DNA from: Bugula neritina
Lineage: Eukaryota > Animalia > Bryozoa
NCBI GenBank assembly: GCA_964035545.1
Contig: OZ037771.1
Span: 7,597,190 to 7,661,189, forward strand
DNA length: 64,000 nucleotides
Reading direction: 5' to 3'
Shown: positions 1 through 64,000 of the stretch, in pieces
Layout: every line of letters begins with the position of its first letter
Numbering within the stretch: the stretch's first letter is position 1
Program-made: the position numbers and the translations under genes
The notes under the pieces: generated by a model
What the model was told of the DNA's origin: nothing
Databases searched by the model: none
Seen by the model: the letters and a program-made list of their open reading frames with translations, nothing else

Positions 1-623
1 CAAAAACTAGAAACACACATTTTATTATTGGATCAGATCTCAATCCATATTTCAAACTTTACTATGTAATTCAAGTATAACATATTAAATGTTATAACTC
101 TTCCTTGATAAGTGTTGGAGGTGTGTTGTGGCCAAGCCAAGTAAATCCTAACAATACATTGACCACAAATATAACTTAAAAGCTAAAATATAATATTACT
201 CTTTGAGTTGAATAAATAATTTAAAAACACCTTACGCTGTTGGAACGCCTATACTTTAAAACTAAGCTATAAGTATTATCTTCAAGCCTACCCACTGACC
301 ATAGTGAGAGTGTTAACGGTCAGAACACCCATAACTAAAGTCATTATTGTAATATTCATAGCGAATATAATTTAAAACGAGCCATACTCATAGTGAATGT
401 CAAACTTGATGACACTTCGATCATCAATCAATCATCAAATTTAATGTCAATCAGAATAAATCAATAATATAATTATTATTTATAATTATCAACATCAATA
501 CGAATATGTTCATATTCTTCTTTATATTCAATATTCCTATTAACTATTAGATTATTTATATTTATACTCATATTGACATTCACTATCATATACATATTCA
601 CTTTGACATTGCATCACAGACTC

Positions 624-860
624 AAAGTGAAACTGAAACAGTGAAAGTCTTCGAGATAAAATTACAATGCATGACACTTACATGTGGTGCAACTTGACAA
701 ATTCTGTTAGTTTTTCAGTTTTGCACTAAAAATTTGGTTTGAATAGTGGTTAGTATAGCGGTGAGACAGCTGAATTAGTTTCGTCATCCAGAATGCGAGC
801 TTATCCTCTTTTTGCTTCGTTTCAAGGACTGCCGGAAACGCCTACTACTGAAACCGGAAA
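624..860 (-). promoter_or_regulatory. Putative promoter / non-coding first exon of a further paralog left of the window; ISRE-like and ETS-like motifs
   Basis: AAAGTGAAACTGAAACAGTGAAAGT at 624-648; minus-strand GTAAGT donor at 676-681; CCGGAA at 832 and 854; locally CpG-richer; conserved in all three units. Confidence 0.45.
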
Positions 861-1974
861 CAGGTTAACGACGGGCTACATGGTTTTAGTGACAAATGTA
901 GTCTTTTTAAAAGTTGGAAGGCGTTGACGGGCTCTCTAATATTTAGATAGAAGGACTTTTTAGGAACTGAGCCAATATAAACAAAAAAGATTCTGATGAC
1001 AAGAAAACATTTTGTATATGCAACAGCAACGACACTAGTGTTACCTATTTCCAAGAGAATAGTGCACTTGTTATAATGTTTTGAATGACATTATTGGTGT
1101 TGTTCTGCAATATTGACTAGGCCTATATAGTGTTGTGAAATTGTGCTTCACTTATTTGTGGGTAATTATGATTGAAGTAATGCTGCCGATTTAGAGTAAG
1201 AATAAGTTCATTTATACGAAAGATACAAGATTTACTAACTACATGAAAACATACCAAGATTACATAACTGCACAAGACTGCTACTACTAGCCAACTGCGC
1301 CCTCCTCAAGCGTACAGCTCCTTACTAGCCATACACTCGTAGGGTATAAGATCACTCGCTTCGCTGATTGGCTGCTGCAAGTGTCAGTTCAATATGGAGT
1401 TGTCCTTTCGATATAATTGGGAGCCCAATATTTACAATGGTTCGGTTCAAACAGATATTAAATTAATAAATGTAATATGTGTGCTAGCACATGATTACCA
1501 TACATTACTTTTGTCTTCCACAGATGGTATATTGGCTACAAACAAATAGTTTTTGGTTACTATTTACTAGTAAGCAAATAATTCTAGCAGCAGACATCAT
1601 CAATCCTGAGTTAGAATTTCTGCACTAAGGATATTTCATTATATGAGATGATTGTAGCTATAATACTATATAGTCGACCAGCACACAGCCAATCACTGTG
1701 TAGGGTTGACTATCACATTTTCACAACTTTAGTTATGAATATCACTTACTTTTTTGAGTATCACAAGAAGTATTTCTGTTTTGTAAATGTATAGTATAAT
1801 AATCTTTCATTTGAATAAATATATTTCTGGTATAATGTAGATGTTATTGAAATATTTTTATTAAGGGTGCATTTGGGATACCAGCTCAAAGCTGCAACTG
1901 CATAGCCAAGTACAGCTGTACTTCGCTAAAATTTAAAAAAAAAATAAAAATTTATGAACACCCTACTGGTCAAG

Positions 1975-2660
1975 GCAGGCAGTACAATACTACACCACTA
2001 CACTACGACCACGAGGCTTTCCCATGACTGCGTATCAATTGCAGGGCTATTCGTGTTCCTTTTGCAGGTGACCTTGAAACATAATCTAGGATGACTTTGA
2101 AATCTGGAGCCTTCTGCAAGTTTCTCATACAGCAGATCTTCAGGAATGCAGCCATCTTGCATTCTGCACACATGTCGAAGCCGACATAGGCGCCACTGCC
2201 TCAAAAGAATGAAGAATGTAGGCAGCTCAGCTCATTGCAAACTGTCAGTGTTTTAAAATTTAGTCTTGCCATTTGAGATTGCTAGATAACAGCTGCTTAG
2301 TTTATTTTTCAGAGTGACACAGGGTGTAACAGTTTTGTAGTAATGAGTTTACCCAGCAGCTTCTATGGTGTGGTTGGTTAGTGAGCCTGCTTGAAAGCTG
2401 AAGGTCAAAAAGCTTTTTCAAGTTTCACTGGAGTAGAGTAGTGTGGACAATATACATGCTTTGTAAACATGCATCTTAGTGTTTGCTGACAGACTGCTGT
2501 TTGTCCACACACTCTCTTATGTAACTTGGACATTACTGCAGAAACTGTGGCAATACTTGAGTTAATTTCAGACTGAATGGAGAGGGTTACACTGATGGTA
2601 GACCCTGGATACTGAACTCTGTCAACTGAGCTCAGCTCTTGACTTCCTATGCAGTACTTC
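1975..2660 (-). mobile_element. Decayed RTE-clade LINE 3' fragment (copies at about 23635-24240 and 59415-59995)
   Basis: Broken frames with RTE C-terminal motifs: HVCRMQDGCIPEDLLY..L..G.R...PRL.FK, EINS.IA..SAVMSKL.KRV, TKMHVYKACILSTLLY. Confidence 0.75.
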
Positions 2661-3877
2661 AAGTATAGTTTGTTTATAAAATTATACTCTAATTCTAGTA
2701 AATGCTATGAAACATGTTGAAACACTTCTGAGTTCCTGGAAGGTGAACTACCAAAGAGCTTATAAATAAAATTTAAAGAACTATTAAACAAAATAATTTC
2801 AAAACTATACCAGCTAGTAGCAAGTTCTCTGTCCCAAATGTTTGTTTATTTATTGGGGTTTGCTTTGCTTAGTGCCAGATGATTCGTAAAATTGCCTTTG
2901 AAATACACAAAAGAATTCATTATAAAATGCAGTATAATTTTTGCGTAAATATATTTTATAGTAAATATGAGTAAAGAAAATCAGTAAACATATAAAAATG
3001 GTGCATACATATCACTAGAATAAGTGCATAAGCTATACGCAGTATATTTATTGTGTAAATATAGTTCATAGTAAATATGAGTAAATAATGTCAGCAAGCA
3101 TATAGTAATAGTGTATACATACAAAGTCACATATCACTAGACTAAGTGCATGAGCTATGTATATGCAGAGCATATATACATGGTATAGCAAAAGTATAAA
3201 ATGATAAGTAGAATTAAATACTTATATTCATAGTTCGCAGGTAAAGTACATCACATAGCGGTATATAGAGTGTCACATGTATAGAGCATGTAGTGAAATA
3301 TAATACCACATGCAAGGTTTAGATACTGTAGTCAGTATATACATAATATCTGTATTAAATGTGTATATATGATATAAATAGCGTAGTACCATACTCTACA
3401 TGTCCACACAGGGATGTGGGAGCTCAGTCTACCACTCTCCATAGAATAAAGGAAACAAGTAAATCTTCCTTCTACCAGTGAGAGTTTTTATAACCACAGG
3501 AGTCTGTGTTACAGTACCTTCTGAGTCGGATCTGTTACCTGATATTTTCCTCACTCTTTCTTGTACCTTTAAATATTTCATAATCAGGTAAACATTGGTC
3601 AGCATTACTGACACCACAGCAAGAGTTAGAATGTATCGCATCTGTAAATTCACCTACTAGAAAAAATTGTATTTGTGAATAGCAAAATTATATATACAAA
3701 TAGCATATCTATAATAAATTCAATTATATTGATATTGAATAAAGTGGAGACTACATAACTAACACCATAATATACTGTGATGGTATTACTATACTACAGT
3801 GTATCATGACTATAATATAGTATGATTATAGTATATTGTAAAATATTTGTGAAGGAAAGATTCTATTTGTGTGAGAA

Positions 3878-4430
3878 TGACTACATATTACTATGACTAT
3901 ATATTACTACGACTATACTATACTATGACTATATTATACTGTGACTATATTATACTATGACTATATTATACTATGACTATACTATACTATGACTATACTA
4001 TACTATGACTATATTATAATATGACTATATTATAATATGACTATATTATATTACTATGACTATATTATACTATGACTATATTATAATATGAAGATACTAT
4101 ACTATGACTATATTATACTATGACTATATTATATTGTAAAATATTTGTGAAGGAAAGATTCCATTTGCGTGAGAATGACCACATATTACTATGACTATAT
4201 ATTACTACGACTACACTATACTATGACTATATTATACTATGACTATACTATACTATGACTATACTATACTATGACTATATTATACTATGACTATATTATA
4301 TTATGACTATACTATACTATGACTATATTATACTATGACTATATTGTACTATGACTATATTATACTATGACTATATTATACTATGACTATACTATGACTA
4401 TATTATGACTATATTGCACTATGACTAGTC
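3878..4430. repeat. Intronic (ACTAT/ACTATG)n satellite
   Basis: Visible directly; counterparts at about 25345-26500 and 61043-61435 differ in length. Confidence 0.95.
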
Positions 4431-4968
4431 ACTACACCTATACTACTGTCACTACACCACACCAACTAATACGAAAACAGTCTCTTCTAAATAGGAATTG
4501 ATGTCACAGGAAGTTACTCACAATATCAAATAAGTCAGCAAGATCACGATGACAGCCATGTCTGTGTAAAGTCCTGACAAGTGTTCTTATCAATAATGAC
4601 CCACCATCATGGAATCTCATGGATGCACTGTCTATTAAAATAATACAATGAGTTGAATAGTAAATATTATACAATGTAGAGTAACAGTGAAACATTGCAG
4701 TATAACTAGTGAGAAATATAAACAGAAAATTTTACAAGCTCAGCAACAAAAGGTATATCTTGAGAAAATTGAATGATGGGTTTCACAGCTACCTGATTGG
4801 CTATTGGGAGTTGCAACACATTATTCAAGTGAAATGTACTCTAAAGCTCAGAGAAGGCTCTGAATTGTTAAGGAATTTTAAAGAGCTTAAATTAAAAATA
4901 TTCAGCTGGAAAACAAATACTCGGCAGCAGAGTATAAACTGTACAGACTGGTGTTTCACAGATTACAT

Positions 4969-6621
4969 CAGTGGTTCCAACCTGGGGGGAATTCCCCCCT
5001 AGGGGGGAATTTGGACATTTTAGGGGGGAAATTTGGATTTTGAAAAATTCACGATATTTGTTGACGGTTTTTGAGCTCTTGCAAGTTACATCTCTATAAA
5101 TCTTCATCTTAGGTCATCTATTTAACCAAACCATATTCTGCAATCTCAGTTTACTTCTACATGGATGTGTGTTTAATAATTACTCAACCCCAACTGTTCT
5201 CTGTGTTACTTCGAATGAAAGTCAAAGATATGCAAAAACCAACAGGCCAACTTTTAGCAACCATGCAAGTCAATTTCTATGCTACATACCTAGTGAATAT
5301 TTTTGCTACACTGAATAACCTGAACCTAAAGATGCCGGAGTGCAATTATCATATTATTGCCTTTCATAGCAGCAGCAATTTTTTTAAGGTTACACTAAAG
5401 TGGTGTCATCTCTATCAAAAGCATATCTTTCCCTACACTCAATGAACTTTGATAGAAGAAGAACCTGTTCCGATTTTAGGTAAAAATGGCACAGGTAGAA
5501 ATCGCACACTGGTGTTACATTTTCCCAAACCCAAACCTCCAAACCCCTCATCCTGAACGTCTAACTTCCAACTCAAATCTACAATGCTAATATTGAAAAT
5601 GTGCGAATTCTACTTAATTTTTCATTTGTGCCATTATTACTTGTGCCATTTTTACCTGTGCCATTTTTACCAGAAACCACATGTTCCAGATCATTTTTCA
5701 GAAAAAAACTTCTAGGCATCTCTCTGAACTTTTAATGGAGTTTTAAGGGTATTTCTCTGAGCTACCTCCCAAAAAGAAAGAGCTATATGATTGTTAACTT
5801 AACATGTGATCCACTGCAACGCTTTGTTGAAAAGTTTTCAGAGAAGTTACAGAAGGATTTTATTGAGTTGGTTCACAATTCAGTATGGAAGGGTAATTTG
5901 AAATTTTCTCCAGTTGAGGTTTTGTGGGTAGTGTCCGGTAGAAATGGCACAGGCAATAATGGCACAAATGGAAAGGTAAGTAAAAATGGCACATGTTTTC
6001 AATATCAGGGTGGGGATTTGGAGTTTGAAAGAGGGGTTCGGGAGAAGGATTTTGGGTTTACACTTGGGGATTCTGGAGTTTGAGGGTGGGAGTTTGGGTT
6101 AGGGGGTGGGGGTTTGGGGTTAGGGGCTTGATGTGAAGGGTTTGGGGTGTGAGTTTAAAAAAAACTTAACATCAGTGTGCCAAATAATTGTGGGTTTCAA
6201 CAAGCAAACTCTTCCCACACATAACTGACAGAGGAGAGTTTTGGTGCCGTCCAGCACCACCCATCCGTAGAAGGAAGGATTCCCATCTCAAAGAGAAAAG
6301 AAACTGCCTTAACCTGCAGAGTGACTTAAGATATGCTTGGTCAAACACAGAGCCAGGCTTTAGCAAGCTGGCACAAAAGTATCAAATGAAGCCATAACAT
6401 TAATAATTGAACTGCTCTGTGTTTTATAACATGAAAATAACGATAATATTACTATTATGATAATTGTATTATATGCAAATATAATAGAACAAAATACATT
6501 GCATTGTATCATATATTATCATTCAGTAAGTCACAAAATATTTTTGCTCATCGAAAGGGGGGGATTAATAGTCAACATTTACGAAAGGGGGGAATAGTAT
6601 GAAAAAGGTTGGGAACCACTG
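4969..6621. mobile_element. Non-autonomous hAT-type DNA transposon, only in copy 1 at this site
   Basis: Ends CAGTGGTTCC..AACC / GGTTGGGAACCACTG; perfect 8-bp TSD GATTACAT at 4961-4968 and 6622-6629; empty site (single gattaaat) at 27054-27061 in copy 2. Confidence 0.9.
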
Positions 6622-7177
6622 GATTACATGAAAACTAGATAACTGTAACTCACACACAAATAGTCCATGTACTCAGTTCAGGTTTATGAAAGGTCATGTG
6701 ACTAGACAGCACAGCACAGCTGCTACCTGCTCTTTTTATTCTATTTGTTACTAATTTTCAATTGAATAATGGATTTGCGTTTAAAATTTTGGCCGATAAC
6801 ACCCTGAGCAAACTTTCTTAATAAAATTATGACAATCCTAAAATGATGCAAGAAATATTGGTTTCTATCGGTGAACTAAATTCTTACTTTCAAAGCAGGA
6901 GTGAAGGATTAGAAGGTCGTCAACATCAAAGTTCCTCTGTCCAGTTGAAGTCTCAGCTTCCTGTTGATGAGTTCTGAGAGCAGAAAGTTCTGGTGAGGAG
7001 GAGTTGGTACTCTGTTGAGTATTCTGTTCAGTTTGACTGACTGAGTTACCTGATTGATTAGTAACACATGTGATATACCAACCAGTATTCTATGTATATG
7101 TATGAATACTAGAGCATCATATAATACAGTATTACAATAGTATAATATATTCTTACTCGTATCATATCTACACTCAC

Positions 7178-7397
7178 CAACTCTGCACGCCTGAATAACC
7201 ACAACTTTAGGCTTGCCGGCCATGTTGGGAAAATTTGTAGAGTTAATGAGACTGTAGATCTGTGTTAGATAGACTGGCTGTGAGTCAACTCCATGAATCA
7301 TTCCATTAGCTCCGTGTGCAAACAGAAACAGGAAGAACATACCATAAGTGTTATGAATCTCATCTCTTGTCTCTGATTGAATACACTGTACTATCTC
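7178..7397 (-). CDS. Caspase p20 catalytic exon, copy 1
   Basis: FLFLFAHG (His codon 7314-7316) and GKPKVVVIQACR (Cys codon 7185-7187). Confidence 0.93.
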
Positions 7398-8250
7398 CTG
7401 TATATGAATATAACACAAGACACACAGTATACAAACTCAATGTGAGAGAGTCTATTCTACGCACAGGACTGACCAGCTCTAATAAACATACACTTCTATT
7501 CAGGACAGAGAGAATACAAGTAAAGACAACTCCTGAGACTACATCCATATATTCAGTGTGAGTGTTGGGAGAGGGGAGAATTATTTTCTTCAATAATTGC
7601 AGCTCAGACACAGAATGAAGCAAACATATAAACATAGGGGGAGGGGGGGGGGACCCAACCATTTGTCAACATTATCTTGCAGAACAAATGCAATCAAAAT
7701 ATAGAGACAAGCAAGCATGTTTTTCCCGTCTCATACTAGCCTTTAGAAAGTTAGCTCCGTGAAGCAAACGTTAGCCCCAAAGTTAAGAGTTTGCATTTCC
7801 CTACTTTAATATTTGATTCAATAGATAAGTCTGCAGGCTATTATAACATTGAAGTGAGACATTAACCACTAATAACTAGTCACACTACGTGATAAGAAAA
7901 GGGAGACAACTACAAGTAAATAGAAATATACCTCAGCTGTGAGATCCTTCTGCTTCACAACCTCAAATCCCATCTTCCTGAACAGAGCAAATGTGTTGTC
8001 AACATCATAACTAGAGCCAAGTCTCTCTCCTACATTTCTATACTTGTTGTTGTTTATAATCAGAGCTCTTCCTCTGAATGGACTCGTCATCTTGTATATC
8101 TGTAGATACAGACTATGTACTTAGTTTATTACTTATTGGGTACATTCTATATAGAGAATATAATACTGAATAGAACACAACTGACCTGTTCATATTATAT
8201 TATAAGCAACTATGGAATGATGAGTTAAAAATCATCCATGAGTAGACTGA

Positions 8251-8657
8251 GTGTAAGGCCACACAACGCGTTTTAGCCCAAAAATTGGACGTCATGAGCG
8301 GGATTTTCATGCGCCTCGCATGCTGAGCGAACTCAGCGGCAGGCTCATGCGTGTTTGATCTAATTGGCTGATTACCATGTAATATTTAGCGAGCACACTT
8401 TTTATTTTAATTTACTATTCAACTTCTAGCGAGCTGAATTAAAACAGTTTATTATAGGTTGCATTTCCGCTTTTATAATATCACAATCACTTTGCCAATG
8501 ATGTAGTTTTAAAAACAAGCCCCTGTAGGCGAGCAGTAAAGTTTACCGCTAAACTAATAAATTTTTGCACTCGCAACATACGCACTGTGTGTGACAGGTC
8601 ACAAGTGTGTATTCTCGAACGTTTAGAGCGTGTAAAACGCGTCAAGTGGCCCTACAC
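8251..8657. mobile_element. MITE, only in copy 1 (possibly PIF/Harbinger-like)
   Basis: Imperfect TIRs GTGTAAGGCCACACAACGCGTTTTA / TAAAACGCGTCAAGTGGCCCTACAC flanked by TGA/TAA; copies 2 and 3 show the empty site agac-taa-tatgg. Confidence 0.7.
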
Positions 8658-8719
8658 TAATATGGGTTCTGACATATTGTGTGGCTTTAACACAGCTGCT
8701 AGCCCAAACAGGTCTGGGG

Positions 8720-8834
8720 AAGGAGGAGAGCCAAGGCTATACAGAGATAGAGAAGAGAGCCAGGGCTATACAGAGATAATAGAGAGGAGAGCCAAGGCTA
8801 TACAGAGATAACAGAAAGGAGAGCCAAGGCTATA
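8720..8834. repeat. Minisatellite, about 32-bp unit GAGAGGAGAGCCAAGGCTATACAGAGATAACA, 4 copies
   Basis: Visible directly; 11 copies at 29220-29555 in unit 2. Confidence 0.9.
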
Positions 8835-9359
8835 GAATATTCAACATGACATACAAACCTTTGAAGTGTTGATGAAGAGAGACTTGATACTCTGATTAGT
8901 AGTAGGAACTAGTGTCAACTTGGTAAGATCTTCTGAAGTGGAGGTAGTATCTTCTCCTTCATCCGAAACATCACTCAGTGCATCATCAGTACCAACAGTA
9001 TGAGTAGCAGCTCCACTGTGTCCAATATTATCTACATGTACAGGAAACATCACATAAACAGCTCACAGAAATGTAATGAAACCAACAACCTACAGGAACC
9101 ACTTCAACTGTCAATAACAAACATGGAGAATCAGAAAGGAAGAAAGCTATTTCTTATCGGTTCACTAGAAGTGAGTTTAATTCAAGATACCTGGTGGCTT
9201 GAAGTTGGTCTTCGCAAAGTCATTCAGTTTCTGCAGCTCATCTCCAGAAAGCTGGAAAGCTGCAATAGAAGTATGAATTATGGAAGTTGCTATTACTTGG
9301 ACAGTACATCACCATCTGAATATGCTATAAATAACCTGCCAAAAGATAATCATACTAAC

Positions 9360-11281
9360 TTGGGTGTAAAAGACAAGCTGGGACATCTCTGTATGTTCCA
9401 CATCTACCAGGTGATGAATCTGAAGTCATGGGAAGGGATTCACCATCCTCTGGAGTTCGACACCAGGATGGGTTGATGAACCTCTTTTGTCGTTTTTCTC
9501 CAACCAATGGGCAGTGGGCACACAAGTTGATACAGGTGATTTTACTTGCTCTCCATGTGGAGTTGACGTATTCAACGGTTGAATGAACTGAAGTGGTCAA
9601 CATCTTCCATGCATTGCCTATCTGCCGATAAGCAGACGTTATGGAGATAGTGAGTTTACGAGATTTGTAGTCATGCAGCAACTGCAGGGTGTAAGCTTCG
9701 TCTCTCAGCTCCACTCCATTCTTTCTCACAGCTTTTTCACTACAATCCTGGAGATCATTGAGAAGTTTTACAGAAATCTGGTGGTAGACGTACTGAGGGG
9801 GAGTCAAGCCACCAAACACCATGTCTACTGACAGTTTTACGGGTTGCCTCCTGGAGGCAGTCAAGTCGGTGAAATACTCCTGTGAGAAGTATGGCATAGT
9901 GTAACTTAGTTTCTGGGATGAATCCTTCATATCGAATAACAACTGGAAAGATTGTAGCAATGCGACTGCCACCTTCATCTTGTCACTCGTGGAGAAGCTG
10001 GTCTCTGCCATCACAAGATGCTGAAACAGCTTCTCGCTCATCCCGCCAGTTCGAACAAACTCTTGAGCCAAATTATTAAACTCCGTTTCATTTTCTATCA
10101 ACGGATTATTGAGTGAATCCTCTTCAATCGCGGACCGTCGATTTCTCCACACTTCCTTCTCGTGAGTGAAGAATACGTGGAGCAGCTTTGTAACCACGGA
10201 GATGTCGTAGAATACCAGAGACTGCAAACTCTCCCTATCCTGGTACCAGATGAGATGGCCGCTGTTATGCATGTACGAGAGAATCACTCTCAGCTGGTCT
10301 TCACTTTCCAACTTGCATTCAATGACATGTTGAAGCACTTCTGGAAATGTCTTGTAACTTCCATGGAATGAGTTGAATGTTTGAGCAACTTTTCTCCACA
10401 GAGTAGGCACCTTTTTCACGACTAGTTTACTGTCAGATAGGATATGACTTCTCAGCTGATCAAACACCTCTTCATATTCATCACCCACAACATATATATC
10501 TTGTTCTTGAAACATCTCTTGGCGCTGAAAATGAGAAATTCGTGTGAAAGAACGAAGATAATTCTTTTGACAATTTTCTTCTGATTGAATCAATTTGAAT
10601 ACACTTTCTGTGTGAAGAAAGAAGAGCCTCTTTAGCTCCTCAAATCCATCTGCACTGTAAGCATCTCGGTGAGTGAAAACCAGTTTGGGTGCTCTGAGCC
10701 CGGGATTGGCCAGGTACAGATGTGAGAGCCAATCAAAATATGTGCATCGAACTGCTTCATTACCATTCACTTCTAAACAGAGCTCTTCAAACTCCTTTAG
10801 ATTCACAACCACAATAGGAATACAGTTCTGTTTCAATGTGAACTGGTAGGTAGATTGGTAGATTTCATTGCCACCAAAATCTATGAACTGAAGAACAATG
10901 TCACCAACCACTAACTTTTCCATATTGAAGACACGAGTTGTTTCATCTTCCACTGCATCAGCCGCTCTATTGGTTAGTTCCCGTTAGCCGTCTGATCCCA
11001 CCAGCGTTTTTACTAGGCTGGTTTTGCCCGATAACGATCTACCCACTAGAGCGACCGTAGCTTCAGAAACTTCTAAATGACCAGACCTAAGATCTTCATA
11101 GTACTGTGTGATAGCTGGTAGTTTGTCTACACACACAGCATAAGGCGGGGATGTGAGTGATACACACCCTAAGCAGTTCAGTTCAGTCAGATTAGGCATG
11201 TTGAGAAGTTGAGGAGTTAAACATGTCATCTGAGAGTTGAGTGACAAGTCTAGGTGTTGGAGATTCTTGAGTTGACCAACA
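9360..11281 (-). CDS. Large exon of copy 1: last LRRs, Roc GTPase and COR (interrupted by one stop)
   Basis: P-loop ALVGRSLSGKTSL, G3 IDFGGNEIYQSTYQF, G4 VFTHRD, COR-like VPTLW and LSYMHNSGHLIWY; the ORFs 10984..11247 and 9355..10953 are in the same frame. Confidence 0.9.
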
Positions 11282-11612
11282 CTACCAAGTAAGTATTTAA
11301 TATAACTTTAGTATTATTCTATATCTAATGTATTATGCTTAAAAGTAAAACTTGATTGAATACATAATAGTTACATATCTAACATAGCCTGAGAGATAAA
11401 TAGTGTTTGACAGCACAACTGTTGTAAATGACTAGAACACAGGCCAAACTGAAAATATAGACTATAATGATTACTTGACCTAACAGTAAAACCATTACAG
11501 TGAAAAAATAGAGAATTGAGTCACAATTTACAAATTGTGTTACATGTGAAAACTTTGGATCTACTATAATACAATTGCAATATATGAAAATTGTGTTATT
11601 GCAAAACTATTA

Positions 11613-12928
11613 AGGCCATGCGTAAAAGTTTTGACATGGATCAAATACTTTTTGCAGCTTTGATAAATGGCTAAACAGGATGTTCAATCTCCAAATGTTT
11701 CAAACAATTTAAAGTAATGCCATAGTGTTGCATATGGTATTCTATGTTGTTTTCTAATCTAACTAAATACGTTTAAACAATTTCAAATAGATAAACTACA
11801 TTTGCTCTAAGAAGTTCCTAATATGAAGTAAATTTTCAAGTGTTGTTTACCCATTTAGGTTAATTTTTGCCTCCATACCATTGCACAATCAAGTCAAAGT
11901 AGTGTATTGTGAATAAATATTTACAAAGTTTCAACCTGGGAACAAACGTTGTGCAACATAAAATGTAACTCTATTACAGACTGAGTAAGCAGCAATCACA
12001 TAATATACCTAACAATTCTACTATTTCTCTAAACTCAAACTTCACTTCGTTATGGTAAGTGGTGGAAGACAAAATTCTAGCAGACAGCAGCTATCAAACT
12101 AAGAAGTACTAAAAGAAAAAGGTAATTGGGTTTGCTTTTGCAGCATTACAGGAAACTGGGGAGTGATTTATGGAATGTCATGACATTGGTGATTTCATAC
12201 TTAAAATTGGCTCATGAAAATTACTACTCCATGGCAAGACTTGTAAAATAAACAATTCTGAAGGGCAAATTCGTGCTGCCAGCTTTGTGGAGATTATGCA
12301 GAAAAAAGCAACTTTAGAGAAAGTAGAAAACGTACTTTCTACCATACTTTCCTAGTAAAAGAGAGAAAATTCAATTACTAGAGTGGCCCATGCAAAAGCC
12401 CAAAAGAATATTTTTATAGACAATACAAAGAAAAGTAGCCGAGATAAAACCAAGTGACATGGTCAATTTAGCTAGAACTGACATCAATGCATGGTACAGG
12501 ATGTGTGATAAACCACAAAATCGGCTGTGCTAGTGGAGAATATGTCAGCCTACTGCCTAGCAGTCATTGGTGCTAATAGTTACTCACTCACACTGAAACA
12601 CTGATATGTTATGTGCAGAAACCTTTTCACACACAAAAACATCTCATTCTACAATCTTCTTCATTTTGCTAACCAAATAAAGAGAAAATTTCAAATCCTC
12701 ACATAATTATGTTCAAGTGCAAAATTTGATGGTATAGGGCTATTTAGCACTTTTCTATCCCTAAGCTTATGTTATACAGGTAAAAATTATTTAGAGTTGT
12801 AGCTCAGCCAATAAGTTGCATTTCATATATATATTTAAATTTTTGCAGCATGTAAAATTTCAGAAGTTGGAAACAAAGATGTAAACTGGTAAACAATTTG
12901 GGGGTGTCAAAACTTTTACGCATGACTG
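11613..12928. mobile_element. Decayed Tc1/mariner-type element (counterpart at 32333-35644 has the LINE nested in it)
   Basis: TA-flanked TIRs: ta-(c/a)(a/g)gccat(g/t)cgtaaa(a/t)gttttgaca ... tgtcaaa(a/g)cttttacg(c/a)atg(a/g)ctg-ta in both units. Confidence 0.7.
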
Positions 12929-13061
12929 TATAATATATTGCAAGCTACAATCAGATTTATTCAAAGTTAGTAATCTCTATAGTTTATATAAAATAGATGA
13001 TCATATATGATATCTTACATGTTTACATAATAGTAGACAATATATAACTAATATAACTCAC

Positions 13062-13199
13062 CTGTCTGGTAATGTATGTAAGTCACAGTCCCATAGATGT
13101 AACTCTGTAAGTGACTCCATCTTTGGTATCACCTCAGGTAATGTTCCTAACTTATTACGAGACACCTCTAATGTGTGTAGATGTGTGAGTTGAGAGAGA
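13062..13199 (-). CDS. LRR cassette exon (2 x 23 aa), copy 1, exon 5 of 5
   Basis: SLSQLTHLHTLEVSRNKLGTLPEVIPKMESLTELHLWDCDLHTLPD; 138 nt, phase 2-2. Confidence 0.93.
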
Positions 13200-13438
13200 C
13201 TGTAATATACATACAATATACCATGAATATAATTATACAAGTTACAGAAATATTATGTTAAACATGTGGTAAGCTTTTATTATTTCTGCTTTGCAAGTAT
13301 GAATTGTGTCAGTTATTTGTGTTTAGGAATTCAATTCATAACTGGAGAGTTGGTATGCTGGGATTACTAGTTTCAGTTTTATTATACTATATTATATGTT
13401 TACATAATAGTAGACAATATAAAACTAATATAATTCAC

Positions 13439-13576
13439 CTGTCAGGTAAGGCAAGTAAGTCACAGTCCCCTAGACTTAACTCTGTAAGTGACTCCATCTT
13501 TGGTATCACCTCAGGTAATGTTCCTAACTTATTATAAGACACATCTAATGTGTGTAGATGTGTGAGTTGAGAGAGA
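13439..13576 (-). CDS. LRR cassette exon, copy 1, exon 4 of 5
   Basis: ...LDVSYNKL...LTELSLGDCDLLALPD; 138 nt, phase 2-2. Confidence 0.93.
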
Positions 13577-14372
13577 CTGTAATATACATACAATAAACAA
13601 TGACTATATTTATACAAGTTACAGGACTATTATGTTAAACATACTGTGAGTTTATTCTATACTGTTGCTTTGTAAGTATGGGTTGCCAGTTAATTGTGTT
13701 CAGTAAGGATAGCCAAAAGCGAATAGGCAGTTTCAACATGTGGCAAACATATAGAAAGAGTCCTGGTGGCGCAATGCTGACATCCTGTAGTTTATAATGG
13801 AAAGTAAAAAACATTCAAAAGATGGAAAACCTCCAGGTGTGGTGACGATGAAGAGAAGGGAAAGATCACAGAGAAAGTATACGGAGAGAAGAAAAAACAG
13901 ACGACAAACAAAATTGTAACAGCCAAAAAGAAAGGCATATGGGACAGTCTATGAATACCTACAAGAGATCGAAACAAAGAACCTATACACCTATATACCT
14001 ATAAGAACCTGTATATACCTAGATACAAGTTGGCCAAAACAAGAAAAAGACGATTATTGGATATTAATAGAATGACATTGTGACTATAATTCATCAGAAT
14101 GGTGACAGCATAAATGAGAATGTCGAGACAGATCTTTAGGATAATTTATGAGGAGCACATGGAAAATGATGTGATTAGATAACAGGTTGGGGTGAAATGA
14201 ATGTCTATAAACATGAGGAAAAACGTCTGCAGTGGTATTGCGATGTTTGCAGCAAAGATGGTGATATTAGCTTCAACTCCAATACATAAGAATCAATGGT
14301 ATAATGGATATGAAGAATCTAACAAATTGAAACATACAATATAATCTAACAAGAAATGAGGGTGGTCTAGGC

Positions 14373-16026
14373 CAGTGGCTCCCAACTTTTTTCCTACTAT
14401 TCCCCCATTTAATAAATGTTGACTACCGTATTAATCCCCCCCCCCTTTAGTAAAGCAAAAAAAGTTTCATGACTGACATGATGATAATATAGGATACAAT
14501 ACAATATAGTTTGTTCTATTAAAATATAATTATAATAGTAGTTATATTATCGTTATTATTATGTTATGAATGTATAGAACAAGGAGCAGTTCAATTTATA
14601 ATGATTCTTTTGTGCCAGCTTGCATAAGTCTGCATTGCTGTTTTTGGCCATGCCCATCTTAATTCACTCTGCAGATTAGGGCAGTTTCTCTTCTCTTTGA
14701 ATTAATGAGAATCCTACCTCACTTGGCAAGATGGCGCTGGGTGGCACCAAAATTCTAATTTTTCAGCTATGTGTGGGGAGAGTTTGCTTGTTAAAACCCA
14801 AAATGATTTTAGGTGAAAATGGCACAAATGGAGAAGTAGGTAAGACTGGCACACTGATGGTAAATTTTCCCAAACCCCCACCCCGGCCATCAAAATTGAA
14901 CCCCAAACCAAAACCTCCACCTTGTATTCAAGCCCAAAATCCTCACCTCAAATCCCACCCCCAAACTCCAAACCGCTCACCGCAATATTCAAAATGTGCC
15001 ATTTTTACACACTTTTTAATTTTTGCCATTATTACCTGTGCCTTTTATACCAGACACCACCCACAACACATCAATTAAAGAAGATTTGAAAAGAACCTTC
15101 ATTGCTGAATTGTAAACCAACTCAATGAAATCCTCTTGTAATTCCTCTAGATTTTTTTAACAGAACGTTGCAATAGGTCACATGTCAAGCTAAGAATCTA
15201 GCTCTTTCTTTTTGAGAGGTAGCTCAGAAAAATATTGTTAAAACTCCAATAAAAGTTCAGAGAGATCCGAAGAAGTTTTTTTGAGAAAGAACCTGGAACA
15301 GGTGGTGTTTGGTAAAAGTGGCACAGGTAGCAGTGGCACAGGTAGTAGTGAAACAAATGTAAAATTGGGTAAAAATGGCACATTTTCAATATTAAAGTTG
15401 AAGATTTGGGGTTGGGGGTTCAAGATGGAGGGTTTCGGGTTCAGCATGGGGGTTTGAGAAAATTTAACACCAGTGTGCCAGTTTTACTTAAAATCAAAAC
15501 AGGTTTTTTTCCTAAAATAGTTCATGGAGTGTGGGGAAAGACACCATATCTTTGATAGACGCCACAACTTTAGTGTAACTTTGAAAACATTGATGCTGCA
15601 ATGCAAAGCAATGATAGGATTATTGCACTCCTGTATTTTTAGGTTCAGATTAATTAGTGTAGCAAATATAGTCACTAGGTATGATACTTGTATTATGTAT
15701 GTATGGTAATTTATAGAGATTGGCTTGCTTAAAGTTGGCCTATTGGTTTTTGCAAACTTTTTGACATCCATTCAAAGTAGTTCAGAGAGCAGTCAGGGTA
15801 GAGTAATTAATAAACACATTCATGTTGAAGTGAACTGAGATTGCAGAATATAGTTTGGTTTAATAGATCAACTAGAATGAAGGTTTATAGATATGCATGT
15901 ACATGTAACATGCAAGAGCTCAAAAAAGCCTTCAATAAACTGCGTGAAGTTCTTAAAATCTAAATCCCCCCTGAAAAGCCCAAACTCCCCTCTAGGGGAG
16001 AATTCCTTCCAGGCTGGGAACCACTA
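14373..16026. mobile_element. hAT-type element, same family as 4969-6621, opposite orientation
   Basis: Ends CAGTGGCTCCCA / TGGGAACCACTA; TSD GTCTAGGC/GTCTAGGT; the same insertion is at 36711-38364, so it predates the duplication. Confidence 0.85.
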
Positions 16027-16414
16027 GTCTAGGTGAAAAGGGTGGGAGGTTTGCTTAAGAATAATATCCACTTTATCACTGGAGAATTAGTATGGTGGGA
16101 CTACTATCATCATTTCTGTTTACTCTATTATATATGTACATAGAATTAGAACACAGAGAGAATGTAATATACATACAACCTTGGTGATTAGAGTTTAGAC
16201 CAGAGTAAATATGGGAAGAATGTGCTTTTTAAGAGATTAGATGATTCAGTGTAACAAATTGCTAAATCAAAAACAGTTGTAACAATTTTCTATTTGAGAA
16301 TAATATTCACTTTATTACTAGATAGTTGGTATGCTGAAACTATGAGTATCAGTTCTGTTACACTTTATTATATGTTTACATAATAGTAGACTATATATAA
16401 CTAATATATCTCAC

Positions 16415-16552
16415 CTGTCTGGTAATGTATGTAAGTCACAGGCCTCTAGATATAACTTTGTAAGTGACTCCATCTTTGGTATCACCTCAGGTAATGTTCC
16501 TAACTTATTATGAGACACATCTAATGTGTGTAGATGTGTGAGTTGAGAGAGA
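16415..16552 (-). CDS. LRR cassette exon, copy 1, exon 3 of 5
   Basis: ...LDVSHNKL...LTKLYLEACDLHTLPD; 138 nt. Confidence 0.93.
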
Positions 16553-16798
16553 CTGTAATATACATACAATAAACCATGACTATAATTATACAAGTTACAG
16601 GTATATTATATGGTAGATATGCAGTGAATCTAAACTATTATTGCCTTGTTAGTATGAACTGGGTAAGTTATTTGCATTTAAGAATTATATCCATATTATC
16701 ACTGGATAGATGGTATGCTGAGATTACTAGTATCAGTTTTATTATACTTCATTATATGTTTACATAATAGTAGAACATATATAACTAATATACCTCAC

Positions 16799-16936
16799 CT
16801 GTCTGGTAATGTATGTAAGTCACATTCCCGTAGATGTAACTCTGTAAGTGACTCCATCTTTGGTATCACCTCAGGTAATGTTCCTAACTTATTATGAGAC
16901 ACATCTAATGTGTGTAGATGTGCGAGTTGGGAAAGA
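16799..16936 (-). CDS. LRR cassette exon, copy 1, exon 2 of 5
   Basis: ...LDVSHNKL...LTELHLRECDLHTLPD; 138 nt. Confidence 0.93.
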
Positions 16937-17179
16937 CTGTAATATACATACAATATACCATGACTATAATTATACAAGTTACAGGAATATTATGTCAAAC
17001 ATTTTGTGAGGTTATATAAGGTGAAGAACAAAAACAAGGAATGAGAAAAACACAGCTAACTGCCTGAGACTTGGAACTTTAATAACCCTCCTAGTTGTTC
17101 CAAACTTCAAGCTTCCTGGCCACTGCCAATGGGCCATGCAATTTCCAGGTGATGTAATGCTGTGCAATGGATAGGCAAA

Positions 17180-17900
17180 TAGAGTGATAGGTTAGAAGAA
17201 CAGAGAAAAGAAAATTAAAAGATGGTGGACTAAACCTGAGCAGAACCAAGACCGAGTACATGCTACCAGTGAGAATAGATAACAAGGAGAAGAAAAAATA
17301 CTATAACTGAGATAACTACAGTGATCTGTCTGAGACTAGTGCTTTCAAATGTCTTGCAACTATAATAAATCAGAATGGTGGGTTGTAGCCTTGAAGTAGC
17401 TAGGAGGATTGGAGTGGCTTGAGACAAGTGGAAGGATCTCTCAGAAGTGCTGTGTGATAAGAAGGTATCGATTAAACATACAGTACTTCTGTTTAGAATA
17501 TCCATTCAGTATGGTAATGAAACCTGGTCAGTTACTCATGGGATGGAAGACGGGATGAAGACAGTAGAAATGATACACAATTTTGGGATGACCTACGAGG
17601 AGCACATTGAACATGTGATTAGATAACAGACTGAGGTGAAACGAATATCTACGGACATATGAAGACAACTGCAACAGTATCGACATCTTTGCAAGAAAGA
17701 AGAAGATGATATTAACCTCAATTAGAATGTATAAAAATCAATGGTATATGGAGATATTAAGAATCTGACAAATGGGAACATACTATAAAATATATCAAGA
17801 AGTACTGGAGCCTTAAGCAAGAAGAAGTCCACAGCCGAGTGTGATTGAGCTGGGAGATTGCAGAATGGCTACCTTGCAGGACTATAGTCAGTTAGGTGAG
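17180..17900 (+). mobile_element. Decayed RTE-like LINE fragment in an LRR intron
   Basis: Remnant peptides GLNLSRTKTEYM, WKDLSEVLCDKKV, YGNETW; related degraded sequence at about 14050-14360. Confidence 0.55.
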
Positions 17901-17976
17901 AAAGGCGAAAAGTTGTGTTTAATATTATACTAATCTCTACAGTTTAAGTAAAAGCAGTGAACATGTTATGACTCAC

Positions 17977-18114
17977 CTGTCTGGTAATGTATGTAAGTCA
18001 CAGAACCGTAGATGTAACTCTGTAAGTGACTCCATCTTTGGTATCACCTCATGTAATGTTCCTAACCTACTTAGAGACACATCTAATGTGTGTAGATGTG
18101 TGAGTTGGGAGAGA
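17977..18114 (-). CDS. LRR cassette exon, copy 1, exon 1 of 5
   Basis: ...LDVSLSRLGTLHEV...LTELHLRFCDLHTLPD; 138 nt. Confidence 0.92.
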
Positions 18115-21100
18115 CTGTAATATACATACAATAAACCATGACTATAATTATACAAGTTACAAGAATATTATATTAAACATACTGTGAGTTTTTATTATTT
18201 CTGCTCTGCAAGTATGAATTGTGTCAGTTATTTGTGTTTAAGAATTCAATTTATAACTAGAAAGTTGGTATGCTGGGACTACTAGTATCAGTTTTATTCT
18301 ACTCTATTATATTTTTACATAGAATTAGAACACAGAGAGAATACATACAAAATAAGCAATTAGACCAAAGCATATATGAGAAGAAAGTGCTTCCTAAAAG
18401 ATAAGATGATTTGTTTGTAACAAATTGCTAAATCAAAAGCAGTTGCAATAATTTTCCTGTAAAGATAATATTTAAGATGGGTTTTACTCTGTATGACTCA
18501 GTTTTGCTGCCAAGGCAGCCACCTGAGAATTGCTGATTACAGAAGGAGAGTAAATAACTGGAGATAAAAAAAGTAGATAAATCTCTGTATTTTCAACTCA
18601 CTTAAACTTGACTGTGGTGCAAGTAAATTGTGATGCAGTATAAAACTGGTCATATGTGTGATAGTAGCTGTAAGGCAGGCAATAACAGGTAGGCCTAAAT
18701 AATGAAAAGTCCAACAACTACTTTGAGATAATAAGAATAAAGTATTCACAACCCTGGACTAAGTATAAAGTGATTATAAAAGCTGGAGATACAATTGAGA
18801 TAATGCTGATAGGTAGGAAGGGAGATCTTATTTCAGAGTGACTCTAGATTATGACTCATCTGTATATATAAACTATAGCTGTGTTCTGAACATATTAAAT
18901 ATAGTTGATTGTTTTACTCCATATTTCACTACATCTAAAAATATAGAAATTCTTCCCATGATTTTAGCAACTCAAACAACTTCTAAAGCACGGATAATAC
19001 ACTAGAAGGAACGAAGACAAAACTAATAGCAGTGAATACTTTGAAGAATATGAAACAAACTTAAGGCTACCAGCTCTGCAAGTAATATTATATTTGATTT
19101 GTGATTTCCTTAATGAATATTTAGCTATCCATTTCTCTACTGGCAGAATAAATATTAAAAGTTATCCCCACATGCAGGTAATCAGCTATAATGTGTGAGT
19201 CACCAGAAGTCATTGTTGACCTCTTCCCCAGCAGCCTCAGCTCAAACTAATATAATTCTATTCAAGTACAATAATGGAAAAAATTCTATACTTTTCAAAT
19301 TCGATTATTTATTGGGGGTTTGGTTGAACATAATTTAGTTTGCACTTTTTCTCATCAAGCACACAGACTTTTCCAAAATTCCTCTCTTACTGCACCCACT
19401 TTTACAATTCAAGGAAAACAGAATGACTACTCAGGTGCAGTAGAGATATGAAGGAATATTGCTGACATGCCATACAAGTATAACTCACCAAACACTTCAG
19501 CATTTCGGTAAATAGTCAATGAGTTACAACTGAAATACTGACAGCTAAATACACAACTCAAGTATATATAATTATCCAAAGAGAAGTCATGCTCTAGAGG
19601 ATAGAGATATTGTGACCTTAAACATGTTGATAACAAAGTGATGATAGACTTACTATTCTAAACTGTTGATACTGGTTAGGTGTTGAATACACAAGGTAGT
19701 TACAAGTGGAGCAAACTCTGTAACAGCAGGTGGGAGATCTCCCTCTATGCTTAGGTCAGTGATCACATGACCTGAACAGAGCTTCTTTATTTCCTCCTTT
19801 GTATAGAGTTTTGCAGATTGGTGGAACAACTCTTCTTTGTTAATAGGATCCATACCAGAGTGCCTCCAGCAACACCTGTATTTCTCTGCTAATAACAAAT
19901 GATCTAGTTTTTAGTATATACGTACCCAATTATAGAGTAAATATAATATCACCTGGTTTATAGTACATTTATCTATGTTAAAATTCTAGTAGTATAAAAT
20001 ACATCATTTTACTGTTGAATTACTTATATAATAATTAAAAATATAATCCAGCAGTAAATATATTCCTATATTCAAAGAGACAAACATACTAATAGTTGAG
20101 TCATCAACATGAAGATTGATAGGAATAAAACTGAGAATTTCTTCAACTTTTTATATCAGGTAGACTGAAAACAAATGAGAAACTTATCTGATAGACAATG
20201 CTGATGTTTCTATTTAAGATTTCACATACAACATGTTGATAAGAAAGTACTAGCAAGTATAAGAAATGGCAAGAATTAGAAATAAACCTGTTTTTAATGT
20301 CATCCAAAAATTTATCAACAGCTTCATTAAGCTACATGCAGATAAAAGTCACAGAAAATGTACAGAAACACCAAAGTATAAATATAGTTCAGAGAAGAAA
20401 CTTAAAGGGGGATAACAAAGTCTTTATTTTTAACTTTCAAGCTGGAAGATTCAATTGAAACCTATTCAGGTATATTTAAAGAATACTGTATTCAGGTGTG
20501 TATTTTACCATTCTCCAGACTAACTAATATTGTATACGGACCTGTTTGTGAAGTTGCTGCTGTTACATCATCCTCAGAACTGGTTACAGAGTTGGTAGCC
20601 ATGTTGTTTCTAGTATCAGATACTACAATGTAATACTAATGTATGTAATATGAATAGAGTATGAGATAGTATACAATGTATGTATATTGAGTGAAAAGGT
20701 GTGTGGAGGAAGTGGAATAATAAACAGTAGAGAGATAGCCAAGTAAAACACAGGTAAGGTGAACCAAGGAACATATTCATTTATAGCATTTTCATTTATT
20801 TATAATTTTCAATATAAATTGCATTAGCATTTTCAGCCATTGATAATTTATAGCATTTGATAATTTGTGACATACAGTTTTAATCAACAAGTTTGACAGT
20901 AGGTTGGCTTATATGTTTGAGACAAGATTATTGAATATTGCATAAGAGTTGGTTTAGGACAAGAGGAAATATCTAGTTTGACAACTTAGTATATTTCATT
21001 TCATTGTTTAACAGGTACTAACTACTAGAACAAAGATTGATTTATTAATGATAATGGAAACTGTGAGGACAAGCATCAATAGTATTCTAATAGTAATTTC

Positions 21101-22248
21101 CTATGCTCATCTTTTACTTATGTTCACCAGAATTACCAACTTGTAGACTATTTCATTGTGTTTCATGTTTATTAACTATACAATCATCTAACTGTTGTGG
21201 AGGTATAGACTTGTCATTAGCATGAAAAATATTTTAATGTTTCTAAGACCTCTGTATTTTGGGCATAAATACTGCAGTAATTACTCATGATCTGATAATA
21301 AGTCTACTCTAGTTTGAACATAGACTTTCACTTTAGGAATAAACTATTTTGTCTTTTTGTAAACTACTTCTTGGATATTCATTATTGAATAAAAGTTTGT
21401 TATTGGTAACACTGGTGAACAATTCTAAACAGAATATAGTGGTTATTATCTTATGTGTTGAGAATTTCTGTTACTGTCTCTGCTACAGCAGATGTCATAC
21501 AAATAAACAAATTATGACCTCACAGTCACACCCATAGCTCTGTGAGCCAACCACTATAAATTATTGTTTTTATTACCAGTAATCATAATACGAATCTTTG
21601 TGACAACTATAGCTCTGCTAAACAGATACCAAAAACTAGAAACACATATTTTATTATTGGATCAGATCTCAATCCATATTTCAAACTTTACTATATAATT
21701 CAAGTATAACATATTAAATGCTACAACTCTTCCTTGACAAGTGTTGGAGGTGTGTTTTGGCCAGGCCAAGTAAATCCTAACAATAAACCGATCCCAAGGC
21801 AAATTTAAAAGCTACATAGTAACATCATTATGTGAGCTGAATAAATAATTTAAAACCACCCTACGCTGTTGGAATGCCTATACTTTAAAATTAAGCCATA
21901 TCAACTTCAAGCCTACCCGCTGACCTTGGTGATAGTGTTAACGGTCAGCACACCCATAACTAACGTCATTATTGTAATATTCATAGCGAATATAATTGAA
22001 AACGAGTCATACTCATAGTGAATGTCAAACTAGATGACACTTCGATCATCAATCAATCATCAAATTTAATGTCAATCGAAATAAATCAATAATATAATTA
22101 TTAATTATAACTATCAACATCAATACGAATATTTTCATATTCTTCTTCATATTCAATATTCCTATTAACTATTAGCTTATTTATATTTATACTCATATTG
22201 ATATTCACTATCATATTCATATTCGATTTGACATTGCATCTCAGACTC

Positions 22249-22490
22249 AAAGTGAAACTGAAACAGTGAAAGTCTTCGAGATGAAATTACAATGCATGAC
22301 ACTTACATGTGGTGCAACTTGACAAACTCTGTTAGTTCTTCAGTTTTGTACTAAAATTTTGGTTTGAATTGTGGTTAGTATAGCGGTGAGACAGCTGAAT
22401 TAGTTTCGTCATCCAGAATGCGAGCTTATCTTCTTTTTGCTTCGTTTCAAGGACTGCCGGAAAACGCCTACTACTGCAACCGGAAACACG
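22249..22490 (-). promoter_or_regulatory. Putative promoter / 5' UTR exon of gene copy 1
   Basis: ISRE-like 22249-22273; GTAAGT donor 22301-22306 (minus); CCGGAA at 22457 and 22480; about 1.7 kb upstream of the ATG at 20602. Confidence 0.45.
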
Positions 22491-24894
22491 TTAACGATGG
22501 GCTAAATGGTTTTAGTGACAAATGTAGTCTTTTTAAAAGTTGGAAGGCGTTGACGGGCTCTCTAATATTTAGATAGAAGGACTTTTTTAAGAACTGAGCC
22601 TATATAATCAAAACGCTGATTCTGACGACAAGAAAACATTTTGTATATGCAACAGCAACAACACTAGTGTTACCTATTTTCAAGAGAATAGTGCACTTGT
22701 TATAATGTTTTGAATGACATTATTGGTGTTGTTTTGCAATATTGACTAGGCCTATATAGTGTTATGAAATTGTGCTTCACTTATTTGTGGGTAATTATGA
22801 TTGAAGTAATGCTGCCGATTTAGAGTAAGAATAATTTTATCTATACGTAAGATACAAGATTTACCAACTACATAAAAACATACCGAGATTACATAACTGC
22901 ACAAGACTGTTTACACGGCTTAACTATCCTGCTACTACTAGCCAACTGCGCCCTCCTCAAGCGTACAGCTCCTTACTAGCCATCCACCCGTAGGTTATAA
23001 GATCACTCGCTTCGCTGATTGGCTGCTGCAAGTGTCAGTTCAATATGGAGTTGTCCTTTCGATATAATTGGGAGCACAATATTCACAATGGTTGGGTTTA
23101 AACAGATATTAAATTAATAAATGTAATATGTAATATGTTTGCTAGCCCATGATTACCATACATTACTTTTGCCTCCTACAGATGATATATTGGCTACAAA
23201 TAAAGAATTTTTGGTTACTACTTCCTAGTAAGCAAATAATTCTAACAGCAGACATCATCAATCCTGAGTCAGAATTTCTGCACTAGGAATATTTCAGTAC
23301 ATGAGAGGATTATAGCTATAATACTATATAGTCGACCAGCACACAGCCAGTCACTGTGTAGGGTTGACTATCACATTTTCACAACTTTAGTTATGAATAT
23401 CACTTACTCCTTTGAGTTTCACAAGAAATAATTTTGTATTGTAAATGTAAAGTATAATATTCTTTCATTTGGATAAATATATGTCTGGTATTATGTAGAT
23501 GTTATTGAAATATTTTTATTAAAGGTATATTTTAATTACCAGCTCAAAGCTGCAACTGCATAGCCAATTACAGCTGTATTTCGCTAAAAATTACAAAAAA
23601 AAAATAAAAATTTATGAACACCCTGCTGGTCAAGGCAGGCGGTACAATACTACACCACTATACTACTACCACGAGGCTTGAGGCTTTATAATGACTGCGT
23701 ATCAATTCCAGGGCTATTCGTGTCCCTTTTGCAGGTGACCTTGAAACACAATCTGAGATGACCCCAGCGATCTGGAGCTTTCCGCAAGTTTCCCATAAAG
23801 CAGATTTATAGGAATACGGCCATCTTGCATTCTGCACACATGTCGAAGCTAATGAAGACACCGCTGGCCCAGAAAGAATGAAGATTGTCGGCATCCAAGG
23901 ACATTGCAAACTGTCAGTACTGGGAATTTTGTCGTGTCATTTGAGATGGCTAAATAAAAACTGTTTAGTATATTCTTCAGAGTGGCACAGGATGTCCAGG
24001 TTACACTGGAGTAGAGTAGTGTGGACAATATACATGCTTTGTAAACATGCATCTTGGTGTTTGCTGACAGACTGCTGTTTGTCCACACACTCTCTTATGT
24101 AACTTGTATATTACTGCAGAAAGTGTGGCAATCATTGAGTTGATTTCAGGCTGAATGGAGAGGGTTACACTGGTGGTAGACCCTGGATACTGAACTCTGT
24201 CAACTGAGCTCAGCTCCTGACTTCCTATGCAGATACTTCAAGTGTAGTATGTTTATAAAATTATACTCTAGTTCTATTAATTATTCTGAAACATGTTGAA
24301 ATACTGCTGAGTTCCTAGAAGGTGAATTACCAAAGAGCTTATAAATAAAATTTAAAGAACTTTTAAACAAAATAATTTCAAAACTATACAAGCTAGTAGC
24401 AAGTTCCCTGTCCCAAATATTTATTTATTGGTGTTTTCTTTGCTTTGCTTAGTGCCAGAAGATTTGTAAACTTGCCTTATAAATGCAAAAAAGAATCAAT
24501 TATAAAATGCAGTATATTTATTGTGTAAATATATTTCATAGTAAACATGAGTAAATAATGTCAGCAAACATATAGTAATAGTGTATACATACAAAGTCAC
24601 ATATAACTAGACTAAGTGCATGAGCTATATGCAGAGCATATATACATGATATAGCAAAAGTATAAAATTATAAGTAGAAGTGAATACTTATATTCAAAGT
24701 GCGCAGGTAAAGTATATCACATAGCAGTATATAGAGTGTCACATGTATAGAGCATGTAGTGAAATATAATACCACATGCAAGGTTTAGATACTGTAGTCA
24801 GTATATACATAATATCTGTATGAAATGTGTATATATGATATAAATAGCGTAGTACCATACTCTACATGTCAACACAGGGATGTGGGAGCTCAGT

Positions 24895-27800
24895 CTACCA
24901 CTCTCCATAGAATAAAGGAAACAAGTAAATCTTCCTTCTACCAGTGAGAGTTTTTGTAATCACAGGAGTCTGTGTTACAGTACCTTCTGAGTCGGATCTG
25001 TTACCTGATATTTTCCTCACTCTTTCTTGTACCTTTAAATATTTCATATTCAGGTAAACATTGGTCAGTATTACTGACACTACAGCAAGAGTTAGAATGT
25101 ATTGCATCTGTAAATTCATCTACTAGTAAAAACTGTATTTGTGAATAGCAAAATTATATATACAAATAGTAAATTTATATAAAATTCAATTATATTGATA
25201 TTGAATAAAGTGGAGACTACATAACTAACACCATAATATACTGTGATGGTATTACTATACGACAGTATCTCATGACTATAACATAGTATGATTATAGTAT
25301 ATTGTAAAATATTTGTGAAGGAAAAATTCCATTTGCGTGAGAATGACTATATTATACTATGGCTATATATTACTATGACTATACTATACTATGACTATAT
25401 TATACTATGACTATATCATACTATGACTATATTATACTATGACTACACTTTACTATGACTATATTATACTATGACTATATTATACTATGACTATATTATG
25501 ACTATATTATACTATGACTATACTATGACTATATTATACTATGACTATACTATGACTATATTATACTATGACTATATTATACTATGACTATACTATACTA
25601 TGACTATATTATACTATGGCTATACTATGACTATATTATGCTATGACTACACTTTACTATGACTATACTATACTATGACTATATATTACTATGACTATAT
25701 TATACTACGACTATACTATACTATGACTATATTATACTATGACTATACTATACTATGACTATACTATACTATGACTATACTATACTATGACTATATTATA
25801 CTATGGCTATACTATGACTATATTACACTATGACTATACTATACTATGACTATACTATACTATGACTATATTACACTATGGCTATACCATGACTATACTA
25901 TACTATACTATGACTATATTATACTATGACTATATTACACCATGACTATACTATACTATGACTATATTATACTATGACTATACTATACTATGACTATATT
26001 ATACTATGACTATATTATACTATGACTATATTATACTATGACTAAACTATACTATGACTATATTATACTATGACTATACTATACTATGACTACATTATAC
26101 TATGACTATATTATACTATACTATGACTATATTATACTATGATTATACTATACTATGACTATATGACACTATGAAAAAACTCACGCAATTTTATAGTCGC
26201 TATCCCTGTGAGAAAACCCCTGATGGAAGGGGTTTTTGTTACAGCGGGCTAAGGACTTATTTAAATGAGGCACAGAAGCAATTATGACTATACTATACTA
26301 TTACATGACTATACTATACTATGACTATACTATACTATGACTATATTATACTACGACTATACTATACTATGACTATATTATACTATACTATGACTATATT
26401 ATACTATGACTATATTATACTATGACTATACTATGACTATATTATACTATGACTATATTATCCTATGACTATATTATACTATGACTATACTATGACTAGC
26501 CACTACAACTATACTATTATGACTACACCACACCAACTAATACGAAAACAGCCTCTTCTAAATAGGAAATGATGTCACAGGAAGTTACTCACAATATCAA
26601 ATAAGTCAGCAAGATCACGATGACAGCCATGTCTGTGTAAAGTCCTGACAAGTGTTCTTATCAATAATGACCCACCATCATGGAATCTCATGGAAGCACT
26701 GTCTGTTAAAATAATACAATGAGTTAAATAGTAAATATTATACAATGTATAGTAACAGTAAGTGACACTTTGCAGTAAAAACTAGTGAGAAATGCAAATT
26801 GAAAATTTGAAAACTGCGTTATTTCAGCAACGAAAGGTATATCTTGAGAAAGTCACATGGCTGGTGGGTTTCACAACTACTGGATGGTGATTGGGAGTTG
26901 TGGCCTATGATTTAGGTGAATAGGGATTAACCACACAGAATTTTTTGTAACTTAATCATCTCATTTTAAATAAAAAAACATTCAGCTAGAGAAAATACTT
27001 AGCCGAGTATTTTTAGGCAGCAGAGTATAAACTGTACAGACTAGTGTATCACAGATTAAATGAAAACTAGATAACTGTAACTCGCACACAAATAGTCTAT
27101 GTACTCAGTTCAGGTTTATGAAAGGTCATGTGATTAGACAGCACAGCACAGCTGCTAATTGCAATATTATTCTATTTGTTACTAATTTTCAATTGAATAA
27201 TGGATTTGCGGTTTGAAAATTTTGGAAGATAATACCCTGAGCAAATTTTCTTAATAAAATTATCCCATTCCTAAGAATGATGCCAGAAATACTGGCTTCT
27301 ATCAGTGGACTAAATTCTCACTTTCAAAGCAGGAGTGAAGGATTAGAAGGTCGTCAACATCAAAGTTCCTCTGTCCAGTTGAAGTCTCAGCTTCCTGTTG
27401 ATGAGTTCTGAGAGCAGAAAGTTCTGGTGAGGAGGAGTTGGTACTCTGTTGAATATTCTGTTCAGTTTGACTGACTGAGTTACCTGATTGATTAGTAACA
27501 CATGTGATATACCAACCAGTATTCTATGTATATGTATGAAGACTAGAGTATCATATAATACAGTATTACAATAGTATAATATATTCTTACTCGTATCATA
27601 TCTACACTCACCAACTCTGCACGCCTGAATAACCACAACTTTAGGCTTGCCGGCCATGTTCGGAAAATTTGTAGAGTTAATGAGACTGTAGATCTGTGTT
27701 AGAGAGACTGGCTGTGAGTCAACTCCATGAATCATTCCATTAGCTCCGTGTGCAAACAGAAACAGGAAGAACATACCATAAGTGTTATGAATCTCATCTC

Positions 27801-30800
27801 TTGTCTCTGATTGAATACACTGGAGTATCTCCTGTATATGAATATAACACAACACACACAGTATACAAACTCAGTGTGAGAGAGTCTATTCTATGAACAG
27901 GACTGACCAGCTCTAATAAACATACACTTCTATACAGTACAGAGAGAATACAAGTAAAGACAACTCCTGAGACTACATCCATATATTCAGTGTGAGTGTT
28001 GGGAGAAGAGAGAATTATTTCCTTCAGTAATTGCAGCTCAGACACAGAATGAAGCAAACATACAAACATAGGGGGAGGGGGGGGGGAGTGCGACCCAACC
28101 ATCTGTCAACATCATCTTGCAGAACAAATGCAATCAAAATATAGAGACAAGCAAGCATGTTTTTCCCCGTCTCATACTAGCCTTTAGAAAGTTAGCTCTG
28201 TGAAGCAAACGTTAGCCCAAAAGCTAAGAGTTTGCATTTCCCTAACTTAATAACTGATTCAATAGACAAGTCTACAGGCTATTATAACAGTGAAGTGAGA
28301 CATTAACCACTAATAACTAGTCACACTACGTGATAAGAAGAGGGAGACAACTACAAGTAAATAGAAATATACCTCAGCTGTGAGATCCTTCTGCTTCACA
28401 ACCTCAAATCCCATCTTCCTGAACAGAGCAAATGTGTTGTCAACATCATAACTAGAGCCAAGTCTCTCTCCTCCATTTCTATACTTGTTGTTGTTTATAA
28501 TCAGAGCTCTTCCTCTGAATGGACTCGTCATCTTGTATATCTGTAGATACAGACTATGTGATTAGTTTAGTACTTACTGGGTACATTCTATATGGAGAAT
28601 ACAATACTGAATAGAACACAATTGACCTGTTCATATTATATTATAAGCAACTGAAGAGTAAAAAATCATCCATGAGTAGACTAATATGGTTTCGGGCATA
28701 TTGTGTGGCTTCTGCTAACCAGAACAGTACTAGGAAAATTGAAAGTATAACCTAGCAGTTTGTTTCATAGAATAGTAACCCATCATTCACACTTAACGCA
28801 CAGTAGGCTGTAACAACAAATATCAGCCATTTTTACAAATGTCTGAACTTCCTGTATGGCGTTGCGGTACGTAATCAATCACAAACAAGCACTGCTTAAT
28901 TCAAAAATGTTGGGCGCACTTCTATTGGACAGAAAAATTTTTGCGTCAACGCATTGCATATAATTGTCCAATGAGGTGTCATAAACCATACTTAATAGCA
29001 GATTTTGAAAACTTCAGCCCGAACACATCAAAAATGGCTGATATTGTACGCTATGGGTGACGGTACAGTAAGCGTGAATGAGGGGTAAATCAATCACAAG
29101 ACTGTTGAAGGAAGGTTATTTCAAAATCACAGTAAAGTTGTTAATATATAGTGCTAGAAATAAGGTGACATATTTTTGCAATTAAGACAGCTGGTAAGTA
29201 GTTGACCAGATGAGAGTGGAAAGAAGAGCCAAGGCTATACAGAGACAATAGAGAGGAGAGCCAAGGCTATACAGAGACGGAGAGGAGAACCAAGGCTATA
29301 CAGAGATAACAAAGAGGAGAGCCAAGGCTATACAGAGGTAAAGAGGAGAGCCAAGGTTATACAGAGATAACAGAGAAGAGAGCCAAGGCTATACAGAGAT
29401 AATAGAGAGGAGAGCCAAGGCTATACAGAGATAACAGAGAGGAGAGCCAAGGCTATACAGAGATAACAAAGAGAAGAGCCAAGGCTATACAGAGATAACA
29501 GAGAGGAGAGCCAAGGCTATACAGAGATAACAGAGAAGAGAACCAAGGCTATAGAGTATTCAACATGACATACAAACCTTTGAAGTGTTGATGAAGAGAG
29601 ACTTGATACTCTGATTAGTAGTAGGAACTAGTGTCAACTTGGTAAGATCTTCTGAAGTGGAGGTATTACTTTCTTCTTCATCCGAAACATCACTCAGTAC
29701 ATCATCAGTACCAACAGTATGAGTAGCAGCTCCACTGTGTCCAATATTATCTACATGTACAGGAAACATCACATAAACAGCTCACAGAAATGTAATGAAA
29801 CCAACAACCTGCAGGAACAACTTCAACTGTCAATAACAAACATGGAGAATCAGAAAGGAAGAAAGTTATTCCTAATCAATTCACTAGGAGTAAGTTTAAT
29901 TCAAGATACCTGGTGGCTTGTAGTTGGTCTTCACAAAATCACTCAGTTTCTGCAGCTCATCTCCAGAAAGCTGGAAAGCTGCAATAGAAGTATGAATTAT
30001 GGAGGTTGCTATTACTTGAACAGTACATCACCATCTGAATATGCTATAAATAACCTAAGAGAAGATAATCATACTAACTCGGGTGTAAGAAACAAGCTGG
30101 GACATCTCTGTATGTTCCACATCTACCAGGTGATAAATCTGAAATCATGGGAAGGGATTCACCATCTTTTGGAGGTCGACACCAGGGTGGGTTAATGAAC
30201 CTCTTTGGACGCTTTTCTCCAACCAATGGGCAGTGAGCACACAAGTTGACACAGGTGATTTTACTTGCTCTCCATGTGGAGTTGACGTACTTTACGGTTG
30301 AATGAACTGAAGTGGTCAACATCTTCCAAGCATTGCCTATCTGTCGACAAGCAGACGTTACAGAGATAGTGAGTTTACGAGATTTGTGGTCATGCAGCAA
30401 CTGCAGGGTGTAAGCTTCGTCTCTCAGCTCCACTCCATTCTTTCTTACAGCTTTTTCACCACAAGCCGGGAGATCATTGAGAAGTTTCACAGAAATCTGG
30501 TGGTAAACGTACTGAGGGGGAGTCAAGCCACCAAACACCATGTCTACAGACAGCTTTACAGGTTGCCTCCTGGAGGCAGTCAAGTCGGTGAAATACTCCT
30601 GTGAGAAGTATGGCATAGTGTAACTTAGTCTCCGGGATGAATCCTTCATCTCGAATAACAACTGGAAAGATTGCAGCAATGCGACTGCCACCTTCATCTT
30701 GTCACTCGTAGAGAAGCTGGTCTCTGCTATCAGAAGATGCTGAAACAGCTGCTCACTCATCCTGCCAGTTCGAACAAACTCTTGAGCCAAATTATTAAAC

Positions 30801-33800
30801 TCCGTTTCATTTTCTATCAACGGATTGTCAAGTGAATCCTCTTCAATCGCTGACCGTCGATTGCTCCACACTTCCATCTCGTGAGTGAAGAACACGTGGA
30901 GCAGCTTTGTGACCACAGAGATGTCGTAGAATACCAGAGACTGCAAATTCTCCCTATCCTGGTACCAAATGAGATGGCCGCTGTTATGCATGTACGAGAG
31001 AATCACTCTCAGCTGGTCTTCACTTGCCAACTCGCATTCAATGACATGTTGAAGCACTTCTGGAAATGTCTTGTAACTTCCATGGAATGAGTTGAATGTT
31101 TGAGCAACTTTTCTCCACAGAGTAGGCACCTTCTTCACGACTAGTTTACTGTCAGCTATGATATGACTTCTCAGCTGATCAAACACCTCTTCATATTCAT
31201 CACCCACAACATATATATCTTGTTTTTGAAACATCTCTTGGCACTGAAAAAGAGAAACTTGTGCAAAAGAGCTGGAATAATTCTCTTTAGAATTTTCTTC
31301 TAGTTGTATCAAATTGAATACACTTTTGGTGTGGAAAAAGAACAGCCTTTCTAGCTCTTCAAATCCATCTGCACTGTAAGCATCTCGGTGAGTGAAAACC
31401 AGTTTGGGTGCTCTGAGTCTAGGATTCGCCAGGTACAGATGTGAGAGCCAATCAAAATATGTGCATCGAACTGCTTCATTACCATTCACCTCTAAACAAA
31501 GCTCTTCAAACTCCTTTAGATTCACAACCACAATAGGAATACAGTTCTGTTTCAATGTGAACTGGTAGGTAGATTGGTAGATTTCATTACCACCAAAATC
31601 TATGAACTGAAGAACATTGCCACCAACCACTAACTTTTCCATATTGAAGACACGAGTTGTTTCATCTTCCACTGCATCAGCCGCTCTATTGGTTAGTTCC
31701 CGTTTGCCATCTGATCTCACCAGCGTTTTTGCTAGGCTGGTTTTGCCAGACAGCGATCTACCCACTAGAGCGACTGTAGCTTCAGAAACTTCTACATGAC
31801 CACCAGACTTAAGATCTTTATAATACTTTCTGATAGCCGGTAGTCCGTCTATACACACAGCATAAGCTGGAAATGTGAGTGATTCACAGTCGTTGCATTT
31901 CAGTTCAGTCAGATTAGGCATGTTGAGAAGTTGAGGAGTTAAAGATGTCATCCGATAGTTGAATGACACGTTCAGGTGTTGGAGATTCTTGAGTTGACCA
32001 ACACTACCAAGTAAGTATACAGTATAACTTTATTATTATTCTATATCAAATGTATTATGCTTAAAAGTAAAACTTGATTAAATACATAATAGTTAGTATC
32101 TAACATAGCCTGGGAGAAAAATAGTGTTTGACAGCAAAACTGTGGCAAATGACTAGAACACAGGCCAAACTGTAAAGATAGACTATAATGATTATTTGAC
32201 TTAACAGTACAACCATTACAGTGGAAAATTGAATATTGATCCAAAATTTGCAGATTTTATTAAATTTCAAAACTTTGGATCTACTATAATACAATTGCAA
32301 TATATGGAAATTGTATTATTGCAAAATTATTACAGCCATTCGTAAATGTTTTGACACCTGCATATGCTTTTTGCAGCTTTGATAAATGGCAAAACAGAAT
32401 TTTCAATCTCCTAATAATTCAAATGATTTAAAGTTTTGTTTTGTTTTGTTTTCTTTATTTCCATCAAAAAAAAACAAAAGGACAAAAAAATACAAATATA
32501 CAACAGTAACACAAAAAGAGCTAAATTCAATTTATATATAATATCAATCGAAGTCAAGATGGGGGCCCATGTGCTCAGTAGCATAGCTATTCAAGGAGCG
32601 GGGCCCAAGTGGCAGTTGAAAAAATAGTGGGAACTATTAATTCAGATTAAGTTAAAGATTTTAGTAGGTGCTTTTTCAACAATATTTTAAATGTGGCAGA
32701 GCTTTGATGATGTCTTAAAGTCAGAGGTAGCTTATTCCAATTGCTAGACATCTGGTAGGACACTTGACGATGACCTGCTGCGGAGGTAGAGAGAGGTAAG
32801 GGTAAGGAAAGTTCAGAATGTCTGGTGAGGTAAGTTGGTGGTTGTTTGGTGTGAGATGGAGTATAATAAGCTGAATGACCAAGAAGACATAGGCGGTAGA
32901 TATACAAGAGATCAATAGGAAGAATTTCTGCTTTGATAAATAGAGGTGACGTGTGTTCAGTAGGTGATTTGTGGAAAATAATGCGAATAATGCGTTTTTG
33001 AATTAAAAGCAACTTGTTCAGATGGGTTTTAGGGGCATTTCCCCAGGCTTCTAAGCAATATGTAAGTTTGCTGTTTATCAGACTGTTATATAATAAAATC
33101 AAAGCTTTGTATGGTAAAAACTTTGAAGCTAAGTATATCATACCAGCTACTTTGTTGAGCTGAGCCCTTAAATAATTTATATGAGCACACCAGTTTAAGT
33201 TAATGTCAATGACTACACCTAAAAATTTTATTTCTGAGCTAGGTGAGAGAGGTATATTGTCAATATGGATGGTACTGTTAAATACAAAATTCTTTTGGTA
33301 GTTTTTAACAATGATATAGTTTGTTTTCGTTAAGTTTAGAGTTAGTTTGTTTGCAATGCACCAGTTATTAACTTTATTTAGTGAGGAGTTTATATTTCCA
33401 AAATCAGCATTTAAATCTTTGCTCTTCCAAAAAAGATTCGTGTCGTCGGCAAACAGAATAGTATCAAATAAAGGACAATGGGTAGCTAAATCATTTATGT
33501 ACAGCAGAAAGAGCACAGGGCACAAGATAGAGCCCTGGGGAACTCCACAGGTGATATGCAAGGAATTGGATATACTGTTCTCTATTATAACATGCTGTGT
33601 TCGATTGGTCAAGTAGTTTTGGATTAAACTTATGGAGTGAGAATCAAAATTGTAATCTCGTAGTTTCTGTAGCAAAATATTGTGGTTGATTGTATCGAAT
33701 GCTTTTGAGAAATCAATGAAAATACCCAATATTACTAATGAGTCATTAAGTGCTTTGAAGGATTGGTCTGAAAACTTAAACAGTGCGTCTTGTGCACCCT

Positions 33801-36800
33801 TCTTCTGTTGGAAGCCAAATTGAGAAACCGACAAAATTTTGTGTAGGTTTAAATGTTCATTTAATTGGTTGCAGATTATTTTTTCAAGTATTTTAGAGTA
33901 AACTGGAAGTATTGAGATAGGCCGATAATTACTACATAAAAGTTTGTCACCTTTATTTTTGTAAAATGGCAAAATCTTGGCTACTTTCAGTTCATTAGGA
34001 ATGACACCTGATTTAATTATCAAGTTTATAATGTGTGAGAGGCTGACAAAGGTAAGTTGCACTTTGTTTAACTAGCCTCGCTGGGATCAAGTCTAAGCCT
34101 TCTGATTTAATTTCATTCAAATTTTTTATTTCAGTTAAAACTCTGTTTTTGTCTACCAGCTGAAAATAAAATGAAGGACAATCTTTGGCATTGACTGGGA
34201 TCTCAGGAACACTTGGTATTTTATCGGCTAAGTTCTTTCCAATGTTAGTGAAATAATTGTTTATATAGTTTGCTATTTCTGTATGGTGGATAATGATTTC
34301 TGAGTCAGCTTTTAGCTTTACTGGGAAGCTTGGAGAGGTTGATTTTCTTCCACAAGCATTGTTGATTGTAATCCTAAACTGTTGCATATGGTCTTGTATG
34401 TTGTCTACTAATCTAACTAAATATGTTTAAATAATAACTGAATACATTAAAATGGATAAACTATATTTGCTCCAAGGAGCTGTTGAGCTGAAGTAAATTT
34501 TCAAGTGGTTTTTACCTATTTAGATTAATTTTTGCCTCCAAACCATTGTACGTTCAAGGCAAAGTACTGTATTGTGAATGAATGTTTACAAAGTTTCAAC
34601 CTGGGAACAAACATTGTGCAACCCAGAATGAAACTGTATTACAGACTGAGTAAGCAGCAATGACATAATATACCTCGCAATTCCACTATTTCTCTAAACT
34701 CGAACTTCACTTCTTTATGGTGAGTGGTGGAAGACAAAATTTTAGTAGACAGCAGCTATCAAACTAAGAAGTACTAAAAGAAAGAAGTAATTGGGTTTGG
34801 TTTTGCAGCATTACAGGAAACTGGGGAGTGATTTATGGAATGTCATGACATTGGTGATTTCATACTTAAAATTGGCTCATGAACATTGGCAAGACTTGGT
34901 AAAATAAAAGTTTTTGATGGGTAAATTCAAGCTGCCAGCTGCGTGGAGATTATGCAAAAAAAATAACTTTAGAGAAAGTAGAAAAAAGGTACTTTCTACC
35001 ATACTTTCCTTGTAAAAGAGAGAAAGTTCAATGTTTCAGTGGCCCATGCAAAAGTTAAAACATATTTATAGACAATACAAAGAAGAGTGGTCACCTTTGG
35101 TCACCTTTCACCGCCGTGGTCCTGCTGGTGGCGGGTAATACAAAGAAGAGTAGCTGAGAAAAAACCAACTGACATGGTCAATTTAGCTAGAACTGTCATC
35201 AATGCAGGTACAGGATGTGAGATAAACCACAAAATCAGCTGTGCTAGTGGAGAATATGTCAGCCTACTGCCTAGCAGTCATTGGTGCTAATAGTTACTCA
35301 CTCACACTGAAACACTGATATGTTATGTGCAAGAATCTTTTCACACACAAAAACATCTCATTGTACAATCTTCTTCATTTTGCTAACCAACTAAAGAGAA
35401 AATTTCAAATCCTACGTAAATATGTTTCAGTGCAAAAATTGATGGCAAAAAGCTTTTCAGCATTTTTCTATTGATAAGCTTATGCTATACAACAAATAAC
35501 AATGATCTAGAGTTGTAGCTCAGCCAATAAGTTGCGTTTCATATATATATTTAAATATTTTAAGCATGTAAAAATTCAAAAATTGCAAACAAAGAAGTAA
35601 ACTGGTAAACAATTTGGGGGTGTCAAAGCTTTTACGAATGGCTGTATATTATATTGCAAGCTACAATCAGATTTATTCAAACTTAGTAATATTTATAGTT
35701 TATATAAAATAGATGATCATATATGATATCTTATATGTTTACATAATGGTAGAACATATATAACTAATATAACTCACCTGTCAGGTAATGTATGTAAGTC
35801 ACACTTCATTAGATATAACTCTGTAAGTGACTCCATCTTTGGTATCACCTCAGGTAATGTTCCTAACTCATTAAGAGACACAACTAATGTGTGTAGATGT
35901 GTGAGTTGAGAGAGACTGTAATATACATACAATAAACCATGACTATAATTACACAAGTTACAGGAATATTATGTTAAACATACTGTGAGTTTATTCTGAA
36001 CTGTTGCTTTGCAAGTATGGATTGCCAGTTAACTGTGTGCAGTAAGGATAGCCAAAATAGAATGGGCAGTTTCAACATGTGGCAAATATATAGAAAGAGT
36101 CCTGGTGTCCCAATGCTGACATCCTGTAGTTTGTAATGGAAAGTAAAAAGTATTCAAAAGACGGAAAACCTCTAGGTGTGGTGACGATGAGGAGAAGGGA
36201 AAGATCACAGAAAAAGTATACGGAGAGAAGAAAAAACAGACGACAAATAAAATTGTAACAGCCAAAGATAAGGCATATGGGACAGTCTATGAATACCTAC
36301 AAGAGATCGAAGCAAAGAACCTATACACCTATATACCCATAAGAACCTGTATATACCTAGATACAAGTTGGCCAAAACAAGAAAAAGACGATTATTGGAT
36401 ATTAATAGAATGAAATTGTGACTATAATCCATCAGAATGGTGACAGCATAAATGAGAATGTTGAGACACATCTTTAGGGTAATTTATGAGGAGCATATGG
36501 ACAATGATGTGATTAGATAACAGGTTGGGGTGAAATGAATGTCTATAAACATGAGGAAAAACATCTGCAGTGGTATTGTGATGTTTGCAGCAAAGATGGT
36601 GATATTAGCTTCAACTCCAATGCATAAGAATCAATGGTATAATGGATATGAAGAATCTGACAAATGGAAACATACAATATAATCCAACAAGAAATGAGGG
36701 TGGTCTAGGCCAGTGGCTCTCAACCTTTTTCCTACTATTCCCCCATTTAATAAATGTTGACTACCGTATTAATCCCTCCCCCCTTTCATAAAGCAAAAAA

Positions 36801-39800
36801 AGTTTCATGACTGACATGATGATAATATAGGATACAATACAATATAGTTTGTTCTATTAAAATATAATTATAATAGTAGTTATATTATCGTTATTATTAT
36901 GTTATGCATGTATAGAACAAGGAGCAGTTCAATTTATAATGATTCTTTTGTGCCAGCTTGCATAAGTCTGCATTGCTGTTTTTGGCCATGCCCATCTTAA
37001 TTCACTCTGCAGATTAGGGCTTTTTCTCTTCTCTTTGAACTAATGAGAATCCTACCTCACTTGGAAAGATGGCGCTGGGTGGCACCAAAATTCTACTTTG
37101 TCAGCTATGTGTGAGGAGAGTTTGCTTGTTAAAACCCAAAATGGTTTTAGGTGAAAATGGCACAAATGGAGAAGTAGGTAAGACTGGCACACTGATGGTA
37201 AATTTTCCCAAACCCCAACTCCGGCCATCAAAATTGAACCCCAAACCAAAACCTCCAACTTGTATTCAAGCCCAAAACCCTCACCTCAACTCCCACCCCC
37301 AAACTGCAAACCGCTCACCTCAATATTGAAAATGTGCCATTTTTACACACCTTTTAATTTTTGCCATTATTACCTGTGCCTTTTATACCAGACACCACCC
37401 ACAATACATCAATTCAAGAAGAATTCAAATCAACCTTCATTGCTGAATTGTAAACCAACTCAATGAAATCCTCTTGTAATTCTTCTGGATTCTTTTAACA
37501 GAACTTTGCAATAGATCACATGTCAAGCTAAGAATCTAGCTTTTTCTTTTTGAGAGTTAGCTCAGAAAAATACCGTTAAAACTCCAATAAAAGTTCAGGA
37601 AGATCCGCAGAAGTTTTTTGGAGAAAGAACCTGGAACAGGTGGTGTTCGGTAAAAATGGCACAGGTAGTAGTGGCACAGGTAGTAGTGAAACAAATGGAA
37701 AATTGGGTAAAAATGGTACATTTTCAATATTAAAGTTAAAGATTTGGGGTTGGGGGTTCAAGATGGAGGGTTTCGGGTTCAGCATGGGGGGTTTGAGAAA
37801 ATTTAACACTAGTGGGCCAGTTTTACTTAAAATCAAAACAGGTTCTTTTCCTAAAATAGTTCATGGAGTTGGGGAAAGACACCATATTTTTGATAGACGC
37901 CACAACTTTAGTGTAACTTTGAAAACATTGATGCTGCAATGCAGAACAATGATAAGATTATTGCACTGCTGTATTTTTAGGTTCAGATTATTTAGTGTAG
38001 CAAATATATTCACTAGGTATGACACTTGTATTATGTATGTATGGTAATTTATAGAGATTGGCTTGCTTAAAATTGACCTATTGGTTTTTGCAAACTTTTT
38101 GACATCGATTCAAAGTAGTTCAGAGAGCAGTCAGGGTAGAGTAATTAATAAACACTTTCATGTTGAAGTAAACTGAGCTTACAGAATATAGTTTGGTTAA
38201 ATAGATTAACTAAGATGAAGGTTTATAGATATGCATGTACATGTAACATGCAAGAGCTCAAAAAAGCCTTCAATAAACTGCGTGAATTTCTTAAAATCTA
38301 AATCCCCCCTAAAAAACCCAAACTCCCCTCTAGGGGAGAATTCCCTCCAGGCTGGGAACCACTGGTTTAGGCGAAAAGGGTGGGAGGTTTGTTTAAGAAT
38401 AATATCCACTTTATCACTGGAGAGTTGGTATGCTGGGACTACTATTATCATTTCTGTTATACTCTATCATATATGTACATAGAATTAGAACACAGAGAGA
38501 ATGTAATATACATACAACCTTGGTGATTAGAGTTTAGACCAAAGTAAATATGGGAAGAAAGTCCTTTTTAAGAGATTAGATGATTCAGTGTAACAAATTG
38601 CTAAATCAATGCTAAAACAATGTTCCAATTGAGAATAATATTCACTTTATTACTAGATAGTTGGTATGCTGGGACTACTAGTATCACTTCTGTTATACTT
38701 TATAATATGTTTACATAATAGTAGAACATATATAACTAATATATCTCACCTGTCTGGTAATGTATGTAAGTCACAGTGCTCTAGATGTAACTCTGTAAGT
38801 GACTCCATCTTTGGTATCACCTCAGGTAATGTTCCTAACTTATTCTCAGAAACATCTAATGTGTGTAGATGTGTGAGTTGGGAGAGACTGTAATATACAT
38901 ACAATATACCATGACTATATTTATACAAGTTACAGGAATATTATATGGTAGATATGCAGTGAATATAATTTATTATTGCCTTGTTAGTATGAATTGGGTA
39001 AGTTATTTGCATTTAAGAATTATATATACTTATTACTAGAAAGTTGGTATGCTGAGACTACTAGTATCAGTTTTATTCTACTCTTTTATATATTTACATA
39101 GAATTAGAACACGGAGAGAATGTAGTATACGTACAAAATTACCAATTAGACCAAAGTCAGTATGGGAAGAAAGTGTTTTTTAAGAGATTAGGTAATTTGG
39201 TGTAACAAATTGCTAAATCAAAAGCAGTTGCAATAATTTTCCTGTAAAGAGAATATTGAAGATGGGTTTTACTCTGTATGACCAGGTTTTGCTGCCAAGG
39301 CAGCCACCTGAGAATTACTGATTACAGAAGGAGAAAAAACCGGAGACAAAACAAGAGAGAATAAATCTTTGTAATTTCAATTCACTTAAACTTGACTCTG
39401 GTGCAAGTAAATTGTGATGCAGTATAAAACTGGCTATAGGTGTGATAGTAGCTGTAGGGCAGGCAATAAAAGGTAGGCCTGAGTAATGAAAAGTCCAACA
39501 ATTACTTTGAGATAATAAGAATAAAGTATTCACAGCCCTGGACTAAGTATAAAGTGATTATAAAAGCTGGAGATACAATTGAGATAATGCTGATAGGTAG
39601 GAAGGGAGATCTTATGTCAGAGTGATTCTAGATTATTACTCATCTGTATAAGTAGTAGGAGGTGGATGGTCCTGGCTCACTCTTCTTCCACCGTCGAGTC
39701 TTCGACTCGCCAGTGTCAGAAGAGTGAGCCAGGACGCATCCACCTCCTACTACTCTATTAGTAATATTATAAAAAGTAGTGTAATATTATAAATTTTATT

Positions 39801-42800
39801 TAAAAAAATTTTTTTAGGGCGGATGGTCCTAGCTCACAATACAATACTATTAGTAAGATAATAAATAGTAATTTACTTACTCCTATTACCACCGTTGAGT
39901 CTTCGACTCGCCAGTGTCAGAAGAGTGAGCCAGGACGCATCCACCTCCTACTACTCTATTAGTTTTTTTTCATTAAGTCTTAAAAAAATTGTACGTTTTA
40001 GGACAGTTTATTATTTTATTGTTCTAGAATTGTACGTTTTTAGGTTAGTTTATTATTTTATTACTGTTAATTTAGAATAAAAAAAAAGCGATTACTCATT
40101 AATACTATTATAATAAAGTTTAAAATATACCCAATGAAAAGGTAATGCCGTATCAGTTATTTCGCTAGCGGGAGTATCAGTTAAAATTACGTTGCTGGGT
40201 TTATGACTCGGATAATCACTCGAAAGAGCTATTGTAAACGAAAAATTATTATTAGCGTTAACGGTTTTATTAATATTTATTTTACTATATGGAACATTAT
40301 GTTCGGCACCGCTAATAGTATAAAATAAATTTTCTTTAGATTCATCAAATGGGTTTACGCTATTACGAATATGTAAACCTATTTTTTTATCAGTCCAATA
40401 TAACGCTTTTGTTTTATTTTTAGTATAATGTTCACCATAAAATTGTATTAACGCGTGCGTTATTTTTATAGGTTTATTTACTAAATAATCGTTAATTAAA
40501 TCTACCGTAAAACTATTAATATTTTCGTAATAATAAAATTTATTATTATTTATAATACCCGAAATAAACGCTTTATTAGTCGTTATATCGACTTTACTAA
40601 ATTTATAAATATTCATTTATAATTATAATAAAGTTTTACTAATACGTAATGAAAAGGTAATGCCGTATTAGTTATTCCGTTATCAGGAGTATCGGTTAAA
40701 ATAACATTACTAGGTTTATGACTAGGATAAGTTTTTGATAATATTATTGATAGTGAAAAGTTTTTATTAGCTTCAATAATTTTATTAACGTTTATTTCGC
40801 TAAACGGAACATTATGTTCAGCACCGCTTATATCATAAGAAAAAAAAATATTTTCAGCGACGTCACTATACTTAAATGTGTTAGCGCTATCTCTAATTTC
40901 TAAGTTTAATCGTTTATCAGTCCAATAAAGTTCTTTAGTATTATGAGCTTGTTCACCGTAAAAATGTACTAATATATTTGTTATTTCAATCGGTTCATCG
41001 ACTAAAAAATCTCTAATTAATATTCCTTCAAAATAATCATCTCTAATATTTTCTATAAAATATGATGGAATTATAATATTTGTAATATACGGTTTTTCAT
41101 TTATTATATTGGCTTTAGCCGAATTTCCAAAAATATATACCGAATTCATTTATAGTTATAATAAAGTTTTACTAATACGTAATGAAAAGGTAATGCCGCA
41201 TCAGTTATTTCGCTAGCGGGAGTGTCGATTAAAATTACGTCACTAGGTTTATGACTAGGATAATTTTTTGATAATGACATTGTTAATTTAAAGTTTTTAT
41301 TAGCTTTAATAATTTTATTAGCGTTTATTTCGCTAAACGGAACATTGTGTTCATTACCGCTTATATTATAAAAAGTATTTTCATTGGATGGATTAAATAA
41401 TTCAGTACTATTTCTAATATGTAAGCCTATTCGCTTATCAGTCCAATAAAGTTTTTTAGTATTATGAGCTTGCTCACCGTAAAATTGTATTAATATATTC
41501 GTTATTTCAATCGGTTCATCGACTAAAAAATCTTTAATTAATGTAGTAGTAAATCCTCCTAAATAATACGTAAATTCTGACGGAATTATAATATTCGTAA
41601 TATACGGTTGTTCATTTATTATATTAGCCGAATTTCCAAAAATATAAACTGAAGTCATTTATATAAGTAATTTATTTATAATTAATTGAGGTGACTCGTG
41701 TTTAGACATTTCTTTAAGCCAATATAAACACAAGTGTCCGCATATAACGGTATTAAATTTTTGTACTCTTTCGGTATTATAAAATATAGGCGGTTTTAAA
41801 TATTTCATTATTTCTAGCGGTGGGTGAAGTCCAAAACTATCGAAATAATATTTTTTATTGTTATTTTTATACCAAGCTACCCAATGAGTACCGTTACCCA
41901 TTAAATCGTCTAAATTTAATATACCGCATTCTTTTTTACGCGGCTTATTGGGTAAATCGTTTCTTGAGAATACTCCTCTAAAATTAGGAATTTTTAATTT
42001 TTTAATAGCAAACTCTAATTCAATATTTGATAAAGCTTTATTCTCTAATTTTATACTCATTTATTATAGCCGTAAGGAACCGTTGTTATACCGTCTTCTA
42101 GTATTATTCTCTTATCATCTTCGGCCGACAGAGCTACTTTATTTATAGTTTCAGCGTACATCGTATGCTTATGACTTCTTAACACGTTTATCGTTCTAAA
42201 TTGATTTCGCCGCGTTAATAAACACTCTTTATAATCATCAAATGTTATGCGATTATCACGAGTTGTTTTATTAATACCCTTACATTTTTTCTCTTCTATA
42301 TCATCCATTTTGTAAGAATATAATTTAGCTCTTAGGCCTACAAATTCTGTAATTTGCTTGCCACCGGCTTCATCCTTAAACTTTCCTATTACTTTTTTAT
42401 TTTTACCGGTTGGTATACCCGATTTATGATTTTTTGGATAATTACTCGTGTCAAATTTATTTTCGATATCCGGTAATATATCTTTATAAAAATCTTCAGT
42501 TTGCACGTGATACATTAAACTATCCGTATCCGTAAATAATAATTGCGCTTTATTATTATATTTATGTTTAATATACTCGTAATGAAAGTCGTACATTAGA
42601 GTTTTACTAATGTCTAAAATTGCGGCTCCCAAATATACGGGTTTATCAAACTTTAATTTAGTTACGTTCATATGAACGGCTATTAAATTTTCGGAAAATA
42701 TAGTGAAGCTTTTAAAGTTTAGTTGATTAGTAAACTTTTTAGCTTCGCTTTCGCTAGTAACCAATTTAACGTTAACTCTATTACGAATATCTTCCATCGT

Positions 42801-45800
42801 TTTACCGAACACGGAATTATTCATTAGCTTAAAAAAATCTTTTTCAAAATCGCTTCGAGCTAAAGTTCTTAGTTCGGTATTTAATTTTATATATTTTTCT
42901 AACTTATTCGATTCGTTAAAGGTTATACCTCTATGAATTTTCGTTAATTTTAAGCCATACATAAGGCATTGTTTTAACGCCTCGTAATGTATAATATAAT
43001 TTTTTTTATTATTTAAGTTTGGCACTAACTTTTCTACTTTGTTAATCGTTAACCTTTCGGGGCAAAATGGATAATCTTTATGCGAGTCGTGTAACTCTTT
43101 AGAATATTCTAAGTCTACTTCCAAGAAGCTAGGCGGAAAATTTAAACTTTTTTCCAAGTTTTTACATCGCTTTTCAGTCATCCACTTAAAATTACCCGTA
43201 GGTAAATTTTTGGACATAGCCCAACCGTATAAATTGTTAGCGTCTAAATAAGTAATATAACTGCTAGGCTCGCTAGCGTTATAATTTTCCATGTACTTAT
43301 TATTGGCTTTAGCGTACCTATGACTAATCATACTTACACCACCCCTAATAGCCTTTTCAAAGAAAAGTAGTTGGTTAACGTCGGTAATTGGATCCAACTT
43401 TAATTCGGTAGTTTTAAGCATAGCGTCCCAACTTAAACCCGGGGCCGTATAGTACCAAGCGGGATCTAATTTGTAATATTTTAAACACACGTTTCTAAAG
43501 TTTTCAAAAACGTCGGCTAAATGTAATACATCAACTTTCATATATAAGTTGTGATATTCTTTAAACGTTCTCATATTAAATTCTCGCCAAACGTTTTGAG
43601 CGTGTATATAATCTTCTTCCGAAATATTTTGTTCGGTTAAGCTCGAATAAAACTTTTCTTTAGGTGGTAAAGACGTTTCATCCAACACGCTTAGATTATT
43701 AAAATAATCGTACGGAAATACTCCTTTTCTTAATACCAAGTCTAATTGTTTTTCCTTATAATATTCACCTAAGTGTTTAAAGTCGTCGCGTTTTAAATTC
43801 GCCACTAAACTCGCTAAATTAGAACTCATAAACTTATACGAGTTTAAAAAGCGAATTTCACGCGTAACTTTAATTTTTTCACCTTCTTTATTGGTAAATT
43901 CGTCTACTAATAATTTTTTACTAAAAGATATATATTTTTCTTCGGTATTAGGTATACACGAAGGTTCACCGCCTAAATTTTTAATAAATAAGTGGGCGTC
44001 GTAACCCGACAAGTTATGAATAAATATTGGATAAAATTTTGGAATTTTATAATTTAAATTACAATTTTTATGCGCGGCTCCTCTATAATTTCCGGTTAAG
44101 TGGCAGTGATCTCTTACTCTGTCATTACTTAATTCTTTTTCGCATATATAACAATTTTCGGCTAATTCGAAAGACTTTTGCTCGTCAGTCGTAATTCGCA
44201 TAGTTTTAGCGAATTTATGTTTTTTATAAATATTTTTAATGTCGAGTTCTAATAGTCTTATAAATTGTTCGCCAATATCTTCGTCTTCAGTTTCTTTAGT
44301 ATAACTTCTATAATTACACTCGCCGGTAACGCTTACTATATAATATCCGAAACCCAACGGTTCGTGTTGCTGATATTGGTTAGTATAACTTTCTTTAAAA
44401 TTAGGATTACAGCCTTGTATAGGCTTTGTAAAACATTCAAAATCCGCGTATATTACAAATGGTACTCTCATACCGCGACAATAATGACTAGACTGAAATT
44501 TTATTTTATCTTCTAATTTTGGAAATGTCGTAGTCACGCTATCGTTTTTTAAGCACCAATCTTGATGCTTTTTTAATGATTCGTTAGATCGAAACGAATT
44601 CATACAATTTACGCAAATATGTTTAGCGCTAACGTATAATATACGTATAATGATTTTTTTCGCCATCGGTTATATAAAGTAAATTTATAATTTTATTCTG
44701 ACCGCTAGTTTTTCTCCATAAATTTATCGTATTGCCGTTCCACATAAATACATTAATTCCTATTGAGGGATTAACTTTTTCGAAAGCGTCAATGGATTCT
44801 TTCGTAGCCGGAAATTCTACTCCTTCCCACGATAATTTATTAATGTGCTCTTTATAATTACTAATTCTTTCAATATTTTTATTAACCGGATAAACTCCCA
44901 TTAAAATGGCCCACATAAAGCATTTATCGTCTTTATTTTTTGGATTTATTACGGCTTTCTTTAATTTAATTTCTTTCGGAAGATCAATCCACGATGATCC
45001 GTTAAGAGGTTGATATTTATTAATATTAATTTCCATTTTTTTAATGGCTTTAAACATCCAGCTACTTCCTTTAGCGTTTAATGAAGCAAAATTTTCTTTT
45101 ATACGTTGAATTATTTCATCGTATACTTCATTAATATTTGTAGAAGCTAATATAATTTCGACATTTGATGTAAATGGCATAGTTTCTATAATAATTTCTC
45201 CGGTACTTATATTATGCTTTTTCATTTCGCAATATATAAATATTTTAACTTTTATAGTAGGTTTTAATAATTCTATTACATTTAATTTTACTAGTTTACT
45301 AAACGAATCTATATCGTATCCGGGTAAACCTTTAATTTCATAAGTTTGAAACCAACCGTTAGCGGCTTGTTCTTTAAGTTTAGGCTGATTATATAAAGCC
45401 ATAATTTTATCCTTAATTGGATTTATAATTTTTGTAATTGGCTTTATAACCCATTTTTTTATATTACGCGTAGTTTGTGTAAATATTTCTCGCATAATTT
45501 TTTTTACGGGTGTAGGTATTAACGGGGCTTGTCCTATATTTGGAACGGGTTCGTCCATAGGCGATAATAGCCGTATAAGTTCGGCTTTTTTTAATCGAGA
45601 ATATCGTTTCAATCCTCTTTCTTTAGCTAAAGCTTTTAAAGCTTTTACGGTAATTTTTGTATTGAACTCCATTTATATAATATATTCTTTAATAGTAATA
45701 TCAATTTTTAATATTATTACTTATGTAAAATAAGTAATAATACTGGGCTGTTATACGTCTCTATTTTCTTCTTTTAGTTTATAAGCTTCGCGTTTTAAAA

Positions 45801-48800
45801 TACTTTTTATATAAAAATATCTATTAATGTTAGGAATTTGTTTTCTCGTTCTAAAATTAATTTCTTTAAGAGATATATTATTAATTACTGGTATATATAA
45901 ATATTCGAGTAACGGTGTATATTTTTTTTGTTCGGTTTCAGCTATTAGTTTATCGAGTAATTCAACGGTAAGATCCATATTATAAAATAATAAAATAATA
46001 AAAATCATTTTTTTATATAAATGGATTTTCGACGAGAAAAATTAGAACTCTTAAACGATGAAATTATTAAATTAGAAAACGAATACGAACAAAAACTTAA
46101 TCGTTTTAATTGGCTATCGAAATCGTTAAAAATAATTTCGGGATTATGCGGTACAACGAATTTAATATGCGGCGTTATTATTACGGCGTTAATAAACGCT
46201 AACGTTACTAAACAAACGTTATTACCATTATCTATAATAGTAAGTATAATGAGTGTAATTACTACTTCTATTTCTTCTCAAGACGCTAAATTAATTAAAT
46301 CTACGTTAATGTATTTAGATATATATACGTTTATAAAAGATTCAAAATTAGAAATTAATTCTATGTTATCAAAATTTTTAAGCGACTCTCATATAGACGA
46401 ACAGGAGTATGACGCTATAACCGAAAAATATAAAAATATTAATAACGTAATATTGGATAAAAAAAGCGATATAATAGTCGCTCGTAACAACGTTTGTTAA
46501 TTACTTGCAAAATGCAATTAATTAAAAAAGGGAGTTTAATACAAAAATATCCGTATATTTATATATGTTTTCTTTAACTATAATATTTTAATGTAAAGCG
46601 TCATTTCTTCTTTTTTCTATTTCGTCTTCGGCGTATTTTAATTTAGTAAAGAATGACGGTATTCTAGCCGCCGCGTAATTTATTAAACCTACGTTAAGTT
46701 CTTGAATTATTTCTTTACTTTTGTAAATAGTTTTTATTTTTAATTTTCCATCATTTTCTTTATAAATAATTTCTTTTTTATTATTATAAGTAATTTCTTC
46801 GAGTAATCCGCATTCGTTAGACGAATTAGTCATTTCGTTTAATATATTAAATTTTTTATATATAATTCTTTCTTTAATATCACCGCCTTCGTATACTCGT
46901 TTTTCACAATCATTGTTTTTATATATCGTTTCGGTAATTGGGGTGCCGTCAAGGCTTTTATAAGTAATTACTGTTGCCATTTATATATATTTTCTTTAAC
47001 TATAACAGCATGCCTAAAAGAGGAATGTTTTTAAACGGACTATTCGGACCTAAAATTAAACCTTCGCCTTTTATATAGCTAGAACCTTGTTTTAAATATA
47101 AACCGTTACCCTTCATTAAATTAGACGACGCGACTGGTTTTAAAGTAATAGAACCGTTTAAATTAGGTTCTACGGAACATACGCATCCGCCTTTTTTCAA
47201 ATAAAGACCTTTACCTTTAATAGCTCTTTCAACTCCCGCGCTAGCGGCTCCGGAAAGTACGCCGGGTATAATAGTTTTTAATAGCGTAGGTATTACTCTC
47301 GTAGCTATACCCAATAGAGCTCCTAAAAATCCTCCGCTCATTGACGCGTTAGTTTTTACTAACGACGGAGACATTTCGAGCGTTATATTTTTTTTATTCG
47401 CGTTTAACGCTTTTAAAATATTATCGTTTTGCGTTTTCGTAACGACTAGTTTATCATTTCCGCTTTCGAGAGGCAATTTAATAACGCAACCCTTGCCGCT
47501 TCTATAAGCGTTCATTATTTTTTGTTTTTGCGCCTGCGGCACGTTTCCTATAATTTCGCAATAACCCATTTATATAATACATTAAACTTCTCTTAAATGA
47601 AATCTTATCGAAAGTTGTTCGCCGCTAAGGTCTAATAAATTACCTTTTTGATCGGTTACCGTAACGGTTAACGTCTTAATATATTTAACGTGAACGGGTA
47701 AGTATATTAAATTATGAGGTTTTTCTATTATTTTATATCCCGGACTAACGCTCGGAAAAAATGAATAGATAACGGGTTTATAAGTACCATCGATATAACT
47801 TCCGTTAATACAATCAACTTGTACGTGTATAGCGTTTATATTTAAAATATTTACTATGTTCGTAGCTTCGATATATGGTTGATTGTATATCGCCGCATTA
47901 AAACCTAAAACGTCTCTTAAAGAATTTTCAACGTTAAAATCTATCTGATAATTTGGTTTTAATTTAAGTATAATTCTAAAAGTTACTTTATTAGCTTGCA
48001 AAGTAATACCGTTTCTATTACCCCCCTCTTTTACTATTTCGTCTTGAATAGCTTCTTCTAATTGATCTAATTCGTACACTCCGACTGGTAACGAAACTAA
48101 ATGCCACGTAGTACCACCGTCTTTAGACCATCTATAGGAATTTCTATCGGTACTAATGTTTGGAAAAGAATAAAACGTATCTAAACTAATAAGACACATT
48201 TCGTATTTTTTATTTTTATTTAATTCTATAGGCGGATTAAGTTGAGTAATTATTCTCGTTTTAGTATCGGTAACTCCTATAGTCATCGTTTGTTTAGAGG
48301 CCGTATTATCAGCAATTTCTCTTAAAATTCTATTATCCATTTATATAACTTTTAAATTATTTCCATCGGAACTGAGAGACATAGTTTTATCCGATAGAAT
48401 TAATGCGTAAGCTTGAGTATTAGCCGGCACGTTTTGACTAAACTGAACTCTCAATTGAATGTCGGCTACACTACTTTTAAGAGCTTCGCTTTGCTTACTA
48501 ACGTCTATTACGAACAAAGCGTAAAGATCTTTATATTCCGAAGGTAATACGTTTGAATAAGCGATTAGCTCGTTTATACCGTAATATTCTCCGCAAAACT
48601 TAGAAGCGTCTCCGTACACTCTACTAAACTTCATTTTAGCAAAATCTATATCGTAATCGACTTCGGGATACCGCTCGCTATTTAGCATCGCGTATACGCT
48701 TTTAACGTTAACGTGATCGAATACTGCCGGATTAGTCGTTTGACTTTCATTCTTATCCGTTTGAAAACCTACGATAATATATTTAGGTTTTTCCGTATCT

Positions 48801-51800
48801 CCTCTAGAACCCAAACGCCACGTAAAATTAGTAGTTTGCGGCACCGCGATACTATCACACCATCTAGATCTATAAATTAGGGGTAGTTCTGTTTTACTCT
48901 CTATAATTTTATAAAGTTTATGCTTCATTTCAAAACTAGGCGTTACGTGAGGCATCCACCACGATACTTTATCCAACGTTATTTTTCCCGCGTCTACGCC
49001 GTTAGCTCTAAATATGGCATTATCATTAGTATCACGTACTAGCGTTAATTGATGTTTTATACCGTACAAAACTTTTTCGTAATCGTCGGCGAATCCGAAC
49101 AAATGTCTAAGATCCACTTTAATACTAAAAGTACCTTTAGGATCTGGCTTTTGTATAATATAAATTTGACGCGCGTTAAAACCTAAATTAGCGGCGGCAG
49201 CGGCTGCGGTAGTATCTTTTGACCACAACTGATTAAGACCTCTCGACTTACCGTAGTCGTCGGGATAAGTTAGTAAACCCATCATGGTCGAAGCGTGTCC
49301 GGGATTATTTATATATTCCAAGTCGTGTCCGTCGAGTTGATATCTAATACTTTTAAACAAATAAGCCATACCGTTATTCGTTAACGTTACTAAGTCGGCG
49401 TCGGCGTAAGCGGTTCCGTCATTTTTCGTTAAACGTCCTTCGATAATTAAATAACTTTTACTCGGCTGAACGTACAAATCTTGTTGATTAATAACTATTC
49501 TAATTTCACTGGGAGTATTTAAATTCGTTCCCGTTACGGGTTCGTATTCATGCACCTGATCGCGCTCTACGCTCGTATCGAGTACAATTTTTTGTGTAAT
49601 GTTTAGAGAATCCATTTATTATAGTAAAATAATTTCTTAATAAGCTATAGCTTGTCCGCTTCCTTCTAAAATATTACTTATATTATTATTGTTTAATATA
49701 TTTTTAGTTTGATTAAGCTTTTGTAGTATAGCTTGACTTTTAGCGTTTAACTTTTTTTGTCTTCTTTTTTTAATCGCGTTAACAATTTTTTCACCGGCCG
49801 CGGTACCCGCTTTAGCTATAGCCTTTTTACCTAATTCTCTTACGCTGGAATTACTAGCTATTTTAGTTACTATATTCCTAATGGTATCAAATATTCCACC
49901 ACCGGCGTAGTGTCTTTGTAATCGTTGTCTTTTATCGTAAACGTACATTTATTATACGAGAATACTTTTATAATAGTCACGAGTAATAATTTTCATTCTA
50001 AGTAATTCGTCTAATATAGACACAATTTCGTTTCGTACTCCCGTATTTCCGGCTTTAGCGCTAGAAATTAAAAGTTCGAGTCGTTCTACTAAAGCGTTAG
50101 GATCAGACGATAAATATACTACTCCATCACCGACTTGCCTTTTAGCTTTTTTACTATCGGCGAGTTTCGCTCTCTGAGGATATAATTGTTCCCAAATAGG
50201 TCTAACAATATTTTTCCATTTTTCACTATTTTTATCTATAGGACCGTGTTTACTTTGATATATAGCGCCGCTATTATCGAGTATATTAGCGTAATTCGCT
50301 AAATCATTATCATCGTATCCTATAGGCGTTTTACGCGTTAAAAGACTTAAAAGTCCTCTAGTCGCCGGATATTCTTCGTTGTCAAAAATTATTTTACCAT
50401 CGTTAAAGCTTATAGGTTTTGTACCAATAACGTGTCTATTACCATCCCACTTTACGTTATAAGCGCCGGGTTCTAAGCCAGCTAAAGCGTTTTGAGTAAA
50501 TTCGTCTAAATTTATAACTCCATCCGTTATAGCCGGTTGAACATTATAATTGGGTAATGTAAGCAATTGTTTTAACGCGTCAGTCGTTTGAGCTTGCGAA
50601 GCAATTACGGGTTCAAAATATTTTTCTTGAGCTATAGCGGCATTTAATTCTCGCTCGCGTTCTCGTTTAAAATTTTCTTTTAATTTATTCTTTCGAAAAA
50701 TAAAATCTTGTACGGTTTTATCTCTTTTTATAGGGTCGTGAATCTTTAAGTAACTCATTTATTATATATTAATTTGTGTCTACTTTTTGTGGACACAAAC
50801 ACATTTGTGTCTACTTTTTGTGGACACAAACACATTTGTGTCTACTTTTTATGGACACAAACACATTTGTGTCTACTTTTTATGGACACAAACACATTTG
50901 TGTCCACTTTTGTGTCTAGTGTCCACATTTGTGTCCACTTTTGTGTCTAGTGTCCACTATAATCGTTCTAAAACGTTTAAATTTACCCAAGAGTTTTGAG
51001 AATCGGGATAACCTAACCATTTTACTAAAGCCTTTTTACCTTTCTTTTTAATTACGCGCTCTATTCTATACATTTCTTGACTCGTCTTTTGTAATTCCTG
51101 TTCGTAAAAAGATCCTTGAATTTCTTCTCCACCCGAGTCGGTTAATTTATAAGTAGTCGGATTCGTATATAATATTTTACTTATAGTAAACACCTCCTCC
51201 GTCCATCTAACGGTATAACCTTTTTCAAACGTTCGTTTTTTACGCGGTATACGCACCCTATCGCCTATAGCGAATTTATGTTTAGAAGGCGCTGGTAAGT
51301 TTGGATATAATTTTACGCGTACTTTATTTTCGTTAGAAGGGTCACTAGCTTCAATCGGTGTCATTCCAATAGACGAATGTTTAGTCTCGTTATATCGTTT
51401 TACTAAATCTTTTAGTACGTCTATATATTTATAAGTATTATTAGCCGAAAAATATTTAAACATTCGCTCTTTCATTGTTCTATTCCACCTCTCTACTACG
51501 CTAGACTTTTCTTCATTTTCCGTAGAATATAAGTCTATTAAAGACTTTACGTCTTTGTTATAAAATTCTTTTCCTTTGTCAACCCATAAATGTTGTGGCT
51601 TACGACGAGTTAAAATCGTTTTTAAAGCTAAAGCAACGGCTTTTCCAGTCTTATTTTTTAAAGGTATTATCCAACCGTATTTTGAAAACACGTCTATTAC
51701 CGTTAGTAAATATTTATAACCGTTATTAAATTTAGAGAATTCGGTCATATCAACCAAGTCAGCCGCCCAAATATTATCAATACCCGATACCCAAACTCGT

Positions 51801-54800
51801 CTTTTACGAAATTTTTTTTGTACGGGTTTATGTAGTTCTTCGGCTAACTCGTTCGTCCATCCCCATCCTAAGCGTTTTTTCGCACCTATTATTGCCGAGG
51901 CGAAACGACTGTGTCGCTGTTCGGAGGGCGTAGGATTAGGTATAGCTTTCAGTTCGTCTAGCATATTTTTATCGCATATTTCGTTTCTAGTCTTAGTATC
52001 TTTATTAAGCGCGTAACACACGTCGTGTCTCATGGCTATAGCGTCATCTCGATCTACCGGTTTACTCCATTCTTTAGGAGTCATGTCGTCATTTAAACGC
52101 TTATTTAATTTAGTACCCGGTCCTAAAAAATTATGGCCTGGATAATGCAATTCGAAGGGTAAATTATTTATTAAATTATTCGCTAAACCCGACCCAACGA
52201 ATGTAGTTTTTTTACATCCGCATTGACCGCAATTACCGTAACCCATTAGTCTATTATTTTTACTTACTCTCTTTTCGTAATTAAGAGTTTTTGTTTTAGT
52301 TTTACACTTACAACAATACATTTATTATAATAAATGGAAATAGAAAATCTTTCGTGGAAAAACGAAATTAATCGTAATAATAATCCTTTACTTCCTAAAA
52401 GCATAAGAGGTCTTATCGTTGGAAAGTCTGGATGCGGTAAAACTACGTTACTTTGTAACTTACTATTACAACCTAATTGGCTCGATTACGATAAACTTAT
52501 GATTTACGGTAAAAGTCTTTCTCAACCCGAATATATAAATATGAGAAAGGCTTTCGAACGTAAATTAACTAAAGAAGAAATTTTAAATTTTTTTAAAAAT
52601 AGTGACGCGATAATAAATTCGGGTATAAACGTAAATCGTGTTTTAAAAAATAGTAAAGGTAACGGTAATATAAACGCCGAATTTATCGAATCTAGTGACG
52701 ACGTTTATGATCCTAGCGAATTAGACGTTAGTAATAAAAATTTAATAATATTCGATGATTTAATGTTGGAAAAACAAAAAACTTGCGAAAGTTATTACGT
52801 AAGAGGACGACACAATAACGTCGATTGTTTTTATTTGTCGCAAAATTATTTTAAGCTGCCTAGAAATACTATTCGAGAAAACGCTAATTTTATTTGCTTA
52901 TTTCCTCAAGACGGAAAAAATTTAAATCATATATATCAAGATCACGTAAACGGAGATTTAACGTTAAACGAATTTAAAAACTGTTGTTATAAAGGATGGC
53001 AAAAACCTCACGGCTTTATTACTTTAGATCTTTCTTCCTCAAAAAATAATGGGAGGTATAGACACGGGTTAGACGAATTTTATATACCGTAATAAATGAG
53101 TGTTTATAAATTTGGAAAATCATTAGCGAAAGCTAAAAAAGAAAATTATATCGAAAGAGTCGTAACTAAAAATAATGACGTTTTTATACAATCTTTTAGT
53201 ACAACAATTAATATAGGAATGTTATTGGGATATATAGTGGATAAACCGATAGAATTAAAATACGCTTTATTAGAATTTCAACATCTTCCAGCTAATAATA
53301 ATAATCCTTTATATTGGAAAGATAAAAATTTAACTTTAATTATTGGTGATGTTAATAACCCTCTCGAACACAATACTAAAGAATATATAATTCAAGGAGG
53401 CGTTGCGCGCGTAAAAATACCTATGTTGGAATATATTGAGAGCGATAAAAATATTGGATTAGTATTACACTGCTCAAACGATTATACTAGTCGTAAACCC
53501 AATGACATTACGGTTAATGACAACGCGCCTATAGCTTTACCGTTTGAATTAGTGTCGTTAAAACTTTACTACAATTATAAATGAGTGTTTATAAATTCGG
53601 AGGAAGCGAAAAAACAAAAATAGATACAAAAAAATTCGTTTTAATAAACGGTAGTAGTACTCTTACGGGTACGTTAGATATGGGTGAAAATAAAATATCT
53701 AGAGTTATTAATCCGGTTGACGATCAAGACGTAGCCACAAAAAAATACGTTGACGATACGAGTATGCCTAAAATACAAAACCCTATTAATCAATTAACTA
53801 TATCAACCGACGATGGACGCGTTATAGATAGCGATTTAAAAGTTGACGATGTCGTTACGAAAACTAATATATCTAATTACGCCGTACCTCTTATACGAGA
53901 CCCGAGTGAAAAATTAACCGTATCAACTAATACGGGTAATATTATAGATAGTAGCTTAAGCGTTAGCGATATCGTTACGACTAGTAATATAAATAATTTC
54001 GCTATAAATAAAATACAACCAGCGAATGAAAAATTAACCGTTTCAACTACTTCGGGTAATGTCGCGGATAGTAGTTTAAGCGTTAGCGATGTTGTTACGA
54101 CTAGTAATATAAATAATTTCGCTATGAATAAAATACAACCAATAATCGGAAATAAATTATTAATGCTTTCGAGCGATGGTAATATTGTAGAAACGGGTAT
54201 AAATATTTCGGATCTTATTACAATAAATAATATAAATAATTACGCTATTCCTAAATTACAAGGAGCAGTTGGTAATAAATTAGTATTATCAACGAATGAT
54301 GGAGGTATAACCGAATCTACTGAATCTTTACCAACATTTCCAAGTTATAACGTTTAAACACTAAATTATTATATTCTTAGCGTATAATAATTTATTATCT
54401 TACTAATAGTATCGTATTGTGAGCTAGGACCATCCACCCTAAAAAAATTTTTTTTCTTATTTTAAAAAAAATATTTTTCTAAATAAAATTTATAATATTA
54501 CACTACTTTTTTTATAATATTACTAATAGAGTAGTAGCAGGTGGATGCGTCCTGGATCGCTCTTCTGACACTGTCGAGTCGAAGACTCGACGGTGGAAGA
54601 AGAGTGAGCCAGGACCATCCACCTGCTACTACTTGTATATATAAACTATAGCTGTGTTCAGAACATATTAAATGTAGTTGATTGTTTTACTCCATATTTC
54701 ACTACATCTAAAAATATAGAACTTTATCTCACAATTTTAGCAACTCAAACAACTTCTAAAGCACGGATAATACACTAGAAGGAACGGAGATAAAACTAAT

Positions 54801-56392
54801 AGCAGTGAATACTTTGAAGAATACGAAACAAACCTAAGGCTACAAGCTGTGCAAGTAACATTATATTTGATTTGTGACTTCCTAATGAATATTTAGCTAT
54901 CCATTTATCTACTGGCAGAACAAATATTAAAGTTATCCCCACATGCAGGTAATTAGCTATGATGTGTGAGTCACCAGAAGTCATTGTTGACCTCTTCCCC
55001 AGCAGCTTCAGCTCAAACTAATATAATTCCATTCCAGTACAATAGTGGAAAAAATGCAATACTTTTTAAATTCAATTATTTATGGGTCTTTATGATTTTC
55101 TTTTTAGGGGTTTGGTTGAACATAATTTAGTTTGCACTTTTTCTCATCAAGCACACCGGCTTTTCCAAAATTCCACTCTTACTGCACCCACATTTATAAT
55201 GCATGTCAAACAGAATGACTACTAAGGTGCAGTAGAGATATGAAGGAATATTGCTGACATGCCATACAAGTATAACTCATCAAACACTTCAACATTCCAG
55301 TAAAGAGTCAGTGAGTGACAACTGAAAAATCTACAGCAAGATACACAGCTCAAGTATATATTATTATCCAAAGAGAATTCATGTTATAGAGGATAGAGAT
55401 ATTGTGACCTTAAACATGTTGATAACAAAGTGATGGTAGACTTACTATTCTAAACTGTTGATACTGGTTAGCCGTTGAATACGCAAGTTAGTCACAAGTG
55501 GAGCAAACTCTGTAACAGCAGATGGCAGATCTCCCTCTATAAGTAGGTCAGTGATCACATGACCTGAACAGAGCTTCTTTATTTCCTCCTTTGTATAGAG
55601 TTCTGCAGATTTGTAGAACAACCCTCTTTTGTTAATAGGATCCATACCAGAGTGCCTCCACCAACACTTGTATTTCTCTGCTAATAACAAATGATCTAGT
55701 TTTAGTACATCCGTACCCAATAATAGAGTAAATATAATATCACCTCCTTTCTAGTTCATTTATCTATGTTAATATTTTAATAGTATAAAGTACATCATTT
55801 TACTGTTGAATTACTTATATAATAATTGAAAATATAATCCAGTAGTAAACATATTCCTATATTCAAAGAGACAAACATACTAATAGTTGAGGCATCAACA
55901 TGAAGATTAATAGGAATAAAACTGAGACTTTCTTCAACTTTTTATATCAGGTAGACTGAAAACAAATGAGAAACTTATCTATTAGACAATGGTGATGTTT
56001 CTATTTAAGATTTCACATACAACATGTTGATAAGAAAATACTAGCAAGTATAAGAAATGGCAAGAATTAGAAATAAACATATTTTAATGTGATCCAAAAA
56101 TTTATCAACAGATCCATTAAGCTACGTGCAGATAAAAGCCACAGAAAGTGTACAGAAACACCAAAGTATAAATATAGTTCAGAGAAGAAACTTAAAGGGG
56201 GACAACAAAGTCTTTATTTTTAACTTTCAAGCTGGAAGATGTAATTGAAACCCATTCAGGTATATTTAAAGAATACTGTATTCAGGTGTGTATTTTACCA
56301 TTCTCCAGACCAACTAATATTGTATACGGACCTGTTTGTGAAGTTGCTGCTGTTACTTCATCCTCAGAACTGATTACAGAGTTGGTAGCCAT
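24895..56392 (-). CDS. LRR-Roc-COR-caspase gene copy 2; intact frame of about 1177 aa with 2 LRR cassettes
   Basis: Exons: 56332-56392, 55446-55677, 38750-38887, 35778-35915, 30079-32003, 29910-29978, 29578-29750, 28373-28540, 27612-27831, 27322-27483, 26593-26702, 24895-25032; total 3534 nt, no stop seen before the terminal TAG. The first exon is the least certain. Confidence 0.85.
25345..26500. repeat. Expanded (ACTAT/ACTATG)n satellite with a unique ~110-bp insert
   Basis: Visible directly; non-repetitive insert at about 26173-26282. Confidence 0.95.
28779..29085. mobile_element. Degenerate MITE (piggyBac-like CCC..GGG ends); also at 63658-63967
   Basis: CCCATCATTCACACTTA / TAAGCGTGAATGAGGGG inverted ends; TTAA TSD not intact; the segment is absent from copy 1. 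Confidence 0.5.
29220..29555. repeat. Minisatellite, about 32-bp unit, 11 copies
   Basis: CCAAGG(C/T)TATA recurs every 29-32 bp. Confidence 0.92.
30079..32003 (-). CDS. Large exon of copy 2: last LRRs, Roc GTPase and COR (intact)
   Basis: ORF 30074..31969 with GRSLSGKTSL, DFGGNE, THRD; donor A|GTTAGT lies just before the apparent stop. Confidence 0.92.
32435..34379 (-). mobile_element. 5'-truncated CR1-group LINE (reverse transcriptase), only in copy 2
   Basis: RT motifs NYRPISIL, QFGF, FIDFSKAFD, GVPQGSIL, LFADD (ORF 32647..34062); frameshift near 34035 from ORF 34013..34387; AATAAA plus (AAAAC)n tail at about 32435-32460; about 10 bp of target missing relative to copy 1 (11716-11725), no TSD. 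Confidence 0.92.
35778..35915 (-). CDS. LRR cassette exon, copy 2, exon 2 of 2
   Basis: ...LVVSLNEL...LTELYLMKCDLHTLPD; 138 nt. Confidence 0.93.
36711..38364. mobile_element. hAT-type element at the same site as 14373-16026
   Basis: CAGTGGCTCTCA ... TGGGAACCACTG; TSD GTCTAGGC/GTTTAGGC. Confidence 0.85.
38750..38887 (-). CDS. LRR cassette exon, copy 2, exon 1 of 2
   Basis: ...LDVSENKL...LTELHLEHCDLHTLPD; 138 nt. Confidence 0.93.
39651..39866 (+). repeat. Polinton left TIR; first 104 nt form a hairpin
   Basis: Reverse complement of 54390-54633 apart from small indels. Confidence 0.93.
40092..40616 (-). CDS. Polinton terminal paralog family protein 3 (unknown function)
   Basis: Shares LYWTDK, ISGAEHNVP, YPSHKPS, ALPFH, KLYYN with its neighbours. 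Confidence 0.8.
   Translation of the reverse strand: MNIYKFSKVDITTNKAFISGIINNNKFYYYENINSFTVDLINDYLVNKPIKITHALIQFYGEHYTKNKTKALYWTDKKIGLHIRNSVNPFDESKENLFYTISGAEHNVPYSKININKTVNANNNFSFTIALSSDYPSHKPSNVILTDTPASEITDTALPFHWVYFKLYYNSINE
40613..41149 (-). CDS. Polinton terminal paralog family protein 2
   Basis: Same motifs; stop overlaps the next start (TAAATGA-type coupling). Confidence 0.8.
   Translation of the reverse strand: MNSVYIFGNSAKANIINEKPYITNIIIPSYFIENIRDDYFEGILIRDFLVDEPIEITNILVHFYGEQAHNTKELYWTDKRLNLEIRDSANTFKYSDVAENIFFSYDISGAEHNVPFSEINVNKIIEANKNFSLSIILSKTYPSHKPSNVILTDTPDNGITNTALPFHYVLVKLYYNYK
41146..41658 (-). CDS. Polinton terminal paralog family protein 1
   Basis: Same motifs; TAAATG start. 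Confidence 0.8.
   Translation of the reverse strand: MTSVYIFGNSANIINEQPYITNIIIPSEFTYYLGGFTTTLIKDFLVDEPIEITNILIQFYGEQAHNTKKLYWTDKRIGLHIRNSTELFNPSNENTFYNISGNEHNVPFSEINANKIIKANKNFKLTMSLSKNYPSHKPSDVILIDTPASEITDAALPFHYVLVKLYYNYK
41659..42060 (-). CDS. Adenain-like maturation cysteine protease
   Basis: ILNLD...GTHWVA, YFDSFG, Q...ICGHLC catalytic His/Asp/Cys pattern. Confidence 0.92.
   Translation of the reverse strand: MSIKLENKALSNIELEFAIKKLKIPNFRGVFSRNDLPNKPRKKECGILNLDDLMGNGTHWVAWYKNNNKKYYFDSFGLHPPLEIMKYLKPPIFYNTERVQKFNTVICGHLCLYWLKEMSKHESPQLIINKLLI
42057..44666 (-). CDS. polB: Protein-primed family B DNA polymerase (C-terminal part)
   Basis: YADFE, HNLSGYD, YLDANNLYG, KLMNNSVFGK, TDTDS; endonuclease VII-like Zn motif CYIC..DHCH..G.YRGAAH..CN. 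Confidence 0.96.
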   Translation of the reverse strand: MAKKIIIRILYVSAKHICVNCMNSFRSNESLKKHQDWCLKNDSVTTTFPKLEDKIKFQSSHYCRGMRVPFVIYADFECFTKPIQGCNPNFKESYTNQYQQHEPLGFGYYIVSVTGECNYRSYTKETEDEDIGEQFIRLLELDIKNIYKKHKFAKTMRITTDEQKSFELAENCYICEKELSNDRVRDHCHLTGNYRGAAHKNCNLNYKIPKFYPIFIHNLSGYDAHLFIKNLGGEPSCIPNTEEKYISFSKKLLVDEFTNKEGEKIKVTREIRFLNSYKFMSSNLASLVANLKRDDFKHLGEYYKEKQLDLVLRKGVFPYDYFNNLSVLDETSLPPKEKFYSSLTEQNISEEDYIHAQNVWREFNMRTFKEYHNLYMKVDVLHLADVFENFRNVCLKYYKLDPAWYYTAPGLSWDAMLKTTELKLDPITDVNQLLFFEKAIRGGVSMISHRYAKANNKYMENYNASEPSSYITYLDANNLYGWAMSKNLPTGNFKWMTEKRCKNLEKSLNFPPSFLEVDLEYSKELHDSHKDYPFCPERLTINKVEKLVPNLNNKKNYIIHYEALKQCLMYGLKLTKIHRGITFNESNKLEKYIKLNTELRTLARSDFEKDFFKLMNNSVFGKTMEDIRNRVNVKLVTSESEAKKFTNQLNFKSFTIFSENLIAVHMNVTKLKFDKPVYLGAAILDISKTLMYDFHYEYIKHKYNNKAQLLFTDTDSLMYHVQTEDFYKDILPDIENKFDTSNYPKNHKSGIPTGKNKKVIGKFKDEAGGKQITEFVGLRAKLYSYKMDDIEEKKCKGINKTTRDNRITFDDYKECLLTRRNQFRTINVLRSHKHTMYAETINKVALSAEDDKRIILEDGITTVPYGYNK
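44629..45672 (-). CDS. N-terminal (terminal-protein) region of pPolB, out of frame with the catalytic part
   Basis: Helix-extension-helix-like start (LKALAKERGLKRYSRLKKAELI); YQPLNGSSWIDLP, INPKNKDDKCFMWA, INVF and LLY..HY motifs typical of Polinton PolB N-termini. Confidence 0.8.
   Translation of the reverse strand: MEFNTKITVKALKALAKERGLKRYSRLKKAELIRLLSPMDEPVPNIGQAPLIPTPVKKIMREIFTQTTRNIKKWVIKPITKIINPIKDKIMALYNQPKLKEQAANGWFQTYEIKGLPGYDIDSFSKLVKLNVIELLKPTIKVKIFIYCEMKKHNISTGEIIIETMPFTSNVEIILASTNINEVYDEIIQRIKENFASLNAKGSSWMFKAIKKMEININKYQPLNGSSWIDLPKEIKLKKAVINPKNKDDKCFMWAILMGVYPVNKNIERISNYKEHINKLSWEGVEFPATKESIDAFEKVNPSIGINVFMWNGNTINLWRKTSGQNKIINLLYITDGEKNHYTYIIR
45751..45978 (-). CDS. Small hypothetical Polinton protein
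   Basis: ORF from MDLTVELL; no motif recognised. Confidence 0.45.
   Translation of the reverse strand: MDLTVELLDKLIAETEQKKYTPLLEYLYIPVINNISLKEINFRTRKQIPNINRYFYIKSILKREAYKLKEENRDV
46021..46500 (+). CDS. Polinton protein with two predicted transmembrane helices
   Basis: Two hydrophobic stretches between coiled segments; C-terminal SKFLSD..I...EY; TAAATG start. Confidence 0.75.
   Translation: MDFRREKLELLNDEIIKLENEYEQKLNRFNWLSKSLKIISGLCGTTNLICGVIITALINANVTKQTLLPLSIIVSIMSVITTSISSQDAKLIKSTLMYLDIYTFIKDSKLEINSMLSKFLSDSHIDEQEYDAITEKYKNINNVILDKKSDIIVARNNVC
46588..46980 (-). CDS. Hypothetical Polinton protein with short repeated (E/I)xIYK motifs
   Basis: 130-aa ORF with TAAATG start. Confidence 0.6.
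   Translation of the reverse strand: MATVITYKSLDGTPITETIYKNNDCEKRVYEGGDIKERIIYKKFNILNEMTNSSNECGLLEEITYNNKKEIIYKENDGKLKIKTIYKSKEIIQELNVGLINYAAARIPSFFTKLKYAEDEIEKRRNDALH
47000..47569 (-). CDS. Putative virion core / membrane-active precursor protein
   Basis: MSGG|FLGALLGIATRVIPTLLK amphipathic segment after an adenain-type site; basic and Gly-rich. Confidence 0.7.
   Translation of the reverse strand: MGYCEIIGNVPQAQKQKIMNAYRSGKGCVIKLPLESGNDKLVVTKTQNDNILKALNANKKNITLEMSPSLVKTNASMSGGFLGALLGIATRVIPTLLKTIIPGVLSGAASAGVERAIKGKGLYLKKGGCVCSVEPNLNGSITLKPVASSNLMKGNGLYLKQGSSYIKGEGLILGPNSPFKNIPLLGMLL
47582..48340 (-). CDS. Minor capsid protein (penton, single jelly roll)
   Basis: PPIEL..YE..L, LP.G.Y....L, LGF, D..G..LD...E.....HLR pattern; adjacent to the MCP. 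Confidence 0.82.
   Translation of the reverse strand: MDNRILREIADNTASKQTMTIGVTDTKTRIITQLNPPIELNKNKKYEMCLISLDTFYSFPNISTDRNSYRWSKDGGTTWHLVSLPVGVYELDQLEEAIQDEIVKEGGNRNGITLQANKVTFRIILKLKPNYQIDFNVENSLRDVLGFNAAIYNQPYIEATNIVNILNINAIHVQVDCINGSYIDGTYKPVIYSFFPSVSPGYKIIEKPHNLIYLPVHVKYIKTLTVTVTDQKGNLLDLSGEQLSIRFHLREV
48341..49615 (-). CDS. Major capsid protein (double jelly roll)
   Basis: 424 aa, beta-rich; PSKSYL.IEG, LFGF..DY.K, WWMPHV.P, KPKYIIVGFQ, LNSERYP, LFVIDVSKQ. Confidence 0.87.
   Translation of the reverse strand: MDSLNITQKIVLDTSVERDQVHEYEPVTGTNLNTPSEIRIVINQQDLYVQPSKSYLIIEGRLTKNDGTAYADADLVTLTNNGMAYLFKSIRYQLDGHDLEYINNPGHASTMMGLLTYPDDYGKSRGLNQLWSKDTTAAAAAANLGFNARQIYIIQKPDPKGTFSIKVDLRHLFGFADDYEKVLYGIKHQLTLVRDTNDNAIFRANGVDAGKITLDKVSWWMPHVTPSFEMKHKLYKIIESKTELPLIYRSRWCDSIAVPQTTNFTWRLGSRGDTEKPKYIIVGFQTDKNESQTTNPAVFDHVNVKSVYAMLNSERYPEVDYDIDFAKMKFSRVYGDASKFCGEYYGINELIAYSNVLPSEYKDLYALFVIDVSKQSEALKSSVADIQLRVQFSQNVPANTQAYALILSDKTMSLSSDGNNLKVI
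49637..49948 (-). CDS. Small basic virion precursor with an amphipathic helix
   Basis: YAGGGIFDTIRNIVTKIAS; K/R-rich; LEGSG near the C-terminus. Confidence 0.65.
   Translation of the reverse strand: MYVYDKRQRLQRHYAGGGIFDTIRNIVTKIASNSSVRELGKKAIAKAGTAAGEKIVNAIKKRRQKKLNAKSQAILQKLNQTKNILNNNNISNILEGSGQAIAY
49952..50758 (-). CDS. Conserved Polinton protein (PZ-like)
   Basis: Y..T.GL..LL and C-terminal DPN.LVERL.LL..S..AGN....NEI..I.DEL motif. Confidence 0.75.
   Translation of the reverse strand: MSYLKIHDPIKRDKTVQDFIFRKNKLKENFKRERERELNAAIAQEKYFEPVIASQAQTTDALKQLLTLPNYNVQPAITDGVINLDEFTQNALAGLEPGAYNVKWDGNRHVIGTKPISFNDGKIIFDNEEYPATRGLLSLLTRKTPIGYDDNDLANYANILDNSGAIYQSKHGPIDKNSEKWKNIVRPIWEQLYPQRAKLADSKKAKRQVGDGVVYLSSDPNALVERLELLISSAKAGNTGVRNEIVSILDELLRMKIITRDYYKSILV
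50772..50958. repeat. 31-bp palindromic tandem repeat inside the Polinton (4 full copies plus degenerate copies)
   Basis: ATTTGTGTCTACTTTTT(G/A)TGGACACAAACAC at 50772, 50803, 50834 and 50865. Confidence 0.92.
50957..52321 (-). CDS. int: Retroviral-like (rve) integrase with chromodomain, fused to an N-terminal Zn ribbon and a parvovirus-type PLA2 domain
   Basis: WAADLVD, IDVFSKY, WVDKGKEF, VERWNRT (DDE); LVKWLGY...NSWV chromodomain; PGHNFLGPG and D..A.RHDVCY PLA2 motifs; CCKC...CGQC. Confidence 0.93.
   Translation of the reverse strand: MYCCKCKTKTKTLNYEKRVSKNNRLMGYGNCGQCGCKKTTFVGSGLANNLINNLPFELHYPGHNFLGPGTKLNKRLNDDMTPKEWSKPVDRDDAIAMRHDVCYALNKDTKTRNEICDKNMLDELKAIPNPTPSEQRHSRFASAIIGAKKRLGWGWTNELAEELHKPVQKKFRKRRVWVSGIDNIWAADLVDMTEFSKFNNGYKYLLTVIDVFSKYGWIIPLKNKTGKAVALALKTILTRRKPQHLWVDKGKEFYNKDVKSLIDLYSTENEEKSSVVERWNRTMKERMFKYFSANNTYKYIDVLKDLVKRYNETKHSSIGMTPIEASDPSNENKVRVKLYPNLPAPSKHKFAIGDRVRIPRKKRTFEKGYTVRWTEEVFTISKILYTNPTTYKLTDSGGEEIQGSFYEQELQKTSQEMYRIERVIKKKGKKALVKWLGYPDSQNSWVNLNVLERL
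52334..53092 (+). CDS. A32/FtsK-like DNA packaging ATPase
   Basis: Walker A GKSGCGKT, Walker B IIFDD, RGRH, LSQ, IREN. Confidence 0.94.
   Translation: MEIENLSWKNEINRNNNPLLPKSIRGLIVGKSGCGKTTLLCNLLLQPNWLDYDKLMIYGKSLSQPEYINMRKAFERKLTKEEILNFFKNSDAIINSGINVNRVLKNSKGNGNINAEFIESSDDVYDPSELDVSNKNLIIFDDLMLEKQKTCESYYVRGRHNNVDCFYLSQNYFKLPRNTIRENANFICLFPQDGKNLNHIYQDHVNGDLTLNEFKNCCYKGWQKPHGFITLDLSSSKNNGRYRHGLDEFYIP
53096..53584 (+). CDS. Divergent fourth member of the terminal paralog family
   Basis: LYWKDK, Y.SRKP.D, ALPF...KLYYNYK shared with the proteins at 40092-41658. Confidence 0.78.
   Translation: MSVYKFGKSLAKAKKENYIERVVTKNNDVFIQSFSTTINIGMLLGYIVDKPIELKYALLEFQHLPANNNNPLYWKDKNLTLIIGDVNNPLEHNTKEYIIQGGVARVKIPMLEYIESDKNIGLVLHCSNDYTSRKPNDITVNDNAPIALPFELVSLKLYYNYK
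53581..54357 (+). CDS. Putative fibre/spike shaft protein
   Basis: GTLDMGENKISRVINPVDDQDVATKKYVD fibre/adhesin-type motif, then about 5 repeats of about 39 aa (KIQ...KLT.ST..G...DS.L.V.D.VT..NI.N.A). Confidence 0.65.
   Translation: MSVYKFGGSEKTKIDTKKFVLINGSSTLTGTLDMGENKISRVINPVDDQDVATKKYVDDTSMPKIQNPINQLTISTDDGRVIDSDLKVDDVVTKTNISNYAVPLIRDPSEKLTVSTNTGNIIDSSLSVSDIVTTSNINNFAINKIQPANEKLTVSTTSGNVADSSLSVSDVVTTSNINNFAMNKIQPIIGNKLLMLSSDGNIVETGINISDLITINNINNYAIPKLQGAVGNKLVLSTNDGGITESTESLPTFPSYNV
54390..54633 (-). repeat. Polinton right TIR with hairpin at 54530-54633
   Basis: Inverted copy of 39651-39866. Confidence 0.93.
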
Positions 56393-58044
56393 CTTGTTTC
56401 TAGTATCAGATACTACAATGTAATACTAATGTATGTACTATGAATATAGTATGAGATAGTACACAATGTATGTATATTGAGTGAAAGGGTGTATAGAGCA
56501 AGTAGAATAGTAAACAGTAGAGAGACAGTGAAGTAAAACAAGGTGAACCAAGGAATAAAACTGTTCATAGCAATTTCATTTATTGATAATTCTCAATATA
56601 TATTTTATTAAGATTTTTAGCTATTGATAATTTATAGCATTTGATAATTTGTGACATACAGGTTTAATCAACAAGTTTAACAGTAACTTGGCTTACATGT
56701 TTGAGACAAGATTATTGAATATCGCATAAGAGTTGGTTTAGGACAAGAGGAAATATCAAGTTTGACAACTTAGTATATTTCATTTCATTGTTTAACAGGT
56801 ACTAACTACTAGAACAAAGATTGATTTCCTAATAATAATGGAAACTGTGAGGACAAGCTACAATAGTATTCTAATAGTAATTTCCTATGTCTCATCTTTT
56901 ACTTATGTTCACCAGAATTACCAACTTGTAGACTATTCCATTGTGTTTCATGTTTATTAACTATACAATCATCTAACTGTTGTGGAGGTATAGACTTGTC
57001 AATACCATGAAAAATATAATAATGTTTCCAAGACCTCTGTACTGTGGGCATAAATACTGCAGTAATTACTCATGATCTGATAATAAGTCTACTCTAGTTT
57101 GAACATAGACTTTCACTTTGGGAATAAATCAAATTGTCTTTTTGTAGAATACTTCTTGGATATTTACTATTGAATAAAAGTTTGTTATTGGTAAAACTGG
57201 TGAACAATTCTAAACAGAATATAGTGGTTACTATCTTCTGTGTTGAGAATTTCTGTTACTGTCTCTGCTACAGCAGATGTCATACCAACAAACTATGACC
57301 TCACTGTCACACCAGTAGCTCTGTGAGTCAAACAGTATACATTACATTTCCATCACTGTCTTTACTACCAGTAATTATAATACAAATCATTGTGACAACT
57401 ATAGCTCTGATAAACAGATACCAAAAACTAGAAACACATATTTTATCATTGGATCAGATCTCAATCCATGTTTCAAACTTTACTATATAATTCAAGTATA
57501 ACATATTAAATGTTATAACTCTTCCTTGATAAGAGTTGGAGGTGTGTTGTGGCCAAGCCAAGTAAATCCTAACAATACATTGACTGCAAATATAACTTAA
57601 AAGCTAAAATATAATATTACTCTTTGAGTTGAATAAATAATTTATAAACACCCTACGCTGTTGGAATGCCTATACTTTAAAACTAAGCTTTAAGTACTAT
57701 CTTCAAGCCTACCCACTGACCATGGTGATAGTGTTAACGGTCAGAACACCCATAACTAAAGTCATTATTGTAATACTCATAGCGAATATAATTTATAATG
57801 AGCCATACTCATAGTGAATGACAAACTCGATGACACTTCGATCATCAATCAATCATCAAATTTAATGTTATTCGAAATAAATCAATAATATAATTATCAA
57901 TTATAATTATCAACATCAATACGAATATGTTCATATTCTTCTTCATATTCAATATTCTTATTATTTATTAGATTATTTATATTTATACTCATATTGATAT
58001 TCACTATCACATTCATATTCAATTTGACATTGCATCTCAGACTC

Positions 58045-58275
58045 AAAGTGAAACTGAAAGTCTTCGAGATAAAATTACAATGCATGACACTTACATGTGG
58101 TGCAAATTGACAAATTCTGTTAGTTCTTCAGTTTTGCACTAAAAAGTTGGTTTGAATTGCGGTTAGTATAGCGGTGAGACAGCTGAATTAGTTTCGTCAT
58201 CCAGAATGCGAGCTTATCCTCTTTTTGCTTCGTTTCAAGGACTGCCGGAAAACGCCTACTACTGCAACCGGAAAC
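58045..58275 (-). promoter_or_regulatory. Putative promoter / 5' UTR exon of gene copy 2
   Basis: AAAGTGAAACTGAAAGT at 58045-58061; donor at 58089-58094; CCGGAA at 58245 and 58268. Confidence 0.45.
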
Positions 58276-60650
58276 AGGTTAACGACGGGCTAAATGGTTT
58301 TAGTGACAAATGTAGTCTTTTTAAAAGTTGGAAGTCGTTGACGGGCTCTCTAATATTTAGATAGAAGGACTTTTTAGGAACTGAGCCAATATAAACAAAA
58401 ATGCCGATTCTGATGACAAGAAAACATTTTGTATATGCAACAGCAACGACACTAGTGTTACCAATTTCCAAGAGAATAGTGCACTTGTTATAATGTTTTG
58501 AATGACATTATTGGTGTTGTTCTGCAATATTGACTAGGCCTATTTAGTGTTGTGAAATTGTGCTTCACTTATTTGTGGGTAATTATGATTGAAGTAATGC
58601 TGCCGATTTAGAGCAAGAATAAGTTCATTTATACGCAAGATACAAGACTTACTAACTACATAAAAACATACCAAGATTACATAACTGCACAAGACTGTTT
58701 ACACGGCTTAACTATCCTGCTACTACGATCGCTAACTGCGCCCTCCTCAAGCGTACAGCTCCTTACTAGCAGCCATCCACCCGTAGGGTACAAGATCACT
58801 CGCTTCGCTGATTGGCTGCTGCAAGTGTCAGTTCAATATGGAGTTGTCCTTTCGATATAATTGGGAGCACAATATTTACAATGGTTGGGTTTAAACGGAT
58901 ATTAAATTAATAAATGTAATATGTTTGCTAGCACATGATTACCATACATTACTTTTGCCTTCTACAGATGGTATATTGGCTACAAATTAAGCATTTTTGG
59001 TTACTACTTACTAGTAAGCAAATAATTCTAGCAGCAGACATCATCAATCCCGGGTTAGAATTTCTGCACTAGGAATATTTCATTATATGAGAGGATTGTA
59101 GCTATAATACTATATAGTCGACCAGCACACAGCCAATCAATGTGTAGGGTTGACCATCACATTTTCACAACTTTAGTTATGAATATCACTTACTCCTTTG
59201 AGTTTCACAAGAAACAATTTTGTTTGTAAATATATAGTATAATAATCTTTCATTTGAATAAATACATGTCTGGTATAATGTAGATGTTATTGAAAAATTT
59301 TTCAAGAGTATATTTCAAGTACCAGCTCAAAGCTGCAACTGCATAGCCAAGTACAGCTGTACTTTACTAAATTTTACAAAAAAAATAACAATTTATGAAC
59401 ACCCTACTGGTCAAGGCAGGCAGTACAATACTACACCACTACACTACTACCACTAGGCTTGAGGCTTTCTAATGACTGCGTATCAATTCCAGGGCTATTC
59501 GTGTTCCTTTTGTAGGTGATCGTGAAGTACAATCTGAGATGACCCCAAGGATCTGGAGCTTTCCGCAAGTTTCCCATAAAGCAGATTGTGCAAACATGTC
59601 GAAGCTAACGAAGACACCGCTGGCTCAGAAAGAAAGAAGATTGTTGGCATCCAAGGTCATTGCAAACTGTCAGTACTGGGAATTTTGTTTTGCCACTTGA
59701 GATGGCTAAATAAAAACTGCTTAGTATATTTTTCAGAGTGGCACAGGGTGTCCAGGTTACACTGGAGTAGAGTAGTGTGGACAATATACATGCTTTGTAA
59801 ACATGCATCTTAGTGTTTGCTGACAGACTACTGTTTGTCCACACACTCTCTTATGTAACTTGGACATTACTGCAGAAAGTGTAGCAATTATTGAGTTGAT
59901 TGCAGACTGAATGAAGAGGGTTACACTGATGGTAGACCCTGGATACTGAACTCTGTCAACTGAGCTCAGCTCCTGACTTCCTATGCAGATACTTCAAGTA
60001 GAGTATGTTTATAAAATTATACTCTAATTCTAGTAAATGCTATGAAATATGTTGAAACACTTTTGAGTTCCTGGAAGGTGAACTACCAAAGAGCTTATAG
60101 ATAGAATTTAAAGAACTTTGAATAAAATAATTTCAAAACTATACAAGCCAGTAGCAAGTTCCCTGTCCCAAATAATTGTTTAATAATGTTTTTTTGCTTT
60201 GCTTAGTGCCAGAAGATTTGTAAACTTGCCTTATAAATGCAAAAAAGAATCAATTATAAAATGCAGTATATTTATTGTGTAAATATATTTCATAGTAAAT
60301 ATGAGTAAACAATGCTAGCAAATATATAGTAATAGTGTATACATACAAAGTCACATATAACTAGACTAAGTGCATGAGCTATGTGTATGCAGAGCATATA
60401 CATGGTTTAGCAAGAGTATAAAATGATAAGTAGAAGTAAATACTTATATTCATAGTGCGCAGGTGAAGTATATCACATAGCGGTATAAAGAGTGTCACAT
60501 GTATAGAGCATATAGTGAAATATAATACCACATGCAAGGTTTAGATACTGTAGTCAGTATATACATAATATCTGTATGAAATGTGTATATATGATATAAA
60601 TAGCGTAGTACCATACTCTACATGTCCACACAGGGATGTGGGAGCTCAGT

Positions 60651-63472
60651 CTACCACTCTCCATAGAATAAAGGAAACAAGTAAATCTTCCTTCTACCAG
60701 TGAGAGTATTTGTAACCACAGGAGTCTGTGTCACGTAAACAGTTGGATTTCTTTCTCTCCTTTTACCAGATATTTTCCTCACTCTGTACTTTACCTTCAA
60801 ATATTTTAAAACTAAATATATGCTGTTGTTTGCAGACGTCAAAATTTTTATTTTTTTAAAATATACTGGATGGAAAACTAGAACAAATGTTATTCAAATA
60901 AAATATCAAGAATTTCTGTTCTAATAGAGATAAAAGAAAGGTATCAAATCTGAAAAAACACAATGTAATGTGTAGGAAGCTTGTAAAAAGTATTATATAT
61001 GAAATAGAGAACTCAGTAAAGCTCATTCACTCTGCATTTTATACTATGACTATATCAAACTGCGACTATACTATACTATTACATGACGATGTTATACTAT
61101 GACTATACTATACTATGACTATACAATAACATGACTATAATATTACACTATGACTATATTATACTATGACTATATTATACTATGACTATATTATACTATG
61201 ACTATACTATACTATGACTATAATATGCTATGACTATATTATACTATGACTATATTATACTATGACTACACTATACTATGACTATATTATTGTACTATGA
61301 ATATATTATACTATGACTATATTATACTATGACTATATTATACTATGACTATATTATACTATGACTATAATATACTATGACTATATTATACTATGACTAT
61401 ACTATGACTATATTATACTATGACTATACTATGACTAGTCACTACAACTATACTACTATGACTACACCACACTAACTAATATGAAAACAGCCTCCTCTAA
61501 ATAGGAAATGATGTCACAGAAAGTTACTCACAATATCAAATAAGTCAGCAAGATCACGATGACAGCCATGTCTGTGTAAAGTCCTGACAAGTGTTCTTAT
61601 CAACAATGAGCCACCATAATCAAACTTCATAGAAGCACTGTCTATTAAAATAACACAATGAGTTAAATGGTAAATATTATACAGTGTAAAGTAACAGTGA
61701 GTGACACTATCCAGTAAAAACTGGTGAGAAATGTTAATTGAAAATTTGAAAATTGGGTTATTTCAGCAACGAAAGGTATATCTTGAGAAAGTCACATGGC
61801 TGGTGGGTTTCACAACTACTTGATGGTGATTGGGAGTTGTGGCCCATGATTTAGGTGAATAGGGATTAACCACACAGAATTGTTTGTAACTTAATCGTCT
61901 CACTTTAAATAAAAAACATTCAGTTAGAGAAAATACTTAGCCGAGTATTTTTAGGCAGCAGAGTATAAACTGTACAGACTAGTGTATCACAGATTAAATG
62001 AAAACTAGATAACTGTAACTCGCACACAAATAGTCTATGTACTCAGTTCAGGTTTATGAAAGGTCATGTGATTACACAGCACAGCACAGCTGCTACCTGC
62101 TCTTTTTATTCTATTTGTTTTTAATTTTCAATTGAATAATGGATTTGCGGTTTGAAAATTTTGGAAGATACTACTCTGAGTTAAATTTCTTAATAAAATT
62201 ATCCCATTCCTAAGAATGATGCCAGAAATATTGGTTTCTATCAGTGGACTAAACTCTCACTTTCAAAGCAGGAGTGAAGGATTAGAAGGTCGTCAACATC
62301 AAAGTTCCTCTGTCCAGTTGAAGTCTCAGCTTCCTGTTGATGAGTTCTGAGAGCAGAAAGTTCTGGTGAGGAGGAGTTGGTACTCTGTTGAATATTCTGT
62401 TCAGTTTGACTGACTGAGTTACCTGATTGATTAGTAACACATGTGATATACCAACCAGTATTCTATGTATATGTATGAATACTAGAGTATCATATAATAC
62501 AGTATTACAATAGTATAATATATTCTTACTCGTATCATATCTACACTCACCAACTCTGCACGCCTGAATAACCACAACTTTAGGCTTGCCGGCCATGTTG
62601 GGAAAATTTGTAGAGTTAATGAGAGTGTAGATCTGTGTTAGATAGACTGGCTGTGAGTCAACTCCATGAATCATTCCATTAGCTCCGTGTGCAAACAGAA
62701 ACAGGAAGAACATACCATAAGTGTTATGAATCTCATCTCTTGTCTCTGATTGAATACACTGTAGTATCTCCTGTATATGAATATAACACAACACACACAG
62801 TATACAAACTCAATGTGAGAGAGTCTATTCTATGAACAGAACTGACCAGCTCTAATAAACATACACTTCTATTCAGTACAGAGAGAATACAAGTAAAGAC
62901 AACTCCTGAGACTACATCCATATATTCAGTGTGAGTGTTGGGAGAGGGGAGAATTATTTTCTTCAGTAATTGCAGCTCAGACACAGAATGAAGCAAACAT
63001 ACAAACATAGGGGGAGGAGGGGAGTGGGACCCAACCATTTGTCAACATCTTTTTGCAGAACAACTGCAATCAAAATATAGAGACAAGCAAGAATATTTGT
63101 CACGTCTCATACTAGCCTTTAGGAAGTTAGCTCCGTGAAGCAAAGGTTAGCCTCAAAGTTAAGAGATTGTATTTCCCTACTTTAATAACTGATTCAATAG
63201 ACAAGTCTGCAGGCTATTATAACAGTGAAGTGAGACATTAACCATTATTAACTAGTCACACTACGTGATAAGAAAAGGGAGACAACTACAAGTAAATAGA
63301 AATATACCTCAGCTGTGAGATCCTTCTGCTTCACAACCTCAAATCCCATCTTCCTGAACAGAGCAAATGTGTTGTCAACATCATAACCAGAGCCAAGTCT
63401 CTCTCCTCCATTTCTATACTTGTTGTTTATAATCAGAGCTCTTCCTCTGAATGGACTCGTCATCTTGTATAT
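60651..63472 (-). CDS. Caspase exons of gene copy 3 (5' part lies outside the window)
   Basis: Exons 63308-63472, 62551-62770, 62261-62422, 61532-61641, 60651-60794; in frame; AHG and QACR retained. Confidence 0.88.
61043..61435. repeat. (ACTAT/ACTATG)n satellite, unit 3
   Basis: Visible directly. Confidence 0.95.
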
Positions 63473-64000
63473 CTGTAGATACAGACTATCTAATTAGTTT
63501 AGTACTTATTCATATCATATTAGAAGCAACTGAAGAGTTAAAAGTCGTCCATGAGTAGACTAATATGGTCTAGGGCATATTGTGGGACTTCTGCTAGCCA
63601 AAACAGTACTGGGAAAATTGAAAGTTCAACCTAGAAGTTTGTTCCGTAGAACAGTAACCCATTATTCACACTTACCATACCTTAGCCTGTAATAGCTAAT
63701 ATCAGCCATTTTTACAAATGTCTGAGCTTCCTGTACGGCATTGCAGTACGTTAAGATCAAGCAGTGCGTTAAGATCAAGCAGTACTTGATTCAAAAATGT
63801 TGCGGCGGAGTTCTATTAGACGGAAAAACTTTCGCGTCAACTCATTGGATATAATTGTCCAATAAAGTGTCACCTAATAGCGGACTTTGAAAACTTCAGA
63901 CCGGACACAATAAAAATGGCTGATATTTTACATTAGGATCTACAGGATGGTAAATGTGAATGAGGGGTAAATCAATCACAAGACTGTTAAAGGAAGGTTA

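Follow-up and report, generated by a model that had tools for sequence, protein, structure and literature searches.

Cassette exons under diversifying selection in a family of candidate LRR-Roc-COR-caspase receptors of the bryozoan Bugula neritina

Seven exons in a 64,000-nt stretch of Bugula neritina DNA (contig OZ037771.1, positions 7,597,190 to 7,661,189; hereafter, the window) share a nearly invariant framework and encode different residues at a few positions of their leucine-rich repeats (LRRs), raising the question of what drives this variation and what the encoded proteins do. A sequence-only reading had proposed that these exons vary only at the predicted ligand-binding face as a result of diversifying selection on a surface that recognises pathogens or non-self.

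All seven cassette exons are 138 nt long, have AG/GT borders and phase 2-2, lie on the minus strand, and each adds in frame two LRRs of 23 residues. Their 30-nt core has seven exact matches in the window (13107, 13484, 16460, 16844, 18022, 35823 and 38795; 0 expected by chance), confirming the shared length and core reported earlier. The letters of the core, which begins gtaagt, are the plus-strand reading of a stretch that codes on the minus strand, ruling out that it is a splice donor. The cassettes do not belong to a single gene but to two tandem minus-strand genes with 5 and 2 cassettes, respectively. A transposon-borne repeat or an assembly artefact as their source was ruled out because the copies differ and are spliced, and because cassettes are restricted to the interval between the N-cap exon and the Roc exon. 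The cassettes, with the variable residues of repeat 1 / repeat 2, are as follows; the motifs match those listed in the earlier reading exactly.

13062 to 13199, minus strand: gene 1 LRR cassette exon 5; E,R / H,W,D
13439 to 13576, minus strand: gene 1 LRR cassette exon 4; D,Y / S,G,D
16415 to 16552, minus strand: gene 1 LRR cassette exon 3; D,H / Y,E,A
16799 to 16936, minus strand: gene 1 LRR cassette exon 2; D,H / H,R,E
17977 to 18114, minus strand: gene 1 LRR cassette exon 1; D,L / H,R,F; Ser in place of the motif Asn
35778 to 35915, minus strand: gene 2 LRR cassette exon 2; V,L / Y,M,K
38750 to 38887, minus strand: gene 2 LRR cassette exon 1; D,E / H,E,H

Within the motif LxxLxLxxN/C, the variable sites are x5 and x8 in repeat 1 and x5, x7 and x8 in repeat 2. 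Among the seven cassettes, at least 23 amino acid changes fall at x positions; however, 5 fall in the framework, and T9 and S13 are x positions, yet nearly invariant. Thus, variation is concentrated at x positions as proposed, while the claim that it occurs only there was slightly too strong. The two LRRs encoded by the large exon differ at the same positions, also as proposed, and the variation is focused on one contiguous face through all repeats, the N-cap and large exon included. In a confident structural model of an orthologous solenoid from Watersipora, which is 42% identical over a cassette and stands in for the window's own solenoid, x5, x7 and x8 are predicted to lie on or just after the concave beta-strand and not at buried or convex positions. 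This candidate surface may bind molecules of pathogens or non-self.

Both window genes have the domain order LRR-Roc-COR-caspase, of which the earlier reading did not mention the caspase, and their joined models served for frame checks. The remaining exons are listed below.

20542-20602, minus strand: gene 1 predicted first exon (ATG), from open frame and splice sites
19654-19885, minus strand: gene 1 predicted N-cap exon with more variable LRR-like strands, from open frame and splice sites
9360 to 11281, minus strand: gene 1 large exon with two LRRs, C-cap, Roc GTPase and COR
9191-9259 and 8859-9031, minus strand: gene 1 two linker exons, COR to caspase, with GT-AG joints in RNA contigs
7932-8099, 7178-7397, 6888-7049, 4522-4631 and 3429-3566, minus strand: gene 1 five caspase exons
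56332-56392, minus strand: gene 2 predicted first exon
55446-55677, minus strand: gene 2 predicted N-cap exon
30079 to 32003, minus strand: gene 2 large LRR-Roc-COR exon, open frame
24895 to 29978, minus strand: gene 2 linker and caspase exons
60651 to 63472, minus strand: caspase exons of the next paralogue, which has 6 cassettes, mostly beyond the window, and one stop in its large exon

Gene 1, with 5 cassettes, contains an in-frame TAA within the Roc domain (10986-10984), and the complete model of gene 2 encodes 1177 amino acids without an internal stop; across the cluster, 2 of the 6 genes have an internal stop and 4 have complete open frames in the assembly. By eye, no signal peptide or membrane helix was apparent in the gene models. 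Cassette-to-cassette and Roc-COR-to-caspase splicing was seen in RNA contigs, which were placed at 88% likeness, pool paralogues and are too short to tell cassettes apart; a plain joint between a cassette and the large exon was not among the RNA-contig matches listed. We conclude that the cassette exons are transcribed and spliced, and that Roc-COR is spliced to the caspase.

The predicted product of the large exon has the sequence features of ROCO proteins, i.e. Roc directly followed by COR (Pfam Roc 30 bits, cut-off 27; COR-A, E 3e-7; COR-B weak) and G-box motifs that, read from the alignment, are intact in all six paralogues (GRSLSGKTS, DFGG, THRD). The best fold matches are the Chlorobium Roco 6HLU (E 1.5e-17), 3DPU and LRRK1/2; the central domain is thus Roc-COR and not the NACHT or NB-ARC ATPase that defines NLRs. 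The C-terminal part matches Pfam Peptidase_C14, has both p20 and p10, and is by homology a caspase domain with CED-3 and caspase-3 as best matches; the p10 exon has a weak match to caspase-4. FAHG, QACR and ERLGS have aligned counterparts in CED-3 (E 8e-21, obtained with the near-identical P0006), and the S1 arginines are present, with Arg replaced by Lys in two paralogues, as is the His-Cys dyad, which in gene 1 consists of the His in FAHG and the Cys in QACRV. However, instead of the QACxG pentapeptide all 6 of 6 paralogues have QACRVG, which is one residue longer than the usual QACRG, so that caspase activity is not assured.

The family extends well beyond the window. Genome-wide, we identified 40 cassettes in 9 genes, with 2-6 per paralogue; three genes at C7 5.04-5.11 Mb are known from cassette loci and match coordinates alone. 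All 40 cassettes lie on the coding strand of their own gene with AG/GT borders and an open frame; 30 carry the identical core, and 38 have different variable residues. Moreover, there are at least 91 Roc-COR exons at many loci on at least 7 contigs, and 90 of them have a same-strand caspase exon at most 16 kb downstream (paired by eye). A genome-wide search for the NTPase domains of NLRs gave one weak NACHT match and no NB-ARC match. Watersipora has the same cassette design with 141-nt exons, and the relatives there carry the RefSeq name 'MFHAS1 homolog'.

The claim of diversifying selection was borne out: dN/dS at x sites was far above 1 by four approaches, and the signal survived control for recombination. 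At ten x codons chosen a priori, piN was 0.303 and piS 0.068, compared with a framework piN of 0.015 and an equal pairwise piS of 0.073. In site models (GY94-type code written for this analysis, branch lengths fixed up to scale, naive empirical Bayes), M2a was favoured over M1a with 2dL 248 and omega about 21 on 11% of sites, corresponding to five codons (sites 11, 14, 34, 36 and 37), and 2dL was 264 for M7/M8 and 246 for M8a/M8. In 24 neutral simulations with recombination, the maximum 2dL was 36.8, and at most 4 amino acids arose per site compared with up to 13 observed. A tree-free minimum count gave a ratio of 3.0 (p 2.7e-6). Between positionally equivalent cassettes, 40% of bases differ in the five codons versus 4-5% in the shared adjacent intron, i.e. 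about 8-fold, while the leucine codons in between are almost unchanged and the third base is fixed, e.g. 8/8 codons at site 34 end in T. In total, these observations demonstrate purifying selection on a homogenised framework and strong diversifying selection on five codons of the predicted surface.

The interpretation that we consider probable is that the cassettes are the variable recognition modules of one-chain intracellular sensors, comprising an LRR solenoid, a Roc GTPase, a COR dimerisation domain and a caspase, that detect a changing foreign ligand and trigger the caspase. Near-identical cassettes, as exon-plus-intron units of about 380 nt, would undergo unequal crossing-over and short gene conversion, which would alter how many repeats a gene has and mix its variable residues anew. 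The concave face would bind a changing molecule of a pathogen, parasite or symbiont, and binding would shift the nucleotide state of Roc as well as the balance between COR monomers and dimers; even for known ROCO proteins, it is not settled in which direction Roc switches. Two caspase domains would thereby be brought together, as in initiator caspases, and Asp-directed cleavage would lead to cell death or defence signalling, so that the family would do the job of NLR inflammasomes in other animals.

Alternatively, instead of sensing a pattern, the LRR face could be the target of pathogen inhibitors or the guard of a host protein, diversifying to escape or to keep autoinhibition matched. Sensing and escape are not separable by selection alone; moreover, Roc and COR vary too (about 90% identity among paralogues) and the caspase substrate loop exists in two forms. 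However, variation is focused on the one face, piN/piS of Roc, COR and caspase is 0.28-0.42, and Mantel tests, which had low power and noisy ungapped flanks, detected no linkage of cassette halves or flanks and no co-variation of cassettes with their own gene. We consider this explanation unlikely. Fungal NLR-like het proteins kill mixed cells, and the family might similarly read polymorphic molecules of other colonies during fusion or rejection and kill mixed cells. Animal allorecognition loci are usually few and encode surface proteins; by contrast, the proteins described here look cytoplasmic, and the diversity is among paralogues at many loci in one haploid assembly. Thus, even though bryozoans are colonial and show allo-incompatibility (PMC8195603), and repeat shuffling, few selected surface residues and a death effector recall the fungal allorecognition receptors of PMC13449251, a role in allorecognition appears quite improbable. 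Finally, that relaxed surface constraint with gene conversion or local hypermutation mimics selection is very improbable and already largely refuted by the data in hand: recombination is evident (four gametes in 108/171 site pairs) and synonymous alleles are somewhat commoner at x codons (7 in 5.9 sites) than in the framework (16 in 25.8), but recombination inflates 2dL to 37 at most compared with the observed 248, piS is equal and the adjacent intron diverges about 8 times less than the five codons.

The family resembles several known systems. The MFHAS1/MASL1-type LRR-Roc-COR proteins, compared by domain order and not by orthology, share the order up to COR; MFHAS1 is a single gene in vertebrates and is not known to carry a caspase. 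As in lamprey VLRs and plant and animal NLRs, variability is located on the concave face, at the x residues of LxxLxLxxN. While VLRs are incomplete in the germline and assembled somatically from flanking cassettes, four of the six bryozoan genes have complete open frames; with NLRs, the family shares the logic of sensor, switch and death effector, but it has a GTPase in place of the STAND ATPase and its effector at the C-terminus. The Ectocarpus parallel drawn earlier holds in principle: brown-algal LRR-ROCO genes likewise encode LRR-Roc-COR proteins from symmetric, modular LRR exons, which recombine and differ in repeat number between genes, and their concave face is under positive selection at four similarly spaced sites (+2, +2, +1) (PMC3341825, PMC11378527). 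It differs in that Ectocarpus has one 72-nt repeat per exon whereas the bryozoan cassette has two in 138 nt, that its inverted and inactivated intronic LRR exons have no counterpart among the 40 bryozoan cassettes, and that its ROCOs lack the terminal caspase, a few having a trypsin-like peptidase. Alternative splicing of LRR exons is reported for the brown algae; in the bryozoan, the short RNA contigs do not distinguish between cassettes. In prokaryotic AP-GTPase (Roc)-COR conflict systems, N-terminal LRRs that evolve fast are combined with Roc, COR and an effector at the C-terminus, which can be a caspase (Kaur et al. 2021, PMC8195603); however, these bacterial systems are predicted only, with at most 11 copies and varied effectors, whereas the bryozoan family has an animal caspase, intron-rich genes, about 90 copies and one effector type. 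Among animals, a ROC domain is a caspase pro-domain in the annelid Owenia fusiformis (PMC11463336, the main text of which does not mention bryozoans), and Branchiostoma floridae has an LRR-Roc-COR-caspase model (BRAFLDRAFT_67388); both are noted as single genes for which no family expansion, cassette exons or selection are described. In the literature searched, which included few subscription papers, we found no description of the bryozoan LRR-Roc-COR-caspase family. After that of the brown algae, it is an independent example of ROCO proteins whose LRRs diversify by cassette exons.

More tentatively, cheilostome bryozoans may have largely replaced NLRs by about 100 LRR-Roc-COR-caspase receptors, each a GTPase-gated, self-contained inflammasome, the specificity of which would be renewed as two-repeat cassette exons recombine and undergo selection, and possibly also by combinatorial splicing or somatic conversion in the colony. 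At the molecular level, bryozoan immunity is almost unstudied, and the family provides a concrete repertoire of candidate receptors in which each cassette has five defined specificity residues. Moreover, its members are simple ROCO proteins that include their own assayable output, caspase cleavage, making the control of a ROCO effector by LRR binding and Roc nucleotide state directly testable.

The 30-nt core of the cassette exons occurs exactly seven times in the window, at 13107, 13484, 16460, 16844, 18022, 35823 and 38795, and not once in shuffled sequence. Each copy is part of a minus-strand exon 138 nt long, phase 2-2 and bordered by AG and GT, that encodes two 23-residue LRRs; moreover, read out on the minus strand, the exons contain the repeat motifs listed in the sequence-only reading. 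Thus, core count, borders, phase and motifs all confirm that the seven cassette exons are real. Approximately 60 nt of intron on either side of the cassettes is also conserved, and in many cases the spacing from cassette to cassette is 366-393 nt.

The window, from a genome of 216 Mb, contains two complete genes plus the end of another, all belonging to a tandem array of six genes. The exon order is a start exon, an N-cap exon, n cassettes, a large LRR-Roc-COR exon, two linkers and five caspase exons. The two whole genes are:

Gene 1, minus strand: five cassettes; in-frame TAA in Roc at 10986-10984
Gene 2, minus strand: two cassettes; open frame of 1177 aa

Across the array, the genes have 4, 6, 6, 2, 5 and 4 cassettes, and three further genes at 5.04-5.11 Mb of the same contig (OZ037771.1) have 5, 3 and 5. 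All 40 cassettes of the subfamily (40/40) have an open frame and correct borders, and lie on the coding strand of their own gene. The joined gene models are in-script assemblies used for frame checking; four of the six array genes are open and two have one stop each. The nearest database protein, Bugula neritina EB796_002463 (87% identity), has Roc, COR and caspase domains in a single model. At contig positions 7592938-7593009, between cassettes of the neighbouring gene, the 3' end of the N-cap exon is partially duplicated, which is a trace of unequal recombination.

The ten codons at the variable positions of LxxLxLxxN/C were picked from the LRR motif before piN and piS were measured. Among the 40 cassettes, piN was 0.303 and piS 0.068 at these codons, and 0.015 and 0.073 at the 35 other codons; in the seven window exons alone, the variable codons gave 0.284 and 0.078. 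Site models, run with our own code, assigned an omega of ~21 to five codons (11, 14, 34, 36 and 37), with 2dL of 248 (M1a/M2a), 264 (M7/M8) and 246 (M8a/M8). These codons have 6, 9, 7, 10 and 13 amino acids, respectively, and the five-residue combination differs in 38 of 40 cassettes.

Because recombination is present (four gametes at 108 of 171 site pairs, two synonymous markers included) and inflates site-model tests, we ran three controls. First, neutral simulations with recombination reached a maximum 2dL of 36.8 and at most four amino acids per site. Second, the minimum number of mutations, counted independently of any tree, put the nonsynonymous/synonymous ratio at 3.0 (p 2.7e-6; framework 0.3), and at 3.75 (p 5e-4) in the seven window exons alone. 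Third, in equivalent-position cassettes of four genes, the five codons differ at 72 of 180 bases and the rest of the exon at 52 of 1476; the 2.8-kb intron shared by these cassettes differs by 4.2-5.4%. A neutral artefact is therefore nearly excluded, and dN/dS above 1 at the variable sites, as the proposed diversifying selection entails, is borne out. Local hypermutation is unlikely, since the leucine codons beside the variable ones and the third positions hardly change. Comparison of the six paralogues gives piN/piS values of 1.3 (N-cap), 1.7 (large-exon LRRs), 0.28 (Roc), 0.38 (COR) and 0.42 (caspase).

The cassette matches 23-residue LRR structures of SHOC2 and Leptospira. A Watersipora relative, built up from equivalent phase 2-2 cassettes of 141 nt whose borders match, is modelled as a regular solenoid at pLDDT 96, its strands falling on x3-L4-x5. 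Sites 11 and 34 correspond to x5, on the strand, and sites 14, 36 and 37 to x7 or x8, in the turn right after it. By established LRR geometry, side chains at these positions would face the concave surface. Together, strand placement in the Watersipora model and this geometry support the proposal that the variable residues lie at the predicted ligand-binding face. The positively selected sites of brown-algal ROCOs are on the same face (PMC3341825, PMC11378527).

RNA contigs from three spliced runs contain GT-AG joints that lead from the Roc-COR exon through the linkers into the first caspase exon; such joints are absent from an intron-covering run. In two runs, a backward step of 138 nt represents one cassette spliced onto another. 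As the contigs were placed at 88% likeness, the joints show family structure, not which paralogue is expressed. Two joints in run X10, each in a single contig, are possibly minor isoforms of paralogues: at 8096-9360 the Roc-COR exon is joined directly to the first caspase exon, skipping 242 nt, out of frame, and at 11164-13059 a cassette is joined in frame to a point ~114 nt into the large exon.

The introns also contain mobile elements and repeats. Intron 2 of gene 2 harbours a ~15 kb Polinton/Maverick element (39651-54633) with ends AGTAGTAG, a 6-bp target duplication (TGTATA), Pfam matches to double jelly-roll capsid, integrase and C5 protease, and likely DNA polymerase and ATPase frames. 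A non-LTR reverse transcriptase frame (RVT_1; 32647-34387) lies on the gene's own strand in the intron directly before the gene 2 Roc exon. A 1.6-kb element with terminal inverted repeat-like ends (14370-16020, 36710-38360 and, inverted, 4980-6620), probably a non-autonomous DNA transposon, marks an intron common to four paralogues. The last caspase intron (3877-4401, 25343-26525 and 61039-61484) carries a 16-nt tandem repeat, and the second linker intron a 32-nt repeat; both vary in length among paralogues.

In two genome-wide searches, Roc-COR exons numbered at least 91 and were spread over seven or more contigs; for 90 of these exons, a caspase exon follows on the same strand within 16 kb downstream. 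Pairing was by eye, and the counts are lower bounds. Two-repeat exons of similar kind form long runs on another contig (C6) and elsewhere. Genome-wide searches, which may miss intron-split domains, gave a single weak NACHT match and no NB-ARC. Database models of LRR-Roc-COR-caspase proteins exist for Watersipora and at least one for amphioxus, and a single ROC-caspase has been reported from the annelid Owenia (PMC11463336). Other animal LRR-Roc-COR proteins end in an OTU protease (amphioxus), a CARD or a caspase (amphioxus), so that the C-terminal effector can be exchanged, as it can in bacteria. In the caspase p10 exon (4522-4631 and paralogues), the substrate-binding loop reads MRFHDG or MRFHDS in four of six paralogues and MKFDYG in two, and substrate preference may differ between these forms; the last caspase exon has two length forms that assort independently of the loop.

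By domains, the Bugula protein is a ROCO; it is neither an NLR nor a VLR, and it does not belong to the algal exon type. Its sensor end works like that of the Ectocarpus cassette ROCOs (PMC3341825, PMC11378527), and its domain order is that of predicted bacterial LRR-Roc-COR-caspase systems (PMC8195603). One spliced chain carries a modular variable LRR surface, intact G-boxes, COR and a caspase with a His-Cys dyad, the motif QACRVG of which departs from consensus. Ligand binding would alter the monomer-dimer state of Roc-COR, and this would lead to caspase dimerisation and to cell death or defence signalling. Alternatively, the protein could have an allorecognition role, or a guard or escape role. 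A literature search found no paper on a bryozoan LRR-Roc-COR-caspase expansion; new here are the complete 40-cassette set of the subfamily and selection tests robust to recombination. In total, the interpretation that these cassettes form a diversifying recognition surface is supported as far as the sequence goes.

Follow-up and report, generated by a model that had tools for sequence, protein, structure and literature searches.

The part of the Bugula neritina genome described here is, with high confidence, the modular LRR part of tandem LRR-Roc-COR-caspase (ROCO-caspase) genes, which germline recombination has reshaped under diversifying selection. It is built of repeated exon units that, together with their proximal flanks, are 90-99% identical among units and among paralogous genes, and at this level of identity non-allelic homologous recombination and gene conversion would be able to add, delete and recombine cassettes. 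The window (the whole 64,000-nucleotide stretch that was analysed) holds two copies of the gene that differ in cassette number, together with the caspase exons of a third.

Tandem ROCO-caspase genes and their cassette exons

The gene copies lie in tandem on the minus strand (Table 1), and their nearest annotated proteins come from B. neritina itself, in whose current gene models the cassettes are either left out or placed in a separate gene model. Searches for domains and similarity were run exon by exon, rather than on a joined spliced coding sequence or protein, and on the central exon of copy 2 they returned Roc (PF08477, 30.0 bits against a Pfam cut-off of 27) with a recognisable P-loop, GRSLSGKTSL. 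Roc is followed, in the expected order and place, by candidate matches to COR-A (30.8-31.9 bits, E 1e-7, under the curated Pfam cut-off of 35.3) and COR-B (17-22 bits, E 2e-4 to 5e-3, under the cut-off of 27), and COR-A is also present in the precomputed Pfam list of a B. neritina homologue. The Pfam search of the same exon for NACHT or NB-ARC gave no match, Roc and COR being found instead. Peptidase_C14 (PF00656) was identified at 51.2 bits against a cut-off of 21.4, with the p20 catalytic His and Cys motifs, and the motifs FAHGANG and IQACRV occur in all three window copies. By analogy the ROCO-caspase gene would be NLR-like in its working, yet it is not a member of the NLRs. Roc-COR exons of the family number at least 70 across the genome and cassette-like matches at least 150, and one distant member has 15 canonical 138-nt cassettes in phase 2-2.

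The LRR arm consists of the N-terminal exon, a variable number of cassettes and two LRRs inside the Roc exon; a regular-expression search of the stretches that separate the cassettes from the adjacent exons found no extra canonical LRR exon. Each cassette encodes two LRRs of the typical 23-residue class, with the LxxLxLxxNxL core recurring at period 23 (LRR_1 at 23.5-26.5 bits against a cut-off of 20.6, and LRR_8 on the first copy-2 cassette at 28.9 bits against 27).

Table 1. Positions in the window of gene exons, cassettes and relic cassette units; c1.1 to c1.5 and c2.1 to c2.2 are the cassettes of copies 1 and 2.
Feature	Position	Strand	Remarks
Copy 1 N-terminal exon	19654..19910 (5' limit provisional)	minus	ends ...INSLE plus TA, donor gtaagt, phase 2
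c1.1	17977..18114	minus	two-LRR exon; hypervariable signature DLHRF
c1.2	16799..16936	minus	1040-nt intron upstream, 246-nt intron downstream
c1.3	16415..16552	minus	positional homologue of c2.1; followed by the 2838-nt L intron
c1.4	13439..13576	minus	first after the L intron
c1.5	13062..13199	minus	last cassette; its intron runs to the Roc exon
Copy 1 LRR-Roc-COR exon	9358..11281	minus	single exon with two LRRs, Roc P-loop, COR-A and COR-B; acceptor tag, phase 2
Copy 1 caspase exons	6868-8120	minus	equivalents of the copy-2 Peptidase_C14 exons
Copy 2 N-terminal exon	55446..55720	minus	16.5-kb Polinton-holding intron before c2.1
c2.1	38750..38887	minus	exon at 99% identity to cassette 3 of paralog g6
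c2.2	35778..35915	minus	chimera; hypervariable signature VL|YMK
Copy 2 LRR-Roc-COR exon	30077..32003	minus	open over its full length
Copy 2 caspase (Peptidase_C14) exons	27305..28543	minus	catalytic motifs AHG and QACRV
Copy 3 caspase exons	62244-63475		equivalents of the copy-2 Peptidase_C14 exons
Relic unit, intron upstream of c1.1	18244..18456	minus	same deletion as the relic at 16066..16290
Relic unit, copy-1 L intron	16066..16290	minus	both flanks kept; acceptor AG changed to AT; about 150 nt deleted
Second copy-2 relic, upstream intron	39006-39241	minus	adjoins the deletion junction
Relic unit, copy-2 L intron	38390..38609	minus

Seven cassette exons of 138 nt lie in the window, all on the minus strand. 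BLAST with the cassette at 13062 recovered six further full-length cassettes, four in copy 1 (13439, 16415, 16799 and 17977) and two in copy 2 (35778 and 38750), with E between 1e-85 and 1e-135; counted with the query, they agree with the five against two cassettes given in the preliminary description. All seven are free of gaps, open and bounded by intact AG/GT sites, with ...attacag before the exon and gtga... after it. For example, the cassette at 13062-13199 translates from offset 1 as LSQLTHLHTLEVSRNKLGTLPEVIPKMESLTELHLWDCDLHTLPD, its first base ending a codon and its last two bases opening one, hence phase 2-2. The symmetric phase earlier ascribed to every cassette holds throughout the window and beyond it, and the repeated intron strings quoted as flanking the cassettes were recovered, conserved at every exon; conservation extends for ca. 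70 nt upstream and ca. 60 nt downstream. Each cassette forms with its intron of ca. 246 nt a repeat unit of ca. 380 bp. As phase 2 is likewise the phase in which the N-terminal exon ends (copy 1, 19654; copy 2, 55446) and the Roc exon begins (copy 1, 11281; copy 2, 32003), any number of cassettes can be gained or lost in frame.

Two features of the gene copies had been overlooked previously. The Roc exon of the five-cassette copy carries a premature in-frame TAA at 10986-10984, where copy 2 has AAA, and we infer that copy 1 is a recent pseudogene; the introns of copy 2 host a Polinton of 15 kb as well as a non-LTR retroelement.

Cassette turnover among paralogs

The genome-wide subfamily comprises 40 cassettes in nine close paralogs, which carry 2, 3, 4, 4, 5, 5, 5, 6 and 6 cassettes each as assembled, although individual counts could in principle be mis-assembled. 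All 40 are exactly 138 nt long, open, bounded by AG/GT and in phase 2-2, and no two encode the same peptide. The introns between them fall into classes (U, M, M', S, L and D) that are arranged in a different order from gene to gene: with c for a cassette, copy 1 reads U c M c S c L c S c D, copy 2 reads U c L c D and the paralog a2 reads U c L c M c D. A further, different intron order was found in a five-cassette gene of an independent B. neritina assembly in GenBank. We considered this contig as an allele or haplotype and rejected it as such; it is 88-92% identical and has no clear orthologue, and so represents variation between lineages rather than polymorphism.

Alignment of copy 1 with copy 2 gave three blocks (12422-13322 with 35137-36038, 13388-16777 with 35727-39111 at 94% identity, and 17972-18866 with 38745-39650), which bear out the earlier claim that copy-2 exons 35778 and 38750 carry hybrid flanks. 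Upstream of exon 38750 (c2.1) the switch falls at ~39029 when measured against copy 1 and at 39048-39087 against the closer paralog g6, so that the position near 39035 proposed before was essentially right, our mapping placing it at ~39030-39090. The join with the upstream (U) intron lies ca. 142-200 nt 5' of the exon: the sequence shares 95-100% identity with the upstream intron of g6.1 until about -200 to -161, then 93-100% with g6.3. The second copy-2 cassette (c2.2) switches within the exon itself, resembling g6.4 and c3.6 to about exon base 99 and a2.3 from about base 60-100 onwards, and this switch recombines hypervariable residues. More generally, the closest relative of a cassette is not constant across its upstream flank, exon and downstream flank. 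The four-gamete test was failed by 34% of informative site pairs, a figure to be read with the caution that recurrent mutation at hypervariable sites may mimic recombination, and a PHI-type test gave p = 0.0055. The proposal that recombination between cassette units had already changed the array is upheld by the range of two to six cassettes per gene, the shifts in intron order, the chimeric c2.1 and c2.2 and the PHI-type result. A narrower origin, with c1.4 and c1.5 as a recent tandem duplicate of c2.2, was considered and rejected; neither resembles the other more closely than it does the remaining cassettes, and c1.5 has an upstream flank of the first-cassette type, which also speaks against it.

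The introns also hold relic cassette units, which the preliminary description had missed and in one of which, upstream of c1.1, its end coordinate of 18330 falls. In the relic of the copy-1 L intron the deletion spans the greater part of the exon and runs into the start of the intron, and one identical deletion is common to relic units in two intron contexts.

Diversity in the exons is concentrated at codons 11, 14, 34, 36 and 37, where dN/dS is ~6.6 compared with 0.36 at the other 40 codons, as estimated by a pairwise count method rather than a recombination-aware site model. These codons are the x positions of LxxLxLxxN, and their assignment to the concave face rests on that motif only. Synonymous diversity is 0.07 in the exon, as against 0.137 in the short introns and ~0.2 at the intron centre.

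Variation in count and order, the mapped chimeras and the signature of selection together make germline unequal crossover and gene conversion a well-supported reading of these sequences. Copy 2 would have lost its first cassettes through a crossover in which the 3' flank of a relic in the upstream intron recombined with that of a normal cassette, and its last cassette is the product of recombination inside the exon. Diversifying selection would maintain differences at five concave-face residues per cassette, the remaining exon being homogenised. The direction of each change, loss or gain, is suggested by comparison among paralogs rather than with an outgroup.

Alternative sources of cassette diversity

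Combinatorial use of cassettes by alternative splicing, giving each gene several LRR arms by exon skipping, is possible but we regard it as doubtful. Phase 2 is kept throughout, in the cassettes and in the N-terminal and Roc exons, so that every skip would be in frame, the splice sites are almost the same in all cassettes, and precedents exist in brown-algal ROCO genes (PMC11378527) and in human NLRP3 (PMC6642158). The symmetric phase, however, is equally the condition under which duplications survive. A search for a spliced cassette-cassette junction, such as a retrocopy or cDNA-like contig would carry, gave no match in the genome when up to 2 mismatches were allowed and none in metagenome contigs, a weak and nearly uninformative result. 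Set against the docking and selector RNA pairing of Dscam, the short 246-nt intron folds no better than its shuffles (z = +1.35, a measure of folding only). Still less probable is that the subset or order of cassettes expressed varies among the zooids or cells of a colony, through stochastic exon skipping or somatic recombination; if true, each of at least 70 germline ROCO-caspase genes would yield several sensor arms, and a colonial invertebrate would have an individualised repertoire of immune or allorecognition receptors coupled directly to a caspase.

Tandem repeats of 90-95% identity within 20-kb segmental duplications are a classic site of mis-assembly, and the difference of five against two could reflect a 380-bp repeat collapsed or expanded by the assembler. 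We consider this very unlikely, as the cassettes differ from each other by 1-10% and have introns of distinct classes between them, among them unique ones of 1 kb and 2.8 kb, whilst copy 2 has clean junctions, 97-100% identical to other paralogs, and similar variation recurs in nine genes and in the independent GenBank assembly. Least probable of all, to the point of near dismissal, is somatic rearrangement of cassettes within an individual or colony, whether lamprey VLR-like or by unequal recombination: its sole support is that tandem, near-identical units offer a possible substrate, but the cassettes are ordinary spliced exons of germline-complete genes, each with its own acceptor and donor, so that somatic assembly is not needed, 40 of 40 lie inside genes and in gene orientation, incomplete germline genes flanked by donor cassettes that lack splice sites were not seen, and the diversity observed lies between paralogs fixed in one assembly.

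Comparison with known systems

To our knowledge, bryozoan immunity has hardly been studied, and our literature search found no paper on the LRR-Roc-COR-caspase family. We infer that ROCO-caspase proteins are one-piece intracellular sensors, in which ligand binding by the LRRs would trip a Roc-COR switch and so activate the caspase, and the family looks like a one-piece analogue of the inflammasome. The family combines a modular, recombining sensor arm under diversifying selection with a fused caspase as effector. To this the window adds mapped recombination junctions, one of them intra-exon, and exon-deleted relic units as a recombination substrate.

In lampreys and hagfish, the VLR genes are incomplete in the germline and are assembled somatically from donor cassettes without splice sites. 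VLRs resemble the genes described here in their LRR cassettes, their hypervariable concave residues and the diversity gained by combining cassettes; the bryozoan genes, in contrast, are complete in the germline and their cassettes are ordinary exons, which makes lamprey-like assembly unlikely.

Among prokaryotes, the Roc-COR-CHAT proteins of Runella gasdermin systems likewise join a Roc-COR switch and a caspase-like protease (there CHAT) in one piece, and LRR/AP-GTPase-COR conflict proteins share the layout of fast-evolving N-terminal LRRs, a GTPase-COR switch and a C-terminal effector (PMC8195603; bioRxiv 10.1101/2021.06.07.447441). The role of these systems is defence or cell death. They are, however, bacterial and have no exon cassettes because they have no introns, and the likeness is one of shared domains.

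The LRR exons of vertebrate NLRs, NLRP3 among them (Hoss et al. 2019, PMC6642158), are strictly modular two-LRR exons with a constant boundary in the repeat and may be lost or gained in frame, and they too form the sensor arm of a nucleotide-switch protein with caspase activity as its outcome. In contrast to the bryozoan cassettes, they are 171 nt long and encode RI-type LRRs of 28 plus 29 residues, and they lie at the C-terminus rather than the N-terminus, on a NACHT ATPase rather than a Roc-COR GTPase; the vertebrate caspase is recruited via adaptors, whereas the bryozoan one is fused in the same polypeptide.

The nearest precedent is found in the LRR-ROCO genes of the brown algae Ectocarpus and Saccharina (Zambounis et al. 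2012, PMC3341825; Teng et al. 2024, PMC11378527), in which alternative splicing of LRR exons has been documented (PMC11378527). They share the LRR-Roc-COR arrangement, small symmetric phase-2 exons that carry the LRRs, recent tandem duplicates that differ in LRR number (13 against 17 there, five against two cassettes here), an LRR region that is a hot spot of recombination, positive selection on the concave face, and much gene birth and death with pseudogenes. Unlike the bryozoan genes, they encode one LRR per 72-nt exon instead of two per 138-nt exon, have no caspase where the bryozoan gene has Peptidase_C14 after COR, and are reportedly accompanied by orphan LRR exons that are intact and sit on the non-coding strand, compared with only exon-deleted relics on the coding strand in the bryozoan. 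As the same exon-cassette design occurs in unrelated lineages, a stramenopile and an animal, the use of phase-2 LRR exons by bryozoan and brown-algal ROCO genes appears to be convergent.

Gene layout and cassette exons

The leucine-rich repeat (LRR) cassettes of this stretch are modular phase-2 exons set in repeated flanks, their number and order vary between paralogous genes, chimeric junctions between them are mapped, and they carry a signature of diversifying selection. The AT-rich window (G+C ~33%; C7:7597190-7661189 of the 216-Mb assembly) holds one minus-strand gene as nearly three tandem units, referred to as copies 1 to 3. In each unit the N-terminal exon is followed by a run of 138-nt LRR exons, a ~1.9-kb exon encoding two further LRRs, a Roc GTPase and COR-A/COR-B, a linker, and caspase (Peptidase_C14) exons with FAHG and QACRV motifs. 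Homology searches, run exon by exon rather than on a joined spliced model, returned two partial Bugula neritina models as the nearest named proteins (87% and 93% identity), both without LRR cassettes. Together with DNA identity of 88-92% to a B. neritina GenBank contig, these matches mark the source as a bryozoan of that group rather than human.

In cassette c1.5 (cX.n being the nth cassette of gene X) only offset 1 is open, giving phase 2 at both ends of the 138-nt exon, and further full copies are present in copies 1 and 2. Every cassette is directly preceded by tgtatattacag and directly followed by gtgag or gtgaa, and encodes two 23-residue LRRs (Pfam matches LRR_1, LRR_8 and LRR_4). The N-terminal exon closes on two codon bases (TA, then gtaagt) and the Roc exon opens with the third after ...ttggtag; since the cassettes are phase 2-2 and these neighbours share that phase, any number of cassettes can be lost or gained in frame. 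This bears out the preliminary description, which held that every cassette could be skipped or duplicated without a frameshift, and the flank strings it quoted as duplicated were found, with conservation over all cassettes extending ~70 nt upstream and ~60 nt downstream.

Copy 1, with five cassettes, has an in-frame TAA in the Roc domain just past the P-loop (AAA in copy 2) within a Roc-COR exon that is otherwise open, and is probably a young pseudogene, unless the TAA is a sequencing error. The Roc-COR exon of the two-cassette copy 2 is open, whereas that of copy 3 is interrupted by a TGA just outside the window. Among the 70 listed Roc-COR exons, 4 contain a stop codon, and two of these belong to the nine close paralogs. 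Two copy-2 introns contain inserted elements: a non-LTR retroelement fragment, missing in copy 1, with an open 471-residue reverse-transcriptase ORF (RVT_1, E 1e-35), and a ~15 kb Polinton/Maverick (G+C 26-31%), which also encodes several paralogous ORFs of 160-180 residues.

Coordinates of genes, cassettes, relic units and inserted elements in the window
Feature	Position	Strand	Remark
Unit 1	~1-21629	-	Copy 1
Unit 2	21630-57421	-	Copy 2
Unit 3, start only	from 57422	-	Copy 3
N-terminal exon, last base	19654; 55446		Copy 1; copy 2
c1.1	17977
c1.2	16799
c1.3	16415
c1.4	13439
c1.5	13062-13199
c2.1	38750
c2.2	35778
Roc exon, first base	11281; 32003		Copy 1; copy 2
In-frame TAA	10986-10984		Copy 1
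Relic unit	16066-16290		L intron, copy 1
Relic unit	38390-38609		L intron, copy 2
Relic unit	18244-18456		U intron, copy 1
Relic unit	39006-39241		U intron, copy 2
~1.65-kb element	14372-16025; 36710-38364		L intron, copy 1; copy 2
~1.65-kb element, inverted copy	4970-6622		Downstream of copy-1 caspase exons
~230-nt fragment	14135-14355; 17571-17801; 36462-36693
Non-LTR fragment	32434-34368		Copy 2, last cassette to Roc exon
Polinton/Maverick	39650-54634		Copy 2, N-terminal exon to first cassette
Adenain-like protease	41659-42060		Polinton
Protein-primed-type polymerase	42057-44666		Polinton
Double-jelly-roll capsid protein	48341-49615		Polinton; PF21738, E 5e-58
rve integrase with chromo and PLA2-like parts	50957-52321		Polinton
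A32-like ATPase	52334-53092		Polinton

Signature of diversifying selection on the binding face

Searching the whole genome at the DNA level recovered exactly 40 cassettes flanked in this way; contig C7 carries all of them, within nine paralogs forming two clusters, and the comparison set was window copies 1 and 2 and seven further paralog loci. Each of the 40 exons is open, gap-free and 138 nt long, and every one is distinct. Variation is concentrated at codons 11, 14, 34, 36 and 37, with the remaining codons nearly invariant. These five are x positions of LxxLxLxxN/C, which we take from established LRR structure to form the concave beta-face. Pooled Nei-Gojobori values were pN 0.50, pS 0.11 and dN/dS 6.6 at the five hypervariable codons and pN 0.026, pS 0.07 and dN/dS 0.36 at the other 40. 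Synonymous sites in the exon are less diverse (0.07) than the short introns (mean 0.137; ~0.2 at the centre, ~0.05 at the ends), a pattern consistent with exon-centred conversion that homogenises the units while selection holds the binding-face codons apart.

Cassette arrays, junctions and the wider family

The genes of the cluster around the window have 4, 5, 2, 6, 6 and 4 cassettes, those of the cluster 2.5 Mb away 5, 3 and 5. The introns fall into classes U and D (upstream and downstream of the cassette run), S (short, 228-255 nt), M and M' (~0.8-1.4 kb) and L (~2.83 kb, containing a repeated element), and their order varies from gene to gene: U c M c S c L c S c D in copy 1 (c, cassette), U c L c D in copy 2 and U c L c M c D in the close paralog a2. 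The L-intron element is ~1.65 kb long, and its inverted copy downstream of the copy-1 caspase exons is 73% identical. The L intron shares a degenerate mobile-element fragment (~230 nt, 74% identity) with the M intron of 1 kb, which suggests that insertions into short cassette introns gave rise to the long ones.

The preliminary description held that recombination within cassette units had already altered the array, and the breakpoint analysis agrees. For example, the preliminary description gave c2.2 the left flank of c1.5 and the right flank of c1.4, and against copy 1 its upstream flank is indeed c1.4-like and its downstream flank c1.5-like. For c2.1 a switch had been placed near 39035; against copy 1 the sequence is c1.3-like downstream of ~-141 and further upstream that of the intron before c1.1, a switch at ~39029. 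With the closer paralog g6 as comparator, c2.1 is 95-100% identical to the g6 U intron until about -200 to -161 and, from -160 through the exon (99%) into the L intron, 93-100% identical to the third g6 cassette, so copy 2 looks like a g6-type gene minus its first two cassettes. The crossover interval, 39048-39087, lies within a stretch homologous to the cassette 3' flank, in the U intron as part of a relic unit. The c2.2 exon resembles g6.4 and c3.6 as far as ~base 99, while from ~base 60 on to +179 c2.2 matches a2.3 at 100%; the hypervariable signature of c2.2 (VL|YMK) joins the first half of c3.6 (VL|RRF) to the second half of a2.3 (DG|YMK). Judged from these alignments, c2.2 is a product of within-exon recombination that gave a new combination of binding-face residues. 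Over all cassettes compared, the nearest relative changes among upstream flank, exon and downstream flank. Within the cassette core, taken as the exon with 70 nt of upstream and 60 nt of downstream flank, the four-gamete test is failed by 34% of informative site pairs, and compatibility is higher for neighbouring than for distant sites (PHI-type permutation p = 0.0055).

Short BLAST matches at 16155-16178 and 38494-38517 led to relic units in which both flanks survive with little of the exon between them: the acceptor is now AT, seven exon bases are left and ~150 nt are deleted. The same deletion is found in the L-intron and U-intron relics, which indicates that array duplication also copied the dead unit.

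Genome-wide, Roc-COR exons number at least 70 (134 candidates) and scored cassette-like matches at least 150 of 640 candidates. In a distant member, L010 (G000:C6:4852500-4862400), 15 canonical 138-nt phase 2-2 cassettes recur every ~568 nt and are hypervariable at the same positions as those in the window; two adjacent ones, at L010 2786 and 3354, encode identical peptides, and one variant exon (~L010 5057) deviates from the 138-nt pattern. In a sister subfamily, L011 (G000:C1:350000-354500; Roc exon 65-67% identical), 138-nt two-LRR exons appear mixed with shorter single-LRR exons at ~240 nt spacing. The B. neritina GenBank assembly (GCA_010799875.2, VXIV02002257.1:42553-65689; DNA identity 88-92%) holds a gene of five cassettes whose introns measure 1055, 247, 248 and 305 nt. 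The public annotation of this assembly splits the gene into a 528-residue LRR model, which contains the cassettes and lies upstream of the second of the two partial models, and a 3' model consisting of the C-terminal part of the Roc-COR exon and the caspase exons; a further model, P0001, begins within intron sequence.

Origin of the arrays and known systems

Unequal crossover and gene conversion in the germline, acting within as well as between paralogs, most likely produced the array changes. The genes encode putative intracellular sensors, in which ligand binding by the LRR arm may act on the fused caspase by way of the Roc-COR switch. Alternative splicing could in principle skip cassettes, with brown-algal LRR-ROCO genes (PMC11378527) and NLRP3 (PMC6642158) as precedents; the spliced cassette junction had no match in the genome or in metagenome contigs, a weak negative, and folding found no special RNA structure in the short intron. 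Somatic assembly of cassettes, as in VLRs, is argued against by germline genes that are complete and cassettes that are each an ordinary exon.

We found no description of an LRR-Roc-COR-caspase family in bryozoans in the literature searched. The closest precedent is the brown-algal LRR-ROCO family (PMC3341825, PMC11378527): its phase-2 exons of 72 nt encode one LRR each, recent duplicates show intense exon shuffling, concave residues are under positive selection, and alternative splicing occurs. In human NLRP3 and other NLRs, two-LRR exons of 171 nt permit exon skipping (PMC6642158), and the one-piece logic is shared by bacterial Roc-COR-CHAT proteases and by LRR/GTPase-COR proteins that carry variable effectors. 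The bryozoan family differs from these systems in its animal lineage, its two LRRs per 138-nt exon and its fused caspase, and, where the brown algae have intact orphan exons, it shows exon-deleted relics.

What the first reader, a model, noticed from the sequence alone, without database searches (positions are those of the whole stretch)
24895..56392. LRR-Roc-COR-caspase fusion: a ROCO protein with a caspase as its output, in a tandem array
Seen: the Roc-COR ORF appears to stop at HPS*, but a donor (A|GTTAGT) sits just before the stop. Two short exons (69 nt phase 1-1; 173 nt phase 1-0) then carry the frame into caspase p20 (YKMTSPFRGRALIINN, AHG, QACR) and p10. The same phases hold in copies 1 and 2. 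Known: ROCO proteins (LRRK2, MFHAS1/MASL1, DAPK1) dimerise through Roc-COR under nucleotide control and usually carry kinase or death domains; initiator caspases are activated by induced dimerisation. Inference: a single-chain sensor-switch-protease, analogous to an NLR-inflammasome but built on a GTPase. I do not know this architecture as a characterised system, though I cannot check for prior reports.
Basis: partly seen in the sequence, partly recalled or inferred. Interest (0 to 1): 0.95.

Follow-up and report, generated by a model that had tools for sequence, protein, structure and literature searches.

The report
ROCO GTPase fused to a caspase
This window from a bryozoan (Bugula-type) genome holds a tandem array of genes that join a leucine-rich-repeat sensor, an LRRK2-like GTPase switch and a cell-death protease (caspase) in one protein. 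The fusion is real and conserved across bryozoans but uncharacterised, and it looks like a one-chain immune or cell-death receptor.

Summary
On the minus strand, copy 2 (56392-24895) is a 12-exon gene. All introns are GT-AG, the phases are consistent, there is no in-frame stop, and the model is 3552 nt (1183 aa). The domain order is LRR, Roc-COR, an 80-aa linker, then a complete caspase.

The window is bryozoan, not human. Its best hits are Bugula neritina proteins. GenBank Bugula models use the same junctions. RefSeq models from Watersipora subatra (about 30% identical, at least 11 paralogues) have the same architecture and the same intron positions. Other genomic paralogues (36-64% identical) keep the linker and caspase exons downstream.

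An AlphaFold model of the Roc-COR exon matches only ROCO structures at the top of a Foldseek search. The catalytic His/Cys and the G motifs are invariant across the family. The LRR cassette exons (138 nt, phase 2-2) carry three hypervariable codons at concave-face positions. A Lingula relative has a CARD where the bryozoan proteins have the caspase.

Most likely mechanism (inferred): ligand sensing by the LRRs, a nucleotide-gated COR dimer, and proximity activation of the caspase.

Caveats:
- Copy 1 has a nonsense codon in Roc.
- Copy 2 has a Polinton and a LINE in its introns.
- No transcript evidence was seen.
- A bacterial analogue has already been described.

The parts
56332..56392 (-). 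copy 2, exon 1 (ATG at 56392; 61 nt, phase 0->1)
   Evidence: Sequence read; phase check. The boundary is inferred from phase and from the copy 1 homologue. No RNA support.
55446..55695 (-). copy 2, exon 2 (250 nt, phase 1->2), start of the LRR region; GTAAGT donor
39651..54633 (.). Polinton/Maverick insertion (14,983 bp) inside the intron between exon 2 and LRR cassette a of copy 2. The target-site duplication TGTATA lies at 39645-39650 and 54634-54639.
   Evidence: Copy 1 has the empty site at 18861-18866. Terminal inverted repeats. Protein-primed DNA polymerase B (named from the ORF translation; the only Pfam hit in that ORF is Endonuclease_7). rve/chromo integrase, double-jelly-roll capsid protein, A32-like ATPase and adenain-like protease.
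38750..38887 (-). copy 2, LRR cassette exon a (138 nt, phase 2-2, two 23-aa LRRs)
35778..35915 (-). copy 2, LRR cassette exon b (138 nt, phase 2-2)
32434..34368 (-). LINE-type retroelement fragment (RVT_1 reverse transcriptase) in the intron before the Roc-COR exon of copy 2; absent from copy 1
30079..32003 (-). copy 2, Roc-COR exon (1925 nt, phase 2->1). It encodes the last LRRs, Roc (P-loop GRSLSGKTS, DFGG, THRD), COR-A and COR-B. It ends at the donor A|GTTAGT, just before the apparent stop.
29910..29978 (-). copy 2, linker exon L1 (69 nt, phase 1-1); helix motif QL..E..L..FV conserved across the family
29578..29750 (-). copy 2, linker exon L2 (173 nt, phase 1-0); conserved acidic SDVSDEEE patch, predicted disordered
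28373..28540 (-). copy 2, caspase exon C1 (start of p20; holds the Arg of R-x-G-S)
27612..27831 (-). copy 2, caspase exon C2 (catalytic His in AHG, catalytic Cys in QACRVG)
27322..27483 (-). copy 2, caspase exon C3 (inter-subunit linker of about 42 aa and the first p10 strand)
26593..26702 (-). copy 2, caspase exon C4 (p10 core, S-M-R ... GSLLIR)
24895..25032 (-). copy 2, caspase exon C5 (end of p10, stop TAG at 24897-24895)
3429..20602 (-). copy 1: same gene with 15 exons, including five LRR cassettes (18114-17977, 16936-16799, 16552-16415, 13576-13439, 13199-13062). Roc-COR exon 11281-9360, L1 9259-9191, L2 9031-8859, C1-C5 8099-3429.
10984..10986 (-). copy 1: in-frame TAA just after the P-loop of Roc (copy 2 has AAA at 31705-31703). 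Copy 1 is a pseudogene or null allele as sequenced.
60651..63472 (-). copy 3: caspase exons C1-C5 (63472-63308, 62770-62551, 62422-62261, 61641-61532, 60794-60651), all intact. The Roc-COR exon lies beyond the end of the window.

Best explanation
**What it is.** The locus is a tandem array of a bryozoan-specific gene family. Each product is a single chain made of variable LRRs, a Roc GTPase, the COR dimerisation module, a helix plus an acidic disordered linker, and a complete caspase of initiator type.

**Shown here.**
- The exon chain is intact.
- The fold of the Roc-COR module is ROCO.
- The G motifs, the His/Cys dyad and the S1 pocket of the caspase are conserved.
- The fusion and its introns are conserved between Bugula and Watersipora.
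- The surface positions of the LRRs are hypervariable.

**Inferred mechanism.**
1. The LRRs bind, or are released by, a non-self or danger ligand.
2. This shifts the nucleotide state of Roc and so the monomer/dimer state set by COR.
3. Two caspase domains are brought together and activate by induced proximity, as initiator caspases do.
4. Cleavage may follow at the only Asp cluster of the inter-subunit linker (FDVDD) and/or at the conserved acidic SDxSD patch of the linker.

The result would be cell death or substrate processing in immunity or colony allorecognition. In effect, an LRR-ROCO-CARD adaptor and its CARD-caspase partner are collapsed into one polypeptide. In this window, copy 2 is the only complete intact copy.
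For: **Exon chain.** All introns are GT-AG, phases are consistent and the frame is open.

**Independent gene models.** GenBank B. neritina models EB796_002463 and EB796_015160 use the identical COR->L1->L2->caspase junctions. They were made with AUGUSTUS and transcriptome hints (PMC7576161).

**Watersipora.** RefSeq proteins XP_067948342 and XP_067947674 carry LRR, Roc/COR and a full Peptidase_C14 domain (E 5e-40 and 1.5e-36). At least nine further paralogues also carry a caspase. Intron positions match at the end of COR, at C1, C2 and C4/C5.

**Divergent genomic paralogues.** L005 (64% identical) has the same phase-1 GTTAGT donor and a 69-nt L1 exon. L006 and L007 (36-38%) have linker, p20 and p10 exons downstream on the same strand.

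**Fold.** The AlphaFold model has pLDDT 86 and pTM 0.87. The top 37 Foldseek hits in the PDB are all ROCO proteins, and a COR-only entry is among them.

**Conserved residues.** The P-loop G/K, the switch I Thr, DxGG and THxD are invariant or nearly so. SHG/AHG, QAC and R-x-G-S are conserved in all 14 family members aligned.

**Selection.** dN/dS is 0.36-0.42 for Roc-COR and 0.32-0.57 for the caspase. Exons are more conserved than introns.

**LRR cassettes.** Exon diversity (pi) is 0.068, against 0.19-0.37 in the flanking introns. Codons 15, 37 and 38 have pi of about 0.5 and 5-8 different residues among 12 cassettes. These codons are positions 7/8 of LxxLxLxxN.

**Rosetta-stone relative.** Lingula XP_013379138 is LRR-Roc-COR-A-COR-B-CARD. 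It aligns over the whole module (hhalign probability 100%, E 5e-41), and its CARD begins where the bryozoan linker begins.

**Full-length Watersipora model.** The domains are folded, the L1 motif is a helix, and the linker and a ~70-aa inter-subunit loop are disordered.
Against: - No RNA or junction read was seen here. The public models are predictions.
- C1 contains an ATG (YK-M-TSPF) that could start a stand-alone short caspase. That Met is absent in Watersipora P0056.
- Copy 1 has a nonsense codon.
- Copy 2 carries a 15-kb Polinton and a LINE in its introns, which might impair expression.
- dN/dS of 0.3-0.6 is only moderate constraint.
- Pfam COR-A and COR-B scores fall below their gathering scores.
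- The polarity of the switch is unknown. In C. tepidum Roco, GTP drives monomerisation (PMC5714945 and PMC11052575, titles and abstracts).
- The full-length model has low global confidence (pTM 0.49), so it says nothing about how the domains pack.
- Some paralogues have HACSG instead of QACSG, and P0055 has a degenerate P-loop.
Confidence: 0.6

Rival explanations
1. There are two transcription units. A ROCO gene ends at HPS*, and a separate short-prodomain caspase gene lies downstream. The fused models would then be read-through artefacts of gene prediction.
For: The Roc-COR frame does reach a stop 2 nt after the donor. C1 holds an in-frame ATG (ORF 28310-28531). Prokaryote-style gene callers report the Roc-COR exon alone on many contigs. 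No RNA evidence was seen.
Against: The L1 and L2 exons keep their length, phase, splice sites and protein motifs from 98% down to about 30% identity. The intron position at the end of COR is the same in Watersipora. At least 11 Watersipora RefSeq models, spread over the six chromosome-scale contigs seen, have the fusion. The C1 Met is not conserved. L1 continues a conserved motif that starts in COR-B (VP.PL..PC|.L...E..L..aL).
Confidence: 0.06
2. The family is real, but the copies in this window are decaying. This would be a dead or dying tandem array with no present function at this locus.
For: Copy 1 has a TAA in Roc. Copy 2 has only 2 LRR cassettes against 5 in copy 1 and in the GenBank locus. 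Copy 2 also carries a 15-kb Polinton and a LINE in its introns. The GenBank paralogous locus has two 1-nt deletions in its Roc-COR exon, which leave it full of stops upstream of them, and a 1-nt gap in its C5 exon.
Against: Copy 2 is fully open with every splice site intact. The caspase exons of all three copies are intact and 98-99% identical. dN/dS is below 1. Insertions in introns need not disable a gene. The single nonsense codon could be an allele or a recent event.
Confidence: 0.15
3. The fused protein is real but is not an immune receptor. It would be a regulated initiator caspase for developmental cell death (polypide regression and brown-body cycles, or metamorphosis), with the LRRs acting as a scaffold and Roc as an internal timer.
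For: The caspase is closest to CED-3 and caspase-2/-8/-9/-3. Human ROCO proteins mostly act in trafficking and signalling rather than in pathogen sensing (established knowledge). Nothing here links the gene to infection.
Against: The family is large: 81 cluster representatives at E<1e-30 and at least 11 caspase-bearing paralogues in Watersipora. The copies are tandem and vary in cassette number. Hypervariability is confined to ligand-face LRR positions. These are the hallmarks of recognition receptors, not of a housekeeping death switch. The brown-alga LRR-ROCO genes show the same phase-2 LRR-exon pattern and are read as candidate immune receptors (PMC11378527).
Confidence: 0.17

Closest known systems
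MFHAS1/MASL1-type ROCO proteins (LRR-Roc-COR), the label RefSeq gives the Watersipora relatives
   Same: N-terminal LRRs, Roc with LRRK2-like G motifs (GxxxxGKT, DxxG, THxD) and COR-A/COR-B in one chain. The structural match to LRRK1, LRRK2 and CtRoco covers the whole module.
   Different: MFHAS1 has no enzymatic output domain after COR. Here a conserved linker and a full caspase follow. Sequence identity to non-bryozoan MFHAS1 homologues is low (E about 1e-16 to 1e-19).
LRR-Roc-COR-CARD proteins of other invertebrates (Lingula anatina XP_013379138; ROCO-CARD and ROCO-death-domain genes reported for Trichoplax)
   Same: Same sensor and switch, with a cell-death-pathway output domain attached at the same point after COR-B (PMC11378527).
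   Different: Those proteins carry only the adaptor (CARD or death domain) and must recruit a separate caspase. The bryozoan proteins carry the protease itself and have no CARD.
Bacterial LRR-AP-GTPase(Roc)-COR-effector conflict systems (Kaur et al. 2021, eLife, PMC8195603)
   Same: The logic is identical: rapidly evolving N-terminal LRRs, Roc-COR, and a variable C-terminal effector that can be a caspase-like peptidase. Many paralogues occur per genome.
   Different: These systems are prokaryotic and were predicted computationally. Their effector is a bacterial caspase-like domain, not an animal p20/p10 caspase. No descent of the bryozoan fusion from them is shown. The bryozoan caspase is closest to CED-3 and caspases-2/-8/-9.
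NLR inflammasomes and the apoptosome (NLRC4 or NLRP1 with caspase-1; Apaf-1 with caspase-9; CED-4 with CED-3)
   Same: LRR or repeat sensor, NTP-dependent switch and induced-proximity activation of an initiator caspase (established knowledge). This is a functional analogy.
   Different: The switch is a Ras-like GTPase with a COR dimeriser, not a STAND ATPase ring. No NACHT or NB-ARC domain is present. The expected assembly is a dimer rather than a wheel. The caspase is joined covalently rather than recruited through CARD-CARD contact.
Brown-alga LRR-ROCO genes with shuffled LRR exons (PMC3341825, PMC11378527)
   Same: LRR modules are encoded by symmetrical phase-2 cassette exons that vary in copy number. 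Variation is concentrated at concave-face residues. They are read as candidate immune receptors.
   Different: The alga exons are 72 bp and encode one LRR. The bryozoan exons are 138 nt and encode two. The alga proteins stop after COR with no effector domain.
LRRK2, LRRK1 and DAPK1
   Same: A Roc-COR tandem controls a C-terminal catalytic domain in the same chain. DAPK1 also links ROCO to cell death (established knowledge; for the fold).
   Different: The output is a protease, not a kinase. There are no ankyrin, armadillo or WD40 domains.

Membership tests
ROCO proteins | Roc: a Ras-like G domain with P-loop, switch and G4 motifs | tested here: met
   Pfam Roc scores 30.0 bits against a gathering score of 27. 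A family profile hits MbRoco2, CtRoco, LRRK1 and LRRK2 Roc domains in the PDB (1.8e-20 to 1e-10). G70, K76, T105, D124, G126/127 and T193-H194-x-D196 are invariant or nearly so in 36 relatives.
ROCO proteins | A COR domain directly C-terminal of Roc in the same polypeptide | tested here: met
   Roc and COR lie in one exon (32003-30079). Pfam COR-A (30.8) and COR-B (17-22) score below their gathering scores. The AlphaFold model (pLDDT 86) aligns over 570-700 columns to CtRoco, LRRK1 and LRRK2, and to the COR-only entry 3dpt (E 1.3e-9, TM 0.66).
ROCO proteins | GTP binding and hydrolysis, and nucleotide-dependent dimerisation | not testable with these tools
   This needs biochemistry. Only motif conservation is available.
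Caspases (peptidase family C14A) | p20 and p10 regions with the catalytic His-Cys dyad | tested here: met
   Peptidase_C14 hits on exons C1 and C2. AHG and QAC(R) are present, and SHG/QAC are invariant in 14 relatives. The p10 exons align to the Watersipora caspase domains. The nearest PDB sequences are CED-3 and caspases-2, -8, -9 and -3.
Caspases (peptidase family C14A) | S1 pocket for Asp (Arg in p20, Gln before the Cys, Arg in p10) | tested here: met
   R in ERLGS (C1), Q in QACR (C2) and R in SMR (C4) were read directly. R-x-G-S is nearly invariant. Assignment to the pocket rests on established caspase numbering. Some paralogues have H in place of Q.
Caspases (peptidase family C14A) | Asp-specific proteolytic activity | not testable with these tools
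   This needs an enzyme assay.
Initiator caspases | CARD or DED prodomain that recruits the enzyme to an adaptor platform | tested here: not met
   No CARD or DED is present in any exon or any relative. The 'prodomain' is LRR-Roc-COR. The protein works like an initiator caspase but is not a member of the CARD or DED classes. The long disordered inter-subunit linker (about 42 aa here, about 70 aa in P0175) is initiator-like.
NLR / STAND receptors | Central NACHT or NB-ARC STAND NTPase | tested here: not met
   No NACHT or NB-ARC hit was found in the window exons or in the bryozoan relatives. The resemblance is an analogy only.
Polinton/Maverick elements (the insertion at 39651-54633) | Protein-primed DNA polymerase B, rve integrase, double-jelly-roll capsid protein, packaging ATPase, adenain-like protease, terminal inverted repeats and a 6-bp target-site duplication | tested here: met
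   Pfam hits are rve+Chromo, DJR-like (5e-58), Pox_A32 and Peptidase_C5 (weak). The 869-aa polymerase ORF was recognised by eye and its only Pfam hit is Endonuclease_7. TIRs of about 130 nt. TGTATA duplication with the empty site in copy 1.

The most novel reading that the evidence does not exclude
Bryozoans have evolved, and expanded into a large family, an NLR-independent class of intracellular receptors. In these, a GTPase-gated ROCO dimer directly activates its own covalently attached caspase. Recognition diversity would come from hypervariable, symmetrical phase-2 LRR cassette exons, by duplication or loss of exons and possibly by alternative splicing. The system would serve immunity or colony allorecognition. 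It would be an animal counterpart of the bacterial LRR-AP-GTPase-caspase conflict systems, and a natural readout of ROCO activation.
Probability: 0.35. Interest if true: 0.9.

Novelty: new variant of a known kind. Interest (0 to 1): 0.72.

Why it matters
If it works as inferred, this is a caspase-activating platform that needs no adaptor and no STAND ATPase. Sensor, switch and executioner sit in one chain and are gated by a LRRK2-type Roc-COR module.

- **Cell death and innate immunity.** It would add a third architecture next to the apoptosome and the inflammasome. It would also give the first candidate intracellular receptor family for bryozoans, colonial animals whose immunity and allorecognition genes are essentially unknown.
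- **The ROCO and LRRK2 field.** It offers a natural protein in which the disputed link between nucleotide state and dimerisation is coupled to an easy readout, namely caspase activity or cell death.
- **Evolution.** The fusion, together with the Lingula LRR-ROCO-CARD relative and the bacterial LRR-AP-GTPase-caspase proteins, is a clean Rosetta-stone case. It ties ROCO GTPases to caspase activation across kingdoms.

Tried and rejected
**Transcript evidence.** I looked for protein hits that might come from spliced contigs. A search with the COR-linker-caspase model P0006 returned only itself, one paralogue and ordinary caspases. The one Logan contig fetched (L005) is unspliced genomic DNA.

**Intron alignment.** A global alignment of the 100-nt window intron to the 399-nt L005 intron gave '96 of 100 identical'. 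This is an artefact of cheap gaps, and I discarded it.

**Sequence-only COR assignment.** Pfam COR-A and COR-B fall below their gathering scores. The family profile matches PDB chains only in the LRR and Roc regions. This was settled by structure prediction and Foldseek.

**The fusion outside Bryozoa.** Two single-ORF proteins from an unidentified eukaryote (ENA ERZ20067936) combine Roc with a caspase, and one also has NACHT and CARD. Their COR is not established (hhalign probability 49%), so I do not count them.

**Full-length fold.** The Watersipora model has pTM 0.49. I used it only for per-domain order and disorder, and I ran no fold search on it.

**Literature.** Eight full-text searches found no paper on an animal ROCO-caspase. 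The library is incomplete, so this is not proof of absence.

All searches were exon by exon by reference, or used natural full-length relatives. I searched no exon-junction DNA pattern.

**Rejected readings.**
- Human origin: the window is bryozoan.
- Bacterial or viral origin of the gene: it has spliceosomal introns and animal caspase affinities.
Full report
**Origin of the window.** The window is not human. The best protein matches to its largest minus-strand ORF are two Bugula neritina (Bryozoa) proteins, 87% and 93% identical. The next relatives are RefSeq proteins of another cheilostome, Watersipora subatra. A GenBank B. neritina locus (L002) is 88-93% identical to the window, which is the same range as the window's own repeats. 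The window therefore comes from B. neritina or a very close relative and holds a paralogous or allelic array.

**Layout.**
- A self-comparison shows a ~20.4-kb unit present three times at 90-95% identity. Copy 1 spans about 3.4-20.6 kb. Copy 2 spans 24.9-56.4 kb. Copy 3 starts at 60.6 kb and runs off the end of the window.
- Two insertions stretch copy 2. One is a LINE-type reverse-transcriptase fragment at 32434-34368. The other is a 14,983-bp Polinton/Maverick at 39651-54633. Its target-site duplication is TGTATA, and the empty site is preserved in copy 1.
- Both insertions lie in introns.

**Check of the observation.**
- The Roc-COR frame ends LHPS* at 30077, and A|GTTAGT lies at 30079|30078.
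- A 69-nt exon (29978-29910, phase 1-1) and a 173-nt exon (29750-29578, phase 1-0) lead in frame into exon C1 (28540-28373, IYKMTSPFRGRALIINN).
- C2 (27831-27612) holds AHG and QACRVG. C3 (27483-27322), C4 (26702-26593) and C5 (25032-24895, TAG) complete the p10 region.
- Upstream I found an ATG exon (56392-56332), a 250-nt exon (55695-55446) and two 138-nt LRR cassette exons (38887-38750 and 35915-35778). The true start of the Roc-COR exon is 32003.
- A script handled each exon separately and formed only the split codons. It confirmed AG/GT at every boundary, an unbroken chain of phases (0>1>2>2>2>1>1>0>0>1>1>0) and no in-frame stop. The total is 3552 nt, or 1183 aa.
- Copy 1 has the same structure with five LRR cassettes, but it has an in-frame TAA at 10986-10984, just after the P-loop. 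The caspase exons of copy 3 are intact.

**Is the splice chain real?** I saw no RNA data, so the case rests on comparison, and it is strong.
1. Two GenBank B. neritina models read ...CLLHP|TFQL...KPP|DNIGH...NTSK|IYKM... The models were made with AUGUSTUS and transcriptome hints (PMC7576161).
2. Between copies 1 and 2, exons L1-C5 are 98.3% identical with no indel. The cleanly aligned short introns are 95.5% identical (p=5e-4). The long introns are full of indels.
3. A 64%-identical genomic paralogue (L005) ends its Roc-COR exon at the same phase-1 GTTAGT donor. After an intron of 399 nt (100 nt in the window) it has a 69-nt exon with the same phases and the motif QL...L..FV..NY.P.
4. Two 36-38%-identical paralogues on contigs of a JGI metagenome sample have the acidic linker exon, both p20 exons and the p10 exons downstream on the same strand.
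5. Watersipora RefSeq proteins of 1413 and 1419 aa, about 30% identical, are LRR + Roc/COR + full-length Peptidase_C14. At least nine more paralogues, which together lie on the six chromosome-scale contigs seen, carry the caspase.
6. Mapping one Watersipora protein onto its own gene shows exon boundaries at the end of COR (..QPC|DTLS..), at C1, at C2 and at C4/C5. These coincide with the window's boundaries.
7. The linker is not a random spacer. Three motifs are conserved across both genera: PC|.L...E..L..aL, SD.SD.EEEGYCDE and K.La.N..KVY.MS.
8. The ATG inside C1 could start a stand-alone caspase, but it is not conserved.

**What the domains are.**
- *Exon-by-exon Pfam.* Roc scores above its gathering score, COR-A and COR-B score below theirs, and Peptidase_C14 is found in C1 and C2.
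- *Roc-COR fold.* I predicted the structure of the Roc-COR exon product from an alignment of 36 relatives. The model has pLDDT 86 and pTM 0.87. The top 37 Foldseek hits in the PDB are all ROCO proteins: C. tepidum Roco, LRRK1, LRRK2 and M. barkeri Roco2. The alignments span Roc and both COR halves, and the COR-only entry 3dpt is among the hits.
- *G motifs.* The P-loop Gly and Lys, the switch I Thr, DxGG and the LRRK2-like THxD are invariant or nearly so.
- *Caspase.* It is a standard animal caspase, closest to CED-3 and caspases-2, -8, -9 and -3. The His, the QAC Cys and the R-x-G-S Arg are conserved in all 14 aligned relatives, and the p10 Arg is present.
- *Full-length relative.* A model of a natural Watersipora protein has pTM 0.49, so I used it only domain by domain. 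LRR, Roc-COR and caspase are folded. The L1 motif forms a helix. The acidic linker and a ~70-aa inter-subunit loop are disordered. From established knowledge, a long inter-subunit loop is a feature of initiator caspases.

**Signs of a recognition function.**
- The LRR cassettes are 138-nt exons in phase 2-2, and each encodes two 23-residue repeats. Their number varies: 5 in copy 1, 2 in copy 2 and 5 in the GenBank locus.
- Among 12 cassettes the exon framework is far more conserved than the flanking introns (pi 0.068 against 0.19-0.37).
- Three codons (15, 37 and 38) have pi of about 0.5 and 5-8 different residues. Codons 12, 33 and 35 vary less.
- These codons fall on positions 3, 5, 7 and 8 of LxxLxLxxN. 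From established knowledge of LRR receptors, these are the solvent-exposed concave-face positions.
- Phase-2 cassette LRR exons with positive selection on the concave face are reported for brown-alga LRR-ROCO genes (PMC11378527).
- The family is large, with 81 cluster representatives at E<1e-30.

**The Rosetta stone.** The brachiopod Lingula has an 'MFHAS1 homolog' that is LRR-Roc-COR-A-COR-B-CARD. It aligns to the bryozoan family profile over the whole module (probability 100%, E 5e-41). Its CARD begins exactly where the bryozoan linker and caspase begin. A protein that recruits a CARD-caspase in one lineage is thus replaced by a protein that carries the caspase in another.

**Mechanism.** What is shown is an intact single-chain LRR / Roc / COR / linker / caspase with all catalytic and nucleotide-binding motifs, under purifying selection (dN/dS 0.3-0.6) except at the LRR surface positions.

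The rest is inferred:
- Ligand sensing by the LRRs changes the Roc nucleotide state and the COR-mediated monomer/dimer equilibrium.
- Dimerisation brings two caspase domains together and activates them by induced proximity.
- Autocleavage may follow at FDVDD or at the conserved SD.SD patch.

Which nucleotide state is the active one cannot be told. In the bacterial homologue, GTP drives monomerisation (abstracts listed).

**Comparison with what is known.**
- The gene is a member of the ROCO family and of caspase family C14A. The defining features were tested and met, apart from the biochemical activities.
- It is not an NLR, because it has no STAND NTPase. It is not a CARD or DED initiator caspase.
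- It works like an inflammasome or apoptosome collapsed into one chain.
- The nearest described systems are the bacterial LRR-AP-GTPase-COR-effector proteins, whose effector can be a caspase-like domain (PMC8195603), and the invertebrate ROCO-CARD and ROCO-death-domain proteins.
- Eight full-text searches found no paper on an animal ROCO-caspase. In the databases the proteins are labelled 'hypothetical protein', 'CASP8' or 'MFHAS1 homolog'.

**Limits and omissions.**
InterPro and structure prediction on the full 1183-aa product therefore remain to be done.
- I only described the Polinton.
- No transcript evidence was obtained.
- The local array is imperfect: copy 1 is a null as sequenced, copy 2 has two intronic mobile elements and only two LRR cassettes, and copy 3 is incomplete in the window.

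**Verdict.** The architecture is real, conserved across cheilostome bryozoans and uncharacterised. The sensor-switch-protease reading is the best-supported explanation, but it is untested. I rate it a new variant of a known kind, namely a ROCO protein with a caspase output, or equally a caspase with an LRR-ROCO 'prodomain'. Interest is 0.72.

Noticed in passing
window 39651-54633: A complete-looking Polinton/Maverick of 14,983 bp. It has ~130-nt terminal inverted repeats, AG...CT termini and a 6-bp TGTATA target-site duplication; the empty site is kept in copy 1 (18861-18866). The ORFs for polymerase B, an integrase with rve, chromo and PLA2-like domains, the double-jelly-roll capsid protein, the A32-like ATPase and the adenain-like protease are all open. 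This points to a recent insertion into an intron of copy 2. I described it only and rebuilt nothing.
   Followed up: partly
window 40092-41658 (-) and 53096-53584 (+): Inside the Polinton there are three tandem paralogous ORFs of about 170-178 aa, plus a fourth related ORF near the other end in the opposite orientation. All end in ...LPFH.V..KLYYNYK. None has a Pfam match (only 40613-41149 was scanned). They may be a fibre or host-recognition module that has been duplicated.
   Followed up: no
window 32434-34368: A LINE-type reverse-transcriptase fragment (RVT_1, 1e-35) on the same strand as the gene. It lies in the intron before the Roc-COR exon of copy 2 and is absent from copy 1.
   Followed up: partly
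window 13062-18114, 35778-38887; L002 4419-6966: The LRR cassette exons (138 nt, phase 2-2) vary in number between copies (5, 2 and 5). They have three hypervariable codons in an otherwise nearly invariant exon, while the flanking introns are much more diverged. This pattern suggests diversifying selection together with exon duplication or loss.
   Followed up: partly
window 10984-10986: Copy 1 has an in-frame TAA in Roc where copy 2 has AAA. Every other exon of copy 1 is open, so the inactivation is either recent or allelic.
   Followed up: yes
window 30140-30330 (end of COR-B); alignment A1 columns C577, H579, C580, C617: A C-x-H-C ... C motif at the end of COR-B is invariant in 36 bryozoan relatives and is shared with the Lingula LRR-ROCO-CARD protein. 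It may be a metal-binding knuckle just before the output domain.
   Followed up: no
L003 and L004 (ENA ERZ20067936, contigs ptg000010l and ptg000183l): An unidentified, apparently intron-poor eukaryote encodes two single-ORF proteins. One is NACHT-Roc-CARD-caspase (1737 aa). The other has a Roc-like region and a caspase (1698 aa). COR is not established in either (hhalign probability 49%).
   Followed up: partly
L006 5537-5770 and L007 6983-7219; P0055 residues ~505-530: Some paralogues deviate at key motifs. The two JGI paralogues have HACSG instead of QACSG. Watersipora P0055 has a degenerate P-loop (GKSSSRKK). These may be decoy or regulatory members of the family.
   Followed up: no
window 29219-29553 and 25288-26572: Two introns contain tandem repeats. 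The L2-C1 intron has units of about 32 nt (ctctgtatagccttggctctcctct...). The C4-C5 intron has a long stretch of short repeats that translates as MTILYYDY... These repeats account for much of the length difference between the copies.
   Followed up: no
L002 (B. neritina VXIV02002257.1): In the GenBank assembly the orthologous array is annotated as split genes: an LRR-only model followed by a COR-caspase model of 505 aa. The split follows from two 1-nt deletions in the Roc-COR exon, which may be real or assembly errors. This explains why the full architecture is not obvious from that annotation.
   Followed up: partly
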